Shown: one piece after another, positions 1 to 64,000 of the stretch
Position numbering within the stretch: position 1 is the stretch's first letter
How the letters are laid out: each line of letters opens with the position of its first letter
Assembly (NCBI GenBank): GCA_963815215.1
Contig: CAWFFU010000011.1
Location: 1-64,000 of the forward strand
Origin: an uncultured Trueperaceae bacterium
GTDB lineage: Bacteria; Deinococcota; Deinococci; Deinococcales; Trueperaceae
Length of the DNA: 64,000 nucleotides
Direction: 5' to 3'
Notes under the pieces: model-generated
Seen by the model: the letters and a program-made list of their open reading frames with translations, nothing else
Database searches by the model: none
Told to the model about the DNA's origin: nothing
Translations under genes and position numbers: made by a program

Positions 1-1
1 C

Positions 2-199
2 CTCTACCCGGCGCTGAAGCGCCTCGAGAAGCTGCGGGCGATCGAGGGCCGCTGGGAGTCGAGCGACCGCGGCGGCGCCGCCCGCAAGTACTACCACCTC
101 ACCGACGACGGCCACGCCCTGCTCGCCCGCAAGCGCGAGGAGTGGAGGGATCTGCGCGACGCCCTCGAGGTCTTCCTGACCAAGGGGAACCTGGCATGA
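2..199 (+). CDS. PadR-family transcriptional regulator (5'-truncated by window edge)
   Basis: Frame 2 reads LYPALKRLEKLRAIEGRWESSDRGGAARKYYHLTDDG...EWRDLRDALEVFL*, the PadR LYPxLxRLE...RKYYxLT signature; stop overlaps the next ATG (ATGA). Confidence 0.85.
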   Translation, partial: LYPALKRLEKLRAIEGRWESSDRGGAARKYYHLTDDGHALLARKREEWRDLRDALEVFLTKGNLA

Positions 200-1116
200 C
201 CCCCGTCGACCGCTACATCCGCCGCGCCACCATGGGCATGCCGCGTCGCGAGCGGCTCGACACGGCGGCGGAGCTCCGCGTGCACCTGAACGAGCGCGTG
301 CGCGAGCTGCGGAAGCAGGGCTTCGCCCGCGAAGAGGCAGAGCATCTCGCCGTCCAGTACATGGGCCCGGTCGAGCCCGTCAACAGGCGCTTCCTCGGCC
401 ACATCTTCACCGCTCCGGTCGGCTGGGCCACCGCGGCCCTGCTCGTGGTCGGCTTCGCGGGCTGGTTCGGCGCAACGCACCTCTTCGCGCCGCCCGAGGT
501 CGCCCGCCCGCACGACGCCGCCCTCGCGGACGTGGCGCCGTTGCTCGGGGAGTTCAAGGCCGTCGACGTGACGCTGCCGCGCAAGGCCTACAGCTTCGTG
601 CTGGCCGTCACCCGAGGCGATTCCCGGCTGGTCGACTTGAGTGGGCGAGCGCGCGACCTCTCCGCGTCTGCGTTGCGTCCCAACCAGCGCCCGGCAGCGA
701 CCCTCGTGATGGGCTTCCCGGCCGCCGCCGGCACCGCGGCGTGCGGCGAGAGCGGCCGCACCTTGGTCCTGTCGAAGCGCGGCGGCTCCGGCCTCACCGC
801 GTGCGTCCGGTTGCCCGAAGGAGCGACCACCGGGGCCTGGCGCGATTTCACGATCGGCGGCCTGCCGGTGGTGTACGACACCTGGCAACCGCTCCTCGCC
901 TACCTCCCCAGCGTCTTGAAGCTGGAGGGCGACGGGCTCGAGCCAACCGCGGGCGGCAGTGCCGGCACACCGCATACCGTCCCGCCGGACTCCTGGCTCG
1001 TCCTCTCGCTCTGGACCTCGCGGGCGCCGCTCGAGGAGCTGGACGGCCCACCGCCCCCACCGAGCATCGAGGAGCTCGTCAAAGCGCACCCCGGCGAGTT
1101 CCCGTCCCAGAACTGA
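196..1116 (+). CDS. Permease-prefix-domain membrane protein
   Basis: MTPVDRYIRRAT...AELRVHLNERVRELRKQGFAREEAEHLAVQYMG is the helical prefix typically found after PadR; one TM segment then a soluble domain; ATGA coupling to PadR. Confidence 0.75.
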   Translation: MTPVDRYIRRATMGMPRRERLDTAAELRVHLNERVRELRKQGFAREEAEHLAVQYMGPVEPVNRRFLGHIFTAPVGWATAALLVVGFAGWFGATHLFAPPEVARPHDAALADVAPLLGEFKAVDVTLPRKAYSFVLAVTRGDSRLVDLSGRARDLSASALRPNQRPAATLVMGFPAAAGTAACGESGRTLVLSKRGGSGLTACVRLPEGATTGAWRDFTIGGLPVVYDTWQPLLAYLPSVLKLEGDGLEPTAGGSAGTPHTVPPDSWLVLSLWTSRAPLEELDGPPPPPSIEELVKAHPGEFPSQN

Positions 1117-1316
1117 CCACCGGCCCCGTGCCGGTGTCCCGGCCGGGAGACGCACCCCAAGTTCCGTGATCGGAGGTGATAGTCCACAACCCAGCGAGAT
1201 ACGAGTCGTAGCAAGGCGACCGGCGGGGTGGTCTCCCAACCCCGCCGGCCCTCCCATCGAGAGGGAGAACCCCAACGAAGGTCCGTTCGCAGCAGCCCTT
1301 CGAAGGAGGCACCATC

Positions 1317-1593
1317 ATGGGTAGCACATCCGACCCGAACGCGCCCAGTCCCACGCGTCCCGAAGCCACCGCAGCCCAGCCGCCGCCGTCCCAGGCGACA
1401 GTCGGCCCGCCTGGCCTTCAGCGTCCAGGACGCCGCCGAGGCCCTGGGCCTGAGCGTCGACACCGTCTACGAGCTCGTGCGCGGCAACAAGCTGCCGCAC
1501 AAGCGCATCGGCCGCCGCATCCTCATCCCCTGCCGCGTCCTCGAGACATGGATCAATGCCCAGGACGCGTGGGCCTCCTTCGATGGTTCCTAG
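1317..1593 (+). CDS. Excisionase-like HTH protein (apparent frameshift near 1405)
   Basis: RBS GGAGG and ATG at 1317; the HTH LAFSVQDAAEALGLSVDTVYELVRGNKLPHKRIGRRILIP is in another frame from ~1405; directly upstream of the integrase. Confidence 0.75.
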
Positions 1594-1616
1594 ACAATGG
1601 TCCAAGGAGGATCCTC

Positions 1617-2762
1617 GTGGCGAAGCCAGGCCGGCGAGGCAACGGCGAGGGGGGCATCTTCCAGCTCGCGGACGGCGACTGGCGCGGCTTCATCACGCTC
1701 GGCTACGACGCCGACGGCAAGCAGGTCCGAAGCGCTGCCGTACGGCAAGACGCGCAGGGCGGTCGCCGAGAAGCTCAACGCATCGCGGCGCAGTCCGGCA
1801 GCCGGCTCGATCCAGCGCCCGGAGAAGGTGACCGTCGAGGAGTGGCTGCGGCGCTACGCGGCGCTGCGCCGCGCCGGAGCTGCGGCCCCGCACGCGCGCG
1901 CTCCACGAGCGACTACCTCAACCGCATCGTCGAGGGCGCTGGGCGGCATGCTGCTGCAGCGCCTCACGCCGCTGCACGATCCGGCAGCTTCTACGCCGAG
2001 CTGATGGACGCCGGCCTCAGCCCCTCGACGCGCCAGCACATCCACCACTTCTTCAAGGCGGCGCTGCGGGAGGCGCTCCGGCTCGAGCTCGTCGAGCGCA
2101 CGCCCTTCGACGTGATCGACGCCCCCAAGGGCGGCCGCATCGTCACGCCGCGCGTATGGGACCCGGCCGAGGTCCGCACGTTCCTGGCCGCCGCCGAGGG
2201 CGACCGCCTCTACGGCGCCTTCTATCTGATGGTCACGCTCGGCCTCCGGGTCGGGGAGACGATGGCGCCTGCAGTGGAAGGACCTGGAGGGCGAGCGCCT
2301 CCACGTCCGCAGGACGGTCACGTTCGAGGGCAACACGCCCGTCTTCGGCCCGCCCAAGACCCGCCGAGGCGACCGCGTCATCTACCTCGGCTCCGACGTC
2401 CAGCGGGTCCTCGACCAGCAGCGCGAGACCCAGGCGATGGAGCGCTACGATGGCGCCGCGCTGGAAGGACCTCGACCTCGATCTTCAGCACCAGCGTCGG
2501 GCACCCTGGTGGAGACGCACAACGTCCGCCGCAGCTTCCGGCGCCTGGTCGAGGCCGCCGGCGTTCCCATGATCCGCGTCCACGACCTGCGCCACACCTA
2601 CATCACCCTGGCGCGCGACGCCGGCCTCGACGCCGAGGTCGTCGCCGAGCGCGTCGGCCAGGACGTCCGCGTGACCATGAAGATCTACTCCAAAGTCACC
2701 GAAGCCGCAAGCGCAAGGCGGCCAAGACGTTAGGAGAGCTCCTCGATGACAAGCCAAGCTAA
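1617..2762 (+). pseudogene. Tyrosine recombinase/site-specific integrase with multiple frameshifts
   Basis: AGGAGG then GTG 1617; N-term RRGNGEGGIFQ; motifs GLRVGE, PKTRRG, RVHDLRHTY, TMKIYSKV spread across all three frames. Confidence 0.8.
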
Positions 2763-2780
2763 CGGCTGCTTTTCGGCAGC

Positions 2781-2884
2781 TACCCTCCCCCATCATGAGC
2801 CCACTCCACCCCACCCCACCTGCGGTGGACCTACCCCTATCCCCCGTCACCCATGCAGTTCCCAACCCCACCCCACTCACCCCA
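2781..2884. repeat. C-rich (CCCCA-like) low-complexity tract between integrase and att core
   Basis: cccactccaccccaccccacc ... cccaaccccaccccactcacccc. Confidence 0.55.
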
Positions 2885-2900
2885 GAAGTGCCGGGACGAC

Positions 2901-2946
2901 TTTAGCAAGCGAAGGGTCGCCGGTTCGAATCCGGCAGGCTCCACCA
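2901..2946 (+). mobile_element. att site: displaced 3' half of a tRNA-Ala
   Basis: TTAGCAA-GCGAA-GGGTC-GCCGG-TTCGAAT-CCGGC-AGGCTCC-A-CCA gives anticodon loop, 3' stem, variable loop, T-arm, Ala-type acceptor 3' strand and CCA; no 5' half or D-arm upstream; adjacent to the integrase. Confidence 0.8.
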
Positions 2947-3194
2947 AAGAAACCCGCGTCAGAGACGCACTAGGGCACGCCGAAGGGTTAGGGGCGTGCC
3001 CTCCCCCATCTCGGCTGGCACCTGTTCGGCACCTGCGAATGACAACGCTGCGGGCGAATCGTGAGCGGCCGGCCCCCGTCCAGTAATACGGGGAGCAACT
3101 CCAGAAGGGCGTCGATGCTGGCCTGGGCCCAAGGGGACGGAGGCCCAGGCGCCGCGACCATGGTCGGAGCGGACGCCCCAAGCGAGGCCCCCGG

Positions 3195-4853
3195 TCACCC
3201 CCAGAGCCGGCCGATGTCCTTGCGCATGTAGCGTACCGACGCGCCGGCCAGGATCAACGCCGATGCCCCGAGGACGACGAGCACGTTGCCGACGACCAGC
3301 CCGTCCAGCAGAGGCGTGCCGTAGTAGTAGAACGCCGACAGCCTCTGCACGACGGGCGGCCACCCGAGCTCGGGCCCGATGAACGAGATGAAGAACCACA
3401 AGGCGAGCAGGAAGCTCAGGAGACCGCTCTCCAACGCCGCTGCCAGCCAACCCGCGAAGAGGTAGCCGACCGCGGCCATGAGGAGGCACTGCGGCACGAT
3501 CGACAGCACCGCGGCCGTCAGGTGGCCGGACCGAAGGGACAGCCCGACGGCCGCGGACGTCGCGTCGACGGCCGCCAGCGTCACCAGGCCGATGAACAGG
3601 CCGGCCGTGGCAACCGTTGCGTAGCGCGCGAGTAGCACCCGCTGCCGGGCGCGCGGCGTGGAGAGGATGAGGTCCTGTCGTCCCTCCTCCTCGTCCGCCG
3701 CCCAGCGGCTCGCCTGGGTCACCGCGAAGACCATGATCAGCAGCGGCAGGAACGCGAACAGGGCGCCGAGGAGCGCCTCGTTGACGCGGGTCGCGCCTCC
3801 GCCGAACGCGGTGAGCACCAGGCGCAGCTGTGGCGAGTCGGCGATGAGCGTCTGCAACTGGACCGCGAGTTGCTTCGTCGCCACGATCGTGAACGCCGCG
3901 AAGCCCGCGATCCCGAGCGTCCACCACAGGGTCGGCGCAACGATCGTCGCCAGGCCACGCGCGTAGAGCGAGCGCAGCGACCAGCCGTCGCGGAGCTGCG
4001 CCGGGGGACGCACTCCGTTACGGGGTCGGCCCCCCGTCCGCCGTAACAGCCGAACGCACGACCCGACGTCGCGCCCGACGAAGAGCGCGACCGCGACCCC
4101 GGTGAGGGCGGCCGAGATCGCGACCAGCAGGAGCATCGCCCAGGGATCGGAACCGAACGACGGTACGAGAGGCTTGCTCAGGTTGTAGTAGTACACCGGC
4201 GAGAGCGCGCTCAACCAGGCCGTGCCGGGGATGGTGCGGTGCAGCATGTCGAGCACGATGAAGGCGAACAGCAGGCCCCCCGTCGCTCCCGCGGCCGTCC
4301 TCGCGCGCTCGGTGAACTGCCCGATCGCCAGCGCGAAGCTGCCGAAGACGCCGCAGATCAGGGCGAGGTTCAAGCCGTAGAGCAACGCGTCGACCAGGCT
4401 GTAGGCGGCGTGCGCGCTCGACCCCCCGAGGTAACCGATCAGCGAGGCGAGCAACGCCATCGCCAGCAGGCTGGTCCAGACGGCCGCCACGCTCTCGAGC
4501 GCGACGCGGAGGCGTCCGCGCGGAACGGAGAGCAGGACGTCCATCGAGCCACGCTCCTCGGCGCCCCGCAACACGCGGGCGGACGCGATCAACGGCCAGA
4601 TCGCCATCATCAGCACGGTGAAGCCCAGCTTCCAGGTGGCATAGCCGCCGACGGTGGTCACCGCCACCGGATCGGCCGCCCAACGGAACGACTGGGTCAT
4701 GGACGCGAGCGCCTGCTTCGCCCCCGGAGCCGCCATCACCGACCCGACGGTGGCCTGGACGGCGAGGAGGAGCAGCCCCATCCCGACGCCCCAGCCGACG
4801 ACCGCGCCCCGGCCCTCCCGGAGTGTCTTGCCGTAGACGCTATGCCACCACAT
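3195..4853 (-). CDS. ABC-2 type exporter permease (duplicated halves)
   Basis: ~12 TM; repeated EERGSMDVLLSVP / EEEGRQDLILSTP and LSPVYYY / LSAFYYY motifs. Confidence 0.85.
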   Translation of the reverse strand: MWWHSVYGKTLREGRGAVVGWGVGMGLLLLAVQATVGSVMAAPGAKQALASMTQSFRWAADPVAVTTVGGYATWKLGFTVLMMAIWPLIASARVLRGAEERGSMDVLLSVPRGRLRVALESVAAVWTSLLAMALLASLIGYLGGSSAHAAYSLVDALLYGLNLALICGVFGSFALAIGQFTERARTAAGATGGLLFAFIVLDMLHRTIPGTAWLSALSPVYYYNLSKPLVPSFGSDPWAMLLLVAISAALTGVAVALFVGRDVGSCVRLLRRTGGRPRNGVRPPAQLRDGWSLRSLYARGLATIVAPTLWWTLGIAGFAAFTIVATKQLAVQLQTLIADSPQLRLVLTAFGGGATRVNEALLGALFAFLPLLIMVFAVTQASRWAADEEEGRQDLILSTPRARQRVLLARYATVATAGLFIGLVTLAAVDATSAAVGLSLRSGHLTAAVLSIVPQCLLMAAVGYLFAGWLAAALESGLLSFLLALWFFISFIGPELGWPPVVQRLSAFYYYGTPLLDGLVVGNVLVVLGASALILAGASVRYMRKDIGRLWG

Positions 4854-5757
4854 CGTCCACGTCCCGGTAGTAGCGCAGGAAGATCTCCTCCAGGCTCGGC
4901 TCGTGCGTCACGAGGGTCACCACCGGGTACCGCGCGGCGACCTTCACCACGCCATCGAGTTCCCCGGTCACTGCGACGCGGAGCGTGAGGCCGTCGTCAA
5001 GCGCCTCCACGGCGTCGACCCCCGAAACGGCCTCGAACGCAGCCGCGGGAGCCGGGCGCGCGAAGCTGATGGTCACGGTGTGCCGCTTGATGTCCTTGAG
5101 CTCGGCGATCCCGCCGACCCGTACGAGGCGCCCCTCCCGGATGATCGCCACGCGGTCGCAGGTATGCTCCACTTCGCTGAGGACGTGCGACGACAGGAAG
5201 ACGGTGCTGCCCGCCTCCCTCGACTCGGCCACCAACCGGTGGAACTCCTGCTGGTTGATGGGGTCGAGCCCGGAGGTCGGCTCGTCCAGGATGAGGACGC
5301 GCGGCCGGTGCATGAACGCCTGGACGAGCGCCACCTTGCGCTTGTTTCCGGTGGAGTACTGTCGGAACCGACGGCTCGTGTCCAGTTCGAACCGCTCGAC
5401 GAGCTCCCGCAGGTACGCACGGTCCACGCCGCCGCGAAGGTGCGCGAAGTACTCCAGGATCTGCCCGCCGGTCAACGCCGGGTCGAGCGAGGGCTCGCCG
5501 GGCGCATAGCCGACGAACCGCTTCACCGCCACGGAATCGCGCCAGCTGTCCATCCCGGCGATGCGGGCGCTGCCCGCGTCCGCGCGCAGCAGCGCCATGA
5601 GTAGGCGGATCGTCGTGGTCTTCCCCGCCCCGTTCGGCCCGAGGAACCCGAACACCTCGCCCTCGTCGACCCGGAATGACAGGTCGCTGACGCCTCGCGC
5701 TCGTCCGTAGGACTTCTGCAGCTCGTGCACATCGATGATGGGATCCACCCGGGTCAC
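4840..5757 (-). CDS. ABC exporter ATP-binding protein
   Basis: Walker A GPNGAGKTT, signature YSTGNKRK, Walker B LILDEPT; GTG start overlapping the TetR stop. Confidence 0.9.
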   Translation of the reverse strand: MTRVDPIIDVHELQKSYGRARGVSDLSFRVDEGEVFGFLGPNGAGKTTTIRLLMALLRADAGSARIAGMDSWRDSVAVKRFVGYAPGEPSLDPALTGGQILEYFAHLRGGVDRAYLRELVERFELDTSRRFRQYSTGNKRKVALVQAFMHRPRVLILDEPTSGLDPINQQEFHRLVAESREAGSTVFLSSHVLSEVEHTCDRVAIIREGRLVRVGGIAELKDIKRHTVTISFARPAPAAAFEAVSGVDAVEALDDGLTLRVAVTGELDGVVKVAARYPVVTLVTHEPSLEEIFLRYYRDVDDVVA

Positions 5758-6482
5758 TCCTTCGCGTCGCCCTGCTGCCCGAAGATCGCGTTGGTCTGCT
5801 CGAGCCACTCGGCGATGATGCGCTTGCCGACGGTGCTGTCGCCGACCGGGCGGGAAGGCTCGAGCCAGCGCCGCATGAGATCGGAGAGCGCTTCGGTCAG
5901 CTCGTCCGGGGTCGGCGCGCGCACGGCCGGCGCGAACGAGCCCGCATCGATGATGCCGATCTTCAACGACGTGATGAAGAACGACACGAGGTGGGGCGGG
6001 AGGTCGCTCCGGATGAGCCCTACTCCCTGCAGGCGCTCGATCTGCGATTCCGAGTTGCCGAACAGCTCGGAGACGGTGCCGGAGTCGAGCGAGTCGACCA
6101 GCCCACGCAGGATGTCGTTCCGCCCCGACATCACCGCCGCCAGCAACGGATTCGAATAGATGGCGACCATGCCGTGCGTCCACAGCCGGTAGAACTGGCC
6201 GCCCTCCGGGTCCGCCGTGACGCGCCGCATCATGTCCTCGGTCACCTGCCGGCTGGCGTGCCAGATGGCCGTCCGGAACAGCTCCGTCTTGTCCTTCCAG
6301 TGCAGGTAGATGGTGCCCTTGCCGACGCCCGCTTCCCGGGCCACGTCGTCTACGGTGGTCTTGAGGTAGCCGTAGCGCGCGAGCAGTGCCGCCGCTGCCT
6401 CGAGGATGCGCACCTCGCGGGCGCTTCGCTCGCTGCCCGCCGTGGCCTGTGTGGTGGTGTTGGCCGATCGCCCGTCCGCCAT
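5754..6482 (-). CDS. TetR/AcrR-family regulator
   Basis: ILEAAAALLARYGYLKTTVDDVAREAGVGKGTIYLHWKDK; RBS GGAGG. Confidence 0.9.
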   Translation of the reverse strand: MADGRSANTTTQATAGSERSAREVRILEAAAALLARYGYLKTTVDDVAREAGVGKGTIYLHWKDKTELFRTAIWHASRQVTEDMMRRVTADPEGGQFYRLWTHGMVAIYSNPLLAAVMSGRNDILRGLVDSLDSGTVSELFGNSESQIERLQGVGLIRSDLPPHLVSFFITSLKIGIIDAGSFAPAVRAPTPDELTEALSDLMRRWLEPSRPVGDSTVGKRIIAEWLEQTNAIFGQQGDAKE

Positions 6483-6518
6483 GGCGCCTCCCTTCGGCCT
6501 CCGTGACTCCTTGACCGC

Positions 6519-6574
6519 ATGACCAGATACGGTCATTTCAGTCACAGCTTGCGCCTTGAAGGTGCTCTTGTCAA
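6519..6574 (-). promoter_or_regulatory. Promoter and palindromic TetR-type operator
   Basis: Minus strand TTGACA (6569-6574), 17 bp, CAAGCT (6546-6551); inverted repeat ATGACC-N6-GGTCAT at 6519-6536. Confidence 0.6.
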
Positions 6575-7917
6575 CCCTCGTCGGGACCGGACGGAAGCCA
6601 GACCCGGAACTCCGCGCCACCGGCCGGGTGATTGCGCGCCCGGGCGCGTCCACCGTGCGCTTCCGCCAGCGCCTTCACGATCGCAAGTCCCAGGCCCGAC
6701 CCCCCTGCCGCGACCCCGGGCTCTGGCGCCGGCGTTTCCCCGGCCCGACCATCCGGTTCCTCAGGACCTCGCGCGTCCCGCGTCCGCGCACGGTCGGCCC
6801 GGTAGAAACGCTCGAACACGCGGTCCTCGGCACCTTCGCCCAGTCCGGGCCCGTGGTCACGGACCCAGATCTCCACGCCCTGCCCGGCCGCCTCCGCGCC
6901 GAGCTCGACCGGCGCGCCGGGCGCGTGGCGGATGGCGTTGTCGACTAGGTTGCCGAGCATCTGCTCCACCCGGTCGGGATCGACCTCGGCCTCGACGTCC
7001 TGTGCGCCGGCATCCAGGCGAAGCACCACCGAAGCGGAGCGCGCCCGCACCGAGAACGCGGCACAGGTACGCTCCAGCAACGGAAGGAGAGCCACTCGCA
7101 CGCGCCGCAGCGACACCGCTCCCACCTCGAGCGAAGACAGCGTCCGCAGATCCTCCACCAGGCGGGCCAGCATCCGGACCTCGCCGTGCAGGCGCGCCAG
7201 CCCCTCGGCATCTGGCAGGCGCAGACCGTCCTGCATGGCCTCGAGCTCGCTCTGGAGCACCGCGATCGGGGTGCGGAGATCGTGCGCGACATCCGCGACC
7301 ATGTCGCGGCGCCACGCCTCCTGCCGCTCCAGCCCCTCCGTGAGCTGGTTGAACGCCCCCGTCAGGACGGCGATCTCGTCCTGCGCGGTGGGCATGCGGA
7401 GGCGAAGGCCCCGCTCTCCCGCCGCCAACCGCCTCGCACCTGCCGTCAGCGCCAACAGCGGTCGGGTCAGGAACCGCGTCACCACCGCGGCGGCGGCCGA
7501 CGCCAGCAGGAACGACAACAGCGCCGCCACGAAGGCCGTCCGCACGACGCGGGCGAAGGCGTCCCGTGCCGCGGCCCCACTCGAGGCGGGCGCAGGCGAC
7601 CCTGCGTCCGCGGACGCGCCCGTGCTGCCGCCGGGGGACGGGGACCGAGCCCGCCACCAGTCCCAGGGGAACGCCTGCGCCGCACGCGAGCCCTCGTTCT
7701 GGAACAGCAACTCGCGGCGCGCCCCGAACACCGCTCCCAGCGTCAGGAACGTCGTGAGCAGCACCGCCGCCAGCGCCACGAAGGCGAACGCGAAGGTCAG
7801 CCGGCGCCGCAGGCCCCAGCGTCGATGGGGTACGTGGCGTCGGGCGCCCCAGGGGCGGTGCCCGTGAGGGCCGCCGTACGTCGGCCACCGGTAGTCACGA
7901 CGTCGATAGGGCGGCAC
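6571..7917 (-). CDS. BaeS-like HAMP sensor histidine kinase
   Basis: 2 TM, HAMP, H-box VAHDLRTP, N-box NLVDNA, DHGPG, FERFYR, GSGLGL. Confidence 0.9.
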   Translation of the reverse strand: MPPYRRRDYRWPTYGGPHGHRPWGARRHVPHRRWGLRRRLTFAFAFVALAAVLLTTFLTLGAVFGARRELLFQNEGSRAAQAFPWDWWRARSPSPGGSTGASADAGSPAPASSGAAARDAFARVVRTAFVAALLSFLLASAAAAVVTRFLTRPLLALTAGARRLAAGERGLRLRMPTAQDEIAVLTGAFNQLTEGLERQEAWRRDMVADVAHDLRTPIAVLQSELEAMQDGLRLPDAEGLARLHGEVRMLARLVEDLRTLSSLEVGAVSLRRVRVALLPLLERTCAAFSVRARSASVVLRLDAGAQDVEAEVDPDRVEQMLGNLVDNAIRHAPGAPVELGAEAAGQGVEIWVRDHGPGLGEGAEDRVFERFYRADRARTRDARGPEEPDGRAGETPAPEPGVAAGGSGLGLAIVKALAEAHGGRARARNHPAGGAEFRVWLPSGPDEG

Positions 7918-7920
7918 TGC

Positions 7921-8595
7921 TCACGCCTCCCGCAGTCGGTATCCGACGCCGCGTACCGTCTCCAGAGCGCCGGCGCACCCGCCGAGCTTCCGACGCAGGT
8001 TCTTCACGTGGGCGTCCACGGTGCGCGCCTCGGCCACATGTTCACCGTCCCCTAGCGCACTCAGCAGTTCCTCCCGCCGCAGGACGCGGCCCGGCCGACG
8101 CGCCAGCTCGGCCAGCAACTGGACCTCACTGGCCGTCGCTGCCACATCGTGCCCCTGACAGGTGACACGGTACCCGTCCAGATCGACGAGCAACCTGCCG
8201 GCGCGGTACACCCGGGCCTCCGTCATCGCGCCGGAGGCGCGCCGCAGCACGGCGCGCACCCGCGCCACCACCTCGCGCGGACTGTACGGCTTCACCACGT
8301 AGTCGTCCGCACCCAGCCCGAGCCCGACCAGGCGGTCGACCTCTTCATCGCGCGCGGTGACCATGATGATCGGAACGGATGACTGTGCCCGCATCCGGCG
8401 CGTCACCTCGAGGCCATCGATGCCCGGCAACATCAGGTCGAGCAGGACCAGGTCGGGCTGCACGGCACGCCACAGCTCAAGCGCACGCTTCCCGTCCTTC
8501 GCCCACTCCGTCGCGTAGCCTGCCTGTCGGAGGTAGTCCTGAAGGATCCCCGCCAACCGCCCCTCGTCCTCCACGATCAAGATCGTCTCGCTCAC
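7921..8595 (-). CDS. OmpR/BaeR-family response regulator
   Basis: ILIVEDE, LLDLMLPGIDG, GADDYVVKPYSPRE, VDAHVKNLRRKL, TVRGVGYR; GTG start with GGAGG. Confidence 0.92.
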   Translation of the reverse strand: MSETILIVEDEGRLAGILQDYLRQAGYATEWAKDGKRALELWRAVQPDLVLLDLMLPGIDGLEVTRRMRAQSSVPIIMVTARDEEVDRLVGLGLGADDYVVKPYSPREVVARVRAVLRRASGAMTEARVYRAGRLLVDLDGYRVTCQGHDVAATASEVQLLAELARRPGRVLRREELLSALGDGEHVAEARTVDAHVKNLRRKLGGCAGALETVRGVGYRLREA

Positions 8596-8675
8596 CGGAC
8601 CTCCAGGGTCCCCGCGCCCACCGGCGCCGCGAGCAACGGGCGGGGTACGCACCAACCATAGCCGGTGACCGCACG

Positions 8676-8714
8676 ATCGGTCCGGGACGCGGGCTTCCCG
8701 CGTCCCGGACCGAT
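8676..8714. terminator. 18-bp perfect hairpin after the SHOCT gene
   Basis: ATCGGTCCGGGACGCGGG-CTT-CCCGCGTCCCGGACCGAT; no U-tract. Confidence 0.5.
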
Positions 8715-8726
8715 GTCTTGGGGCGG

Positions 8727-9158
8727 TCAGCCCTCGAGCGCACGCCGCAGGGCGTGGAACTCCTCCACGGTGATCTCGCCGCGCACCAGACGCAACCGCA
8801 GGAGCTCCAACGCGTCCTGCCCACCGCCGAGCCACCGCTCGAAGGCGCCACCTTCCCTCCCTTCGCCCCCGGCCAGCACAGACCGCAGGCGCTCGAACTC
8901 GGCGGCATCGATCTCGCCACGCGCCAGCCGTGAGCGTGCCTCCTCGACGGCCCCATCGACCTCACGACCGGTGCGGAAGCGATCGTGCCTCCACCGACGC
9001 CAACCTCCACAGCCCCGTGACCGGAAACCGCCCCGCATCACCAGACGGATCACCCATACCACCGCCACGAAGAACAGGATCGTCCCCAGCAGGTTGAGGA
9101 ATCCGAGCCCGAAGCCCCATCCGGGGCCGTAGGCGTGAAACCCGTAGGCCAATGCCAT
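8727..9158 (-). CDS. Membrane protein with two SHOCT domains
   Basis: One TM, then ARSRLARGEIDAAEFERLRSVL and LRLRLVRGEITVEEFHALRRAL; RBS AAGGAG. Confidence 0.85.
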   Translation of the reverse strand: MALAYGFHAYGPGWGFGLGFLNLLGTILFFVAVVWVIRLVMRGGFRSRGCGGWRRWRHDRFRTGREVDGAVEEARSRLARGEIDAAEFERLRSVLAGGEGREGGAFERWLGGGQDALELLRLRLVRGEITVEEFHALRRALEG

Positions 9159-9224
9159 ATGCCTTGCTCCCTTCTCGGGACGCCCCGAGGCCGCGCGAAC
9201 GCGGCCGACGTCCCGGATGAAGCG

Positions 9225-9280
9225 AGGCTAGGAGCGATCGCGTGAAGCGCTCCCCCTTGGCATGTGAACGCAGCGTGAAC
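9225..9280 (-). promoter_or_regulatory. OmpR-type TTCAC direct repeats and -10
   Basis: GTGAA at 9242, 9264 and 9275 (11-bp phasing); minus-strand -10 TAGCCT at 9225-9230. Confidence 0.5.
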
Positions 9281-9405
9281 GGTGAGGTCGGACGCACCGC
9301 CCCGGCCTCGGATCGTGCGGCAACCGTGCCGGCGTCCCGAGCATCGAGGAGGCGCACGTGCTCATCGCTCCGCGCGATGGCCGTGCCCTGGGCCGAAGCG
9401 GTGCG

Positions 9406-9969
9406 CTAACGCGCGACGGCGCTGCGCAGCTCGTCCGCCGCAGCGCGCACGAGGTCGGGCAGCGCCGCCTCGCCGCCGCCCTCGGTCCAGCGAGCGAAGG
9501 CGGACTTGAAGGCGGCGATCGCCGCCTCCGCCGTCAAGGTGGCCGTGGGTTCGGCCACCCCGCGCTCGCGCAACGCGTCGGCGAGCGTCGCCGCCATGCC
9601 GGCGAGTTTGATCAACTCGCGCTCCTGAAGCTCGGGGCTGGACGCGATGACGGCCTGGCGCTGACAAGCGAACGCGCGCCGCTCGTGAAAGGACACTGCC
9701 GCACCCGCCAGCGCTTCGACGGCGACCTCGATCGGGGGCGACGAAGGAGCCGCCTGCCCGACGCTCGCAACGACTGCGTCGGTCAACGTTCGCGAACCCG
9801 AGAAGAGGACCTCGCGCTTGTCCGTGAAGTACCGGAAGAACGTGCGCTCCGTGAGGCCGGCGCGTTCCGCGATCTCGGCCACCGTGGTGCTCTCGTAACC
9901 GTGCTCCGCGAACAGGTCCAGCGCGGCCTTCGCCAGGCGCCCACGTGCGTTGGGTTGCCAACGGCCCAC
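9406..9969 (-). CDS. TetR-family regulator (probably leaderless)
   Basis: GRWQPNARGRLAKAALDLFAEHGYESTTVAEIAERAGLTERTFFRYF; TATACT 6 nt before GTG. Confidence 0.9.
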   Translation of the reverse strand: MGRWQPNARGRLAKAALDLFAEHGYESTTVAEIAERAGLTERTFFRYFTDKREVLFSGSRTLTDAVVASVGQAAPSSPPIEVAVEALAGAAVSFHERRAFACQRQAVIASSPELQERELIKLAGMAATLADALRERGVAEPTATLTAEAAIAAFKSAFARWTEGGGEAALPDLVRAAADELRSAVAR

Positions 9970-9989
9970 GGTCCGAGTATACACAGCGG

Positions 9990-10037
9990 TTGACAGTTCC
10001 TGACATCACGAGTACAGTCCACGTCAGCCACTGACGT
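9990..10037. promoter_or_regulatory. Two TetR-type operators
   Basis: GACAG-TTC-CTGAC (9992-10004) and perfect ACGTCAG-CCA-CTGACGT (10021-10037). Confidence 0.55.
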
Positions 10038-10189
10038 CATAGGGTCCGGTCGGACTCCGGTCGTCGGTGCGTTCGACCACCTGGCACGTCCACGCTCCTT
10101 ACGCTCCCGAGGACCCCGTCCCCAGCTCGAAGGAGCCGCATGCCCCAACCGCTCCAGGCCGGCTGCGCCGGCCCGACCCCGTCCACGCG

Positions 10190-10969
10190 CTTCCTCCCGG
10201 TGATCGCCGCGGGCGTCCCCCTCTACGGCCGGGTGTCCGACGTCTGGGGGGTGCGGCGCGACTTCGCTCTGTCCCTCCCGCTGTTCGCTCTCGGGAGCCT
10301 GGCCTGCGCGCTCGCCCCCAGCCTCGGGCTGCTGGTGGCGAGCCGGATGCTGCAAGGGGTGGGCGCGGCCGGCATCCCGGCCATCGCCACCGTCGCCGTA
10401 GCGAAGCTGCTGCCGCCCGGCCAGCGGGGAGCGGCCTCCCGCCGCAGCAGGTCAACGAGCGGCGCAGCTTCGACCTGCCCGGCGGCCTGCTCATCGGCGC
10501 GGCCGCCGGCCTCACGCTCCTCGGGCTGACGAACCTGCAGGGCTACGGTGCAGCAGCTCCGGCCACCTGGGGCAGCTTCGCCGGAGCGGTCGTGGCCGCC
10601 GCGGGGTTCGCGGCCCGCATCCGTGCCGCGCACGATCCGGTCGTACCTCCCGCCCTGTTCCGCAACCGCGCCTACATGGCGAGCCTCCTCACCGCGTTCC
10701 TCACCATGACGGCGTACCTCTCCCTCCTCGTGTTCGTGCCGCTGCTCCTGGTGGAGGCTGGCGGCCTGAGCTCCGCCCAGGCCGGACTCGTGCTCATGCC
10801 GGGCGCTCTCGTGATGGCGCTCGTCTCGCCCCGCGCCGGCCGGCTCTCGGACCGGATGGGGCCGCGACCGCTCATCGTGACCGGGCTCGCCCTGCTCGCC
10901 GGGCGGATCGTCGCCCAGGGCCCGGCCGCGAATCCCCTGTACCGCCTTGCCGACCCCGTAAGACCCTAG
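10190..10969 (+). pseudogene. 14-TMS DHA2-type MFS efflux pump remnant
   Basis: PLYGRVSDVWG...RMLQGVGAA in one frame, FDLPGGLL...PALFRNR...GRLSDRMGPR in another; N-terminus, middle and C-terminus missing. Confidence 0.75.
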
Positions 10970-10975
10970 ACTGGG

Positions 10976-11209
10976 CTACGCCAGCCCAGGCGCTCTCCGC
11001 CATCGCTGCAACGATCCCTTGAGACGAAGGGAACAACTCCACCGCCTCCTCAGGAGCGTCAGCATGATCGCCGCGAGGACGAAGGCAGCGACTGGGATCG
11101 CGCGGATCGCGTCGGACAGCACCACGTCGAGCGGTGAGCCCGCATTGACCAACACGAACACCAGCCCGAACGAGGCGCCGATGTACCCTGCAACGAGATT
11201 CTGAGCCAT
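10976..11209 (-). pseudogene. Truncated paralogue of the 12740-13330 membrane protein
   Basis: QNLVAGYIGASFGLVFVLVNAGSPLD versus QNVLAGVIGGGFGLDFVIPNAGAPLD. Confidence 0.6.
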
Positions 11210-11588
11210 TCCGCAAACCCCCGCCAGCCGACGCCGGTACGCGTTCCCTCGGCCACGGCCGCTCGGCTACGGAGTCCCTCCCATCATCCAGTACCCTTGA
11301 CTGCTCCTGAGAACGCGGATCTGACCGCTCCTGCGGTGACCCTGCACGAGTGACGGTGCGTCCGAGCACTCGCACACATTGTGTTCCTGCCGACGTTGCC
11401 CGCCTGCGCTGCGGCGGCACGGCCGCGACCCCGAGCTGGAACGACCGCCGTCACTAGCGCAGACCGAACCCGGTCGCAACTCGCGCGCCGTCGCCCCGGA
11501 CGGGCGGTGCCTCCGAACCGCAACGCCAAGCGCAGGCCGCGACTCGCGCCGGTGCGTGCGGACCGGCCTGCGGCGGCACCAGCAGGAG

Positions 11589-11634
11589 TTGACTTAACTA
11601 ATGCTATTCGTATATAACCTATGTAGCTTAGGTT
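11589..11634 (+). promoter_or_regulatory. sigma70-type promoter with overlapping operator
   Basis: AT-rich patch; TTGACT (11589) and TATAAC (11613); inverted repeat AACCTA-N7-TAGGTT at 11616-11634. Confidence 0.65.
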
Positions 11635-11673
11635 GTGGTTGTTCCAACCGCAGCCGCGCGTAGGAGGAGAGCC

Positions 11674-11811
11674 ATGAACACCGCCCACACCATCGCCAGT
11701 CTGTACCGGTTCCAGGATTTCTGTCAGCGGGCCGCGGCCCGCGCGGAGCGGCGGCACGCCCGTCGTGCACGAAGCGCGCAGCGCACCGCCACGAAGGGAA
11801 CCCGCGCATGA
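11674..11811 (+). CDS. Small basic protein (45 aa)
   Basis: AGGAGGAG RBS; MNTAHTIASLYRFQDFCQRAAARAERRHARRARSAQRTATKGTRA*; ATGA overlap with the next gene. Confidence 0.6.
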   Translation: MNTAHTIASLYRFQDFCQRAAARAERRHARRARSAQRTATKGTRA

Positions 11812-12521
11812 CCACCGGACACTTCGCCCTCGCCGCAGGAAGCAAGCCCTCCGCAAGGACCGCGCCCCTGTGGGCCTTGATGATCGCCACCTACCTCATG
11901 GACATCCTGTTCATGGGGCTCGTCTCGTTCGGCGTCGAGAGCTTCGCGCCGATGAACCCCGCTCACCCCGCCTACGGTCAGGTCATCATCCATGCCTACT
12001 ACACGCACTCGCTCGTCGGCGCGCTCATCATCGCCGCCGCTGCCGGCCTGTTAGGCGCGCGCTTCTGGGGCCGGAACGGCGGCCTCGCCATCGGCATCGT
12101 CACCTTCTCCCACTGGATCCTCGACCTCGTCGTGCACCGCGGCGACCTGCCGCTCCTGCCCGGCAACCTCGGCCACCTGCCCATGCTCGGCTTCGGGCTC
12201 TGGAATCACCCAGCCGTCACCATCGCGCTCGAGCTCGCGCTCGTCGTCGCAGGTTCCATCCTCTACTACCGGGGCGTGATGCGCCTCAGCGGCCACGAAG
12301 CCGGCGCCCGCACCCGCGCCTTGACGGCCGCCGGCGTCACCGCCCTCCTGCTCGTTCTGCTGCTGCTCTCCGACGCGCTCGCCCTGCCTATGACGACCAG
12401 CCTCACGCTGATGCTGCTGCTGGTCACGCTGTCAGGCTGGCTCGACGGGCGCATCGCCCCCACCACGGCCGCGGCCGCGCGGCGCAAGGTGCGCGCCGCG
12501 TCCGCCGCTCCGCGCAGCTAG
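11808..12521 (+). CDS. Membrane-bound metal-dependent hydrolase-like protein
   Basis: GHF..., D, YTHSL, SHWILDLVVH motifs in a multi-TM protein. Confidence 0.7.
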   Translation: MTTGHFALAAGSKPSARTAPLWALMIATYLMDILFMGLVSFGVESFAPMNPAHPAYGQVIIHAYYTHSLVGALIIAAAAGLLGARFWGRNGGLAIGIVTFSHWILDLVVHRGDLPLLPGNLGHLPMLGFGLWNHPAVTIALELALVVAGSILYYRGVMRLSGHEAGARTRALTAAGVTALLLVLLLLSDALALPMTTSLTLMLLLVTLSGWLDGRIAPTTAAAARRKVRAASAAPRS

Positions 12522-12526
12522 GGCCT

Positions 12527-12560
12527 GCTGCGGTGGGGGTGCAAGTACCCCCACCGCAGC
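12527..12560. terminator. 14-bp hairpin
   Basis: GCTGCGGTGGGGGT-GCAAGT-ACCCCCACCGCAGC directly after the stop codon. Confidence 0.5.
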
Positions 12561-12601
12561 GCCAGAAGAAGAGAACCCCGAAAACGTTTGGAGGTTCACC
12601 C

Positions 12602-12736
12602 ATGAGTCACAACATGGAACTCGGTAATCGGTACAGCTGCCAGGAGTTACTTCGCCGCGCGCAGCAGCGGCGCAATCGTCCGCAAGCCACGGGTTGGATG
12701 GGGCGCCTACGCGCGTTCCTCGGTCGGGAGGCCTGA
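12602..12736 (+). CDS. Small basic protein (44 aa)
   Basis: GGAGG RBS; MSHNMELGNRYSCQELLRRAQQRRNRPQATGWMGRLRAFLGREA*; ends 3 nt before the next ATG. Confidence 0.6.
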   Translation: MSHNMELGNRYSCQELLRRAQQRRNRPQATGWMGRLRAFLGREA

Positions 12737-12739
12737 GTC

Positions 12740-13330
12740 ATGAAGAGGGTTCAGAACGTTCTCGCGGGGGTGATCGGCGGCGGCTTCGGTCTCGACTTCG
12801 TCATCCCCAACGCCGGCGCGCCACTGGATCCTGCGCTGATCGCAATCGTCCGCGTCACCGCCCTGGCGGCCTTCATCGCGCTGCTGGCCGTGATCACCCT
12901 CTCCTGGAAGCGTTCCCGCCGCCAGCCTGCGAGCCCCGCAAGGCAGCGCAACCTCTTCGGCCGGCGTTACTGGTGGATCGTCCTTGTCGAGTTCGGCCTG
13001 ATCATCGCCGGCAGGAACGCGATTATGGCCCTCCACATCCCCGTTGAGGCGACGGTGGCGTGGACCGCCCTCGTCGTCGGCGCGCACTTTCTGGCTTTCG
13101 TAAGGTTCGGGGTGTGGGACGCCCGCGTCCGCGTCCTCGGGAGTACCCTGGTCGCCCTGGGAGCGCTCGGGCTGGTCCTTGTGCCGACCCCGGCAGTGTC
13201 GTGGGTCCCTGACGTGACCGGCGTGCTCTCCGGCTTCGCACTTCTCATCGGCAGCCTGAGCTGGACCCTCAAGGACCTGGCGCGCACCTTCACCTGCGCC
13301 CGTGGATTCTCGAGATCACCCTCCACGTGA
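12740..13330 (+). CDS. Hypothetical multi-TM membrane protein
   Basis: About 6 hydrophobic segments, VVGAHFLAF motif; RBS GGAGG. Confidence 0.75.
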   Translation: MKRVQNVLAGVIGGGFGLDFVIPNAGAPLDPALIAIVRVTALAAFIALLAVITLSWKRSRRQPASPARQRNLFGRRYWWIVLVEFGLIIAGRNAIMALHIPVEATVAWTALVVGAHFLAFVRFGVWDARVRVLGSTLVALGALGLVLVPTPAVSWVPDVTGVLSGFALLIGSLSWTLKDLARTFTCARGFSRSPST

Positions 13331-13361
13331 CCCACTGAGAGGCGAAGAACAGGAGGCTCCC

Positions 13362-13826
13362 ATGCGTGAAGTCGAACCGATGCAAAGCAGCCATTCGTTG
13401 GACGCCCCGACCGCAGAATCGAGACCCGCTGCCGACACCACGTCGCGACCCGCGGCACACTCCGAACTCACGCCTCTCGTGACGCTCAACATCGCGCTCC
13501 GCGGTCTCCTGGAGTTCGGCATCGTGCTCGCCCTCGGCATCTGGGGCTACCACACCGGATCGAGCGTCGCGACGAAGCTCCTGCTCGCCATCGGTGCTCC
13601 CATCGTGGGCTTCGGCTTCTGGGGCGCCGTCGACTTCCACCAGGCGGGACGCCTCGCCGAACCGCTCCGGCTGCTCCAGGAGCTCGCGATCAGCGCGCTG
13701 GCTGGTATCGCTCTGTTCGCCGCCGGCCTACCGATATGGGGACTCGCCCTCATCGCGCTGTCGGCCATCCACCACGTACTCGTCTACGCGCTCGGTCAGC
13801 GGCTGATCAAGGACCGGAAGGCATAG
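13362..13826 (+). CDS. YrdB/DUF2568-like membrane protein
   Basis: NIALRGLLEFGIVLALGIWG...GAPIVGFGFWGA...PLRLLQELAI; RBS AGGAGG. Confidence 0.75.
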   Translation: MREVEPMQSSHSLDAPTAESRPAADTTSRPAAHSELTPLVTLNIALRGLLEFGIVLALGIWGYHTGSSVATKLLLAIGAPIVGFGFWGAVDFHQAGRLAEPLRLLQELAISALAGIALFAAGLPIWGLALIALSAIHHVLVYALGQRLIKDRKA

Positions 13827-13894
13827 CGCCAGACCAGGACCGGAACGCGCCCTCCCGCTCGGCCGGGACGACCGCACAGAAAGGGACCTTCGAC

Positions 13895-14185
13895 ATGGCG
13901 GTAACCCTCGTGAACCGATTCCACGTCCATAGCGGCGACATCGACGCGTTCGCCAGAATCTGGACCGACATCGCGAAGTACATGCAGAAGCAGGACGGCT
14001 TCGTCAACACGCGCTTCTCGCGCTCGCTCGAAGACCCTACCGACTTCGTCAACGTGGCCATCTGGGACGACGAGGCCTCGTTCCGCAGGGCGCTCGCCCG
14101 CGAGGAGTTCCGGCGGCTCTCGCAGCCGCTCGCGGAGCTCGCGACGTCCGCCCCTGAGCTGTTCGAGACCGTGTACGCGTCGTAG
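13895..14185 (+). CDS. Antibiotic-biosynthesis-monooxygenase (ABM) family protein
   Basis: VTLVNRFHV...YMQKQDGFVNTRFSRSL...FVNVAIWDDEASF. Confidence 0.8.
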   Translation: MAVTLVNRFHVHSGDIDAFARIWTDIAKYMQKQDGFVNTRFSRSLEDPTDFVNVAIWDDEASFRRALAREEFRRLSQPLAELATSAPELFETVYAS

Positions 14186-14227
14186 TCGCCGTTCGCGCGC
14201 CGCCCTCTCGACCCCGAAGGAGGCTCC

Positions 14228-15046
14228 ATGAGCGCCTACCTGCCCGTCATCAGAATCGCAGCCGCACTCGCCCTCTACCTCCTCGTCGCCATGGGCTCGA
14301 TGTTGCTCGTCAAGTCCATCGGAGGCGACCTCCGCCGGATGGAGAGGCGCGGACAGAACATCATGGCCGTCCTCGGGATCGTGGCGAACCTCGTCATCCT
14401 CCTGGGCGTGCTGGCGCTCTCCGGGCTCGGCGGCGGACCGTCCTGGACGAGCTTCGGAGTCGGCTTCGGTCAACGCGAGATGCTCGCCGCTCTCGCAACC
14501 GGCATCCTCACCGTGCTCCTGGGTATCGGGTACGTCCAGCTCCTCGGAACCGCCAGGGTCGTCACCGTCGAGCCCGTGCCTGGCCGTGTCACGGCCGGCG
14601 CATGGACCCAACTGGCCCTCGCCGCCGTAACACTGCTCATCGTGGCCGCACAGGAAGAAGCCCTCTACCGCGGACTCCTGTCGGCCAACCTGGCTTCGCT
14701 GGGGACGCTGGCCGTCGTGCTCCTCACGACCGCGATCTTCACCGCGATCCACCTACCCACGAACCGTTCGGGGCCGGCCCAGCTGACGAGCTGGGTACTG
14801 GGAGGGCTCCTGCTCGTCCTGGTGTACCTCATCAGCGGATCGATCTGGGTCGCGATCGCCGTCCACCTCGCCACCGACCTGACCAACGTCCTCGCCTTCA
14901 ACGTCACGGGTACAGCGACCCTGTGGACGTTCAAGACCCCGCTCACCGCATGGCACCGCACCCTGTTCAGGTTGGGCCAGGGTGCGGCAGTCCTCGCGGC
15001 TCTGGTCTTGGGGTTCGGCGCCCACCTCGCCCTTCCGGGGTCTTGA
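14228..15046 (+). CDS. CPBP (CAAX/Abi) intramembrane metalloprotease
   Basis: EEALYRG, FTAIH, SGSIWVAIAVHLATD motifs. Confidence 0.88.
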   Translation: MSAYLPVIRIAAALALYLLVAMGSMLLVKSIGGDLRRMERRGQNIMAVLGIVANLVILLGVLALSGLGGGPSWTSFGVGFGQREMLAALATGILTVLLGIGYVQLLGTARVVTVEPVPGRVTAGAWTQLALAAVTLLIVAAQEEALYRGLLSANLASLGTLAVVLLTTAIFTAIHLPTNRSGPAQLTSWVLGGLLLVLVYLISGSIWVAIAVHLATDLTNVLAFNVTGTATLWTFKTPLTAWHRTLFRLGQGAAVLAALVLGFGAHLALPGS

Positions 15047-15212
15047 CGGTGGCCGCAGGGGGGGTGGCTAGCGCGGCATCGGTCCGAGTCCTACACGCCC
15101 TGGACTAGGATGGAGCTCCGCCGGGTGCGGTCGTTCTCGTCCCCAGCGCCTCGACGGACCGGTCTTCGGACTCCCGGCGACCGGGCGCGCTGAAGTAGAA
15201 GGGAGCCTTTAG

Positions 15213-15815
15213 ATGCGCATCTTCGTGGCCGGTGCGAGCGGCGTGATCGGCTCGCGACTCGTTCCGCTACTCGTGAAGGCAGGCCACTCCGTGGCCGGGA
15301 TGACCCGCTCGAGCGCGAAGGTGCAGGCGCTGCGGGCAATGGGCGCGACGCCCATCCTGTGCGACGTCTACGACGCCCCAGCCTTACAAACAGCGCTGGA
15401 AACGTACCGTCCCGACGCGGTCGTCCACCAGCTCACCGACTTGCCGGACGATGCGTCGCTCATCCCGGCACGCTCCGAGGCCAACAACCGCATGCGCCGC
15501 GAGGGCACGGCCAACCTCATCGCGGCCGCCCGCGCCGCAGGGGCGCAGCGTCTTCTAGCGCAGAGCGTCGCCTGGCCCCTGCCCGCCACTGGCGCCGCCG
15601 CCGTTGAGGAGCTGGAACGGGCCGTGCTCGCCGTGGGCGGCGTCGTCCTGCGCTACGGCCGTCTCTACGGCCCCGGCACCTACTACGACGGCAGCTTGCC
15701 ACCACTCCCCAGGATCCACGTGGAGGAGGCGGCCCGCCACACCGTGGCCGCGCTCGATGCGCCCTCGGGCGTGATCGCCGTGACCGAGGACCGGCCACCA
15801 GCAGGCGACCGCTGA
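15213..15815 (+). CDS. NAD-dependent epimerase/dehydratase (atypical SDR)
   Basis: IFVAGASGVIG, HQLTDL, LRYGRLYGPGT. Confidence 0.85.
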   Translation: MRIFVAGASGVIGSRLVPLLVKAGHSVAGMTRSSAKVQALRAMGATPILCDVYDAPALQTALETYRPDAVVHQLTDLPDDASLIPARSEANNRMRREGTANLIAAARAAGAQRLLAQSVAWPLPATGAAAVEELERAVLAVGGVVLRYGRLYGPGTYYDGSLPPLPRIHVEEAARHTVAALDAPSGVIAVTEDRPPAGDR

Positions 15816-16004
15816 GCGCCGCGGCGCGCCAACGAGCGCTGTCCCGCTCTCGAGTGAGCGTGCGACAAGAGCCCTGGGCTCAAGAGGTCGCTGTAACACT
15901 GCATGAAGGTCGCCCCGGCCGAGGGACAGGCTACCGGCTCGACTCCGGAAGGCTCCTCCACGGTACACACGACGCTCCCGCACTCGCGCCGAGTCCGGTG
16001 GCGG

Positions 16005-17078
16005 CTACGCTCGCAGCAACCCGAACGCCTTCAGCACCGTCAGCGCCCGATAGGTGATCCACGGGTCGTCATCGCCCTTCACGCCACGATCGGCCCACAT
16101 CTTGCCGTTCAGACCGCCGACCTGCTTCCAACGGCCACCGGCCGTTCGCTTATGGAGCAATAGCTCCAGGCCGCGATCGATGACCTCGTCGCGCTCGACG
16201 CCGGCCATCGCCAGCACCCGCAACACTTCCAGCAGATCGGCGTCATAGCTGTGCGGGAAGCTGAACCGCAACCAGCCCGTCTTGTCGGTGCGCGGCTCCA
16301 GCCGCCCCTCCGCCGCCCACTCGGCCTTCAGCACGCGCGCCTCCGCCGCCGCCATGCCCTTGCTGGCGGCCTGGAACGCCTTGCTCTGGACCGGTGGATA
16401 GCGGTAGAGCTCGACCCCCTTCAGGACCTCGACACCGTCGGCGATCACCTGCGTCTCGGCTTCGGTTCGCTCCGCCGCCGGGACGGTGAGCAGGCCCTTG
16501 AGCACCTCGGGCACGGTCATGATGCAGCCCGGCAGCAGGGAGCGGTCGACCACCATGCAATCGAAGCCCCAACCCGGGCGGTGGAGATGCACCAAGGTTG
16601 CCCGCGCGCCCCGCGTCACCTCGTGGTCGGCCAGCCCGTAGCGCGCCAGCACCGTCATCATGCGGGCCGTCAGGCAGGCGATCGGGTAGATCCAGTAGAC
16701 CGCCTGCGCACCCTTGAGCGGCGCCACCGCGCGCCGTTGGATGCGTGCGGAGGGCCTGGCCTCGGACAGAAGGTAGGCCAAGCCTTCTGCCGCAACCCGG
16801 TGATCGGCCGGCAGGCCCATCTCGGAGAGGTGCGCCAACGTCCACGTCGCGCCGCGGTACTTCTGATAGGGTCCACGCTCCCAGACCTCACCGCTGATCC
16901 AGCCGTCCAGCGCCGCGCGTACGAAGGCTTGCCGAGGGATCGCGCGCCTGGCTTCGACCACCTCCGGATCGTTCGGCGACCGGTCGAGCAGATCGGTGAG
17001 CACCTTCGCCCTCAAGGCGGGATCGGCTGGATCGAGCAGCCACGCGAGCGTGGGCGGGTCCAGGACAGCCGGCTCCAT
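16005..17078 (-). CDS. Terpenoid cyclase/prenyltransferase-like alpha-alpha toroid protein of unknown function
   Basis: WLLDPADPALR, YQKYRGATWTL, FSFPHSYDADLLEVL, KRTAGGRW, PWITYRAL; CATAAT 6 nt before ATG. Confidence 0.6.
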   Translation of the reverse strand: MEPAVLDPPTLAWLLDPADPALRAKVLTDLLDRSPNDPEVVEARRAIPRQAFVRAALDGWISGEVWERGPYQKYRGATWTLAHLSEMGLPADHRVAAEGLAYLLSEARPSARIQRRAVAPLKGAQAVYWIYPIACLTARMMTVLARYGLADHEVTRGARATLVHLHRPGWGFDCMVVDRSLLPGCIMTVPEVLKGLLTVPAAERTEAETQVIADGVEVLKGVELYRYPPVQSKAFQAASKGMAAAEARVLKAEWAAEGRLEPRTDKTGWLRFSFPHSYDADLLEVLRVLAMAGVERDEVIDRGLELLLHKRTAGGRWKQVGGLNGKMWADRGVKGDDDPWITYRALTVLKAFGLLRA

Positions 17079-17626
17079 GAAGCGATTATGCTCCGGGAGT
17101 CACGACGTATGGTCCGAGACCGTACACGGTTGCAGGTAGGGCTCACGCCCGAGAGTTCGCACGCTGCGAAGCGGCACCAAGACCTGGCCCGTGCCGCGCC
17201 CGCCGTCCACCCTCACCACCTCCGTCGCCCTACCTGATCCCGGGAACCCTCTGCGGTGCCGTTCCCGCTAACGCTGGCACGGAGCCGATCCGGGCGCTAC
17301 GGCAGCGAACGCGACGTCCAGCCTTGGCGGGCCCTCGAACGAGCCGATGGCTGCGCATGTCAACCGACCGCGCCGGGAGGGCATTGGCTGGACGAGCGCT
17401 GGCAGCGAGCACCCGAGAACGGCAACTGGGCCTCGCCCGGGGAACCCGTCGACGGCGCCCGATGCCCTCCGATCGGGACGGGCCCATCGATACATCGAAC
17501 GGGCGCCCCACCGAGGCGAACAGCAACCAGGAGTCTGTACCTTGATGGTAGACCTTGGCTCTTCGCGTAGAGCGCGCGCTGTCACACGTCGCGCTGCAGC
17601 CCGAACGCCGGCGGCTAGACTGGCCC

Positions 17627-18616
17627 ATGCCGAAGGCCCGCGTCTTCATCACCCGCCGCCTCCCCGAGGCCGGACTGGCCCCCCTGCGCGAAGCGGACGT
17701 CGACATCGACATGCGTGACGCCGACGATCCCATCGATCGCGAAGGATTGCTGGCCGGAGTCCGGGGCGCCGGCGCCGTCGTCACCCTGCTGACCGACCGC
17801 GTCGATGCGTCCTTCCTGGAAGCTGCCGGGGACGATCTTCGCGTCGTGGCCAACTACGCTGTCGGCTACGACAACATCGACGTGGCCGCCTGTTCGGCGC
17901 GCGGGATCGCGGTCGCCAACACGCCCGACGTGTTGACCGAGGCGACCGCCGATCACGCCTTCGCGCTGCTGCTCGGCGTCGCTCGACGCCTGCGTGAGGG
18001 CCATGCACTCGTCGCGTCCGGCGACTGGTCCGGCTGGCAGCCGCTCCAGCTCCTGGGACGAGAGGTGGGGGGAGCCACGCTCGGCATCGTCGGTATGGGC
18101 CGTATCGGGCGGGCGGTAGCCAGACGTGCTCTCGGATTCGGGATGCGCGTGCTGTACCACAACCGGCACCGCGACCCGCAGGCGGAACGGGAGTTGGGCG
18201 CGCGCCACGCCGACCTCGAAGAGCTGCTCTCCGCCAGCGACATGGTCAGTTTGCACGTTCCGCTCACCGAAGCGACGCGCCATCTCATCGATGCCACCGC
18301 GCTGGCACGCATGAAGCCGGGCGCCATCCTGGTGAACACCGCCCGCGGCCCCGTCGTCGACGAGGCCGCACTCGTCGACGCGTTGCGCAGCGGGGTGCTG
18401 TGGGGGGCGGGGCTCGATGTCTTCGAGCGCGAGCCTGCGATCCATGCGGGCTTGCGTGCGCTGTCCAATGTAGTCCTGGCGCCCCACACGGGCTCGGCCA
18501 CCGAAGGGGCTCGCACGGCGATGGCGCGACTCTGCGCGGAGGCCACGGTCGCCGTGCTCTCGGGACGGAAGGCCCCGAACCTGCTGAACGCGAGTGCGGT
18601 GCCGGACGGCCCCTAG
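17627..18616 (+). CDS. D-2-hydroxyacid dehydrogenase (glyoxylate/hydroxypyruvate reductase type)
   Basis: AVGYDNID, NTPDVLTEATAD, GMGRIG, NTARG, LDVFERE, APHTGSAT; TAGACT 5 nt before ATG. Confidence 0.9.
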   Translation: MPKARVFITRRLPEAGLAPLREADVDIDMRDADDPIDREGLLAGVRGAGAVVTLLTDRVDASFLEAAGDDLRVVANYAVGYDNIDVAACSARGIAVANTPDVLTEATADHAFALLLGVARRLREGHALVASGDWSGWQPLQLLGREVGGATLGIVGMGRIGRAVARRALGFGMRVLYHNRHRDPQAERELGARHADLEELLSASDMVSLHVPLTEATRHLIDATALARMKPGAILVNTARGPVVDEAALVDALRSGVLWGAGLDVFEREPAIHAGLRALSNVVLAPHTGSATEGARTAMARLCAEATVAVLSGRKAPNLLNASAVPDGP

Positions 18617-18912
18617 CGACCGACGCTGCCAGCCCGCCGCAGCGCGCTTCGGTATCCCATCCTCCCGATCCTGGCCCCGGCCCACCTCACTCGAGCCATC
18701 GAACGCTCGTCGTCCAACGCCTCCGCGGTAGGTGTCCCCGACCGGAGCGGATCGCGGACCCCGATGGTACAGTTGTCCGTCATGAAACAGAGATCGCCGG
18801 GGAGGATGCCACGATGGGTACTTGTGCCGCTGCCACGGAGCAGCACTCCGTGCGGTGCCGCACATCACGCACCGAGGTCGATGAACGCCGCCATGATCCG
18901 AGGCAACGCGCG

Positions 18913-20229
18913 GTGACGCCCGGACAAGGCCGAAGCCTGCGAACAGGCGCGACCCGTGGCGGCCCAAGCGTTGAGACCTGGGTCGTTTCGATGCTCATGG
19001 CGCTCGTCCTCGCATCCGGTGCCGCCTGGGCACAGGGCGGTTCCACGAACGCCGCACCGCCGTTACAGATCGGCGTCATCCTGCCGCCCCAGACGAGCCG
19101 TGACCCATTGCAGGCCGCGGTCGCCACCTCCGCGCACCAGGGCACAGTCATGGCCGAGGACGAGCTCGGCCAGAACGCGGCCCTATTGGGTATGCCCTTC
19201 AAGACCATCGTCGAGACGGCATCGACGCCGGAACAAGCAACTGCCGCCGCGCAGACGTTGGTGAAGCAAGGCGTCGTGGCCCTCATCGGTGGCGGCTCCG
19301 ACAGCGCCGTCCTCGCCATGACGAAGGTCGCCGACAACGCGAAGATCCCACTGCTCAACATCCTGGCTCCGGCCGACAACTTGCGCAACCGAGACTGCAG
19401 CCCGTACCTCTTCGACATCGCGCCCAGCACGGCGATGGAGTTGGACGCACTGGAGGGATGGTTCGTCGGATCCGGCTTCCGCAGATGGGTGTTCGTCACG
19501 AGCGACGACGCCACCGGCAAGGCCATGGTGGATCGGGCGGAACAGGGCATGAAGCAGCGGCACTTCGCAGCCCAGGTCACTGCCGTGGTCAGGGTGTCTG
19601 CCGACCAGGTGAGCGCAGCGGCGACGCTACAGGCGGTGAAGAAGGGGACGCCGGACGTGGTGGTGCTGTTGCTCCCGGCACAGCAGCAGCTCGCCTTCGC
19701 GAAGGCCTTCGCCGGCGCCGGGATCGATGCGCAGCTCACGGGGCTGCCGTACCCCGCGGCTGAAACGCGCACTTTCTACAAGGCGTGGCTTGCGGCGACC
19801 GGTGAGTCGAAGGGGGCGTACCGGGCCGAGGCATGGGAAGCGACCCTCGACTCGTACGGCGCCACTCAACTCAACATGCGTTTCGAACAGCGGTTCCACG
19901 CTCCGATGGACGCCGCCTCCTGGGCGGCCTACCAGGGCATCAAGATCCTCTACGACACGTTCACGGCTGGCGGAGCCAAGACGTCCAACGCCATCGTCGC
20001 GTTCTTCGAGAACTCCACGACCGTGTTCGACGTCTGGAAGGGGATCGGCACCAGTTTCCGGCCCTGGGACCATCAGCTCCGCCAGTCACTCTTCCTCGCC
20101 CACCTCGAGAAGGACGGCTCCGTCACCCTCGTGGGGGAACTACCCGCCATCTACAGACCGGGCACCAGCCCGATCGAGCGCTTGGATCAGTTGGGGGATC
20201 TCAAGGGAACTTCACGATGCCACTTATGA
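18913..20229 (+). CDS. ABC substrate-binding protein of PQQ-dehydrogenase systems (PedA1-like)
   Basis: Signal peptide ...AAWAQ; type I PBP fold; SFRPWDHQLRQ and C-terminal LDQLG...C. Start uncertain (18913 or 18991). Confidence 0.75.
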   Translation: MTPGQGRSLRTGATRGGPSVETWVVSMLMALVLASGAAWAQGGSTNAAPPLQIGVILPPQTSRDPLQAAVATSAHQGTVMAEDELGQNAALLGMPFKTIVETASTPEQATAAAQTLVKQGVVALIGGGSDSAVLAMTKVADNAKIPLLNILAPADNLRNRDCSPYLFDIAPSTAMELDALEGWFVGSGFRRWVFVTSDDATGKAMVDRAEQGMKQRHFAAQVTAVVRVSADQVSAAATLQAVKKGTPDVVVLLLPAQQQLAFAKAFAGAGIDAQLTGLPYPAAETRTFYKAWLAATGESKGAYRAEAWEATLDSYGATQLNMRFEQRFHAPMDAASWAAYQGIKILYDTFTAGGAKTSNAIVAFFENSTTVFDVWKGIGTSFRPWDHQLRQSLFLAHLEKDGSVTLVGELPAIYRPGTSPIERLDQLGDLKGTSRCHL

Positions 20230-21350
20230 CGTCGATCGCGCGCCCCGGGAGGCCCATGGACATGAACCCTCATCCGTCACCCACGATCCCGCCTCGCGGC
20301 CGCGCTGCGCCTGCGACCCGCAAGCTCCTGAGGATTCTCGCGTTGGTGGCTGGTCTGGCGGCGTTCCCCGCCAGCCTGGTCCTGGCGCAGTCGTCGTCCA
20401 CCGACTACCGGATCTACGTGTCGAACGAGTTCGGCGCGGACATCACCGTCTTCGATGGGCACACCCTCCAGAAGATCGGCGACATCAAAGTGTCGGACCG
20501 GCCGGGCGACGTCCGGCCCCGCGGGATGGCCGTCAGCCCCGACGGGAACACGGTCTGGGCCGCCGTGAGCGACTTCAAGCCACAGCAGCAGAGCACCGCG
20601 GATCGACTGGCCGCGATCGACGTCAAGACGGACAAGATCATCGAGTCGATCCCGGCCGGCGTCAACCCCGAGCGCGTGGCTCTGAGCCCGGATGGGAAGC
20701 AGATCTGGGCCGCGCTGGAGGCTTCGGGGCAGGCGGGCGCGTACGACACGGCCACGGGCAAGGAGCTCGGCGTATTCCCGGTGGGCATCGAGCCGGAGGG
20801 GGTGGCGGTCAGCCCGGACGGCAAGTGGGCGCTCATCTCGTCGGAGACGTCGCATACCGTGGCGATCATCGATGCCAAGAACCTGAAGCGTGTGAAATTC
20901 CTGCTCGTCGGAAACCGCCCCCGCGTGATCCGCTTCTCACCGGACGGCAAGGTCGCCTACGTCTCTGCCGAGATCGGCGGCACGATCTCCGTCATCGACA
21001 TCGCCCAACAGAAGGTCATCAAGACGATCTCGCTCGGACTGGACTCGCGGCCTGTGGGAATGGCGGTGTCGGAAGACGGCACCCGCTTGTACGTGGCCGG
21101 CGGCGGCACCAACGCCGTCTACGCCATCGACACGGCGACGGACAAGGTGATCGCGACCATCAGTGACAAGATGGGGCGCCGCCCGTGGGGCATCGCCATC
21201 TCACCGGACGGCTCGACCATCTACACGGCGAACGGCCTATCGGACAGCATGTCGGTGATCGACGTCAAGTGCCTATGCGTCGTCAACAACGTCAGCGCCG
21301 GTCGCGGACCGCACTCCGTCGTGGTCGGCAGGGTCCCCAGTGGAAACTGA
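20226..21350 (+). CDS. YVTN beta-propeller protein of PQQ systems (PedA2-like)
   Basis: YVSNE, RPRGMAVSPDG, EPEGVAVSPDG, TSETSH-like SSETSH, GRRPWGIAISPDG, YTANGLSD repeats; signal peptide. Confidence 0.85.
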   Translation: MTSIARPGRPMDMNPHPSPTIPPRGRAAPATRKLLRILALVAGLAAFPASLVLAQSSSTDYRIYVSNEFGADITVFDGHTLQKIGDIKVSDRPGDVRPRGMAVSPDGNTVWAAVSDFKPQQQSTADRLAAIDVKTDKIIESIPAGVNPERVALSPDGKQIWAALEASGQAGAYDTATGKELGVFPVGIEPEGVAVSPDGKWALISSETSHTVAIIDAKNLKRVKFLLVGNRPRVIRFSPDGKVAYVSAEIGGTISVIDIAQQKVIKTISLGLDSRPVGMAVSEDGTRLYVAGGGTNAVYAIDTATDKVIATISDKMGRRPWGIAISPDGSTIYTANGLSDSMSVIDVKCLCVVNNVSAGRGPHSVVVGRVPSGN

Positions 21351-22407
21351 TCTTCGCCGCTTCCCGGGGCTCCGGGCCGTCACTGTTTCGCTCACCGTCC
21401 TGGCCCTCTCGATCGGAGGATCGGCGTGGGCGCAGGCGCAGCCGTTCCACGATCGCCCGATCCAGGTCGCGGCCGCGTACGGGGCGGAGCGCATGGGGGT
21501 TCGCTTCGAGGCTCTCGGCGCACTGCTCGACGCGACTGGATCGGCGGCGATCACGATCACGCCCGCAGATGCGGTCAAGGATGCTGCCGCCACCGCCAAC
21601 GCGGCCCTGAACGACGATTGGCCCCTGGTCCAGGCAACGCTGGCGAAGGTCGATCCGTCGCTGGCGACTTCCCTGCTCGATGCCCTGAAGGCGGTGTCGG
21701 CTGGTCCCAGACCGGACGTGGTCGGCCTGGCCGTGCAACGCGCCAACGCCTTGACGCAGCAGGCATTGCAGGCGCTGGAATGGGGGTCCGACCAGGGCCC
21801 CGCCGCGAGAGCGACGTTGGCCGCGCTCCTGCTGACGGGGCCGGGCGGCCTGGACGACAGTTACGACGCCGCGGCGGGGGACGGATCGTCTCTCGACACG
21901 GCCGTGGCGTGGGCGGCGTTGCAGCGGTTCCACAGGCTGTGGTTGACGCTCGCCCCGCTCGCCGACGCGAAGCAGGCCTCGGACATCAACGACGCCTTGG
22001 GGCAACTCATTCACCTCCTCCCCACAGCCACCCCCACGCGCAAACCCGACGGCGGCACATCGAACGACGTCGGGGACCACAGCACGCGCATCGTCGGTAC
22101 CTTGGAGTCCGTGATGAACGCGTCGCTCGTGCCCGACCGGGACCTGGCTGCACTCGCCGATACCGTGCAGCGGATCGCGACACAGGCGTGCGGCGCGGGC
22201 CATCCCGACGCAGCACAGGCTCTCGCGGTCACCCGCTTCTACTACGTGGGCTACCTCGAAGCGACCGCCTCGATGCTGGCTCCGGACGATGACAAGGCTG
22301 TCCTGGACGCCCTTGCTGCGCTTCGGAAGGGCTCCGCCGGTGCTGATATCACGTGTCCGCCGTTGCTCAAAGGTCTCGGCAATGTGACCACCGCGTTGGG
22401 AGGTTGA
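21340..22407 (+). CDS. Secreted alpha-helical repeat protein, unknown function
   Basis: Signal peptide ...SAWAQ; overlaps the upstream gene and abuts the ATPase; three similar helical segments. Confidence 0.7.
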   Translation: METDLRRFPGLRAVTVSLTVLALSIGGSAWAQAQPFHDRPIQVAAAYGAERMGVRFEALGALLDATGSAAITITPADAVKDAAATANAALNDDWPLVQATLAKVDPSLATSLLDALKAVSAGPRPDVVGLAVQRANALTQQALQALEWGSDQGPAARATLAALLLTGPGGLDDSYDAAAGDGSSLDTAVAWAALQRFHRLWLTLAPLADAKQASDINDALGQLIHLLPTATPTRKPDGGTSNDVGDHSTRIVGTLESVMNASLVPDRDLAALADTVQRIATQACGAGHPDAAQALAVTRFYYVGYLEATASMLAPDDDKAVLDALAALRKGSAGADITCPPLLKGLGNVTTALGG

Positions 22408-22412
22408 CGACC

Positions 22413-23207
22413 GTGCCGCCTGCCATCACCTGCCAAGGATTGGCCCGCAGCTTCGATGCGTTCGTCGCGGTCCGCGAAGTGAGCTTCGCCGTCGAGGAAG
22501 GTGAACTGTTCGGCCTGCTGGGACCCAACGGTGCGGGCAAGTCCACCACGCTGCACATGCTCACGACCGTGCTGGAGCCTAGCCAGGGCTCCGCTGCGGT
22601 GCTGGGGCACGACGTTCAGAAAGATGCCGCCGTCGTCCGGTCCCTCATCGGGATGGTGTTCCAGGAGCCGGCGCTGGACGAGCGCCTCACCGCGCGCGAG
22701 AACCTCGCCATGCACGCGGTGCTGTACGCCATCCCTAGGGCCGTGACACGCGAGCGCATCCAGCTGGCCCTGGAGTGGGCAACGCTCGAGAAGGACGGGG
22801 ACCGGGCGGTGCGCACCTTCTCGGGAGGGATGAAACGACGCCTCGAGCTGGCCCGCGCCCTCATGCACGATCCGAAGGTGCTGTTCCTCGACGAGCCTAC
22901 CGTCGGACTCGACCCGCAGGCCCGGCGCCATCTCTGGGAGAGCGTCCGCACCCTTCGGAGAGAGGGCCTTACCGTGTTCATGACGACGCACTATCTGGAG
23001 GAAGCCGAAGACTGCGACCACGTCGCCATCATGGACCACGGTGAGGTCATCGCGTTCGGATCGCCCGGCGAGCTCGAGGGCACGCAGGACCGCACCCTGG
23101 AGGACGTCTTCCTGGACCTGACGGGACGGGCGCTGCGCGACGAGGCGGCCACACCGCGGGCACGACTCCTTGCCTTCGGCAAGCGGGGCGGGGAGCACAC
23201 ACGGTGA
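22413..23207 (+). CDS. ABC ATP-binding protein (DrrA/PedB-like)
   Basis: GPNGAGKST, FSGGMKRR, LFLDEPTVGLD, TTHY. Confidence 0.9.
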   Translation: MPPAITCQGLARSFDAFVAVREVSFAVEEGELFGLLGPNGAGKSTTLHMLTTVLEPSQGSAAVLGHDVQKDAAVVRSLIGMVFQEPALDERLTARENLAMHAVLYAIPRAVTRERIQLALEWATLEKDGDRAVRTFSGGMKRRLELARALMHDPKVLFLDEPTVGLDPQARRHLWESVRTLRREGLTVFMTTHYLEEAEDCDHVAIMDHGEVIAFGSPGELEGTQDRTLEDVFLDLTGRALRDEAATPRARLLAFGKRGGEHTR

Positions 23208-24091
23208 GGGCGGCCGTCCAGGGCCCATCGCGCCCCGCACTGGATGTGCGGGTCGCGGCAGCGTTCTGGCGCCGCGAGATGCTCCGCTACTGGCGCGATC
23301 GCTCCCAACTCTTCGGCGGCTTCTCGCGCACGGTGCTGTGGCTGATCATCCTCGGATTCGGCCTGGGAGCAGCGCTCCGCCAGATCGAGGGGTACAGCTA
23401 CGCGCAGTACATCCTCCCCGGTGTCGTCACCCTGAACGTGCTCTTCGCCTCCCTGCAGTCGGCGATCGCGATCGTCTGGGACCGCGAGGTGGGCCTTCTT
23501 CGCGAGGTCCTCGTCTCCCCCGCACCGATGTTCTCGGTGGCGCTCGGCAAGGTGCTCGGCGGTGCAACCGTGGCCGTCGTGCAGGGCACCATCCCGCTGA
23601 TCTTCGCACCCATCATCGGGGTTCGTCTCACGGTGCCCAACGTGCTGCTCGCCTGGTGCGTGATGCTCTCGATGGGCGTTCTGCTCACGTCCTTCGGCGT
23701 GGTGATCGCCGCCCGGATGAAGACGTTCGAAGGGTTCGGAAGCATCTCCAACGGCATCATCCAGCCGCTGTACTTCCTGTCGGGCGCCATCTTCCCCATC
23801 CGCGGCATCATCGGCGGTGTGGGTTTCCTGTCCATCCCGGATCAGCTGCGGCAGGAGCTCCAGCGCTACGGCGTGTACTCGATCGGGAGCGGCTGGCTGG
23901 TTCAGCTTCCGATCTGGCTGCGGGTGCTGGTCTACGCCAACCCGGTCAGCTACGAGCTCGACCTGCTACGCACCGTGCTGCTCGGCTTCCGGCAGCTCCC
24001 AGGCATCGCCGACCTGAGCGTGGCGCTCGTCCTACCGCTGCTGGCAACAGGCGTGGCGGCGCGGGCCATGCGCCGCATGTACAAGCACTGA
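23204..24091 (+). CDS. ABC-2 permease (DrrB/PedC-like)
   Basis: YILPGVV, DREVGLLREVLVSP, FLSGAIFP, NPVSY. Confidence 0.88.
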   Translation: MRAAVQGPSRPALDVRVAAAFWRREMLRYWRDRSQLFGGFSRTVLWLIILGFGLGAALRQIEGYSYAQYILPGVVTLNVLFASLQSAIAIVWDREVGLLREVLVSPAPMFSVALGKVLGGATVAVVQGTIPLIFAPIIGVRLTVPNVLLAWCVMLSMGVLLTSFGVVIAARMKTFEGFGSISNGIIQPLYFLSGAIFPIRGIIGGVGFLSIPDQLRQELQRYGVYSIGSGWLVQLPIWLRVLVYANPVSYELDLLRTVLLGFRQLPGIADLSVALVLPLLATGVAARAMRRMYKH

Positions 24092-24131
24092 CGCGTCCGC
24101 GGGGCCGCCCCGTTGACCCGAGCGCCGTCGC

Positions 24132-27100
24132 CTATACTCCCCGCGCGGTCCCGGGACTCCGGCCACGCGATGCCCGGCCACGCCGGAGCATCGCCCACCA
24201 GGTCCGGAGCGACAGGTACCGTGCCGCCAGCTCTACCAGGAACACGCCCAGCGCGAGCAGGAGCCACAGGTCGGGAAGGAAGCGCGAGGTCAAGCGCCAA
24301 CCCGACCGGCCGGGCACCAATGGCTCCGGCCCGGTCAGGACGCGGCCACCCGTCGCGCCGGCGATGGCCTCGAGCAGGCCGGGTTGGTCCGCGCCCTGCG
24401 CGTACCTCGCCGGATAGGTGGCGACCAACAGGCCGGATGCCGGGGTCCAGGTTGTGGGTCCCGTGGCCCCGCCGGTCGGGCCGACCTGCGCTCGGTAGCT
24501 GCCTGCGCCGTCGATCGCGAAACCGCCCTCGTAGCTCCCCTGAGCCGCTTCCCGTAGGGTCACCGTCTGCTTGCGACCGTCGGGGCCGGTGACGGCCGCG
24601 GCGAGGCGAACGCCGGAGGCGGGCTCGCCGTTCGGTGCCACGGCCTGGACCTCGATGCGTCCCTCATCTCCCCGGCGCGTGAGGCGCACGTTGAGACCGG
24701 GGCGCGGAGCCTTGGAAAGGGTCCAGCGCACCGCCTGCGACCACAGCTTGGCGTAGATCGGGTCGTTCAGCCACGCAGCCGTCCACGGGCCTGCCGCCTC
24801 AGACGCGAAGGCGATCACCCGGCCCACGCCGTAGCGCCATGAGGCCAGCAACGGGGTACCGTCGGCCCCCGCGAGCGCCACGTTCGCCTGGGGCTTGACG
24901 GACGTCTGGACGTACCCTCCCAGCGGCGGAAGGGTGTCGGGGAGCCCTTCCAGGAAACTCGCCTTGCGATCGCCCCAGATGGGCTGGATGGACTCGCTCT
25001 TCACGGGGTTGGCCGAGAGCAGCAGGGCCTCCTGCGCCAGGATGCTCGGCAGCGCCTTGACATCGGTGGCGGCGTGGAACGCGCCCTTGCCCAGTGAGGC
25101 GATGTGCTGCAGGAAGCTCTTGTCCGCTTCCTCGCTGATGGAGACCGCGCTGACGGTGATGCCTGCCGCACGCATCTGGGAGATGATGCCCTCGAAATCG
25201 GCGGGTTGCGACAGCCCGTCGGACATCACGACGACGTGCTTCGTCATCGAGTCCACCCCCTGGAGCTCGTGCAGCGCCTCGACCAGCGCCGGGTACAGCG
25301 CCGTCCCACCCGCCGCCTGGACGGCGGCCAGCCGGCTCGACAGGTCGGTGAGGGCGCTCACCTTCTGCAGGGGCACGACCGGGGTGGCCCTGGTGTCGAA
25401 CACCACCACGCCCGTCAGGCTGGCAGGATTCAGGAGCTTGACGGCGTCCACCGTGGCGCTCTTCGCGATCGCCAGCCGCGACATGCCACCCACCTGCTGC
25501 TGCATGCTGCCGGAGCGGTCCAGCACGAACAGCAGCGCCACCTGAGGGGCCTGTCGGGGGATCTTGCTGGAGAGCGGTGACATGCGCTCGATCGGCGTGT
25601 TGAAGTAGCCGCCGGGCCCGAAGCTGTTGGCACCCCCAAGGATCAACAGCCCACCACCGTCGTCCCTCACCCAGGTCTCGAGCTGGGCCTGTTGTGTCGA
25701 GTGCAAGTCGATCGCCGGCACATCCATGAGGATGGCGGCGTCGTACGCGAGCCAGCCCTTGACGTCCCAGGGAGCGTTCGTGGGCGACACCACGTCGGCC
25801 TTCACGCCCTGCTCGGCGAGGGCGGCGACGAGCACCTTGGCGCGGGCTGGCGTCTCGGTCACGAGCGCGACCTTCGGCTCGGGGCGTACATCGACGACTG
25901 CGGTATTGCGGTCATTGGTCGCGAACGTGTCACTCGCGGCCTTGACCTCCATGGTGACCGTGTGCTCGCCACTCGTGTCAACAGTGAGCTTGGCCTGAAC
26001 GTCGTTGCTCCCCTGGGCGAGCTGTACGTTCCGCTGCTCCTTGAGGACTCCGTCCTGCAGGATGCGGAGGGTCGCCGGTTGCGGCGTCGCGCTGCGGACG
26101 ATCCCGTGTACCGTGAACGGCCCCTTCGGGTAGACGTCGGGCGGTGTCCGCACCGCCTCGACCGATGCGTCCCCGGTGCGTCCTGCCGCCACCGGCAAGA
26201 CGTCGATCGGGATCCTCCGCGCGCGGGCCTCGGCAAGGGCGTCACCCAGATCGCCACCCGCTGCGGCATCACTGGCGGCCACCACCACCCGCCCGCCCCG
26301 ACCGCGAGGCAGCATGCCCAGCGCGGTCCGGAGGGCGTCGCCGAGGTCGGAGCCTGGCCAGGTAGCGGCCGGCACCGACGCCGTAGGGCGCCACCGCGAG
26401 CCGAGGTCGGCCGCCACCGCGGGCTCGGAGCTCAGCGACACGACGCCCAGGCGGGTGTTGGCACCCGCGCTCCCCGCGGCCGCCGCGCGGAACGACCGAA
26501 GGGTCGACGAGGCCGGCGTAGGAAGCAGGCTCGGCTGGTCGGATATGAGCACCGCCTGATGGTCGTGCTCCGGCCAAGGAAGGGGAGGATCGACCAGGGC
26601 CAGCACCAGTAGCGCTGCCGCCGCGAGCCGCCACGCCCACACCGCACGCCACCGGAACGTCCGTCCCCGGCCACGGGAACGCTGGCCCAGGGGCGCGCCG
26701 GCAGCCAGCCAGGCCTCCGCCAACAGGACGAGCAGCGCCGCCGCCAGCAGGACCTTCCAGGTCGCCGGAAGATTCCGAGCGCCGGGCGCGGCCCCTGTTC
26801 CCTTCGACTGCAAGGCGGAGAAGGACGACCCCCAGGCATTGACCGCGACCGTTCGCCGGGCAGCGCCGTCCTCCACCGTGTACAGGCCTGGCTGACGGGG
26901 CCTGAACAGGGGGGCGAGACCCGCTGCGTACCACGCCTCCGGCGTGGCTCCCGACGCGGCTCCCGGGGTGGCTCGCGGCGTGACCCACGGATCGAGCAGC
27001 GGGATGGCCGCGCCGGTGGGGCCGTGCAGCTGCGCACTCGGACCGGCGAGACCGGGATCGAGCGGGCAGGCCTGGCCCGCCCGGCAAGGGGTCACGACCG

Positions 27101-28574
27101 CCCGGCCCAGATCCGGAGCCACCCACCGAACGAGATCGTAGACGAACGCAGGAAAACTCGTCAGCGTCGGCCAGTCGCTGTCCTTCAACGCGAAGGTGGT
27201 CAGCACCTCGCGCCCCTGAAGGGTGGTCCGGGCCTGGACCAGCGGGTGCCCCCCGGCCTGCAAGAGGACGTCGGCTCCCGGGAGTCGCGGCGCGACGTCG
27301 GCCCGCCTGACGTGGAGCGCGGTCCAGTCGACCGTCCGGCTCAGCGGATGATCGGGTAGCCAGGCGCTCGCCGTGGGCGCGGACACCGCGGCGCCGAAAG
27401 CGACCCCGGGCGGCGGCGCATCCAACCACCAGGTCGCCGTAGCGGGGCGTCGATCGACATGGACGCCGTCGACCACGACCAGAGCGTAGTCGGACACCGA
27501 GGGAGGCAAGCTCGCGGCGCGGTAGACCTTGACGCCGTCGATGGAGGTGAGGGCACGCTCTAGCGGGGCGTCGCCGGGTCCGACCTCCAGCACCTTGACC
27601 TGCAAGGGGCCCGCTCGCAACAGGTAATCGGCACGGTTGTCGCTGGCAAGGTCGTCCGCCGGAAGGCGCAGCTCGAGCGTACCGGGCGCAGGAAGCTTCA
27701 GCTCGGTCTGGAACGTCGCCCTGCCGTCCGTACCAAGATTCACGTCCAGCGATGTCCATGGCAGCATGCTGTCGGCTCCCCCGGTGCCGAACAAGACATC
27801 GACCTGGGTGCGGTCCAAGCTGCCCGCATAGCGGCGGACGGTCCCTGCGATCCGCCAGGTGCCGGATGCGGTCTGGGCTACGCTGACCGAATCCAGGCCC
27901 AGGTTCGAAGGGTGGGCGCCGGCGAACGAGATGCTGCGCACGCTCGCATCCCCGAGCGAGGAGGCAACAGCGGCGGTGGCGGCCTTCGCATCGGACGGGT
28001 CCGTGAGGATCGTGACGGCGGTGCGCTCTCCGCGGCGGACCAGATCCGGCAGGACCCGCCCTAGCTGCGCCCAGTCGGGGTCCGCCGCCGTCGGCGCCAG
28101 CGCCGACGCCGCTTTGCGCGCCGCGTCGAGCGACGTGAGCCGTGCGCCCAGCACCTCTGGGACCGCGCCCATCGCCACGATCGACACGCGCTCGCGCCGC
28201 CCTGAACCCACGAGATGCCGTCGCAGGCCCGACTCGAGGTAGCTCCGCGCGGCAGCGATGCGGCTCGGCGGTACGTCTCCGGCCTGCATGCTCCCGGACG
28301 CGTCCACCACCACGATCCAGTGGTCCGGGACGGGTCCCCCGAAGGTGGGGCGGGCCAGGCCCAACACCAGAAGCGTCAGCGCGAGGAGCTGGAGCAGCAG
28401 CAGAAGCGTCGGCACGGGCACTCTTCGGCTCGCACGCGTCGCCGGGACGCCCAGCACACGGGACCAGATCAGGATGCTGGGCACCACGACGCGCCGCCGA
28501 CGGCGGAGGTGCATCGCCAGGATGGGCAGCGCGAGAAGCTCGAGGAGTAACCACTCCGGGCGGACGAAGGTCAC
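24132..28574 (-). CDS. Giant BatA / VWA / GATase-like / VWA membrane protein
   Basis: BatA N-terminus (PILAMHL..VPSILIW..LLLQLLALTLLVLGLARP); MIDAS DASGSM and DRSGSM; GGGLLILGGANSFGPGGY; WRYGVGRV. Confidence 0.82.
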   Translation of the reverse strand: MTFVRPEWLLLELLALPILAMHLRRRRRVVVPSILIWSRVLGVPATRASRRVPVPTLLLLLQLLALTLLVLGLARPTFGGPVPDHWIVVVDASGSMQAGDVPPSRIAAARSYLESGLRRHLVGSGRRERVSIVAMGAVPEVLGARLTSLDAARKAASALAPTAADPDWAQLGRVLPDLVRRGERTAVTILTDPSDAKAATAAVASSLGDASVRSISFAGAHPSNLGLDSVSVAQTASGTWRIAGTVRRYAGSLDRTQVDVLFGTGGADSMLPWTSLDVNLGTDGRATFQTELKLPAPGTLELRLPADDLASDNRADYLLRAGPLQVKVLEVGPGDAPLERALTSIDGVKVYRAASLPPSVSDYALVVVDGVHVDRRPATATWWLDAPPPGVAFGAAVSAPTASAWLPDHPLSRTVDWTALHVRRADVAPRLPGADVLLQAGGHPLVQARTTLQGREVLTTFALKDSDWPTLTSFPAFVYDLVRWVAPDLGRAVVTPCRAGQACPLDPGLAGPSAQLHGPTGAAIPLLDPWVTPRATPGAASGATPEAWYAAGLAPLFRPRQPGLYTVEDGAARRTVAVNAWGSSFSALQSKGTGAAPGARNLPATWKVLLAAALLVLLAEAWLAAGAPLGQRSRGRGRTFRWRAVWAWRLAAAALLVLALVDPPLPWPEHDHQAVLISDQPSLLPTPASSTLRSFRAAAAGSAGANTRLGVVSLSSEPAVAADLGSRWRPTASVPAATWPGSDLGDALRTALGMLPRGRGGRVVVAASDAAAGGDLGDALAEARARRIPIDVLPVAAGRTGDASVEAVRTPPDVYPKGPFTVHGIVRSATPQPATLRILQDGVLKEQRNVQLAQGSNDVQAKLTVDTSGEHTVTMEVKAASDTFATNDRNTAVVDVRPEPKVALVTETPARAKVLVAALAEQGVKADVVSPTNAPWDVKGWLAYDAAILMDVPAIDLHSTQQAQLETWVRDDGGGLLILGGANSFGPGGYFNTPIERMSPLSSKIPRQAPQVALLFVLDRSGSMQQQVGGMSRLAIAKSATVDAVKLLNPASLTGVVVFDTRATPVVPLQKVSALTDLSSRLAAVQAAGGTALYPALVEALHELQGVDSMTKHVVVMSDGLSQPADFEGIISQMRAAGITVSAVSISEEADKSFLQHIASLGKGAFHAATDVKALPSILAQEALLLSANPVKSESIQPIWGDRKASFLEGLPDTLPPLGGYVQTSVKPQANVALAGADGTPLLASWRYGVGRVIAFASEAAGPWTAAWLNDPIYAKLWSQAVRWTLSKAPRPGLNVRLTRRGDEGRIEVQAVAPNGEPASGVRLAAAVTGPDGRKQTVTLREAAQGSYEGGFAIDGAGSYRAQVGPTGGATGPTTWTPASGLLVATYPARYAQGADQPGLLEAIAGATGGRVLTGPEPLVPGRSGWRLTSRFLPDLWLLLALGVFLVELAARYLSLRTWWAMLRRGRASRGRSPGTARGV

Positions 28575-29452
28575 CACAGGAACCCCGCAGACCGCCAATC
28601 GTGGAGCAATACGCGCGTCAGCGCGGCATCCGAGCGAACGCCGAAGTAGCGTCCGCCACGACGCGCGAGGGTCTGCGCGAGCTGGTCGCGCGCGGAAGCC
28701 AGTTCCGACCGGTAGCGATCGAACACATCGCGGTCCAGCGCAACGTCGAGCGGACTCTCGCCCCCCTCCGCGTCGAACAGGTGAGCGGCTCCGACGCCCA
28801 GCAATTCGGGGTCTTCCTCCTCGGGCGCCAGCACCTGGACCCCGGCCACCTCCTGCCCCGCCGCTTCCAGTAGGCGCACCACACCATCGGCGTCGTCATC
28901 CATCCAGTCGCTCACCACCACGACCAGCCCGCTCTGGGGCAAGCGGCCCGCAGCGGAGCGCACGGAGTCCAGCAGGCGCGTGACGCCGGAGGGCCGCCGG
29001 TGCTCGAGCCAGTTGAACAGCTCGCCCGCCCGTTGGAGGCCGCCCAAGCGGTGGAACCACGACACCCGGCCGTCGGCCAGCACACCCACCGTGACGGCAT
29101 CCCCTCCGGAGAGACCGACGTAGCTCAAGGCGGCGACCAGCGACGCCGCGAAGCGGTACTTCTCGGGCTCCCCGAACCCCATCGAGCCACTCGCGTCCAG
29201 CAGCATGGTGATCTCGATCGACTGGTGCAGTGAGAACAGCTTCACGTGGTGCTGTTTCAGGCGCGAGTAGACGTGGGAATCGAGGTAACGGATGTCGTCG
29301 CCGAACTGGTACGGACGGTGATCGGCGAACTCCATACCGGCCCCGTGCCTGCGCGAACGGCGGTCGCCGATGCCGCTGAACGGCTCGGCGTGCTGCAAGC
29401 GGATCCGGAGCCGCCCCAGACGTTGCTGAAGGTGGGGATCCAGGAGCGTCAC
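28571..29452 (-). CDS. DUF58 domain protein
   Basis: GMEFADHRPYQFGDDIRYLD, LDASGSM, VVSDW. Confidence 0.9.
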   Translation of the reverse strand: MTLLDPHLQQRLGRLRIRLQHAEPFSGIGDRRSRRHGAGMEFADHRPYQFGDDIRYLDSHVYSRLKQHHVKLFSLHQSIEITMLLDASGSMGFGEPEKYRFAASLVAALSYVGLSGGDAVTVGVLADGRVSWFHRLGGLQRAGELFNWLEHRRPSGVTRLLDSVRSAAGRLPQSGLVVVVSDWMDDDADGVVRLLEAAGQEVAGVQVLAPEEEDPELLGVGAAHLFDAEGGESPLDVALDRDVFDRYRSELASARDQLAQTLARRGGRYFGVRSDAALTRVLLHDWRSAGFLW

Positions 29453-29456
29453 GATC

Positions 29457-30467
29457 TCAGGGCTTGATCGCCCGCTCGAGCAGTGGCGGAAGGATGTCCT
29501 CGGCGGTCACGCCGTCGGCCTCCGCTTCGAAGTTGAGGGAGAAACGGTGCCGCACGGAGGGGAGCATCACGGCCCGCAGGTCGTCGAAGCTCACGTTGTA
29601 GCGGCCCTCCAACAGGGCACGCGCCTTCGCCGCCAGGATCATCGTCTGGCCACCGCGCGGGCTGACACCGTAGCGGCCGAAGCGCTGGACTTCCTGGCTG
29701 GCGGCGATACCCGGCTGGGTCGCCAGCACGAAACGGACGACCGCCTCGCGCACGTGACTGGCGATCTCGACCTCACGTGTCACGCCCTGTAGGTGCAGGA
29801 TGTCCTGCGGGGCGAGTAGCTCACGCGGCTCGTCCTGCTGTTGGCCGGTCGTCAACGCGAGGATGGCGTCGAGCACTTCGGCCGATGGGAAGTGGATGAC
29901 CACCTTGAAGAAGAAGCGGTCGATCTGCGCTTCCGGAAGGATGTACGTACCCTCCATCTCGATCGGGTTCTGGGTGGCGAGCACGAAGAACGGCTCGGGC
30001 AGCACATGGCTCTGTCCGGCTGCCGTCACGGTGCGCTCCTGCATGGCTTCGAGGAGCGCCGATTGCGTCTTGGGGGTCGCCCGGTTGATCTCGTCGGTCA
30101 GGACCATCTGAGCGAACACAGGGCCCTGCTGGAAGCGCGAATGGCTGTTGCCCTGTTCATCTTGCACCAGAACGATGGTGCCGGTGATGTCCGCGGGCAT
30201 CAGGTCCGGCGTGAACTGGATACGGGAGAACTGCAGCCCGCACACCGATCCCACGGTCCGCACCAGGAGGGTCTTGCCCAGCCCCGGCGCCCCTTCGACG
30301 AGGACGTGGCCACCGCACATCAGGCTGATGAACAGCTGGTCGATGACGTCCTCCTGCCCGACGATGAAACGTGCGGCCTCCTCACGAGCAGAACGCAGTC
30401 GCGCCAGGGTGTCGTCAAGGACAGCCGGATCGATCGTTGCGAACCCCGCCTGACCTTCAGATGCCAT
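29457..30467 (-). CDS. MoxR-family AAA+ ATPase
   Basis: GAPGLGKT, RIQFTPDLMPAD, DEINRATPKTQSALLEAMQE, ATQNPIEMEGTY. Confidence 0.95.
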   Translation of the reverse strand: MASEGQAGFATIDPAVLDDTLARLRSAREEAARFIVGQEDVIDQLFISLMCGGHVLVEGAPGLGKTLLVRTVGSVCGLQFSRIQFTPDLMPADITGTIVLVQDEQGNSHSRFQQGPVFAQMVLTDEINRATPKTQSALLEAMQERTVTAAGQSHVLPEPFFVLATQNPIEMEGTYILPEAQIDRFFFKVVIHFPSAEVLDAILALTTGQQQDEPRELLAPQDILHLQGVTREVEIASHVREAVVRFVLATQPGIAASQEVQRFGRYGVSPRGGQTMILAAKARALLEGRYNVSFDDLRAVMLPSVRHRFSLNFEAEADGVTAEDILPPLLERAIKP

Positions 30468-30551
30468 CTCGCATCACCTCTCGCCCTCCCTGGGCCGGCC
30501 CGTCCGTCGGAACCCATACCGACGATCTGCGCGGGCGCTTCAGATCGAATG

Positions 30552-32090
30552 TCACGGCGTCGAGCCCCGCGGCCCGGAGGCCGTCCCGGAGGCTGAAGCG
30601 TCGGACGGAAGGAAGTAGCGGCCGACCGCGGATCGCTCCATGCCGTCCACGATGGGGCCGACGGGCCGGGCCGTTTCGCTGGGCGCGGCACCCGCAACCG
30701 CCGCGCCGGGTGCGACGTCGGTCACCTGCACACGATGGGTATCGGGAGCCGCGTTGAGTTGGATGCGCTGACCGCCCGCTACCTCGGCGGAAGGCAGGTC
30801 GACCTTCGTTCCACTCGCCGTCGCAGGCATCCCCCCGGGCAGGGGCGCGCCCTGACTCAGCGGCTGCGTGCCCTGACCTGCCGCATCGCCGGGCCCCTGG
30901 GTCGCGTGGCGCGCCGCTCCAGCGGGCTGGCCACCCGGGCTGCCGGCCTGGTCGAGCAGAGCGTTCGCTTGCTTGAAGAGCGCCGCCTGCCCGGGGTCCT
31001 GACGCGCGTAGGTCCCGGGCGCATGAAGGGTCGGCCCCGGTGTGGTACCCATCTGGGACAGCGCCCCCGCCCCAGGCGCCTTGGACTGGGTGCGGTTGGG
31101 AGCGCCGGCCTCCAGTTGCTGCACGAGATCCGACAACGATGAGGATGGTGCGGCCCCCTTGGAAGTGATCTTGACCTTCAGGCCCTGACCGGCCGACGGT
31201 TGCGCGGCGGCGCCGGCCGCGCCCGGTGGCGCGGTCGGCGAGCCTCGTGGCGCCGAACTGCTCGCCAACTTGGTGGACCCACCCGGTGGTGACGTGATCT
31301 GCCCGTACGCCGCCTGGAGTTCGACCCGAAGTCGAGAGACCTCCCGCGCCACGGTCCCGCTCTGGATCTGACCGCTCGCCATACGGGCTCCCAGGTCCTG
31401 GAGCGAGGCGGCGATGGTCTGGAGATTCGGGTCGTTGCGGACGAAGGCGTCCTGGGCCACCAGGGCCGCGGCTCGCTGGACGTCCGTCACGGTCGGAACA
31501 GCCGTGGCGACACTGCCTCCGGGGGCACTCCCCGCCGACGTTCCGGCCCCGGCCGGTGTGACCATCGGCCGCAGAGGCACGAGCTGCACCGCGACGACGG
31601 CGACGAGCGCCACGACGAGCCAACGAGCGGGCCGTGCCAGCGGCACCTCGACCAACGCCTGCGGCTCAACGCGCGCAGCGACCGCAGCCGCGTCGGTCAT
31701 GAGCAGCGGCTGCAGTCCCGACATCCGGGCACCACCCCTGCCTTCGCCGACTTCGAGCGCTGTGCTCACGCGCTCCTGGAGTCGGTAGCGCTCATCGGCG
31801 CGCCGGGCCAATTCGGCGACGCTAGGCACGCTCCGCCGGACGTGCTGCCAGGCCACCAGCCCTACCAGTACGACCAGCCCTACGACGATGCCTGTCGACC
31901 CGGTGCGCATCCCACCCCAGAGCCTGGCAGCAGGAACAACGAACGCGCCGACCAACCGCCATGCTGCGACGACACCGAGAACGAGGGCCGCCCCGACACA
32001 CGCGTCCCTCATCAGCAGGCGTTCCCGGATCCGTGCCCGCGCCCTCCGCAGTCCGCGAAGGAGGGTGAAGAGCCGAGGGTCACCGATCAA
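30552..32090 (-). CDS. Membrane-anchored coiled-coil/low-complexity protein of the MoxR cluster
   Basis: TM segments, LQERVSTALE motif, G/Q/A-rich tail ending AVGRYF; TTG start with GAGGGG. Confidence 0.7.
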   Translation of the reverse strand: MIGDPRLFTLLRGLRRARARIRERLLMRDACVGAALVLGVVAAWRLVGAFVVPAARLWGGMRTGSTGIVVGLVVLVGLVAWQHVRRSVPSVAELARRADERYRLQERVSTALEVGEGRGGARMSGLQPLLMTDAAAVAARVEPQALVEVPLARPARWLVVALVAVVAVQLVPLRPMVTPAGAGTSAGSAPGGSVATAVPTVTDVQRAAALVAQDAFVRNDPNLQTIAASLQDLGARMASGQIQSGTVAREVSRLRVELQAAYGQITSPPGGSTKLASSSAPRGSPTAPPGAAGAAAQPSAGQGLKVKITSKGAAPSSSLSDLVQQLEAGAPNRTQSKAPGAGALSQMGTTPGPTLHAPGTYARQDPGQAALFKQANALLDQAGSPGGQPAGAARHATQGPGDAAGQGTQPLSQGAPLPGGMPATASGTKVDLPSAEVAGGQRIQLNAAPDTHRVQVTDVAPGAAVAGAAPSETARPVGPIVDGMERSAVGRYFLPSDASASGTASGPRGSTP

Positions 32091-32205
32091 GGTGACTCTC
32101 CCCTCGTCCGACCTGAATCATGGAGGACAACGTAGCACGGCACAGCCCCGGCGAGAGTACGGCAGATTCCGTGACAGACGCGATTGACTGCCCCGGGTCG
32201 GCGCG

Positions 32206-34323
32206 CTACTGGCACGTCGTGGCGGCGCCGCGCACTCCCAGGGTATCGAGTTGCGCGTTGACGTCACCGGCTTGCCCCAGACCCGAAGGGACCGTTGCGG
32301 CAACGCTGGCCATCGCTCTCTGAGCGTCGGGCTCCGGGCCCCACGAGGCACTGGGGTCGAGCTTGGCGATGTACAGCGGCTGCCGGAGCTGATGGTCCCA
32401 GGGCCGGAACGATAGTGGCACCTCCTTGGCGAGATCGAAGGTATGGTCCGGATCCGCGAGGTAGGCCGCGATCGTTGCCGGATCGATGGATCCCGTGGAC
32501 GCGCTGGCGCCGGCGACGATCTTGATCGCCATGTAGGTCGACCACGCGCCCGCGTCCATCGCCACGCCGGCCTGCGCAGCGAAGGCCTGGTTGAGGCCGG
32601 CCGCCGCCTTGGTATCGAGGGCCGGATCCCACATGACGGGCCGGTAGTCCGACCCGAGCGTGGGGTTGTCCTGCGCCAACTGTTGGAAGACGTAACGATC
32701 CTGGGCGTAGGTCGGGAGCAACCCGGTCACCGCCAGGCCCTTGTCCTGGTGCGGGATCTGGCTCAGGAACAGACCCTGCTGCCTGGGATCCAATACCGTT
32801 ACCACCAGGTCCGGCGACGACTTCTCTATGGCGCCGATCGCGTCGTAGAAGATCGTGGCGTCCGGAGCCACCCCCAGATGCCCCACGACCGTGCCACCTC
32901 CGGCCTTGGAGAGCGCGCGCTGGGCGGCCGCGACGGTCGCTGCCTCGTCGCTCCCGAGGGCCACGACGTACCAGCGCGAGCGATGCGTGGCGACCGACCA
33001 GCGAGCGAGGGCGTCCAGGTACATGGAGTTGCTGGGAGCAACGTGGAACACGAACGCGCTGCACTGACCACGAAGCTCCGCCGACGAGTCCGCGACGTTC
33101 AGGAACGGGACTCCGAGCTGACTCGCGACACGGGCGAGCGCCGCGGCCTGACCGTCCCCCATCCCGCCGATCAAGGCCGACACGTGATCGACCAGCACCA
33201 GCCGGCGGGCCGCGACCGCGGCCGCGGTCGCGGTCGGGCTGCTCGCGAACCGGACGCGCAGGTCACGCCCCGACGACGCGAACGTACGCCCCACAAGGCT
33301 ATCGGCCAGCGAACCGCCGGCCTGCGCCCCGGCTGCACCTGCATCCGTGATCGCGGGGAGCGACGTGGGTATCGGTAGCACCACCCCGACCACCAGCGGC
33401 TGCGGCTGCGGCGGAGGCGACGCCACCGGCTGCGTCACCGAGAGCGTCGGGATGCCTGCGTCGCTCAAGGCGGTCTGGATGCGGCTCCAACCCGCGGCGA
33501 GCGCGTTGTTGACGTCCCGCTGCAGACTGTCGTCACCCGGTCGCACGCCAACGGTCTCGAGATGGAACATGGCGTATCCGGCCGGCGTGATCTCGGGCGT
33601 GACGGCGTGCATCTGGAGGTGGCGCGAAGGCTGCTGGACGAAATACGTCGCATAGGCCCCGTAGAGCATCACGGCGTCGACCGTGCCGTCCTCGAGCTTC
33701 GCGATCAGCGGTGCCATGCTCGGTCCCCCGTCGACCGTGAGGTCCGGCGAGATCGGGACGATACTCGAGGCGAACCCCGCGTCCTGCAGGGCGCTCGCCA
33801 TCAGGGAGTTGGGGGGAACGCCAACTTTGAGGGTCTTCAGGACGGGATCGTCGAGACCCTTCACGGAGAAGCTCGCGTCGCTTCGGTACACGAAAACATA
33901 AGGAATCCGAAGATAGGGGACCGTGTTCACCAGTCCCTGGGCACCCTCGGGAGCGCCCATGACCATATCGCACGCCCCCGGTGCCAGCTCGTGCTGGACC
34001 GCGTAACCGTTGCCACCTGCCGGCGTGTAGACAAGGTCCAGGTTCGCATGCATCTCGTCCGCCAGGATGCCCGCGAGCTTCTCCTCGTAGCCCGGGTGAG
34101 CCCGGTCGGAAGCCGGCGGCTCGTGGGCGGAGACGCACACCCGCAGGTCCCAGCCGGCCTGCTGTGCCGTTGCGGCGGACAGGACGGCCAGAAGGGCCGC
34201 CGCCAAGAGCACCGCCATCGACCAGGAACGATTTCTTGGGCCCCCATCGGCGAGCCGGCCGGGCCGGGCCATGGCCCGCCGGGTGCTGGAACCGGCGTTT
34301 CTAGCGCTGGGTTTCCGCCTCAT
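32206..34323 (-). CDS. Fusion: MxaJ/XoxJ-like SBP plus PedA1-like SBP
   Basis: N-domain LRVCV...GYEEKLA...GACDMVMG...PYLRIPYVFVYR...LDDPVLK; C-domain with LSFRPWDHQLRQP and LDTLG...C; single ORF. Confidence 0.8.
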   Translation of the reverse strand: MRRKPSARNAGSSTRRAMARPGRLADGGPRNRSWSMAVLLAAALLAVLSAATAQQAGWDLRVCVSAHEPPASDRAHPGYEEKLAGILADEMHANLDLVYTPAGGNGYAVQHELAPGACDMVMGAPEGAQGLVNTVPYLRIPYVFVYRSDASFSVKGLDDPVLKTLKVGVPPNSLMASALQDAGFASSIVPISPDLTVDGGPSMAPLIAKLEDGTVDAVMLYGAYATYFVQQPSRHLQMHAVTPEITPAGYAMFHLETVGVRPGDDSLQRDVNNALAAGWSRIQTALSDAGIPTLSVTQPVASPPPQPQPLVVGVVLPIPTSLPAITDAGAAGAQAGGSLADSLVGRTFASSGRDLRVRFASSPTATAAAVAARRLVLVDHVSALIGGMGDGQAAALARVASQLGVPFLNVADSSAELRGQCSAFVFHVAPSNSMYLDALARWSVATHRSRWYVVALGSDEAATVAAAQRALSKAGGGTVVGHLGVAPDATIFYDAIGAIEKSSPDLVVTVLDPRQQGLFLSQIPHQDKGLAVTGLLPTYAQDRYVFQQLAQDNPTLGSDYRPVMWDPALDTKAAAGLNQAFAAQAGVAMDAGAWSTYMAIKIVAGASASTGSIDPATIAAYLADPDHTFDLAKEVPLSFRPWDHQLRQPLYIAKLDPSASWGPEPDAQRAMASVAATVPSGLGQAGDVNAQLDTLGVRGAATTCQ

Positions 34324-34367
34324 CGGTGAACGAACCTCCTGCGCCCCCACGGGACGGGGGCAGATAG

Positions 34368-34402
34368 ACGGTGGGGTGCTCGGCACGCGGGCACCCCACC
34401 GT
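34368..34402. terminator. Hairpin between dehydrogenase and XoxJ fusion
   Basis: ACGGTGGGGTGC...GCACCCCACCGT; no U-tract. Confidence 0.5.
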
Positions 34403-34430
34403 GATGTCATGGATCGCCTTCCGCTCTAGC

Positions 34431-36143
34431 TCAGTTCCCGGAGCTTGGAAGCGCGAACACGAAGACCGAAACGTCTCCCGTCACCGGATCCGACACCTTC
34501 TTCTGGTGGTGGATCACGATGCCGCCCAGACCGCCGTCGATGATGGCGACGTACTGCTTGCCGTTCACTTCGTAGCTGATCGGGTTGCTCGCCACGTACG
34601 CCGGCAGCACCTGATCGAACAGCACCTTACCGGTCTTGGCGTCCAGAGCGCGGAAGTGCCGGTCGGGGTTCCCGAAGAACACCAGGTTGCCCTTGGTCAC
34701 GACGGGACCGCTGTACTGCGAGTACGGCGAGGGGAACGACCAGGCGACCTTGCCCGTGGTCGGATCGATGGCCGAGATCGCTCCGATGTGGTCGAACATC
34801 TCGGTCTGAGCGACCAGGCCGTAGTTGATCGGGTTCTGGCCCGGCTTCCAATCCGCCGCGCGCGGGTTGTCCGTCACCTGCTCGCAGTCGTTGTTGGTGG
34901 GGCGGTAGTACAGGCCGGTATCCGGGCTGAACGCCGCGGGCTCGAAGTCGACCCAGCGGAACATGCAGATCAGCTTCGTCTGACCCGGCTTGGTGAAGCG
35001 ATAGGAATCATCGATGATGGGCTTGCCATCCGCCGTGAACCCCTTGAGGTAGCTGGTCTTCGGCGCTTCCTGGAACGCGTTGATCCACTTGCCCGTCGCC
35101 GCATCCACTTCAACCAGGAAACCCTGTGTGGTCGCCAGCATTGCCACATTCTGCTTCTGACCGTTGACGGTCACGGGGGCGATGACCGGCGTCGGAATCT
35201 CGTCACCGTCCCACACACCGTTGGGAACGATCTGCTTGTACCACTTCAGCTTGCCGGTGGTCACGTCGAGCGCGACCCAGCTGTCCGTGTACAGGTTGCT
35301 CCCGCTACGCACCGTCTTGCCGTTGTTGTCCAGCGTTCCCCAGGGGATCGGCTGGCCCACGCCGTAGATCACCGTCTTCGAGGCGGGATCGTACGCGCCC
35401 GGCGTCCACGCCGACGCGCCACCCCACTGCGCCGCGCTCGGCGGCTGCCACGTGTCGAAGCCCGGCTCGCCCGGCTGCGGGACCGTGTGGAACGTCCACA
35501 GGATCTCACCGCTGTTCACGTCCATCGCGATGACCCGACCGTTGTTGCCGCCGGTATCGGCGCCGGACGGACCCACGATGATCTTGCCGTCGCCGAAGAT
35601 CGGTCCGGCACTGAAGCCCTCACCGGTCTTGATGGCTCCGACCTGCGTGCTCCAGATCTGCTTGCCGGACTTGGCGTCCAACGCAACGACCCGGCCGTCA
35701 CCCGTGGTCCAGAACACCTTGCCCTCGTAAACCACGACGCTGCCGCGTTGGCGCTGCGCCGTCAGCGAGTTGGTGTTCTTGTCCAGCGTGACCTTATGCT
35801 CCCACACCAGATCGCCGTTGGTGGCGTCCAGCGCGTCCACCCGGTCAGGGCCGTTGATGTACAGGATCCCGCCGTACTCCACCGGCGAGCCCTGGGGCTC
35901 GTATACCGTGCTGAGACCGCGGCTCCACGCCATGCGCAACGTGCCCACATTGTCCGTGTTGATCTGATCCAGCGGGCTGTAGCGCCACATCTGCAAGTTG
36001 CGCCCGTACGTCGGCCAATCGCCTGCCGCCGGGTTCGTCAGCTGCTCCGTCGTCTGGGCGAACACCGCCGGCGCCATCAACAACAGCGCGAGAAGCACTC
36101 CACCCATCACCTTGAGCCCCTTGTGGGACATTGCCCTGCTCAC
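34431..36143 (-). CDS. Periplasmic PQQ-dependent dehydrogenase (alcohol-dehydrogenase fold, divergent)
   Basis: Signal peptide; DWPTYGRN...RYSPLDQINTDNV, LDAKSGKQIW, WGGASAW, AYDP, NLYTDS, WDGDE, YEVNGKQYVA. Start 36143, 36131 or 36191. Confidence 0.9.
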   Translation of the reverse strand: MSRAMSHKGLKVMGGVLLALLLMAPAVFAQTTEQLTNPAAGDWPTYGRNLQMWRYSPLDQINTDNVGTLRMAWSRGLSTVYEPQGSPVEYGGILYINGPDRVDALDATNGDLVWEHKVTLDKNTNSLTAQRQRGSVVVYEGKVFWTTGDGRVVALDAKSGKQIWSTQVGAIKTGEGFSAGPIFGDGKIIVGPSGADTGGNNGRVIAMDVNSGEILWTFHTVPQPGEPGFDTWQPPSAAQWGGASAWTPGAYDPASKTVIYGVGQPIPWGTLDNNGKTVRSGSNLYTDSWVALDVTTGKLKWYKQIVPNGVWDGDEIPTPVIAPVTVNGQKQNVAMLATTQGFLVEVDAATGKWINAFQEAPKTSYLKGFTADGKPIIDDSYRFTKPGQTKLICMFRWVDFEPAAFSPDTGLYYRPTNNDCEQVTDNPRAADWKPGQNPINYGLVAQTEMFDHIGAISAIDPTTGKVAWSFPSPYSQYSGPVVTKGNLVFFGNPDRHFRALDAKTGKVLFDQVLPAYVASNPISYEVNGKQYVAIIDGGLGGIVIHHQKKVSDPVTGDVSVFVFALPSSGN

Positions 36144-36246
36144 CTCTGCCACCCCTTTCAGGTGTGATTTCGTATGAACTGCCTTGGACATCTCGGGGAT
36201 TCACGGCCCAACGGCCCGAGGTCTCCCTACGGACCGACCATCTCGC

Positions 36247-37053
36247 TCACTTCGATAGGATCTGGCTCACCTCCTTTGCGGTCACGGCGCCATAGTCATT
36301 GCCCCACGACGTCCTCACGTACGTCGCAGCGCCCGCGATCTGGTCCTTCGATAGCGCCTTGCCGAAGGGCGGCATGAAGTGCCCGCCGTAGAAGATCTGC
36401 CGTACCACCATCTCGGTATTGCTCAGCTTGTCGTTCCCGACGAATTTCGGCCCCTTGCCGCCTTCGCCACTGGCTCCGTGACAAGCCGAGCAGATGTTGT
36501 CGAAGATCGGTTGGCCCGCGCCGCGCAGGTTCGACAGCTCCATGGCGCTGACGTTCGACGCCGTCGGCTGCTTGGCGCTCGCCGTGCTGCTGCTGGCCGG
36601 TGCAGGAGGCTTGATCGACTCGCCGTAGGGGGAAACCAGATCCCACTCCCCGCCGTGGGCGTTCACGCCCTCACCGTTGGTGTCACCCGACGCTTTGTCT
36701 TTGACGAAGGTGTACAGGGGGAGGCCGTTGTAGGTGACCTGCAGCGTCCCGTCCTGGCGCTTGATGGTGCCGAGAAGGCTGGCGGCCACGCCGGACGCCC
36801 CCGTAGGCGTTCCCGTGACGGCAAGCGGCGGCCACGCCTGGGCACAGGCGCCGCTGCAAGTGCTCGTATCCTTCGAATCGGAACTCAGGACGTACAGACT
36901 CTGCCCATTCCCGTCCACGAGGTACGTGCCGTAAGTCTTGCTCGTCGCCACCTGGACAGTCGGTGCTGAAGTCGAGCTCTGGCCCAACGCCAGGGCAAAC
37001 GCCAGCACCACCAAGGTGAGCCCAGAAATCAAGACAAGTCTACGCATAGGCAT
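36247..37053 (-). CDS. COG4315/Lipoprotein_15-repeat domain fused to class I cytochrome c
   Basis: LVDGNGQSLY..D..STCSGACAQAWPP, QVTYNGLPLYTFVKD..GDTNGEG; C-terminal CSACH...MPPF...YVRTSWGN; RBS GAGGAG. Confidence 0.85.
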   Translation of the reverse strand: MPMRRLVLISGLTLVVLAFALALGQSSTSAPTVQVATSKTYGTYLVDGNGQSLYVLSSDSKDTSTCSGACAQAWPPLAVTGTPTGASGVAASLLGTIKRQDGTLQVTYNGLPLYTFVKDKASGDTNGEGVNAHGGEWDLVSPYGESIKPPAPASSSTASAKQPTASNVSAMELSNLRGAGQPIFDNICSACHGASGEGGKGPKFVGNDKLSNTEMVVRQIFYGGHFMPPFGKALSKDQIAGAATYVRTSWGNDYGAVTAKEVSQILSK

Positions 37054-37066
37054 CCGCTCACTCCTC

Positions 37067-37098
37067 AAAAAAACCTGGGGGGCACCTTCAGGTGCCCC
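37067..37098 (-). promoter_or_regulatory. Terminator-like hairpin and T7 tract just upstream of the RBS
   Basis: Minus strand GGGGCACC-TGAA-GGTGCCCC-CCAGG-TTTTTTT-GAGGAG. Confidence 0.45.
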
Positions 37099-37263
37099 GC
37101 CGTGGCTCGTGTTTGACTGTCGTACGTTAACGCCGTCACCCGGCAGGCAATGGTGGCTTCCGTTACATTGTTGGGCGAAATTGGGACGTATGTCCCTAGC
37201 GGTTGGATCCAGGCTATGCATAGAAGCTCCTAGGAAGGATCAGCAGCTATCGTGTCTCGGTCG

Positions 37264-38001
37264 TCACGACTTGAGTTGCCGAACGGCGTCGCGCGATGCC
37301 TTCCAGAGAGCCGGGTCCTCGGGGTCCCGCGGCCGCGGGAAAGCTTCGGAGAGCCGGAACTCGCTACGCACGCGCCCAGGGCTGGCGCTCATCACGACGA
37401 CGCGGTCCGCGAGCAGTACTGCCTCGAGGGGATTGTGCGTCACCATCACCACGGTGCAGCCGAGCTCCCGCCAGAGACCCAGCAGCTCCTGCCGCATGGT
37501 CATCGCAGTCAGCTCGTCCAACGCACTGAACGGCTCGTCCATGAAGAGGATGTCCGGCTCCACGATCAGAGCGCGCGCCACGGCGACACGTTGCTGCATA
37601 CCGACCGACAGCCGCGAGGGGAACTCGCGTCCCAGCCCGGTCAACCCGACGCGCGCCAGCCATTGATCCTGGGCGGCCGTGTCCGAGCGTTTGGCTCCGT
37701 CGAGCACGAAGGCCAGGTTGTCTCGCACCCGCAACCACGGCAACAAGCGTGACTCCTGGAAGACGTGACTGATGACGGGCCCGTTGATGCCTCCGGACTC
37801 GAGTGCCACGCGCCCTGCATCGGGCCGGTCCAAGCCGGAGAGGATCTTCAGAAGGGTCGTCTTGCCGCAACCGGAGGGCCCGAGCAACGCAACGAACTCG
37901 CCGGCGTCGACCTCCAGGCTCACGCCGGCCACCGCCACGCGCTCACCGCCCCCTTCCAGGGGGAACCGCCGCACGATGCCCTCTGCAACGATCGCCGCCA
38001 C
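37264..38001 (-). CDS. NitT/TauT-type ABC ATPase (LutE-like)
   Basis: [35 protein letters not shown]. Confidence 0.9.
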
Positions 38002-38004
38002 AGG

Positions 38005-38898
38005 TCAGATCTCCCCCGCGCCCGTGGCGCGCCAACGGAACGCCCTGCGCTGCAACGTACCCAGGAGGGCGACATCGATCACGGCGAGGACCACCATCAT
38101 GGTGACGCCGTACGCCAGCACGCCCTTCATGTTGAACATCTGGAAGTAGAAGGAGATCATGTACCCGACGCCGTTCGTCCGGCCCAACAGCTCGGCCAGC
38201 ACGACCATCTTCCAGGCCAGGGACAGCGAGGCGCGGGCCGTGCCGATGACGTAGGGCATGAGTTGCGGCAGGATGACACGGAGCCAGATCTCCGCCCGCC
38301 GCCGACCGAAGGCGTGCGCCATCTCCAGGAGCTTCGTGTCGAGCGCGCGCGTGCCCTCTCGGAGCTGCACCACTACCGTCGGCGTGATCGTGATCACCAG
38401 GGCCCCGATGGCGGCCAGATCGTTGAGGCCAAGCAGCAGGTAGGCGACGACGAACAGGACGATACGGGGCACCGTCAGGCCGGCCAGCAACCAGCCCCCC
38501 AATAGGCGGTCCACCGTGCGCGAGAGGCCCATGGCCGCCCCAGCGATCACGCCAAGGAGCATACCGACGGAGAAGGCTACGAGAACGCGCTCAGCCGTAG
38601 CACCCAGGTTGAACAGGAGCGCCCCGCGCTGGTACTCCGCGGCGATGAACGCCAGCGTGCTCAGGGGGCCCGGCATGAGTTGCGACGGCAAGGCGCGGGC
38701 GAGGACCAACCACGCCGCCAGGATGGACGCGTAGGAGAGCGCCGTCCACCATCGTTGGGCGGATCGGCGCCTTCCAGCGCTTCGCCGATCCGCCAGCTGC
38801 CTGGCGGCGTCCACGGGATGAACCGCCGGTCGATCGCTCTCCGTAGCGAGCCTCCGTATCAGCCGTGCTTCACGGCGCGTACTTCGTTGTGAACGCAT
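38005..38898 (-). CDS. NitT/TauT-type ABC permease (LutF-like)
   Basis: [38 protein letters not shown]...GVG; start uncertain. Confidence 0.88.
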
Positions 38899-39853
38899 CG
38901 GCGGGAAGCTTGCTCACGCCCACGACGTTCGCCCCCGCGACTTTGACGAGCTGGTTGACGAGCGTCACGAGCCCATCGATCACGCCCTGGTTCCAGGCCG
39001 TTGGCAGGCCGGCCTCCCAACGCTTCCGCACCGACGGGAACAGCGACGGGTCGGGAAGACTGTACAGACCCTGGTCCAGGATCTTCTGCCACACGCCGTC
39101 CATGCTGTCGGCCGACATCCGTTGCTCGGTCTCCTTCATCGCCGCCAGGAAAGCGGTGACGGCCTTGGGATCTGCACCCTGCCGCGCGACGACCACCAGG
39201 ATCGGGAGGTCCGTCCGCATGCCGAGCTGGGCAAGCATGTCGGTGACGTTCATGATGTTGCGGTCCTGGCCCGAGCCCACCATCCGCGCCACGAAGTGCC
39301 AGTACGGGATGGCGGCATCGATCTTTCCGCTCGCCAGCAGCTGTGTCATCAGCGGCGGTGCAGCAGACAGGACCTTGCCGTCCACCTGCGGGTCGAAGCC
39401 GTACTTGCTGGTCGTGAGCGCACGCAGGATCAGAAGACTCTTGTCGCCCAGGCTGGACGCCGCGATCGTCTTGCCCTTCAGATCCGCGATGGACGTGATC
39501 GGGCTGTCCGCACGCACGACGACCCCGCCCGTGGCCTTGCTGTACGGATACACCGCCTGCACGGGAATCCCGTTGTTCCTGTCCTGGACCACGCCGATGA
39601 AGTCGTCAACGACGATGTCGGCGGCGCCTTCCTGTAGCGCAAGCCGTGAGGCCTGCTTGGTGGCGTACTTGGTCGATTGAACGTCTAGACCGTACTTGGC
39701 GTCGAGCCCGTAGTAATGCATCGCGTACACGACCCACGAGAACGTGCCGGCCGACTCCAACCCGACCTTGATAGGCATGGCCTGCTGCGCCGCGGCCGTT
39801 CCCGATCCCACGGTCGCGATGACGACGAACCAAGCGAGCACCCACTTGCGCAT
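38870..39853 (-). CDS. NitT/TauT-type SBP associated with PQQ clusters (LutA-like)
   Basis: GTFSW, GLD, SPITSIADLKGK, GDKS, APPL, DAAIPYWHFVARM; signal peptide. Confidence 0.8.
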   Translation of the reverse strand: MRKWVLAWFVVIATVGSGTAAAQQAMPIKVGLESAGTFSWVVYAMHYYGLDAKYGLDVQSTKYATKQASRLALQEGAADIVVDDFIGVVQDRNNGIPVQAVYPYSKATGGVVVRADSPITSIADLKGKTIAASSLGDKSLLILRALTTSKYGFDPQVDGKVLSAAPPLMTQLLASGKIDAAIPYWHFVARMVGSGQDRNIMNVTDMLAQLGMRTDLPILVVVARQGADPKAVTAFLAAMKETEQRMSADSMDGVWQKILDQGLYSLPDPSLFPSVRKRWEAGLPTAWNQGVIDGLVTLVNQLVKVAGANVVGVSKLPADAFTTKYAP

Positions 39854-40084
39854 GACAACCCTCTCCCTTCACATCGGTGATGCAGCCAACGGATTGCCCG
39901 AAGAGTCTCGACTCGAAGGTGCCAACCAACAGCACAGGCTCGCGTCCGCGTACCTACACGCGCTCCGACCTCCGGCGCAGCTGCAGATCCAACAAGGCCT
40001 CGACGATAGCAGCATCCGTACCGGCAGGGGCCAACAAGTACTACGTGCCGACTCGACCGGGCGAGGAACCGGTCTTCCACCAAG

Positions 40085-40117
40085 AGGCGCGCGTCCGGAG
40101 GATCCGGGCGCGCGCCT
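40085..40117. terminator. Hairpin after the cytochrome c gene
   Basis: AGGCGCGCGTCCGGA...TCCGGGCGCGCGCCT. Confidence 0.45.
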
Positions 40118-40135
40118 GGGCTGCCTGTTGCTCTC

Positions 40136-40639
40136 TCAGAGACCGAGCTTCTGACGTTCGTCGTGCGTCTGCTGTGGCGTCAGATCGGCGCTGCCGTGGG
40201 CCGCCTTGACCTCATCGAGCGTGAAAGGCTTCCAATCCTTGGGAAGCTGCGCGTCGTTGCCCCACGCCGTGCTGACGTAGTTGAGTACGTCCGTGATCTC
40301 CTGGTCCGACAGGATCTTGCCCCAGGTCGGCATCTGGCCGTTGTAGGTCTGCCCGCCCACCGTGATCTCGCCGGTGGTCCCGAAGATCACGACGTGCTCC
40401 AGTGAGGTGCGGCCCGCATCGCCCTTCTGGAAGTAGGCCGGGACGGTACCCGCCAGCGGCGGGAAGGCGCCGGGGACGCCTGCGCCGGTGGCCTGATGGC
40501 ACGCGACGCAGCTACTCGTATACACCGCCTCGCCGGCGGACGTGTCCAGGCCCTTCGACTGGGCCGAAACGCCGACCTGCCACAGAGCTGCGACCCCCAA
40601 CACCGTCACCACGCCGACCATCCAACGGACCTGTTTCAC
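40136..40639 (-). CDS. Soluble periplasmic cytochrome c (c552-like)
   Basis: Signal peptide; CVACHQATGAGVPGAFPPLAG, YNGQMP, YVSTAWGN. Confidence 0.9.
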   Translation of the reverse strand: MKQVRWMVGVVTVLGVAALWQVGVSAQSKGLDTSAGEAVYTSSCVACHQATGAGVPGAFPPLAGTVPAYFQKGDAGRTSLEHVVIFGTTGEITVGGQTYNGQMPTWGKILSDQEITDVLNYVSTAWGNDAQLPKDWKPFTLDEVKAAHGSADLTPQQTHDERQKLGL

Positions 40640-40693
40640 GTACGCCTCCCAGGCGGGATGTCACCCGCATGAAGCTGCCTGCACATCCCGCAT

Positions 40694-40833
40694 AATGTAG
40701 CCCTGGTCCGTGCGAAGCGTCAAGCACCGTCACGACGCGAAGGCGCGCGCCGCAGCAGGCGCTCGCACGATCCGAGCGCGCTAGAGCCAAACGTCCCGAA
40801 CCCTATAGACAATCGTGAACGTAGTGTTAGACT
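40694..40833. promoter_or_regulatory. Divergent promoters (cytochrome c / cox-bc operon)
   Basis: Minus: TTGACG (40718-40723), 18 bp, TACATT (40694-40699). Plus: TAGACA (40806), 16 bp, TGt-TAGACT (40828-40833). Confidence 0.45.
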
Positions 40834-41066
40834 CACCCAAGTCCGGCCGACCACGTTACGGCTGACGATCCGGTTCGCGGCCAGAGCGTCGAGCCGAAGT
40901 CGCGAAGGGTGTCTACTGGCCCGTCATCAAGGGTCCCGCGATGTCACGTCACGGGCAGACTGGCCTCCTCGACCGACCGCACGTCACCGTCCGTGGGAGT
41001 CGTACGTCAATCCAAGATCAGGGTGGTGATGGAGCGTCCCGTACCACCCGCGTGGAGTGAGGGTGC

Positions 41067-42020
41067 GTGGATAGTCTCTACTCGAAGGCCAACTCTGTAC
41101 TAAGCCCGGCATCGCCCTACGCGCACAACATCGCGCACCTGTTCTGGGTCACGTTCTGGATCTCTGTCGTGGTCCTGGTCTTCGTGAGCGCGTTCGTCAT
41201 CTTCAATATCGTGCGCTACCGCGACCGAAACCAGGGCGGGTTACCTCCACAGATCCACGGCAACACCGCCGTGGAGGTCACGTGGACGGTGGTGCCGTTC
41301 GTCATCCTGGCGGTGCTGTTCATCATGACGGTGCAGAGCATGGAGGCGGTCTCGCCACCCAAACATCCCAAGACCCCTCCGATCAAGGTCGACGTCATCG
41401 CCCACCAATGGTGGTGGGAGTTCCGTTACCCCGACAACAAGGTCGTCACGGCCAATGAGCTGCACATCCCGACGGGCCAGTCGATCGAGCTCACGCTGAC
41501 CTCGGACGACGTCATCCACGACTTCTGGGTCCCCGAGCTCGGCCGGAAGATGGACGCCGTTCCGGCGCACCCGAACAAGCTGGTCATCCAAGCCGACAGG
41601 CCCGGCGTCTTCCTTGGCACCTGTGCCGAGTACTGCGGGGCGGAGCACGCCTGGATGCGGATCCGCGTGTACGCTCAGAAGCCATCGGACTTCCAGACCT
41701 GGCTGGCCGGGCAGGCCAAGCCGCACCCGGCTCCGACGAAGATCCAGCAGATCGTCGGGATGGGCTTCTTCACGTCGGCCTGTTCGAGCTGCCACAACAT
41801 CACCGGCAGCGGAACGCCGGGCGCTCAGGATGTCGGGCCGGACCTGACGCATCTGGCCGACCGCGAAACGCTGGCGGCCGGCGTCCTTCCCAACACTCCC
41901 AAGGATCTGCGCAAGTGGCTCGAGGACCCGCAGGCCATCAAGCCCGGCGTCCACATGCCGAACCTTCACCTGACGTCCCAGCAACTCGACGGACTGGTGG
42001 CCTACCTGGAGGAGAAGTAG
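41067..42020 (+). CDS. coxB: Cytochrome c oxidase subunit II with fused cytochrome c (caa3 type)
   Basis: EVTWT, HQWWWEF, DVIHDFW, CuA CAEYCGAEHAWM, heme c CSSCH...MP. Confidence 0.95.
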   Translation: MDSLYSKANSVLSPASPYAHNIAHLFWVTFWISVVVLVFVSAFVIFNIVRYRDRNQGGLPPQIHGNTAVEVTWTVVPFVILAVLFIMTVQSMEAVSPPKHPKTPPIKVDVIAHQWWWEFRYPDNKVVTANELHIPTGQSIELTLTSDDVIHDFWVPELGRKMDAVPAHPNKLVIQADRPGVFLGTCAEYCGAEHAWMRIRVYAQKPSDFQTWLAGQAKPHPAPTKIQQIVGMGFFTSACSSCHNITGSGTPGAQDVGPDLTHLADRETLAAGVLPNTPKDLRKWLEDPQAIKPGVHMPNLHLTSQQLDGLVAYLEEK

Positions 42021-43714
42021 TGACACAGAAGTCGGCTGCAGCGACACCGGAACACGTCGCTCCTCAGGAGCTGCCGTTCCCACCGTTGAATCGTGGATGG
42101 GGATGGCTGGCGTGGTTCTCCACGACCGATCACAAGAAGATCGGCATCTTGTACATCGTCACGTCGCTGTTCTTCTTCGGTGTCGGGGGCATCGAAGCCC
42201 TGCTGATCCGCATTCAGCTGGCGGCCCCCAACGCCAGGGTGCTGACCCCCGCGGAATACAACGCGATCTTCACCATGCACGGAACCACGATGATCTTCCT
42301 CGTGGTCATGCCGATCCTGATCGGTCTGGCGAACTTCCTCGTGCCGCTCATGGTAGGCGCGCGCGACGTCGCCTTCCCGAGACTGAACGCTCTCGGGTAC
42401 TGGGTCTTCTTGCTCGGTGGCGTCGTGATCTACCTGGCGCTCTTCACCGGGAGCCTGGCCAATGCCGGCTGGTTCAGCTACGCGCCACTGAGTGAGTATG
42501 CCTTCAGCTCACGGCCCGGCATGGACTACTGGATCGTAGGCTTGATCGAGACCGGCGTCGGCACGATCGGTGCGGCAGTGAACCTGATCGTGACCACGGT
42601 TCGCTACCGCGCCCCGGGCATGACGTGGCGTCGGATGCCGCTGTTCGTGTGGATGATGTTCATCACCAGCCTGTTGATCCTGTTCGCGCTCACGCCCCTG
42701 AACGCGGGCCTCATCATGCTGCTCGGCGACCGTATCCTTCACATGCACTTCTTCCGCGCGAATGCCAGCGGCGGCTCGGCGATCCTGTGGCAGCACATCT
42801 TCTGGTTCTTCGGGCATCCCGAGGTCTACATCATGGCGTTGCCGGCCTTCGGGATCATCTCCGAGGTCATCCCCGTCTTCTCGCGGAAGCCGATCTTCGG
42901 GTACAACTTCGTCGCCGGCTCCGGGGTCGCCATCGGTCTGCTGAGCTTCGCGGTCTGGGTCCACCACATGTTCGCGGTGGGGCTGGGAGTTCCCCTGAAC
43001 GCAGCGTTCAGCGGTGCGAGCATGCTCATCGCGGTACCCACCGGCGTCAAGATCTTCAACTGGAGCACCACCATGTTCCAGGGGCATATCCGCCTCAAGA
43101 CGCCGCTGCTGTTCGCGGCCGCGTTCATCATCCAGTTCGTGATCGGCGGCATCACGGGCATCATGTTCGCGGTGGTACCCATCGACTGGCAGCTCACGGA
43201 CAGCTACTTCGTGGTGGCTCACTTCCATTACGTGCTCTTCGGTGGCACCATGTTCGCGCTGTGGGCAGGCGTGTACTACTGGTTCCCGAAGTTCACGGGA
43301 CGACTGCTCCACGAGCGGCTCGGCAAGTGGCACTTCTGGCTGGCGGTGGTCGGCTTCAACATGACCTTCTTCGTCCAGCACATCCTGGGCCTGATCGGCA
43401 TGGCCCGCAGGACCTACACCTATCCGAACCTGCCGGGCTACTTCGCCCTCAACCTCATCTCGACCATCGGTGCGTTCATCCTGGCTGTGTCCGTGGTGCT
43501 GTTCCTGTGGAATCTGGTGTGGAGCTTCCGCAAGGGTGAGATCGCAGGGGACAACCCGTGGGACGCCTGGACGCTGGAATGGGCAACCACTTCGCCACCG
43601 CCGGAGCACAATTTCGTGCGCCTGCCTCCCGTGAACAGTGCCAGGCCGCTCTTCGACCTTGCCCATCCGGAGATGGCCGACGGCATCTCGAAGCGAACGG
43701 AGGGCCACGCATGA
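42020..43714 (+). CDS. ctaD: Cytochrome c oxidase subunit I, type A1
   Basis: TDHKKIG, MHGTTM, DVAFPRLN, GHPEVY, WVHHMF, PTGVK, AHFHY. Confidence 0.97.
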   Translation: MTQKSAAATPEHVAPQELPFPPLNRGWGWLAWFSTTDHKKIGILYIVTSLFFFGVGGIEALLIRIQLAAPNARVLTPAEYNAIFTMHGTTMIFLVVMPILIGLANFLVPLMVGARDVAFPRLNALGYWVFLLGGVVIYLALFTGSLANAGWFSYAPLSEYAFSSRPGMDYWIVGLIETGVGTIGAAVNLIVTTVRYRAPGMTWRRMPLFVWMMFITSLLILFALTPLNAGLIMLLGDRILHMHFFRANASGGSAILWQHIFWFFGHPEVYIMALPAFGIISEVIPVFSRKPIFGYNFVAGSGVAIGLLSFAVWVHHMFAVGLGVPLNAAFSGASMLIAVPTGVKIFNWSTTMFQGHIRLKTPLLFAAAFIIQFVIGGITGIMFAVVPIDWQLTDSYFVVAHFHYVLFGGTMFALWAGVYYWFPKFTGRLLHERLGKWHFWLAVVGFNMTFFVQHILGLIGMARRTYTYPNLPGYFALNLISTIGAFILAVSVVLFLWNLVWSFRKGEIAGDNPWDAWTLEWATTSPPPEHNFVRLPPVNSARPLFDLAHPEMADGISKRTEGHA

Positions 43715-44283
43715 CGCGAGCTGGCGCAAGCGGCACGACCATGAATCGCCACAAGATCGGGATGCTGTTCTTCATCGGCTCCGAGATCTTCTTCTTCCTG
43801 ACGTTGCTGTCGAGCTACGCCTACCTGAGCGGGGCCTTCGGTGACCTGCCCAGGACGGTCCTCGCCGTCCCACGCACCTTCGTGTTCAGCCTGTTCCTGT
43901 TCTCGAGCAGCCTGACGATCTGGATGGCGGAGCGCGCCTTCCATCGCCGTCGCTTCGGGGCGTTCCGCGGCTGGATGGTGCTCACGATCCTGCTGGGACT
44001 GACCTTCCTGGTGGGCCAGGCCATCGAGTACACGGAGCTGATACGCACCGGCGTGACGCTCAACTACGATGTTTTCGGCTCGGCGTTCTTCACACTCACA
44101 GGCTTCCACGGCCTGCACGTCCTCACGGGACTGATCATGCTCAGCTCGCTGACAGGTCTGAGTTTCGCCGGCAAGCTGGGGCCCGAGAACGAATCCGCAT
44201 TGGCTTCCATCGCGTACTACTGGCACTTCGTTGATGCCGTGTGGGTAGCGGTCTTCAGCGTCGTCTACCTGATCTTCGTGTGA
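43711..44283 (+). CDS. ctaE: Cytochrome c oxidase subunit III
   Basis: FIGSEIFFF, GQAIEY, TGFHGLHV, YWHFVDAVW. Confidence 0.93.
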   Translation: MTRAGASGTTMNRHKIGMLFFIGSEIFFFLTLLSSYAYLSGAFGDLPRTVLAVPRTFVFSLFLFSSSLTIWMAERAFHRRRFGAFRGWMVLTILLGLTFLVGQAIEYTELIRTGVTLNYDVFGSAFFTLTGFHGLHVLTGLIMLSSLTGLSFAGKLGPENESALASIAYYWHFVDAVWVAVFSVVYLIFV

Positions 44284-44285
44284 TC

Positions 44286-45275
44286 ATGACGACCGGACGC
44301 CTTCTCGCCATCGCTTGGAGTCCCGATCCTTCGGTCATCGGAGGGACGGCGGCACTGGTGGTGGCGTACGCTCTATGGCTCCGCACTCGGCCCGGCCTGC
44401 GCTCGCTGTTGTTCCTCGCTGGCATCGTGGTGCTGCTCGGCGCCCTCGTGTCGCCGATCGACCGCATCGGAGAGCTCTATCTGTTCAGTGTGCACATGGT
44501 CCAGCACATGCTGTTGCTGCTGGTGGTGCCTCCCCTGTTGATCTGGGGGTTGCCGCCCCGCGCCACGCGCGACCTCCTGAAGTCACCGCTGCTCAGCAGG
44601 GTCGAGAGCGCCCTTGGCCGACCCGCCGTGGCCCTGCCCGTCATGGTCGTCACCTTGTGGGCGTGGCACATCCCCTCGCTCTACCAGGCCGCCCTTCTCA
44701 ACGACGGCATCCACGCCCTCGAACACCTGCTCTTCCTGGTCACGGCAACGATGTTCTGGTGGCCCGTGCTGACACCGGTGAAGGACCGCCGACTGTCACC
44801 GCCCCACGCCATGATGTACCTGTTCGGCGCCATGGCCTCGATCTCGATCCTGGGCATCATCCTCACCTTCGCACCGGCACCGCTGTACCACTTCTACGTG
44901 CGGCCCCCCGACCCCTATCGGGCGCTGGCCCTCATTCGCAACGACTGGGGCGTCTCGGTGCTGGGCGATCAGCAGATCGGTGGCGTGCTGATGTGGATCG
45001 TGGGAGGCATCTTCTACATCCTGGCGATCCTCACGGAGTTCGGTCTGTGGTTCAGTGGGCCGGACGTCGACGCTCCGTCGGCGACGCAGGGCTCGGGGCC
45101 GCCAACGATCGCGGAGCCGACCCCGGTCGCGGCAGCGAGATCCGACGCGGGTGCCGCCGGCGTACGCGACCCGACGACCGGCGCCACGCTTCCCCACGCA
45201 TCATCGCTACAGACACCGCGCGCGTCGCGGCCACATCGATGGACTTTGATCAACGCATTGGAAGGAGCAGGATGA
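44286..45275 (+). CDS. ctaG: caa3-type oxidase assembly factor
   Basis: LFSVHMVQHMLL, WAWHIP, HALEHLLF, DQQIGGVLMW. Confidence 0.88.
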   Translation: MTTGRLLAIAWSPDPSVIGGTAALVVAYALWLRTRPGLRSLLFLAGIVVLLGALVSPIDRIGELYLFSVHMVQHMLLLLVVPPLLIWGLPPRATRDLLKSPLLSRVESALGRPAVALPVMVVTLWAWHIPSLYQAALLNDGIHALEHLLFLVTATMFWWPVLTPVKDRRLSPPHAMMYLFGAMASISILGIILTFAPAPLYHFYVRPPDPYRALALIRNDWGVSVLGDQQIGGVLMWIVGGIFYILAILTEFGLWFSGPDVDAPSATQGSGPPTIAEPTPVAAARSDAGAAGVRDPTTGATLPHASSLQTPRASRPHRWTLINALEGAG

Positions 45276-45496
45276 CCGACAACGAACACACCGAATGGCA
45301 GCAGCCGCGCGAAATGCTGATCCCGCGCCCTACGGCGTGGCCACTGCTCACGGCCTTCGGAATCACCTTCATCCTGCTAGGCCTTGTCACGGTGTGGCTC
45401 GTGGCCGTGGCTGGGATCATCATGTTCGTGACCTCGATCGTTGGATGGATGGGAGAGATGCTTCGTGACGGACAATCCCACGAATCCCACGGCTGA
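45272..45496 (+). CDS. Cytochrome c oxidase subunit IV-like small protein
   Basis: IPRPTAWPLLTAFG...IVGWMGE, 2 TM; GGAG RBS; ATGA coupling. Confidence 0.7.
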   Translation: MTDNEHTEWQQPREMLIPRPTAWPLLTAFGITFILLGLVTVWLVAVAGIIMFVTSIVGWMGEMLRDGQSHESHG

Positions 45497-46013
45497 GACC
45501 GGTGCCGCGGGCGATGATACGGGTCGCCGCAAGTTCTTGAGCCGCTTGAGCATCGGTCTGGGCTCCCTCGCCGCGCTCATCGTCGGGCTGCCCACGGTGC
45601 TGGACGTTCTGAAGCCGATGGTCGCGAAGGAACCGCGGGTGTGGCGCAAGGTTGGCGCCGTCGACTCGTTCAAGGTGGGCCAGACCGTCGAGGTGAGCTT
45701 CGAGAATGCCGGGACCAACGCCTGGGCCGGGAAGGCGGGGGCGACGGCCGCCTATCTTCGCAGGGACGGCACCAACAGCTTCACCGCCTTCACAGTCAAC
45801 TGCTCCCATCTCGGTTGTCCGGTCCGCTGGGAACAGAAAGCCAACATGTACCTGTGCCCGTGCCACGGCGGCGTGTATTACGCCAACGGCGACGTAGCGG
45901 CAGGTCCTCCGCCGCGACCCCTTGCGCGCTATCCCGTCCGCGTGACGCAAGGCGACGTAGAGATCCTGACCACGCCTCTGCCGATCGACGGCAGGGTGCC
46001 GCACTCGAGTTGA
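45465..46013 (+). CDS. Rieske 2Fe-2S subunit of the quinol:cytochrome c reductase
   Basis: Tat-like RRKFL plus TM; CSHLGC and CPCHGG. Confidence 0.93.
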   Translation: MTDNPTNPTAETGAAGDDTGRRKFLSRLSIGLGSLAALIVGLPTVLDVLKPMVAKEPRVWRKVGAVDSFKVGQTVEVSFENAGTNAWAGKAGATAAYLRRDGTNSFTAFTVNCSHLGCPVRWEQKANMYLCPCHGGVYYANGDVAAGPPPRPLARYPVRVTQGDVEILTTPLPIDGRVPHSS

Positions 46014-46014
46014 G

Positions 46015-47433
46015 GTGCTGTCCATGATGCGTCGCATCGGAAACTGGCTCGAGGAGCGCACGGGGATGGCCGAGTTGATCCGGCCCGTGATGTCCCACCT
46101 CGTTCCTCGCGGCTCGGCGTGGCTCTACGTGTTCGGCAGCGCCACCCTGTTCGCCTTCATCCTCCAGGTCGTCACGGGCATCGCCCTCAGCTTCACCTAC
46201 GTTCCGTCGACCAGCCAGGCCTACCAGAGCCTGAAGTTCATCACCGACAACTCGGCCCTCGATCACTTCTTGCGGTCGGTGCACTACTTCGGGGCGTCCG
46301 CGATGGTGTTGATGGTCGGTCTCCACATGTTGCGCACCTTCCTCTTCGCGTCGTACAAGTACCCGCGCGAAGCGAGCTGGATGAGCGGTACGGTCCTACT
46401 GTTCCTCACGGTCTCGATGGGTTTCACCGGTCAGATCCTGCGCTGGGACCAGACGGCCATCTGGTCTGTCGTGGTCGGCGCACAGCAGGCCGGGTACGTG
46501 CCGCTGATCGGGCCCGCGATAGCACGCTTCCTGCTCGCGGGTGAAACACTGGGAGGCGCGACTCTCGGGCAATTCTTCGCTCTGCACGTGTTCGTCTTCC
46601 CGATCCTGATCGTGGCGCTGCTGGCTCCCCACCTGTGGATGGTGATCCGCAACGGCATCTCGGAGCCTCCCAAGCAGGGGCGCCCGGTGGATCCCAAGAC
46701 CTACGTCGCCGAGTACCATGCGTTGCTCGAGCGTGACGGCGTCCCGTTCTGGCCCGATGCAGCCTGGCGCGACGTGGTCTTCGCCGTGGTCATGATCGTC
46801 GCCATCGTCGGTCTCGCGATCACCATGGGACCGCCGCATCTGGCCGCCGCGCCCGATCCCACGAACCTCGTCGCGGCGCCGAAACCCGACTGGTACCTGC
46901 TCTGGTACTTCGGGGTCCTGGCTCTCATCCCGCACCTGTTGACCCCGTACGTGATCATCGGCGGGCCGCTCATCGTGTTCGCCGTCCTGTTCTTCTTCCC
47001 CCTCTTCGCGAGGCAGGGCGAGCGCCACATCGTCCGGCGCCCCTGGGCGATCGGCGTGGCAAGCATCGTGATCGTGGCCATCGCATCGTTCTGGTGGCTG
47101 GCGACCTGGGAACCGTGGTCGCCACGCTACAACGCTCCGCCGTTGCCGGCCCAGGTGGTGGGGACGGTCAGCGCTTCAGCGCAGACGGGTGCCCAGCTCT
47201 TCCATGATCGGGGCTGCGAGGACTGCCACCGGATCGGCAAGTACGGCGGCTTCCGCGGACCGAACCTGACCTACGTCGGTAATCGTCTCACGGGCGTGGA
47301 ACTGACGTGGCGCATCGCCAACGGCGGCTACAACATGCCGGCGTTCGGCGGCATGTTGTCGAGCCAGCAGCTCAACGATCTGGTCGCGTTCCTGGAGACG
47401 CGCAAGCCCAGCCTGAACACCGAATCGAAGTAG
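46015..47433 (+). CDS. Cytochrome b fused to C-terminal cytochrome c
   Basis: Heme b His in RSVHY..GLHML and ALHV..PHLW; Qo motif PDWY; CEDCH...MPAF. Confidence 0.93.
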   Translation: MLSMMRRIGNWLEERTGMAELIRPVMSHLVPRGSAWLYVFGSATLFAFILQVVTGIALSFTYVPSTSQAYQSLKFITDNSALDHFLRSVHYFGASAMVLMVGLHMLRTFLFASYKYPREASWMSGTVLLFLTVSMGFTGQILRWDQTAIWSVVVGAQQAGYVPLIGPAIARFLLAGETLGGATLGQFFALHVFVFPILIVALLAPHLWMVIRNGISEPPKQGRPVDPKTYVAEYHALLERDGVPFWPDAAWRDVVFAVVMIVAIVGLAITMGPPHLAAAPDPTNLVAAPKPDWYLLWYFGVLALIPHLLTPYVIIGGPLIVFAVLFFFPLFARQGERHIVRRPWAIGVASIVIVAIASFWWLATWEPWSPRYNAPPLPAQVVGTVSASAQTGAQLFHDRGCEDCHRIGKYGGFRGPNLTYVGNRLTGVELTWRIANGGYNMPAFGGMLSSQQLNDLVAFLETRKPSLNTESK

Positions 47434-47447
47434 CCGGCAGGCGACCT

Positions 47448-47490
47448 AGACGAGGCGCGCGGTGTCCTCTGGACACCGCGCGCCTCGTCT
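47448..47490. terminator. 20-bp perfect hairpin between convergent genes
   Basis: AGACGAGGCGCGCGGTGTCC-TCT-GGACACCGCGCGCCTCGTCT followed by TGTT. Confidence 0.7.
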
Positions 47491-47532
47491 TGTTGCACCC
47501 TCGGTCGACCGCCGGCGGACCGGCGCCCGCCA

Positions 47533-49602
<2,070 letters not shown>

Positions 49603-49736
49603 CTATATGCCATGAGCCCGACGCCTCCAACAGCGCGGACGCGGGACCGAGCCGTTCACGTTCGCCTAACCCGGTACGGGTAGCCTCGACAGCGGACGCG
49701 CGTCCGCTCCAGCGCGTCTGTCACGAGAGGAGCCGC

Positions 49737-50180
49737 ATGAACCGTCGTACCCTGTTGTGGGGTCTGATCGCCGTCGTGGCGTTCACCGTCCTGATCCAAT
49801 TCGTGCCCTTCCCGGGCCTCGGAAGCAACCCGCCCGTGGTCGCCGAGCCCGCCTGGAACAGCCCCACCACGCGCACCCTGGCCGTGCGCGCGTGCTACGA
49901 CTGCCACAGCAACCGGACTCACTGGCCGTGGTACAGCAAGGTCGCCCCCATCTCCTGGGTGGTCGCCCACCACGTCAACGAGGGCCGGGCCGCGCTCGAT
50001 TTCTCCGATCCAGCGGCCGCCCGGGTGAGCGCCGACCGCGCTGCCCGCGCTGTTGCCGACGGCGTCATGCCGCCCTTCTACTACACCTGGATGCATCCCG
50101 GGGCGGTCCTCAGCCCCGCCGAACGGCAGTCGCTGGCAGCGGGCCTGCGCGTCAGCCTGGCCCGGACCGCCGGCCATTGA
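49737..50180 (+). CDS. Haem-binding-domain (Haem_bd) cytochrome c
   Basis: IQFVP..NPPV, RACYDCHSN.T.WPWYSKVAPISW, GRAALDFS, MPP.YYTWMH. Confidence 0.88.
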   Translation: MNRRTLLWGLIAVVAFTVLIQFVPFPGLGSNPPVVAEPAWNSPTTRTLAVRACYDCHSNRTHWPWYSKVAPISWVVAHHVNEGRAALDFSDPAAARVSADRAARAVADGVMPPFYYTWMHPGAVLSPAERQSLAAGLRVSLARTAGH

Positions 50181-50258
50181 CCGTCCGTTCCGGCGCGTCG
50201 AGGTCGATTGTCCACTGCGCGCCTGGCTCCCATCCGCTACCCTGGTGGCGGTGGAGAC

Positions 50259-50924
50259 GTGAACGAACGGATCCTGATCGTCGAGGACGAACCGCGCATC
50301 GCTGACGTGCTCGAGCGCTACCTGCGCGCCGCGGGCTTTCTCACCGAGCGCGCCTCCAGCGGCAGGCGCGCGCTCGAGTTGTGGCGCGCCGCCAACCCCG
50401 ACGCCATCCTGCTCGATCTGATGATCCCGGACATGGACGGGCTCGAGGTGGCACGCAAGGTGCGTGCCACCTCGGACGTGCCGATCCTGATGGTGACCGC
50501 CAAGGCCGACGAACTCGACCGTCTGGTCGGGCTCGAGCTCGGCGCCGACGACTACATCGCCAAGCCGTTCAGTCCCCGCGAGGTGGTAGCCCGTCTTCGC
50601 GCCGTGTTGCGACGCAGCCAGGGCACGCTGAAGCGTGCGCGACGCTTCGTGGTCGGCGCGTTGGAGATCGACCTTGACGCCTTCGAAGCCCGGTGCGACG
50701 GCGTCGCGCTGGGCCTCAGCCCCACCCAGTTGCGGCTGCTCGGCGCCATGGCCGAGCAGCCCAACCGAGCCTTCCGCCGCAGCGAGCTAGTCGAAGCCCT
50801 CCAGGATCCGACGGCGGACACACGAACGGTCGACGCTCACGTCAAGAACCTCCGCCAGCGGCTGGGGGCCTGCACCGAACAGCTCGAGACGGTGCGGGGC
50901 GTGGGCTACCGCCTGAGAGGCTGA
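50259..50924 (+). CDS. OmpR/BaeR-family response regulator
   Basis: ILIVEDE, LDLMIPDMDG, GADDYIAKPFSPRE, VDAHVKNLR, TVRGVGYR. Confidence 0.92.
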   Translation: MNERILIVEDEPRIADVLERYLRAAGFLTERASSGRRALELWRAANPDAILLDLMIPDMDGLEVARKVRATSDVPILMVTAKADELDRLVGLELGADDYIAKPFSPREVVARLRAVLRRSQGTLKRARRFVVGALEIDLDAFEARCDGVALGLSPTQLRLLGAMAEQPNRAFRRSELVEALQDPTADTRTVDAHVKNLRQRLGACTEQLETVRGVGYRLRG

Positions 50925-50927
50925 GCG

Positions 50928-52088
50928 GTGCGTCTGCGCCGCCAGCTCATGATCGCGGTGACGCTGGTGGCGCTGGCAGCGGTCACGGTCACGGCGCTGC
51001 TGAGCGTGCAGGTGGCGACGCAGCGTGTCGGCCGTCTGTTCGACGCTCCGGTCCCGGCGCAGGACGCCGCTCGCCCAGCGGCCGCGCGGGGCGCAGGCTC
51101 CGGCATGGCCGCCGGCGGCGGCCCCGCCTTCGCCGAGGCGCGCCGGGCCGCGCTGCGGGCCGACCTGTGGCGCGCCAACCTGCAATCCGCCGCCATCGCC
51201 CTGCTGGTCGCGGCCGCCGTGGGCATGGTGCTGGCGGCGCGCCTGGCCCGGCCGCTGCGTGGCCTCACGACGACCGCGAACCGCTACGCCTCCGGCGAGC
51301 GCATGGCCCGCGCCGATGAGAGCGGCCGCGACGAGGTGGCGGAGGTCGCACGCGCGTTCAACCGCGTGGCGGACAATCTGCGCCTCGAAGAGGAGCAGCA
51401 GCAGCGGCTCATCGCCGACATCGCCCACGAGCTGCGGACCCCGCTGACGGTCCTCAAGGGGGAGCTCGAAGCCCTCGAGGACGGCCTGATGGAAGCCGAG
51501 CCCGACACCTTCCGGCGACTGGGCGAGGAGGTCACGCTGCTCGAGCGACTGGTGCAGGACCTGCGCCTGCTCACCCAGGCGGAGAGCGGCGAGCTGGCGC
51601 TGCACCGTGGGAGCGTCGACCTCTCCGCGCTGGTGCGCGAGGCCACGACCTCGTTCGCCACACACGCACGGCGCCGGGACGTCACCCTGGTGCCCGACCT
51701 CACCCCCGTCACCCTGGAAGCCGACGCCGACCGCCTCAAGCAAGTGCTCACGAACCTGTTGGAGAACGCCGTGCGCCACGCTCCGGCCGGGAGCCGGGTC
51801 GACGTGGGCCTGAGCGAAGCCGGCGGGCACGCACTGCTGAGCGTACGCGACCGCGGCTCCGGCATCCCGGACGACGAGCGCGAACGGGTCTTCCAGCGCT
51901 TCTACCGACTCGACCCCGCGCGCAGCCGGGCGACCGGAGGCTCCGGCCTGGGCCTCGCCATCGTGCGGTCGCTCGTCGAGCTCCACGGCGGATCGGTGGC
52001 GGCTTCCACGCACCCCCAGGGCGGCGCCGTGCTCACCGTCCGGCTACCGCTCGCCGGCTCCGGGGACGCTCCTCACGCGCGCACCTGA
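50928..52088 (+). CDS. BaeS-like HAMP sensor histidine kinase
   Basis: IAHELRTP, NLLENA, DRGSGIP, FQRFYR, GSGLGL. Confidence 0.92.
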   Translation: MRLRRQLMIAVTLVALAAVTVTALLSVQVATQRVGRLFDAPVPAQDAARPAAARGAGSGMAAGGGPAFAEARRAALRADLWRANLQSAAIALLVAAAVGMVLAARLARPLRGLTTTANRYASGERMARADESGRDEVAEVARAFNRVADNLRLEEEQQQRLIADIAHELRTPLTVLKGELEALEDGLMEAEPDTFRRLGEEVTLLERLVQDLRLLTQAESGELALHRGSVDLSALVREATTSFATHARRRDVTLVPDLTPVTLEADADRLKQVLTNLLENAVRHAPAGSRVDVGLSEAGGHALLSVRDRGSGIPDDERERVFQRFYRLDPARSRATGGSGLGLAIVRSLVELHGGSVAASTHPQGGAVLTVRLPLAGSGDAPHART

Positions 52089-53326
52089 CCCTCGCCGTCG
52101 ATGAGGTACTTGTAGGTCACCATCTCCGCCAGCCCCATCGGCCCGCGGGCGTGGAGCTTCTGGGTACTGATGCCGATCTCGGCGCCGAATCCGAGAGCGA
52201 AGCCGTCGGTGAAGCGCGTGGAGGCGTTGACGTAGACCGCCGCGGCATCCACCTCGTTGCGGAAACGCTCGGCGACGACCAGGTCGTTCGCCACGATGGC
52301 CTCGCTGTGCTGCGTGCCGTAGCGCGCGATGTGCTCCAGGGCATCGTCCAGGCCGTCGACCACACGAACCGCCAGCTTGAGGTCGAGGAACTCCGTGGCC
52401 CAGTCCTCCTCGCTGGCCTCGTCCACCGCGTCGACCAGCGCCCGGGTGCGGGCGCAGCCCACCAGCGCCACGCCGGCCGACGCCAGGCGCGCCAGCGCCG
52501 CTGGGAGGAAACGCTCCGCCACCGCGGCGTCCACCAGCAGCGTCTCGGCCGCGTTGCACACGCCGGGCCGCTGTACCTTGGCGTTGAACACGATGGCGTC
52601 GGCGGCCTCCAGATCGGCCGTGGCATGCACGTAGACATGGCAGTTCCCGACACCGGTCTCGATGACGGGCACACGCGCGTTCTCGACGACGTGGCGGATG
52701 AGACCCGCGCCTCCGCGAGGGATCACCAGGTCGACCCTGCCCCGGGCCTGGAGCAGCTCGGTCACCCGCGCCCGGTCTGGCGAATCGACGAGCTGCAGCG
52801 CGTCGACGGGCAGACCGGCTCCGGCGATGGCGTCGCGCATCACCGCGCTCAGCGTCCGGTTGCTCTCGAGCGCGTTGGCCGAGCCCCGCAGCACGGCCGC
52901 GCTGCCGGCCTTCATCGCCAGCACGGCGGCGTCAACGGTGACGTTCGGCCGGGACTCGTAGATCATGCCGATCACGCCGAAGGGAACGCTCACCTTGCGA
53001 ACCCTCAAGCCGTTGGGCAGGCGCCAGCCGTCGAGCACCCGGCCCAGCGGGTCGGGCAGGTCGGCCACCTGCCGGCATCCGTGCGCCATCGCGGCCACAC
53101 GCTCGGCGTCGAGCGCCAGGCGGTCGAGCCGCGAGGCGGCGGTGCCGCGCTCGCGCTCGGCGGCCACGTCGCGGGCGTTCGCCTCGAGGATGCGCTCGAC
53201 GTTGCCCTCCAGCGCCTGCGCGACGCCCTCGAGGGCCGCATTCCGGTCCGCGCCGGCCAGCGCGCGGCTGGCGCGGCGCGCGCGCGTCAGGAGCGCGTCC
53301 AGCGGGACCTCCAGGGCGGCGGACAT
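52073..53326 (-). CDS. proA: Gamma-glutamyl phosphate reductase
   Basis: VPFGVIGMIYESRPNVT, IPRGG, GNCHVY, CNAAET, NASTRFTDG, GAEIGISTQKLHARGPMGL; TATACT 5 nt before ATG. Confidence 0.96.
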   Translation of the reverse strand: MSAALEVPLDALLTRARRASRALAGADRNAALEGVAQALEGNVERILEANARDVAAERERGTAASRLDRLALDAERVAAMAHGCRQVADLPDPLGRVLDGWRLPNGLRVRKVSVPFGVIGMIYESRPNVTVDAAVLAMKAGSAAVLRGSANALESNRTLSAVMRDAIAGAGLPVDALQLVDSPDRARVTELLQARGRVDLVIPRGGAGLIRHVVENARVPVIETGVGNCHVYVHATADLEAADAIVFNAKVQRPGVCNAAETLLVDAAVAERFLPAALARLASAGVALVGCARTRALVDAVDEASEEDWATEFLDLKLAVRVVDGLDDALEHIARYGTQHSEAIVANDLVVAERFRNEVDAAAVYVNASTRFTDGFALGFGAEIGISTQKLHARGPMGLAEMVTYKYLIDGEGQVRA

Positions 53327-53432
53327 ACGGGAGTATAGCGTCCTGTACCTGACGCGCCCTAGCGCCCGCCCCGCCGACCGACATGGGGTCCCGGCCCGCG
53401 TCGCTAGACTGGCCGCGAAGGGAGGCCCCTGC

Positions 53433-54143
53433 ATGAACGAGCGGCCTTCGAACCACGATTCCCGCGTCGTACTGGTCACGGGCGCCGCCGGCGGCATCGG
53501 CTCCCACGTGGCCCGGCGCTTCGACGCCGACGGCTGGCGCCTCGCGCTCCTGGAACGCCCCCACAACGTCGACAAGGTGCGCGATACCTTCCCCGAGGCC
53601 CTCACCGTCGGCGTCGATCTCACCGACGCCGACGACACCGAGCGAGCGGTGCAGGCCGTCCTGGCGGAGCGCGGACGCGTCGACGCGCTGCTCAACCTGG
53701 TGGGCGGCTTCACCAAGCAATCGGCGCTCGAGCCCGGTAACGAGGCGCTCGAGCGTCAGCTCGACCTCAACCTGCGCACGGCGGTCCATGCCACGCGCGC
53801 GGTGCTGCCGTCGATGGTCGAGCGCGGCAGCGGCTTCGTGATGGGTGTCGCTGCGGCGGCGGCCGTGCGGGGCGGCGCCCGGATGCCCGCCTACGCGGCG
53901 GCCAAGTCGGCGCTGACCGGCTACCTGCGCAGCGTGCGCGCCGAGGTCGAACCCCAGGGGGTAGGCGTGAGCGTGCTGGTTCCCATGGGCACCGTGGACA
54001 CGCCCGCCAATCGCGCGGCGATGCGCGACACCGACCCGGCGTCGTGGATCGATCCCGACGAGCTCGCGGCGGCCGCGGCGTTCCTCGCCGGCCGCGGCGG
54101 ACGGGGGCGGGTGCGCGAGCTGCGAGTGTACGCGCCGGGCTGA
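53433..54143 (+). CDS. Short-chain dehydrogenase/reductase
   Basis: TGAAGGIG, YAAAK, GTVDTPANR; GGAGG RBS. Confidence 0.9.
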   Translation: MNERPSNHDSRVVLVTGAAGGIGSHVARRFDADGWRLALLERPHNVDKVRDTFPEALTVGVDLTDADDTERAVQAVLAERGRVDALLNLVGGFTKQSALEPGNEALERQLDLNLRTAVHATRAVLPSMVERGSGFVMGVAAAAAVRGGARMPAYAAAKSALTGYLRSVRAEVEPQGVGVSVLVPMGTVDTPANRAAMRDTDPASWIDPDELAAAAAFLAGRGGRGRVRELRVYAPG

Positions 54144-54176
54144 GCCGAGAGCCGTCGCCTCGCGCCCGACCGGGGC

Positions 54177-55757
54177 TCAGGCGAGCGCGTCCTCACCGAA
54201 GGTGACGGCGCCCTCCTTGAGGGTCGCTACCACGTGGAGTTCGTCCAGGTCGCGCGTCGGGTCGTGCGACAGCACCGCAAGGTCGGCGTCGAATCCGGGC
54301 GCCAGCCGGCCCGAGCGATCCTCACGGCCGATGGCGCGGGCCCCGCCGACCGTGTAGGCCGCGAGCGCCTGCGGGATCGTGAGGCGCTCGCGTGCGGCCA
54401 GCACGGTGCCGTCCACCCCACGCCGACGTGTCGCCGCTCGCAAGCCGTCGACCACGTCGGGATCGGCCACCGGCGTGTCCGAGCCGAACGCCAGCCCGGC
54501 GCCGCTCGCCAGCAACGAGGCGAAGGGGTAGGCGCGGTCGCGCCGGTCATCCAACGCGCGCAGGATGGTGGGCACGTCGAAGGTGAGGTGCAGCGGTTGC
54601 GCCGAAACCGTCACCCCCAGCGCCGCGAAGCGCGTCAGATCGGCGGGATGGAGGTGCTGGGCGTGCTCGATCCGCGGCCGCAGCCCGGCCGCCCGCCACG
54701 CCGGCGCGGTCGCTCCGAGCGCGTCGAGGACGGCGCGGTTGGCCGCGTCGCCGATGGCGTGGATGACCGGCGTGAGGCCCGCGCCGATGGCCAGCGGCAG
54801 GCGCCGCGCCAGCACCTCGGGGCCGTCCACCGCCACCCCCACATCGTCCATGCGGCCGGCGTAGGGCTCGAGCATCCACGCCGTCAAGCTCCCGAGCGCC
54901 CCGTCGGCGAAGAACTTGGCTCCGCCCACGGTGAACGAGCCGCCCCCGTGACCCGTCGCCACCCCCACCGCAGCCGCCTGCTCGATGTGCTCCTGGCCGA
55001 TGCAGGCCCACACCCGCAGCGGATAGACGGAGCGTGAGGCGGCGTCGGCCGTGGCACGCCAGTACGAAGGCGGCTCATAGGCCATCGAGTGCACCGTCGT
55101 CACGCCACGGGCGGCGAGGTGCTCGCCCGCCCGCTGCAGCGCCCGGGCGAGCTCCTCGGCGTCGGGCGTCGGCAGGCGAGCGGACAACAGCTCCATGGCG
55201 TGCTCCAGCAGCAGCCCCGTGGGTTCGCCGCGTTCGTCGCGTTGGATCACGCCCTCCGGCGGGTCGGCGGTGTCCCGATCGATCGCCGCCAGCCTCAGCG
55301 CGCTCCGGTTGCCCCACAGGCTGTGGTGGTCCTGGCTCCGGAGCGCGACCGGCCGTCCAGCCGAGGCCCGCTCGAGCGCGTCGGCCTCGACCGGCCCGAT
55401 GCCCTCCAGCCCCAACCGCTCCAGCGCGAACCCGCTGCCGACCAGCCAGCCGTCCGGCGGCAGCGCGGCGGCGTGCTCCTCGACCCGCCGCAGCAGCGCG
55501 GCGAGCGAGCGCACGTCCTTCAGATCGAGCTGGGCGAGCTCCAGGCCGTGAGCGGCCAGGTGTACGTGGGCGTCGTGGAAACCGGGCAGCAACGCCCGCT
55601 CGCCCAGCGCCACGACTCGCGTACGGGGCCCTGCCAGCGCCTCGGCGTCGTCGCCCAACGCGCTCACGCGCCCCGCCGTGACGGCGAGCGCGTGCGTGAG
55701 CGGACGCCCGGCGTCCATGGTGAGCACGGTTCCCTCGAAGAGCCAGTCGGCGCTCAC
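54177..55757 (-). CDS. YtcJ-like amidohydrolase
   Basis: PGFHDAHVH, KFFADGALGS, HAIGD, RIEHAQ, FGSD, ADLAVL. Confidence 0.9.
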   Translation of the reverse strand: MSADWLFEGTVLTMDAGRPLTHALAVTAGRVSALGDDAEALAGPRTRVVALGERALLPGFHDAHVHLAAHGLELAQLDLKDVRSLAALLRRVEEHAAALPPDGWLVGSGFALERLGLEGIGPVEADALERASAGRPVALRSQDHHSLWGNRSALRLAAIDRDTADPPEGVIQRDERGEPTGLLLEHAMELLSARLPTPDAEELARALQRAGEHLAARGVTTVHSMAYEPPSYWRATADAASRSVYPLRVWACIGQEHIEQAAAVGVATGHGGGSFTVGGAKFFADGALGSLTAWMLEPYAGRMDDVGVAVDGPEVLARRLPLAIGAGLTPVIHAIGDAANRAVLDALGATAPAWRAAGLRPRIEHAQHLHPADLTRFAALGVTVSAQPLHLTFDVPTILRALDDRRDRAYPFASLLASGAGLAFGSDTPVADPDVVDGLRAATRRRGVDGTVLAARERLTIPQALAAYTVGGARAIGREDRSGRLAPGFDADLAVLSHDPTRDLDELHVVATLKEGAVTFGEDALA

Positions 55758-55764
55758 GCTGACC

Positions 55765-56541
55765 TCAGCGCCCTTGGAAGCGCGGAAGGCGCTTCTCCCG
55801 GAAGGCGGCGACGCCCTCGCGCGCGTCCACGCTGGCGGCCGCCCGGCCCTGGAGTTCGGCCTCGAGCGCCAGCTGTTGGTCGAGGCCCTGCTGAAGCGAA
55901 GCCTGCAGCTCACGCTTGGCCAGAGCGAAGGCGTACGTCGGGCCGTCGGCCAGCTCGCGCACGAAGCGCCACGCCTCCTCTGCGAACCGCTCCGCGTCCA
56001 GAACGCGCTCGCCCAACCCCAGCGCCAGGGCCTCGTCGGCCTCCACCCGGCGGCCGGAGTACAGCAGCTCGAAGGCGCGCCCCAACCCCACCAGCCGCGG
56101 CAGCGCGTAGCTGCAGGAAGCGTCCATCACCAGGCCGATGCCCGTGAACCCCACTGCGAAGCTCGCCCCGCTCGCCAGCAGACGCATGTCGCACGCCAAC
56201 GCCAGGCTCATGCCCGCCCCCGCGGCCACACCGTTGACACCGGCGACGACCGGCTTGGGGAGCGCGCGCAGCGCCCGTACGACGGGGTGATAGCGCCCCT
56301 CGAGCAGCTCGCTGATGTCGGCGTCGACCGACGTCTCGGCGAGGTCGGCGCCGGCGCAGAAGCCGCGGCCCTCCCCCGTGAGAAGCACGGCCCGGACGTC
56401 GTCGTGCGCGGCCGGTCCTTCCAGCGCCCGGCGCAACTCGTCGAGCATGGCGGGCGAGAGGGCGTTGAGCACGTGCGGCCGGTCGAGGGCGATGCGCAGG
56501 GCGCCCCCCTCGCGGTCGAGCTTCAGGTAGTCGAAGGCCAT
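55765..56541 (-). CDS. Enoyl-CoA hydratase/isomerase (PaaG-like)
   Basis: RGFCAGADL, VNGVAAGAG, LACD, EGVAAFREKR. Confidence 0.9.
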   Translation of the reverse strand: MAFDYLKLDREGGALRIALDRPHVLNALSPAMLDELRRALEGPAAHDDVRAVLLTGEGRGFCAGADLAETSVDADISELLEGRYHPVVRALRALPKPVVAGVNGVAAGAGMSLALACDMRLLASGASFAVGFTGIGLVMDASCSYALPRLVGLGRAFELLYSGRRVEADEALALGLGERVLDAERFAEEAWRFVRELADGPTYAFALAKRELQASLQQGLDQQLALEAELQGRAAASVDAREGVAAFREKRLPRFQGR

Positions 56542-56579
56542 GGAACCTCCCGTTCCTTGATGATGGCGAGCGAGGCGCG

Positions 56580-56924
56580 TCAGCGCGGCTCTCGCGGCCG
56601 TCCGCTAGCGAGCGCCACCAGGAGCTCGTAGTCGTCGGGCCAGGCCGGGTCGTCGAGGGCCGCCCGGTTCCTGCGAACGGCCCCGCAGCGCCGGCAGCGA
56701 TGGACGATGATCCAGCCCTTCTTGCCGCTGTGTTCGGCCGCCACCGGCTCGAGCACCCCGCCACAGTCGCTGGCGCGGTCGCCCGGGTTGACGTCGACGT
56801 GCAACGAGTGCAGGCAGACCGGACAGTGGTTGCGGTAACTGCCGTTGGCCAGCGCGGGCACGTCGGCGCCGCACACCGCACAGGTGAAGCCCTCGTTCGC
56901 CCCGCGGCCGATGAAGCGTCGCAC
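56580..56924 (-). CDS. RNHCP domain protein
   Basis: FTCAVCG, YRNHCPVCLHSLHVD, PGDRASDCGG, HRCRRCG. Confidence 0.9.
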   Translation of the reverse strand: MRRFIGRGANEGFTCAVCGADVPALANGSYRNHCPVCLHSLHVDVNPGDRASDCGGVLEPVAAEHSGKKGWIIVHRCRRCGAVRRNRAALDDPAWPDDYELLVALASGRPREPR

Positions 56925-57047
56925 GTGACGCCAGTGTACCCGGCGGCCTCGCGTCCTCGCGGCCGCACGAGTGGCCCGGACAGGTGACCCTCACCGCAGC
57001 GCCCTACAATGAGCCCCGGCGCCCTCGCCCGGCGGGGGCCGGGAACC

Positions 57048-59482
<2,435 letters not shown>

Positions 59483-59486
<4 letters not shown>

Positions 59487-60529
59487 GGGGCGGGGCGCGT
59501 GCGCGCGGGCGACGCGGCCGGCACGGAACCGCCACCGCCCTTTCGTTGTTGGCGCTCGGTGTGGCCGTTGCCCTGATCCCGTGGCCCGAGCCGTGGGTGG
59601 AACGGTTCTTCGCGCGCGGTCTCTTCCCGTACACCAGCCGTCTCCTCGCGCCGTGGGTGGGAGCCGTCCCCTGGAGCCTGACGGGCGCGCTGGCGATCGC
59701 TCTGCTCGTGGCCGTGCTGGTGTCGTTGCCGTCGCGCGCGGGGCGACGCTTCCTGCTCCGCGGCCTGCTGCCTTGGGCGGCGGCCGTGCTGGTCCTCGGC
59801 TTCTCGCTGGTGTGGGGGCTCGCCTACCGTCGCGCCCCCCTGGCCGAGCTGCTCGGCGTTCCGGCGACGGCGCCGACCGGGGCCGAGCTGGCGACCGCTC
59901 AGGCCCGTCTGCTCTCGGTGCTGACGGGCTCGGTCGACTCCCCTCCACCTGTGCAGGCCGACGTCACCGCCGCCGGTCGTTGCGTGGCACGGGAGGTGCA
60001 GCGTCTGACCGGCAGCCGCGTGTCGGTCCCGCGCCGCGTCAAGGCCCTGCCGCCGGGGAGCCTGCTGCGGCTGGGGTTCGCGGGTGTCACCTCACCGTGG
60101 TTGCTCGAGCCGCACGTCGACGCCGGACTGCCGCCGGTCGCGCGGCTGGCCACCTCCACGCACGAGCTCACCCATACCGCCGGCTTCGCGCGCGAGGCCG
60201 ACACCGACGCGCTGGCCGTCCTGGCCGGGTTGCGTTGCGACGACCCGGCCGTGCGTTACGCGCTGAGCCTCCACGCTCTCGACCTGCTGCTGGTGTCGCT
60301 GCCCGAGGCGGCCCGGCAGCCATTGCTGGCCGCGCTCCCACCGCGCGCGCTACAGGACCTGCGCGCCGCCTCGGCCGCGGCCGCACGCTTCCGTGTGCCC
60401 TGGTTGCAGCGGGCGGCGACCGCCACCTACGGCGCCTACCTGCGCGGCCGTGGCGTGAAGGCCGGCATGGCCGACTACGGCCGCGCGACGATCCTGGTGG
60501 TGCAGTCGCTGGCGCGCGGCACGCCGTGA
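59483..60529 (+). CDS. DUF3810-like membrane zincin
   Basis: VERFFARGLFP, WGLAYRR, GVTSPWLLE, HELTH..GFAREAD; GTGA coupling. Confidence 0.75.
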
Positions 60530-60539
60530 CGGCGCCGGG

Positions 60540-62597
60540 TCAGCTCGTCACGGGGCTCGCTTGCGGTTCAGGCTCGACCCCGAGGTTGCGCCGCATCAGC
60601 GCGTCGAGATCGGGCCCGCGGCCCATGAAGCGCTCGAACAGGACCATGGGGTCCTCGCTGTCGGCCTTCGACAGCACCGCGTCGACGAAGGCGCGGCCGG
60701 TCGCGGGATTGAAGATCCCCTCGCGCTGGAAGCGGCTGAAGGCGTCGGCGTCGAGCACCTCGCTCCACTTGTAGCTGTAGTACCCGGCGGCATAGCCGCC
60801 CGCGAAGACGTGGCTGAACGACGTCAGGAACGGGCTGTGCGCGAACTCCGGTCGCACCGCGAACGGCTCCATCACGTGCTGCCCGAAGGCGATCGGATCG
60901 CCGCCGAGCATGGGATCGTAGTCGATGTGCAGGGCCAGGTCGACGGCGCCGAGGCTGAGCTGGCGCATCTGGTCGGTCGCCGCCAGGAAGGTGCGGCTGC
61001 TCGAGAGGCGCGCGAACAGCTCATCGGGGATGCGTTCGTTGGTATCGACATGGCGGGCGAAGAGATCCAGGCCCTCGCGCTCCCACGCCCAGTTCTCCAT
61101 GATCTGCGAAGGCAGCTCCACGAAGTCCCAGGCGACGCTCCCCAGGCTGCCGCGGCCCGGGACCTCCACCCGGCCGAGCACGTGATGCAGCAGGTGCCCG
61201 AACTCGTGGAACAGGGTGGTGACCTCGTCGTGCGTCAGCAGCGCCGGCTGCCCGTCGGACGGTGGGGTGACGTTCGCCGCGATGGCGCCGACGTGCGGCG
61301 CGAACTGCGGGCCCTCGGGTCCGCCGGTGATCATCGGGTTCATCCAGGCTCCGTCGCGCTTCGATGCGCGCGGGTACCAGTCGGCGTAGAAGGTGCCGAC
61401 GTGGGTACCGTCGCGGTCGTACAGGTCGTGCACGCGAACATCCGGGTGCCACGTGGGAACCCCCTGGCTCGCCTCCACGCGGACGCCGAACAGGCGCTCG
61501 GCGACCGAGAACAGGCCTTCGAGCACGGTGTCGAGCGCGAAGTAGGGGCGCAGCTCCTCTTCGTCGAACGCGAAGCGCGTGCGCCGCAACGACTCGGCCA
61601 CGAAGTCGAGGTCCCAGGGCTCGAGCCGCGCGATGCCTGATTGCTCCCGCGCGAAGGCGTTGAGTACTACGACCTCGTCCCGGAAGCGCGGCAGCGTGCG
61701 CCGCGCCAACTCGCGTTCGAAGGCCTGCGCCTCGGCCCCGCTCTTGACCATGCGGTCCTCGAGCTGCAGGTCGGCGAAGTCGCGGTAGCCCAGCAGCCGG
61801 GCCAGCCGGCGGCGGCGGTCGAGGATAGCGGCGAGGACCGGCCGGTTGTCGTGGTCCCCTCCTCCGGCCCGTCCCACGAAGGCCTGGTACAGCTCGCGGC
61901 GGCGCGCGCGGGAGCGTGCGAACTTCATGAACGAGCGGTACGAGGGAGCTTGCAGGGTGAAGCGGTAGCCGGTCTCGCCATGGGCTTCGGCCTCGAGCCG
62001 AGCGCGGCGGCGCACGCCGGAAGGAAGCCCTTCGAGCTCGGCCTCCTCGGTGATCACCATCGAGAAGGCGTTGGTCGCGTCCAGTACGTTCTCACTGAAG
62101 CGTGTCGAGAGGCGCGACAGCTCTACCCGCAGGGCGCGCGCCTGCTCGCGCTCCTGCTCGGGCAGGTCGGCGCCCGCCTGGCGGAACTCCTGCAGCGTCT
62201 TCTGCAAATGGCGCTGCCGGACGCCGGTCAAGCCCCGCGCCTCCTGGGTCCCCGCGTACGCCTTCAGGGCAGCCCACAGACCGGCATGTGTCGGGATGCC
62301 GGCCATGAAGCCGGAGTAGACGGGAAGCGCCTCGTTGTAGGCGTGTCGCAACTCGGGCGAGCTCTGCACCTGCGTGAGGTGACGGGCGAAGCCGAACACG
62401 CGTGAAGCGCGCTCCACCAGTGCGTCGAGCTCCAGCAGGGTGTTCTCGAACGTGCGCGGGCCCGCGGCCGTCACGAGCGCCTCGAGCTCACGTTCGGCCG
62501 TCGCGACGGCCTGGCGCACCGCGGGCGCCACGGACGCCGCCGTCATCGCTCCGAACGGGGGGCGCGCTGCGCGGGACAGGAAGGGGTTCTCGGTCAT
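60540..62597 (-). CDS. M3 metallopeptidase (oligopeptidase A-like)
   Basis: TLFHEFGHLLH, DFVELPSQIMENW, YAAGYYSYKWSEVLDAD. Confidence 0.93.
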   Translation of the reverse strand: MTENPFLSRAARPPFGAMTAASVAPAVRQAVATAERELEALVTAAGPRTFENTLLELDALVERASRVFGFARHLTQVQSSPELRHAYNEALPVYSGFMAGIPTHAGLWAALKAYAGTQEARGLTGVRQRHLQKTLQEFRQAGADLPEQEREQARALRVELSRLSTRFSENVLDATNAFSMVITEEAELEGLPSGVRRRARLEAEAHGETGYRFTLQAPSYRSFMKFARSRARRRELYQAFVGRAGGGDHDNRPVLAAILDRRRRLARLLGYRDFADLQLEDRMVKSGAEAQAFERELARRTLPRFRDEVVVLNAFAREQSGIARLEPWDLDFVAESLRRTRFAFDEEELRPYFALDTVLEGLFSVAERLFGVRVEASQGVPTWHPDVRVHDLYDRDGTHVGTFYADWYPRASKRDGAWMNPMITGGPEGPQFAPHVGAIAANVTPPSDGQPALLTHDEVTTLFHEFGHLLHHVLGRVEVPGRGSLGSVAWDFVELPSQIMENWAWEREGLDLFARHVDTNERIPDELFARLSSSRTFLAATDQMRQLSLGAVDLALHIDYDPMLGGDPIAFGQHVMEPFAVRPEFAHSPFLTSFSHVFAGGYAAGYYSYKWSEVLDADAFSRFQREGIFNPATGRAFVDAVLSKADSEDPMVLFERFMGRGPDLDALMRRNLGVEPEPQASPVTS

Positions 62598-62669
62598 CGA
62601 CACTCCTCGGCCTCCAACAACCCGCACAGTCTACCCGCGCACCCGTTCGCGGGGAACCGTCCGCGCGAG

Positions 62670-63998
62670 TCAGGCGAAGGCCGGCACGTACTCGGCCGGG
62701 ACGGCCTGGCTGAAGAGGAATCCCTGTCCCTCGTCGCATGCCAGGGTGCGCAACAGCGAGTTCTGCTCGCGTGTCTCGATCCCCTCGGCAGTCACGGTCA
62801 GACGCAGGCTCTTGCCGAGGGCGATGATCGCCCGTACCAGCTCCACGTCTTCGCCGGCGTCCCGGCCGCCGAGCCGCCCCACGAAGCTGCGATCGATCTT
62901 GAGACCGTCCAGCGGCATCCCTCGCAGCAGCGACAGCGAGGCGTGCGCTACGCCGAAGTCGTCGAGCGCCACGTGCACGCCCATGCCACGCAGCTCGTGC
63001 AAGTGTGGATCGGCCGCCTCCAGGGTGCCGGCGCCGGTGCGCTCGTTGATCTCGATCTCCAGCAGGCCGGGATGCAGGTCGTAGCGGGTGAGCGCCTCCT
63101 GCACGCGGCGCGTGAAGTCCTCGTCCTCCAGCGCCTGCGGACTGATGTTCACGGCCACGCGACGCGAGGTGCGCTGCTGCTGCCAGCGCTTGGCCTGGGC
63201 ACAGGCGCGCTCCAGCACCCAGCCGAACAGCTCCCCGCCGAGCTGAGCCTCCTCGGCGAGCTGCACGAAGGCCGCGGGCTTGAGCAGGCCCCGTTCCGGG
63301 TGCTCCCAGCGCACCAGGGCCTCCACGCTGGTGATGGATCCGGTCTGCAGCTCGACCCGCGGCTGGTAGTGGAGCACCAGCTCGTCCTCCAGCAGCGCTC
63401 TACGGAACTCCCTTTCGAGCGCTGCGCGTTCGCGCATGGCCGCATCGAACCCCTCGCGGTAGAACCGGTAGCCACCGCGCAGGTGCTGCTTGGCGTCCTC
63501 GAGGGCCGTCCCGGCGTGTTCCATCAGCTCGGTCGCGTTGGCCGCCCCCTCCGGGAAGACCTCGATGCCGATGCTGGCGCTGAGCCGGAGCGTGGCGCCC
63601 CGGTCGTGGAACGGATCGGTCACGGCGGCCTGGATCTTGTCGAGCACCGGCAGCGCGGCGCCCGCCCGGGGGAGCCGCGCCAGGAGCACCGCGAAGGTGT
63701 CTCCGTCGAGCCGGGCCAGGGTGTCGCTGCGACGCAACTGCCTGCGCAGCCGGACCCCCACCTCCTGCAATACGCGATCGCCCCGGTCCGCTCCGAGCGT
63801 GTCGTTCAGGAACCGGAAGTCGTCGAGGTCGACGAGAGCGAGCAGCGAAGCTCCCCCCTCCCGGCGCGTCCGGTAGAGCGCCTGCTGGATGCGATCCTCG
63901 AGCAGGTAACGGTTGGGGAGCCCGGTGAGGGCGTCGAAGTGTGCGCCGCGCCACAACTCGGCGCTCACCTGCCGGTTGGCCGTGACGTCGCGCACCAC
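62670..63998 (-). CDS. GGDEF-EAL protein (N-terminus outside window)
   Basis: DALTGLPNR, DLDDF, degenerate DGDTF; YQP, EALVRW, DDFG, KIDRSF, EGIE, QGFLF. Confidence 0.92.
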   Translation of the reverse strand: MVRDVTANRQVSAELWRGAHFDALTGLPNRYLLEDRIQQALYRTRREGGASLLALVDLDDFRFLNDTLGADRGDRVLQEVGVRLRRQLRRSDTLARLDGDTFAVLLARLPRAGAALPVLDKIQAAVTDPFHDRGATLRLSASIGIEVFPEGAANATELMEHAGTALEDAKQHLRGGYRFYREGFDAAMRERAALEREFRRALLEDELVLHYQPRVELQTGSITSVEALVRWEHPERGLLKPAAFVQLAEEAQLGGELFGWVLERACAQAKRWQQQRTSRRVAVNISPQALEDEDFTRRVQEALTRYDLHPGLLEIEINERTGAGTLEAADPHLHELRGMGVHVALDDFGVAHASLSLLRGMPLDGLKIDRSFVGRLGGRDAGEDVELVRAIIALGKSLRLTVTAEGIETREQNSLLRTLACDEGQGFLFSQAVPAEYVPAFA

Positions 63999-64000
63999 CC

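Follow-up and report, generated by a model that had tools for sequence, protein, structure and literature searches.

A conserved Deinococcota gene cluster around a predicted periplasmic PQQ-dependent dehydrogenase adjoins housekeeping respiratory genes in a Trueperaceae genome

The window analysed here, a stretch of 64,000 nucleotides from an uncultured Trueperaceae bacterium, carries between positions 18913 and 47433 genes for a PQQ dehydrogenase, its candidate helpers, two ABC systems, c-type cytochromes, a caa3 oxidase and a Rieske/cytochrome b complex. Families were assigned by Pfam, NCBIfam (with curated cut-offs) and PDB sequence searches, which established gene content and family assignments directly and recovered, at their coordinates, all the gene types listed by an initial annotation of the region. 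The Deinococcota host claimed in that annotation agrees with the GyrB comparison it had called for, where all 13 organism-named sources among the best 120 GyrB matches point to Deinococcales/Trueperaceae. The host, from soil or sediment, belongs to the family Trueperaceae within the Deinococcus group, and its genome is 97% complete. The region consists of two parts with different histories, a PQQ accessory cluster (~18.9-40.7 kb) and a set of respiratory genes.

On the plus strand, the cluster begins with a LivJ-type periplasmic binding protein similar to PedA1 (18913, GTG, or 18991, ATG, to 20229; PF13458, 6.4e-39), which has a signal-peptide-like N-terminus and a homologue of 54% identity, with gene order kept, in a family relative. 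It is followed by a PedA2-like YVTN-type beta-propeller with a signal peptide (20256-21350; PF10282/PF21783; homologues of 59-67% identity in three relatives), an exported all-helical protein (21340-22407), a PedB-like ABC ATPase (22353-23207; PF00005, 6e-36) and a PedC-like ABC-2 permease (23204-24091; PF01061, 1.4e-27; 75-89% identity to relatives). PedA1A2BC comprises a binding protein, a YVTN propeller, an ATPase and a permease, and the window set has the same four types plus the all-helical protein. For the latter, Pfam and NCBIfam gave no family, a set of 5.8 billion proteins held only 7 homologues, and a structure model (pLDDT 84.6) suggests generic helical bundles only, including weak EfeO/EfeM/Algp7/imelysin rows. 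The sole NCBIfam match of the PedA1-like protein is TIGR03863 PQQ_ABC_bind (125.5 bits, cut-off 413.6), while the propeller scores 245 bits with TIGR03866 PQQ_ABC_repeats (cut-off 287.3), the ATPase 228.4 with TIGR03864 PQQ_ABC_ATP (cut-off 302.25) and 301.2 with drrA (cut-off 312.45), and the permease 109.5 with TIGR03861 PedC (cut-off 241.35) and 150.7 with drrB. Since all four proteins score under the curated cut-offs, the Ped/Lut-like transporter proposed earlier stands as a four-gene ABC set by homology and synteny, with a likeness to Ped/Lut that falls short of clade membership. In the pertinent part of PMC6839425, PedA1A2BC is described as required for growth at nanomolar La.

The genes from 24132 to 40639 form one tight string on the minus strand, of which the first encodes a small exported or anchored cytochrome c (40136-40639; PF00034, 2.2e-12) of 167 residues with CXXCH at residue 44. 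Upstream of the dehydrogenase gene (34431-36191) lies a fusion of a Lipoprotein_15 repeat domain to a mono-haem cytochrome c (36247-37221, probable start ~37053; PF03640, 1.6e-27; PF13442, 1.2e-12), with CXXCH at residue 244; the CxxxC and WPP of its Lipoprotein_15 domain are invariant in the 14 sequences aligned, and the protein is predicted to be the electron acceptor of the dehydrogenase. Between 18913 and 47433 there are four cytochrome c domains, with a single CXXCH apiece. Downstream, the XoxJ/MxaJ-like partner of the initial annotation does contain an MxaJ/XoxJ-like domain (~residues 62-326), in a protein that turns out to be a fusion with a LivJ-type binding domain (~380-693; PF13458) and has a signal peptide at ~residues 65-83 (32206-34410). 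Its PDB matches are MxaJ 5sv6 (1.2e-21), XoxJ 6onp (7.6e-18) and MxaJ 9ism_B (2.9e-15), and its NCBIfam scores are 136.1 bits for TIGR03871, under the cut-off of 212.15, and 103 bits for TIGR03863. Next come a membrane-anchored low-complexity protein (30552-32090), to which Pfam and NCBIfam assigned no family and which has positional homologues of 26-32% identity in three loci, a MoxR-class AAA+ ATPase of the AAA_3, MxaR type (29457-30467; PF07726, 8.7e-60; PF17863), an MxaS-type DUF58 protein (28571-29452; PF01882, 5.2e-28) and a giant membrane protein (24132-28598) with BatA_N (PF07584, residues 10-84), VWA (PF13519/PF00092, 1022-1188) and GATase1-like (PF07090, 1213-1292) domains, by family the likely functional counterpart of MxaC/MxaL.

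Conservation of this gene order was directly observed in 15 related Deinococcota loci from other lineages, taken as 10 kb on either side of the dehydrogenase (one spans only 4 kb, and two overlap on one contig). In 14 of the 15 the gene immediately upstream of the dehydrogenase encodes the Lipoprotein_15-cytochrome c, and in 14 the one immediately downstream encodes the MxaJ/LivJ fusion; MoxR and DUF58 are each present in 13 and the VWA giant, downstream of DUF58, in nine. A PqqT-like binding protein occurs within 10 kb in seven loci, an importer permease in seven, the ABC-2 permease in five and the propeller in four. Nine proteobacterial loci, whose dehydrogenases are the next best (<=33% identity), had none of the partner genes. 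Homology and synteny thus argue that the linkage of the PQQ dehydrogenase with MoxR-DUF58-VWA, the MxaJ/XoxJ-like helper and c-type cytochromes, as first proposed, extends to related genomes.

The dehydrogenase itself (minus strand; database start M21, position 36131) belongs to the methanol/ethanol superfamily (PF01011, 3.1e-66) and is the sole gene of its kind in the genome. Its TIGR03075 score of 369.5 bits is under the NCBIfam methanol/ethanol-family cut-off of 480.05, and its PDB matches include 22vi (5e-79), PedH 6zcv (6e-69) and XoxF 4mae (2e-64). It has the motif W327-D328-G-D330 (ORF numbering) and lacks the Cys-Cys disulfide. Without exception, the 30 aligned clade members share the W-D-x-D motif, an Asp in place of the Glu ligand and the Trp that stacks on PQQ, and none has the Cys-Cys pair; the same four characters hold in 17/17 tblastn matches of ~40% identity or more in the fetched loci. 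Whereas the calcium-type quinohaemoprotein alcohol dehydrogenases 1yiq and 1kb0 read W-D-Y-T, lanthanide PedH reads W-D-F-D and the window enzyme W-D-G-D, and passages of PMC10875860 and PMC11996626 give this extra Asp as essential for lanthanide binding. Lanthanide use is therefore likely, as a prediction from one invariant residue. Compared with PedH, two of the four metal-ligand positions are changed (Asp replaces Glu and, in 25 of 30 clade members, Gln replaces Asn), so that the metal site of the clade differs from the characterised PedH site. These two changes also fit an enzyme in the same cluster that depends on calcium or another divalent metal, with Ca2+ inserted by MoxR-DUF58-VWA as by MxaRSACKL for MxaFI and with the second Asp in another role in this disulfide-less clade. 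The nearest disulfide-less solved relative cited, 4CVB, contains Ca according to a legend in PMC11996626, DepA is reported with Ca in part of PMC11331073, and the discussion in PMC12276312 has MoxR/VWA helpers mark the calcium enzyme and be dispensable for XoxF in the systems studied. Against calcium stand the invariance of the Asp two residues past the catalytic one, the Thr at its position in the compared calcium-type enzymes, the W-D-Q-E found in place of D-x-D in the solved disulfide-less relatives 22vi and 9m2c, and the co-located Ped-like transporter set. We regard the calcium reading as possible, at perhaps one chance in four, and keep to a likely lanthanide enzyme, predicted to act outside the cytoplasm on scavenged PQQ.

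The scavenging of PQQ is suggested by the second ABC system. The two ABC systems of the initial annotation are both present and are of different classes, the ABC-2 PedA1A2BC-like set described above and an NMT1/SsuA-class importer, on the minus strand, consisting of an ATPase (37264-38001; PF00005, 3e-31), a BPD_transp_1 permease (38005-38898; PF00528, 1.5e-20) and a PqqT-like periplasmic binding protein (38870-39853). The last matches PDB 9b1u over residues 29-321 (1.8e-26), which PMC11331073, in the part bearing on it, identifies as PqqT with PQQ; both of its two PDB matches are PqqT entries. Of the PQQ contacts, T41, G112, D141 and K142 are conserved; the window protein also keeps Y188 but has Ser for N143 of PqqT, and orthologues differ at Y188 (Y/F/P/L). 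The GT.SW, GG and DKS motifs are invariant in 13/13 aligned rows (12 fetched loci, with two duplicate pairs and 11 distinct sequences). Neither PqqC nor PqqB was found in the 97%-complete genome, its best PqqE candidate is a radical-SAM match of 62.7 bits (cut-off 381), and tblastn of the pSymB pqq ORFs against it gave no match, while the positive control, PqqC in pSymB, scored 428 bits. PqqC is also absent from 5/5 cluster-bearing relatives and exceeds its cut-off in only 10 of 364 genomes of the phylum, 99 of which have a PQQ dehydrogenase homologue. The PqqT-like protein occurs in 75 of the 364, and the dehydrogenase is present in 64/75 genomes with it versus 35/289 without it, these genomes being related and not independent. 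It could be argued that the importer carries another substrate, such as a sulfonate, a nitrate-like anion or an oxidation product, and that MoxR-DUF58-VWA is a general Bat-like stress module merely travelling with the dehydrogenase. The best NCBIfam matches of the three importer proteins are of sulfonate/taurine/nitrate type (phosphonate/taurine/nitrate for the ATPase), all under cut-off, and 11 of the 75 binding-protein genomes lack a dehydrogenase at E<=1e-30; MoxR-DUF58-VWA sets are widespread, and a second MoxR-DUF58 pair lies elsewhere in this genome. That pair is only 53%/34% identical to the one in the cluster, and the exclusive match to PqqT structures, the invariant PQQ-contacting Lys and its Asp neighbour, the co-occurrence with the dehydrogenase and the position of MoxR and DUF58 beside it in 13/15 loci make this alternative improbable.

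Beyond the cluster, on the plus strand, lie the caa3 oxidase genes (41067-45275; PF00510, PF09678), encoding CoxB with a C-terminal cytochrome c, CoxA, CoxC and CtaG, followed by a Rieske protein and a cytochrome b with a C-terminal cytochrome c (45441-47433; PF00355, PF00033, PF13442). TIGR02866 scores 208.6 bits, above its cut-off, and CoxA 708.7 with TIGR02891 (cut-off 670.75). The initial annotation had proposed one self-contained substrate-to-oxygen module spanning the whole 28 kb. The dehydrogenase, helpers, ABC sets and cytochromes c do stay together in relatives, but the caa3 and Rieske/cytochrome b genes do not belong with them. In six congeners a 2-hydroxyacid dehydrogenase gene is followed within ~330 bp by coxB-coxA-coxC-ctaG-Rieske-cytb with neither the PQQ block nor the cytochrome c of 40136-40639 in between, and gyrB comes next after cytb where the contig continues. 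No cox, Rieske, cytochrome b or gyrB gene lies within 10 kb in any of the 15 other-lineage PQQ loci, and the genome G342 has no cox genes between its PQQ block and gyrB. The genome studied here has no A-type oxidase other than caa3 and no second detectable Rieske gene. In favor of a single co-evolved module are the distance of only 8.8 kb between PQQ block and gyrB in G342, the contiguity of the region and its junction, since the sediment metagenome of a second study includes a contig that spans the cytochrome c/CoxB boundary (39843-41217, 6 differences), which is thus not an assembly artefact of a single data set. Linkage in related genomes, to which the initial annotation had tied its proposal, is missing for the oxidase/Rieske part, with the exception of one other congener, G331, where the same junction occurs with a 61% identical cytochrome c. 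The divergent 427-bp spacer (40640-41066) contains two promoter-like sites, versus 0.1 expected from the consensus scan (consensus matches only), one at 40806-40833 on the plus strand towards coxB and one at 40723-40694 on the minus strand towards the cytochrome c gene, and G331 has a conserved counterpart of the stretch 40777-40834. The PQQ genes and the oxidase may thus be co-regulated in this genus, yet a single module is very improbable; caa3 and Rieske/cytochrome b belong to the housekeeping genes of the genus, outside the PQQ set.

Homology and synteny suggest cofactor scavenging, enzyme maturation and periplasmic oxidation as the functions of the cluster, and a pathway can be envisioned as follows. 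The cell, making no PQQ, would capture or import external PQQ with the PqqT-like protein, the permease and the ATPase. As a separate observation, a periplasmic enzyme has no obvious need for cytoplasmic PQQ, which speaks against the import step. The metal may be handled by the PedA1A2BC-like set and the all-helical exported protein, in line with the proposal made for lanthanide in Pseudomonas putida. The MxaJ-like domain of the fusion would then help to load PQQ into the Sec-exported apo-dehydrogenase, which would obtain its metal via the MoxR-DUF58-VWA machinery, steps modelled on MxaJ and MxaRSACKL of the calcium methanol dehydrogenase; part of PMC12276312 describes MxaJ as a PQQ-insertion chaperone and MxaR/S/A/C/K/L as required for Ca insertion. 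The metal site would consist of Asp (Glu in PedH), Gln/Asn, the catalytic Asp and, two residues on, the extra Asp. The Lipoprotein_15-cytochrome c, and possibly the 167-residue cytochrome c as well, may pass electrons on to the general pool of cytochromes c and the ordinary terminal oxidases of the cell. Considering these findings, the interpretation we favor, at somewhat better than even odds, is that ~18.9-40.7 kb is a conserved Deinococcota accessory cluster whose predicted role is to assemble a single PQQ-dependent alcohol/polyol dehydrogenase in the periplasm and keep it supplied, with a lanthanide as the likely metal of the enzyme, next to the caa3 and Rieske/cytochrome b genes that serve the housekeeping respiration of the genus.

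We found all of the gene types listed in the initial annotation, which had read the whole of 18913-47433 as one self-contained lanthanide/PQQ module leading from substrate to oxygen, between those positions in Pfam and NCBIfam scans. Because the window is about 70% G+C, its raw ORF lists were crowded, and genes were chosen by third-position G+C ahead of the scans. The Ped-like operon lies on the plus strand and opens with a binding protein of the LivJ type, which starts at 18913 or 18991 and ends at 20229. After it come a YVTN beta-propeller (20256-21350), an exported protein without a family (21340-22407), an ABC ATPase (22353-23207) and an ABC-2 permease (23204-24091). Converging on it is a minus-strand string, with most gaps being a few bases or overlaps, which is transcribed from a cytochrome c gene (40639-40136) into three importer genes, for the binding protein, the permease and the ATPase (39853-37264). 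Next come a fusion of Lipoprotein_15 to cytochrome c (37221-36247), the gene of the PQQ dehydrogenase itself (36191-34431), a second fusion that joins MxaJ-like and LivJ-like domains (34410-32206), a membrane protein of 512 residues without a family (32090-30552), MoxR (30467-29457), DUF58 (29452-28571) and a BatA_N/VWA protein of 1488 residues (28598-24132). Reading away from the cytochrome c gene, on the plus strand, are coxB with a fused cytochrome c, coxA, coxC, ctaG, the Rieske gene and cytochrome b, also with a fused cytochrome c (together 41067-47433), and gyrB follows cytochrome b on the strand opposite to the cox genes. The haem motifs of the cytochromes in the block were as expected.

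The host was placed in Deinococcales/Trueperaceae by GyrB, where all 13 organism-named rows among the best 120 matches agreed and the best named match was 94% identical. At 97% completeness, the genome amounts to 3.32 Mb, spread over 14 contigs. Among named genome records, the closest relatives of the dehydrogenase came from Trueperaceae MAGs, Calidithermus roseus and 'Deinococcaceae bacterium' MAGs. Counting only studies with a share of at least 0.45, the stretch is present in soil and sediment metagenomes of two studies, the salt-marsh rows being small shares. A salt-marsh metatranscriptome run gave nine short contigs 95-99% identical to parts of the stretch, at a share of words of 0.05; as a signal of expression these were set aside, since they belong to relatives and may stem from DNA carried over.

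The dehydrogenase matches Pfam PF01011 at 3e-66 (224.8 bits against a cut-off of 26.7) and reaches 369.5 bits with NCBIfam TIGR03075, the methanol/ethanol family, which is under that model's cut-off of 480.05. In a PDB search, 26 solved family members match it at E<=1e-37. We assign it by sequence to the eight-bladed quinoprotein alcohol dehydrogenase superfamily, and it is the only gene of the eight-bladed quinoprotein type in the genome. The identities of its homologues in a set of 5.8 billion proteins slide from 82% to 40% and then fall to 35%, and the enzyme belongs to a distinct clade, the named members of which are all Deinococcota. Throughout the 30 aligned members of this clade, W-D-x-D, the Asp of G-P-S-G-A-D, the Trp of G-G-x-S-A-W and two separate Cys are invariant, the signal peptide ends in A-x-A ahead of Q-T, and the catalytic Asp (D308 in the numbering of that alignment, P0001) and the PQQ-stacking Trp (W242) are both kept, D308 aligning with the W-D of PedH and W242 with the Trp of its G-G-A-A-P-W stretch. 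By profile the clade scored 357 bits with 22vi, 355 with PedH, 350 with 1yiq, 301 with XoxF and 257 with MxaF, so that on this measure the enzyme is nearer to the ethanol-type enzymes than to XoxF or MxaF.

The lanthanide enzymes PedH/ExaF (6ZCV/6ZCW) and XoxF (4MAE, 6DAM) fall in one superfamily with the window enzyme (profile E-values of 5e-105 for PedH and 1.4e-88 for 4mae), and they have in common with it the catalytic Asp, an extra Asp two residues on, the PQQ-stacking Trp and the export signal. However, the window enzyme is only about 30-35% identical to enzymes of the PedH/XoxF type, a level also seen with plasmid-borne homologues, has Asp in place of the Glu ligand and, in most clade members, Gln in place of the Asn ligand, and is without Cys-Cys. 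Its partners also differ, being a Lipoprotein_15-cytochrome c and the attached MoxR-VWA genes where the PedH/XoxF side has cytochrome c550/cL. Neither the window dehydrogenase nor any of the 30 clade members contains a CC dipeptide, while PedH has C-C at the aligned place; in MxaF and XoxF the vicinal Cys-Cys disulfide neighbours PQQ, according to the excerpted text of PMC11331073. In this respect the window enzyme resembles a disulfide-less set consisting of 4MH1 (sorbose dehydrogenase), 4CVB (Pseudogluconobacter ADH), DepA (7WMD), 22VI and 9M2C. The best single-sequence PDB match is indeed 22vi (5e-79), but both 22vi and 9m2c have W-D-Q-E at the motif where the Deinococcota clade has W-D-x-D.

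Each of these features bears on the identity of the metal. When the profile is compared with the solved structures, an invariant Asp of the clade aligns with the Glu of PedH in G-G-E-F-G, and the position of the PedH Asn in G-N-P-A-P-W is occupied by Gln in 25 of the 30 members and by Asn in 5; we take this Glu and Asn of PedH to be metal ligands. The extra Asp two past the catalytic one, which makes the motif W-D-G-D in the window, is D310 of the alignment and was found in 30/30 aligned members and in 17/17 locus matches. The W-D-x-D motif aligns with W-D-F-D in the lanthanide enzyme PedH and with W-D-Y-T in the calcium-type quinohaemoprotein ADHs 1yiq and 1kb0, and the extra Asp is described as essential for lanthanide binding in the portions of PMC10875860 and PMC11996626 available to us. 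Since W-D-x-D is kept and the Glu and Asn ligand positions are changed, the enzyme carries the accepted lanthanide marker in an altered ligand set. The invariance of the second Asp and the presence of the Ped-like set argue for a lanthanide, whereas the changed ligand positions, the helper genes of calcium type and the calcium held by the solved disulfide-less relatives argue against it. On balance, we rate a lanthanide as slightly more likely than not to be the metal, and its identity is the weakest link of the mechanism proposed below.

The enzyme type is wider than the Deinococcota and has been predicted in print, because an all-D-x-D sister clade of sorbose dehydrogenases is predicted to be lanthanide-dependent (PMC11996626, in the part of that paper we had) and because Asp-ligand enzymes with W-D-Y-D also occur in proteobacterial arrays. 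These arrays were seen in alphaproteobacterial MAG records (L080-L086), where 2-6 PQQ-dehydrogenase paralogues per 20 kb stand in tandem, with Asp at the Glu-ligand position, W/H-D-Y-D, no Cys-Cys, and the Deinococcota accessory genes absent. Six related Deinococcota loci have a further paralogue with 37-39% identity, some 2 kb downstream of the dehydrogenase of the clade (L072:13400-15079, L073:5558-7198, L074:13975-15624, L077:13880-15547, L079:13908-15605 and L071:13845-15638). Here the catalytic Asp is replaced (W-E/G/A/S-Y-D) and the second Asp is kept; this paralogue may be a partner that is non-catalytic or acts differently. Canonical lanthanide-type dehydrogenases, with Glu and Asn ligands, W-D-Y/F-D and Cys-Cys, were found in the same islands of four relatives (L034:5422-7095, L037:7476-9287, L039:9411-11048 and L095:2917-4725), and each also adjoins a homologue of the Lipoprotein_15-cytochrome c. 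Both canonical and disulfide-less dehydrogenases therefore exist in Deinococcota.

No match to PqqC or PqqB was obtained with profile models in this 97% complete genome, and tblastn with the ORFs of the pqq region of pSymB gave none either. The PqqE model has a single radical-SAM match, of 62.7 bits against a cut-off of 381, and we rejected it as evidence of PqqE, being far under the cut-off and accompanied by weak matches in 14/14 control genomes. As PqqC was itself unmatched in all 14 control genomes, a positive control was run, and in pSymB of Sinorhizobium meliloti the same search did recover PqqC, with 428 bits. PqqC is likewise absent from 5/5 cluster-bearing relatives. Across our phylum set of 364 Deinococcota genomes, 10 have PqqC above its cut-off and 99 have a homologue of the PQQ alcohol dehydrogenase (E<=1e-30), and 91 of these 99 are missing PqqC. 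Scavenging of PQQ seems to be the rule in Deinococcota. Outside the window there is a six-bladed gene of the GSDH family, the soluble PQQ sugar dehydrogenase type (G000:C11:138794-139768, 142.8 bits), which is likely to encode a second PQQ-dependent enzyme in this genome without PQQ synthesis.

A candidate for the uptake of PQQ is the importer whose binding protein (38870-39853) matches only two distinct solved sequences, in three PDB entries. Two of these, 9B1U and 9B1V, are PqqT of Methylorubrum extorquens (PMC11331073, in excerpt), and the third, 9OOZ, for which we found no paper, shows a single-residue difference in the alignment as printed. Residues 29-321 of the window's protein align with 6-297 of the 310 in 9B1U (E 1.8e-26), i.e. 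homology to the AM1 protein is over the full length, at an identity of about 30% by eye. PqqT binds PQQ at about 50-60 nM, as given in the consulted parts of PMC11331073 and PMC12124388. Using the contact list in the former, we compared 13 rows, namely the window and 12 fetched loci, which include two duplicate pairs and hence 11 distinct sequences. The window's protein keeps the PQQ-contacting Thr, Gly, Asp-Lys and Tyr. T41 (in G-T-x-S-W), G112 (in G-G) and D141-K142 (in D-K-S) are invariant in the 13 rows, and Y188 varies among them (Y/F/P/L). Unlike these, N143 of PqqT is Ser in the window and throughout the 13 rows. The two systems also differ in setting, the Methylorubrum protein belonging to a PQQ producer (PMC12124388, as excerpted) and the window gene to a host that does not make PQQ, where it stands in one gene string with a permease, an ATPase and the dehydrogenase. 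The PqqT-like gene was found in 75 of the 364 phylum genomes, and a dehydrogenase homologue accompanies it in 64 of those 75; of the other 289 genomes, 35 have one. This is a pattern and not a test, since related genomes are non-independent and many are incomplete.

The helper genes recall the maturation of methanol dehydrogenase. The MxaJ-like domain matches the solved MxaJ/XoxJ structures 5sv6 (1.2e-21), 6onp (7.6e-18) and 9ism_B (2.9e-15), and it is under the curated cut-offs of TIGR03871 (136.1 against 212.15 bits) and TIGR03870 (98.5 against 258.1 bits); nor is it a stand-alone protein, as it is fused to a LivJ-type domain. MoxR, DUF58 and VWA families (PF07726, PF01882, PF13519/PF00092) are encoded together beside the dehydrogenase. 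Elsewhere in the genome there are a MoxR-DUF58 pair and a VWA protein that are 53%, 34% and 30% identical to those of the block, which makes the block's set an extra, dedicated copy. According to the available part of PMC12276312, MxaJ is a chaperone that lets PQQ into MxaF, and calcium insertion needs MxaR (MoxR), MxaS and the VWA proteins MxaC and MxaL, plus MxaA and MxaK. Neither Pfam nor NCBIfam reported MxaA or MxaK for any ORF of the block, where the 512-residue protein sits upstream of MoxR. The mxa cluster of methylotrophs and the block thus have four part families in common (the dehydrogenase, the MxaJ-like domain, the MoxR ATPase and DUF58/VWA), and in both a c-type cytochrome gene lies beside the enzyme. 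On the other hand, the block is without the small subunit MxaI, combines the VWA functions in one 1488-residue protein, fuses its MxaJ-like domain to a LivJ-type domain, and has in its enzyme the lanthanide-type Asp that MxaF does not. By analogy and at the level of families, we regard the correspondences to MxaJ and to MxaR/S/C/L as firm, and that to PqqT as probable. No published function was found in the literature for Lipoprotein_15/PF03640.

The second transport system was likened to PedA1A2BC of Pseudomonas putida KT2440, which is made up of four proteins (binding protein, YVTN propeller, ATPase and permease), is required for growth at nanomolar lanthanum, and is resembled in all four proteins by a lanthanide ABC system of Methylorubrum (PMC6839425, for all three points in the portion available). 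The four protein types are matched in a single operon on one strand (18913-24091), in the order of binding protein, propeller, ATPase and ABC-2 permease. This likeness was judged from protein types and NCBIfam models. Models of the PQQ system are the only match for the binding protein (TIGR03863, 125.5 of 413.6 bits), the best for the propeller (TIGR03866, 245 of 287.3) and rank in the first three for the ATPase (TIGR03864, 228.4 of 302.25) and the permease (TIGR03861, 109.5 of 241.35), all below cut-off, and daunorubicin-type models outscore them for the last two.

The operon differs from PedA1A2BC by an additional gene between the propeller and the ATPase (21340-22407, plus strand), which encodes an exported all-helical protein of 355 residues. 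It has no family in Pfam or NCBIfam, its best score in the Atlas is 0.85, also without a family, and it has only seven homologues among the 5.8 billion proteins. With a model of pLDDT 84.6, Foldseek found no match at E<=0.001, and in VIA-align its best Z was 11.5, on generic four-helix bundles. Rows for the metal-binding EfeO/EfeM/Algp7/imelysin group are weak (EfeO/EfeM/Algp7 at E 0.06-0.2 and TM 0.27-0.40 in Foldseek; imelysin at Z 10.2 over 125 residues in VIA-align), and the VIA-align result falls under the noise level that this tool states for helical proteins.

To see which genes travel with the dehydrogenase, we compared the window's proteins with 15 Deinococcota loci, being the flanks, up to 10 kb on each side, of the best matches; one of them spans a contig of just 4 kb, and two, on a shared contig, overlap. 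The Lipoprotein_15-cytochrome c is directly upstream of the dehydrogenase and the MxaJ/LivJ fusion directly downstream in 14/15 loci each. MoxR and DUF58 were each found in 13/15, the VWA giant in 9/15, the PqqT-like binding protein and its permease each in 7/15, the ABC-2 permease in 5/15 and the propeller in 4/15. With 20-kb flanks, the full set appears in the window's order in one relative of the family, and the Ped-like operon in three relatives. None of nine proteobacterial loci with the next-best dehydrogenases has the accessory partners. A complete Trueperaceae chromosome (G342) carries a 37-kb double PQQ island at C1:425000-472600 (loci L040, L041 and L063), with two MoxR-DUF58-VWA sets, two dehydrogenases and both Ped-like and PqqT-like sets. 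It is 8.8 kb from gyrB, on the same side of it as in the window, and no cox genes lie between.

The respiratory genes behave differently. Subunit II of the caa3 oxidase scored 208.6 bits with TIGR02866 (cut-off 147.7), with PF00034 fused at residues 234-315, and subunit I scored 708.7 bits with TIGR02891 (cut-off 670.75); subunit III (PF00510) and CtaG (PF09678) are also present. Six congeners have, about 330 bp after the 2-hydroxyacid dehydrogenase gene (17555-18616 in the window), the series coxB-coxA-coxC-ctaG-Rieske-cytochrome b, and in the five whose contig reaches so far gyrB comes next. Homology to this arrangement stops at about 18567 and restarts at about 40988-41044, so that some 22.4 kb, including the 167-residue cytochrome c, is extra in the window. 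No cox, Rieske, cytochrome b or gyrB gene was found within 10 kb in the 15 loci outside the genus. Besides the window copies, the genome has no other A-type oxidase, and no other Rieske gene was detectable in it. The private respiratory chain that had been proposed as part of the module was thus not borne out, as the same locus exists without the block in six congeners and accompanies the dehydrogenase at 0/15 loci outside the genus. A distant haem-copper oxidase (G000:C12:35800-38020; CoxB-like 25%, CoxA-like 24%) lies beside a 37% paralogue of the 167-residue cytochrome c. Next to gyrB, a protein with a Haem_bd domain precedes a response regulator and a histidine kinase (49542-52088, plus strand); this group is kept in congeners, and hence belongs to the ancestral locus outside the PQQ block.

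The 22-kb difference from five congeners could be taken for a recent insertion into the cox locus. We dropped this reading because a short contig of another congener (G331) has the same right-hand junction, coxB being followed by the cytochrome c (61%), the PqqT-like protein (82%) and its permease (71%). This congener also has, on another contig, a distinct cluster in which a PQQ dehydrogenase is accompanied by a Ped-like set. The junction between cytochrome c and coxB is real, since a contig of another study spans 39843-41217. Searching the nearest relative (G334, 99% in GyrB) for 20 kb of the block gave nothing, which is no evidence either way, as contig breaks fall at both edges there. Within the genus the block beside cox shows a presence/absence polymorphism, with two genomes having it, six without and two unreadable, which may have come about by gain or by loss. 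As to marks of a mobile element, Pfam gave no integrase or transposase family in the block, the window has no tRNA, and the two edges of the block share no word of at least 10 bases.

By consensus matches, the spacer between the divergent operons has two separate promoter-like sites, one per direction. Within it, 40777-40834 is kept in G331 and lies in the part not shared by congeners without the block, and this element includes an extended -10-like T-G-T-T-A-G-A-C-T about 230 bp upstream of coxB. Since there are two such sites and part of the spacer is kept, local co-regulation of the oxidase and the block is possible.

A pathway can be envisioned in which PQQ is scavenged from outside and captured by the PqqT-like protein, the apo-dehydrogenase is exported by Sec, PQQ would be loaded via the MxaJ-like domain and the metal via MoxR-DUF58-VWA, and electrons would pass to the Lipoprotein_15-cytochrome c and from there to the general chain. 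In its strongest form this would be a Deinococcota 'scavenge and assemble' kit for a new rare-earth quinoprotein, where the PqqT-ABC system is the long-sought PQQ capture route of non-makers, MoxR-DUF58-VWA inserts lanthanide and not calcium, an enzyme free of the disulfide binds the metal in a re-modelled Asp/Gln/Asp/Asp site, and Lipoprotein_15 docks a dedicated cytochrome c; as a joint reading we think it rather unlikely to hold in full. The individual parts are all of known kinds, and the enzyme type is predicted in print, where it is known from that prediction (PMC11996626, in the text seen). What appears to be new is the combination of a D-x-D disulfide-less enzyme, the MxaJ/LivJ fusion, MoxR-VWA, the Lipoprotein_15-cytochrome c and a PqqT-type importer in an organism that does not make PQQ. 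We found no report of a lanthanide- or XoxF-type system in Deinococcota in the open-access full-text literature.

The failure of the private chain is a caution for reading modules from gene adjacency in one genome. The cluster itself is compact, at about 16 genes, and could be transferred to a test host. The model systems of lanthanide biology are few, and are proteobacterial or verrucomicrobial. If the proposed reading is true, the distribution of genes in the phylum, where 91/99 dehydrogenase-bearing genomes are without PqqC and 64/75 with the PqqT-like gene have the dehydrogenase, would be a genetic argument for the role of PqqT-type transporters; lanthanide-type enzymes would be linked to a MoxR/VWA insertion machinery hitherto tied to the calcium enzyme; and the cluster would add a phylum to lanthanide biology, together with a different make-up of the metal site.

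Follow-up and report, generated by a model that had tools for sequence, protein, structure and literature searches.

A Deinococcota clade of PQQ dehydrogenases with Asp and mostly Gln at two metal-ligand positions, and its gene neighbourhood

The methanol dehydrogenase MxaF carries the motif WDYAG, and the XoxF motif WDYDG, with its second Asp two positions past the catalytic one, was observed in one of the comparison sequences (L016). To our knowledge, tests of the rule that this D-x-D pattern denotes a lanthanide enzyme have been confined to enzymes with Glu and Asn as well, and the lanthanide metallation step is unexplained even in XoxF. The ligand set of XoxF is described as Glu/Asn/Asp/Asp (bioRxiv 10.1101/2020.02.25.964783), and surveys are reported to call PQQ enzymes lanthanide-dependent by D-x-D alone (PMC11996626). 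DepA-type enzymes are described as Ca enzymes (PMC11331073, PMC11996626); for E. coli Gcd, use of Ca, Mg, Zn and Sr is reported and facultative use of lanthanides predicted (PMC11996626). According to one preprint, a 3D-1N site in five fungal proteins is computed to prefer lanthanides, and 36 two-Asp domains, most of them lacking the Glu, are predicted to prefer Ca (bioRxiv 10.64898/2026.07.14.738520).

Accessory systems of these enzymes have also been described. A transporter of the lutABEF/pedA1A2BC type is reported to be required for lanthanide-dependent growth of P. putida and M. extorquens (PMC6839425, PMC12997753, PMC7391723), pedA1A2BC being the one required for La3+-dependent growth of P. 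putida (PMC6839425), and this type is reported missing from the Ca-only P. aeruginosa PAO1 (PMC12997753). MxaJ is described as loading PQQ into MxaF, and MoxR/vWA modules as inserting Ca2+ into it (PMC12276312).

The window analysed here is a stretch of 64,000 nucleotides from an uncultured Trueperaceae bacterium (contig CAWFFU010000011.1, positions 1 to 64,000). It encodes a PQQ dehydrogenase from a clade that retains D-x-D and alters both other ligands (Table 1); as natural Gln and Asn versions exist, the clade provides a test of the 'lanthanide motif' rule. The protein may be a lanthanide-loaded periplasmic PQQ enzyme for an alcohol or polyol bigger than methanol, a reading whose chances of being right and wrong are judged about equal. 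In that case the range of lanthanide enzymes could widen to include Deinococcota and substrates other than methanol. The XoxJ-PedA1-like fusion protein encoded beside the enzyme would give a handle on metal delivery to the active site.

Table 1. Features of the dehydrogenase locus, in window coordinates
Feature	Position	Strand	Remarks
pedA1A2BC/lutABEF-like unit	18970..24091	+	binding protein, YVTN propeller, 355-aa ORF, ATPase, permease
Unknown 512-aa ORF, MoxR AAA+ ATPase, DUF58 protein, large vWA protein	24132..32090	-	mxaR/S/C/L-like metal-insertion module
Fusion: MxaJ/XoxJ-like domain (N) and PedA1/LutA-like binding domain (C)	32206..34410	-	real start probably near 34218
PQQ 8-bladed beta-propeller dehydrogenase	34431..36131	-	without haem domain; N-terminus signal-peptide-like
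C420, candidate partner of C393	34884-34886	-	C393 and C420 each in 110/110 clade proteins
C393 and R396-W397, loop that is GGxNW in other families	34953..34967	-	clade-diagnostic R-W
TTQGF, with T339 at the RNG arginine position	35118..35132	-	T/V/S/P in the clade, never R or K
WDGDE	35199..35213	-	holds D312 and D314
D314, second 'lanthanide' Asp	35202-35204	-	110/110 clade proteins
D312, catalytic Asp	35208-35210	-	108/110 clade proteins; Glu in the other 2
Q264 (GQP), column of the metal-binding Asn	35352..35354	-	Gln 81/110, Asn 29/110
D196 (SGAD), column of the metal-binding Glu	35556..35558	-	by alignment; Asp in 109/110 clade proteins
TAQRQRG at the CCDxVNRG position	35742..35762	-	PQQ-binding Arg R133 retained, 110/110
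Lipoprotein_15 repeats and class I cytochrome c	36247..37221	-	likely electron acceptor
ABC importer: ATPase, permease, PqqT-like binding protein	37264..39853	-	binding protein 38870-39853

The protein and its clade

The minus-strand ORF at 34431-36143 gives a stop-free translation of 570 aa. The ATG at 36131, preceded by GAGGTG, is likely the start codon, and the database copy of the protein has 566 aa; signal cleavage, judged by eye, would fall after ...AVFA. Scoring 224.9 bits against PF01011 (cut-off 26.7), the protein belongs by sequence to the eight-bladed quinoprotein superfamily, and its gene is the sole PF01011 gene of a 97%-complete genome. The AF2 model (pLDDT 96.4) has PedH 6ZCW as its top fold match (Z 50.5, rmsd 1.9 Å, 526 residues; TM 0.91), several other structures tying with it; PedH, XoxF and DepA-type structures are the nearest folds, a few Z units apart. 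Identity to the XoxF/PedH structures is 30-32%, the best single-sequence PDB match is 22VI (E 4.8e-79), and atlas searches with the dehydrogenase returned generic PQQ clusters only.

The scores fall below the cut-offs of TIGR03075 (methanol/ethanol family; 369.6 bits against a curated 480, with two further clade members at 390 and 385), TIGR04528 (acido-empty-quinoprotein group A; 310.6 against 650) and TIGR03074 (membrane glucose dehydrogenase; 163.8 against 832.65). The N-terminal membrane anchor that belongs to the TIGR03074 family is missing from the 570-aa protein.

Among the best 120 of 2064 homologues, about 110 proteins score above 390 bits, after which the scores fall to about 305. 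The 110-protein set used throughout excludes P0002 (identical to the query), P0113 (a fragment) and P0106 (the sister row); its proteins are 39-82% identical to the query. The clade is a single branch with support 100/100 and P0106 as its sister. Its named members come from Trueperaceae, Truepera sp. and Calidithermus, the described species being Calidithermus terrae (P0023) and C. roseus (P0313, WP_119276574.1, 59% identical). In the window's phylum, 19 of 364 genomes carry a clade member at E <= 1e-100, and one of these 19 (G281) has the paralogue type only; some paralogues inside the clade are without the catalytic Asp. Searching GTDB contigs with the query gave at least 80 distant loci and no clade member among the matches listed; these loci served as outgroup only, the outgroup being picked by similarity to the query rather than as a random sample.

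This branch, together with the scores below all three NCBIfam quinoprotein cut-offs, supports the proposal of an earlier note on this DNA that the protein belongs to an uncharacterised clade, which appears to be a branch of Deinococcota. A literature search, with most subscription papers outside its coverage, gave no paper on the clade or on an XoxJ-LutA fusion. The string 'Deinococc' is absent from the main text of PMC11996626, of PMC10875860 and of the six-bladed preprint 10.64898/2026.07.10.737718; the supplements of PMC11996626, of that preprint and of bioRxiv 10.64898/2026.07.14.738520 may list clade members.

Metal site and PQQ pocket

Alignments to PedH (6ZCV/6ZCW), 1YIQ and 1KB0 place D196, Q264, D312 and D314 at the metal Glu, the metal Asn, the catalytic Asp and the second Asp. 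In the HMMER alignments SGAD lies opposite GGEFG of PedH and GAEYG of 1YIQ/1KB0, GQP opposite GNP/GNG, and WDGDE opposite WDFDG; TAQRQRG lies opposite CCDVINRG, TTQGF opposite DRNGF and RWVDF opposite GAKNW. The three ligand motifs are exactly where the earlier note had located them, the three replacements it described fall where it had put them, and the ligands map onto these four residues and not others. One large MAFFT alignment placed the loop gap ahead of the Asp; the preceding-strand anchor, HMMER and an L-INS-i alignment alike put D196 in the Glu column. In the clade, the loop after D196 is 12 residues long in all 137 Asp rows, against 11 in 89 of 120 outgroup Glu rows.

In place of the canonical 2D-1E-1N ligand set of XoxF, ExaF and PedH, the protein has D196 and Q264. 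The Asp two positions past the catalytic Asp, as in lanthanide alcohol dehydrogenases, is present as D314; their vicinal Cys-Cys and RNG Arg are absent, the sequence reading TAQRQRG and TTQGF at those positions, and Cys-Cys occurs in 0 of 111 rows (110 clade proteins and the sister row P0106). The loop of R396 (110/110) and W397 (108/110) distinguishes the clade, as both residues have a frequency of 0.0 in those columns over 235 outgroup rows. The Cys pair C393/C420 is also present in 9M2C. By alignment, the PQQ-site residues and catalytic Asp are Q84, R133, S178, S193, W246 and D312; Gln or Glu at position 84 is kept in 108 of 110 clade proteins, and R133 and W246 in 110 of 110 each. PQQ binding and dehydrogenase activity are predicted properties of the protein.

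The conservation of D196, D314, R396 and other residues across the clade (109, 110 and 110 of 110 for these three) indicates a site under selection, as the earlier note had held in calling it not decayed. Decay or an assembly error of the metal site is ruled out by conservation in 110 clade proteins. The D/Q/D-x-D set held for its three carboxylates, D312 being kept in 108 of 110, and only partly for Gln (81/110). The non-methanol substrate proposed in the same note is probably right, given 30-32% identity to XoxF/PedH and the loss of both the disulfide and the RNG Arg.

Gene neighbourhood and the fused partner

Upstream of the dehydrogenase gene stand the cytochrome c and importer genes, and downstream of it the fusion gene, followed by the MoxR, DUF58 and vWA genes. 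At each of 16 related clade genes, spread over 14 genomes, the triad of cytochrome c, dehydrogenase and fusion is present, and MoxR and/or vWA genes lie near the clade gene in 13 of the 14 related genomes examined. The pedA1A2BC/lutABEF-like unit converges on the dehydrogenase operon from about 10 kb off and shares its order of gene types with pedA1A2BC as described in PMC6839425; its members score under the cut-offs (TIGR03863, 125 against 413.6 bits; TIGR03866, 245 against 287.3; TIGR03864, 228 against 302; TIGR03861, 110 against 241), and its 355-aa ORF had no named match in the atlas search. The YVTN marker of this unit is present in 18 of 19 clade genomes and in 19 of the other 345 phylum genomes, the clade genomes being kin and thus not independent. 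It is found in 0 of 125 genomes of the Deinococcus family (f2), where canonical E/N/D/D enzymes occur, so the transporter is not a clean marker of lanthanide use. In three genomes (G030, G075, G100) a DUF58 orthologue is encoded about 9-10 kb away from enzymes of the canonical E/N/D/D, Cys-Cys type. As the DUF58/MoxR/vWA module also adjoins canonical enzymes, it favours neither metal in this phylum, and MoxR/vWA as proof of Ca was rejected on the same ground, the neighbouring enzymes having the lanthanide motif.

The binding protein of the ABC importer has PDB matches solely to 9B1U/9B1V and 9OOZ (E 1.8e-26), of which 9B1U is identified as PqqT (PMC11331073). The positions of PqqT T41, G112 and K142 are conserved in it by alignment reading, and a PqqT-like gene is present in 17 of 19 clade genomes. 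No pqqC was found in the window's genome and one in the 19 clade genomes, in a search that was positive in 10 of 364 genomes and in its control; a search for pqqE gave a single radical-SAM match, below the cut-off. A lanmodulin-like loop pattern, which makes for a weak test, had no match in the genome.

Co-folding of the enzyme with the PedA1-like domain of the fusion scored 0.74, the best of three controls reaching 0.02; among solved pairs 116 of 157 attain the mark used for this score, among mismatched pairs 2 of 215, counts that apply roughly here. The docking runs had at least 88% contact agreement and a partner pLDDT of at least 90, and the model supports docking of this domain on the dehydrogenase. 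The predicted interface on the enzyme comprises residues 70-80, 495, 511-514 and 538-561, on the propeller's outer strand and the C-terminal segment, away from the four ligands; this placement suggests tethering during maturation rather than metal transfer as such. At the interface, position 241 carries Arg in each of 16 clade-linked fusions, part of which shared descent may explain; Arg stands there in none of 3 fusions next to canonical enzymes and in none of 6 PedA1-like proteins that stand alone. The fusion encoded in the window itself has Gln at this position. The 32 PDB relatives of the PedA1-like domain are all listed as ligand-binding, and none is named as a quinoprotein complex.

Metal preference and relation to known systems

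Taken together, the gene context leans toward a lanthanide. The XoxF-like three carboxylates are conserved in 110 proteins, and the full pedA1A2BC-like unit stands in a genome with only one PF01011 gene; both observations favour a lanthanide. In the preferred reading, for which we infer metal, substrate, export and electron path, PQQ would be imported via the PqqT-like protein, scavenging being suggested because no pqqC was found, and would be loaded by the MxaJ/XoxJ domain of the fusion as MxaJ does for MxaF. The PedA1-like domain would dock on the enzyme, and the MoxR/vWA proteins would share in maturation. Ln3+ would have three carboxylates and a Gln or Asn amide as its ligands, and the additional residue in the loop that follows D196 might bring the shorter Asp within reach. 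D312 would serve as catalytic base, with R396 possibly replacing the lost RNG Arg; loss of the disulfide may open the pocket to bulkier substrates, as in enzymes of the DepA/sorbose-dehydrogenase type; and the neighbouring cytochrome c would take electrons from the enzyme and deliver them to a terminal oxidase. A fuller version is unlikely though worth stating: the clade would consist of lanthanide quinoproteins that lack the Glu (3-Asp/1-Gln) and act on a new class of substrates, and the fusion would be a single chaperone whose XoxJ part loads PQQ while its PedA1/LutA-derived domain docks and brings the lanthanide. If true, a lanthanide-uptake binding protein would be linked directly to enzyme metallation.

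The strongest alternative, somewhat less probable than the lanthanide reading, is a Ca2+/Mg2+ quinoprotein acting on a bulky alcohol, polyol or sugar, in which D196 is too short to bind, D314 restores charge and the MoxR-DUF58-vWA module inserts a divalent ion. E. coli Gcd provides the precedent: it has Asp in the Glu column and D-x-D, lacks the disulfide, and works with divalent ions. Enzymes of the DepA/4CVB type, described as Ca enzymes, have Gln in that column and an acidic residue two positions past the catalytic Asp (WDQE, 22VI/9M2C). The presence of MoxR/vWA genes in 13 of 14 genomes would suit this alternative, yet the DUF58 orthologue also lies near the canonical Cys-Cys enzymes mentioned above, the pedA1A2BC-like unit is retained though the genome has no second such enzyme, and D196, fixed in 109 of 110 proteins, is difficult to explain unless it binds. 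Two-Asp sites without Glu are predicted to be Ca-preferring (bioRxiv 10.64898/2026.07.14.738520), and the dehydrogenase site would be of this kind if D196 misses the metal; since the predictions for two-Asp and 3D-1N sites are opposite, the outcome depends on D196 reaching the ion.

The earlier note had further proposed that the shorter carboxylate of Asp196 and the longer amide of Gln264 compensate for one another, with a different metal preference. Read in this way, the pair would re-centre the ion and shift preference to another metal, for example the smaller, heavier lanthanides. This is improbable, more so than the divalent-ion alternative. In its favour, Gln is inferred to be ancestral in the clade and is kept in 81 of 110 proteins, and outside the clade it is rare with Glu (4 of 120 rows). 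Asn, however, has been regained several times at least (29/110; five or more Q/N switches along the tree) while Asp stayed constant, and of the 54 of 235 outgroup rows with Asp at the Glu site, 46 have Asn, 7 Gln and 1 Ser, by a strand-anchored count that probably still misplaces a few rows (e.g. P0169, P0171). A further group of enzymes with the Asp/Asn/D-x-D pattern is present in f5 and in f2, a related family (9 of 22 rows). Asp for Glu thus seems common among unstudied quinoproteins, with Gln not required, and strict compensation is weakened by the Asn pairings in clade and outgroup. A non-catalytic PQQ or metal carrier or sensor, for which the lost disulfide and RNG Arg and the clade paralogues without the catalytic Asp could speak, is least probable of all, as the catalytic Asp is kept in the dehydrogenase and in 108 of 110 proteins and a dedicated cytochrome c gene stands upstream in 16 of 16 related genes.

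Among described enzymes, the lanthanide-dependent type I quinoprotein ethanol dehydrogenases PedH/ExaF (6ZCV, 6ZCW) share the fold, the catalytic and second Asp and the PQQ-site Gln/Arg/Trp with the window's protein, along with a neighbouring cytochrome c, a PedG/XoxJ-like gene and a pedA1A2BC-like unit. The window's protein differs in having Asp for Glu, Asn replaced by Gln, no vicinal Cys-Cys, no RNG Arg and the R396-W397 loop, at 30-32% identity, and its XoxJ-like domain is fused to a PedA1-like domain. The XoxF methanol dehydrogenases (4MAE, 6OC5/6, 6DAM) likewise share the fold, D-x-D and xoxJ- and cytochrome-like neighbours; unlike the window's protein, they have Glu/Asn/Asp/Asp, Cys-Cys and the RNG Arg, and they form a separate clade.

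E. coli Gcd (TIGR03074) resembles the protein in its D354 at the Glu position, which we take to be a metal ligand, in D-x-D (D466/D468, WDMD), in the absence of vicinal Cys-Cys, having one single Cys, and in the absence of Arg at the RNG site (K493). It differs in its membrane anchor, its distance on the tree and Thr at the Asn site, the window's protein scoring about 164 with TIGR03074. Gcd also shows that the earlier note overstated its case in taking the second Asp as a mark of lanthanide enzymes, since Gcd has D-x-D and reported divalent-ion use.

The group of DepA, 4CVB and sorbose dehydrogenase (22VI, 9M2C, 7WMD, 4CVB, 4MH1), made up of type I quinoprotein alcohol dehydrogenases, also lacks vicinal Cys-Cys and has the C-x(n)-N-x-C Cys pair (C393/C420 type, 9M2C). 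Its ligand positions read Gln/Gly/Asp/Glu (22VI, 9M2C) against Asp/Gln/Asp/Asp here, and it has GGRDW and Lys at the Arg site against RWVDF. In the quick tree the clade and the DepA-like rows group at 99; in the careful tree they share a node (97/98) with two Glu-type rows, the branching inside it being unresolved, and in this comparison the DepA rows are motif-matched stand-ins (L104, L110) rather than the PDB proteins. The predicted 3D-1N sites have three Asp and an amide in an eight-bladed PQQ propeller, as here, and 29 of 110 clade members read 3D-1N; the proteins of that preprint are fungal or algal and the work computational, and 'Gln' is absent from its main text (bioRxiv 10.64898/2026.07.14.738520).

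In its sequence, then, the protein looks like a type I quinoprotein alcohol dehydrogenase that departs from XoxF/PedH, the DepA type and Gcd in ligand set, disulfide and HMM scores. Asp with mostly Gln, the extra loop residue after D196 and the R-W loop appear particular to the clade; the individual substitutions already have precedents, and what is new is the gene context in which they stand.

Distribution in the genus and a tandem paralogue

The dehydrogenase gene cluster is patchy within the genus of the window's genome: with the queries used, the clade gene, the YVTN propeller marker of the pedA1A2BC-like unit and the DUF58 orthologue were found in 0 of 9 other genomes (G326-G334), and one genome of the genus, G331, carries the PqqT-like gene together with a distant quinoprotein.

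A paralogue of the dehydrogenase lies in tandem immediately 3' of the fusion gene (L119-L126, L099; genomes G282, G299, G298, G280, G278, G274, G293, G345 and G281), with none in the window's genome. The 12 paralogue rows form a single subclade; their sequences lack the catalytic Asp, reading WGYD, WSYD or WAYD, with Glu in G274, and mostly retain D196, Q264 and D314. The paralogue is possibly a pseudo-enzyme partner or a cofactor carrier.

A separate quinoprotein family

A distinct family (L143-L149 and L151; families f2 and f5) bears the motifs GADW, GNPAP and (H/K)DxDT, giving Asp/Asn/Asp/Asp at the ligand positions without Cys-Cys; several members sit in frames of 690-810 codons, which may hold an additional domain.

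Neighbouring genes and the spread of the fusion

The second cytochrome c, the oxidase cluster and the Rieske/cytochrome b pair adjoin the PQQ importer and are a plausible electron sink; this set was not found in the neighbourhoods of the relatives examined. The two conserved ORFs, of 355 and 512 aa, have no match in Pfam or NCBIfam.

Features accompanying the dehydrogenase gene in the window
Feature	Position	Strand
355-aa exported-looking protein, within pedA1A2BC-like unit	21340-22407	+
512-aa ORF preceding MoxR	30552-32090	-
MxaJ/XoxJ - PedA1-like fusion	32206-34410	-
Cytochrome c fused to Lipoprotein_15 (secreted repeat) units	36247-37221	-
Second cytochrome c, coxB/coxA/coxC/ctaG-type oxidase cluster, Rieske/cytochrome b pair	40136-47433	

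The Lipoprotein_15-cytochrome c fusion likewise occurs in related loci. The MxaJ/XoxJ - PedA1-like fusion extends beyond the dehydrogenase clade, since genomes G248, G173 and G288 carry it 3' of enzymes with the canonical Glu/Asn/Asp/Asp ligands and Cys-Cys (L111, L113 and L134).
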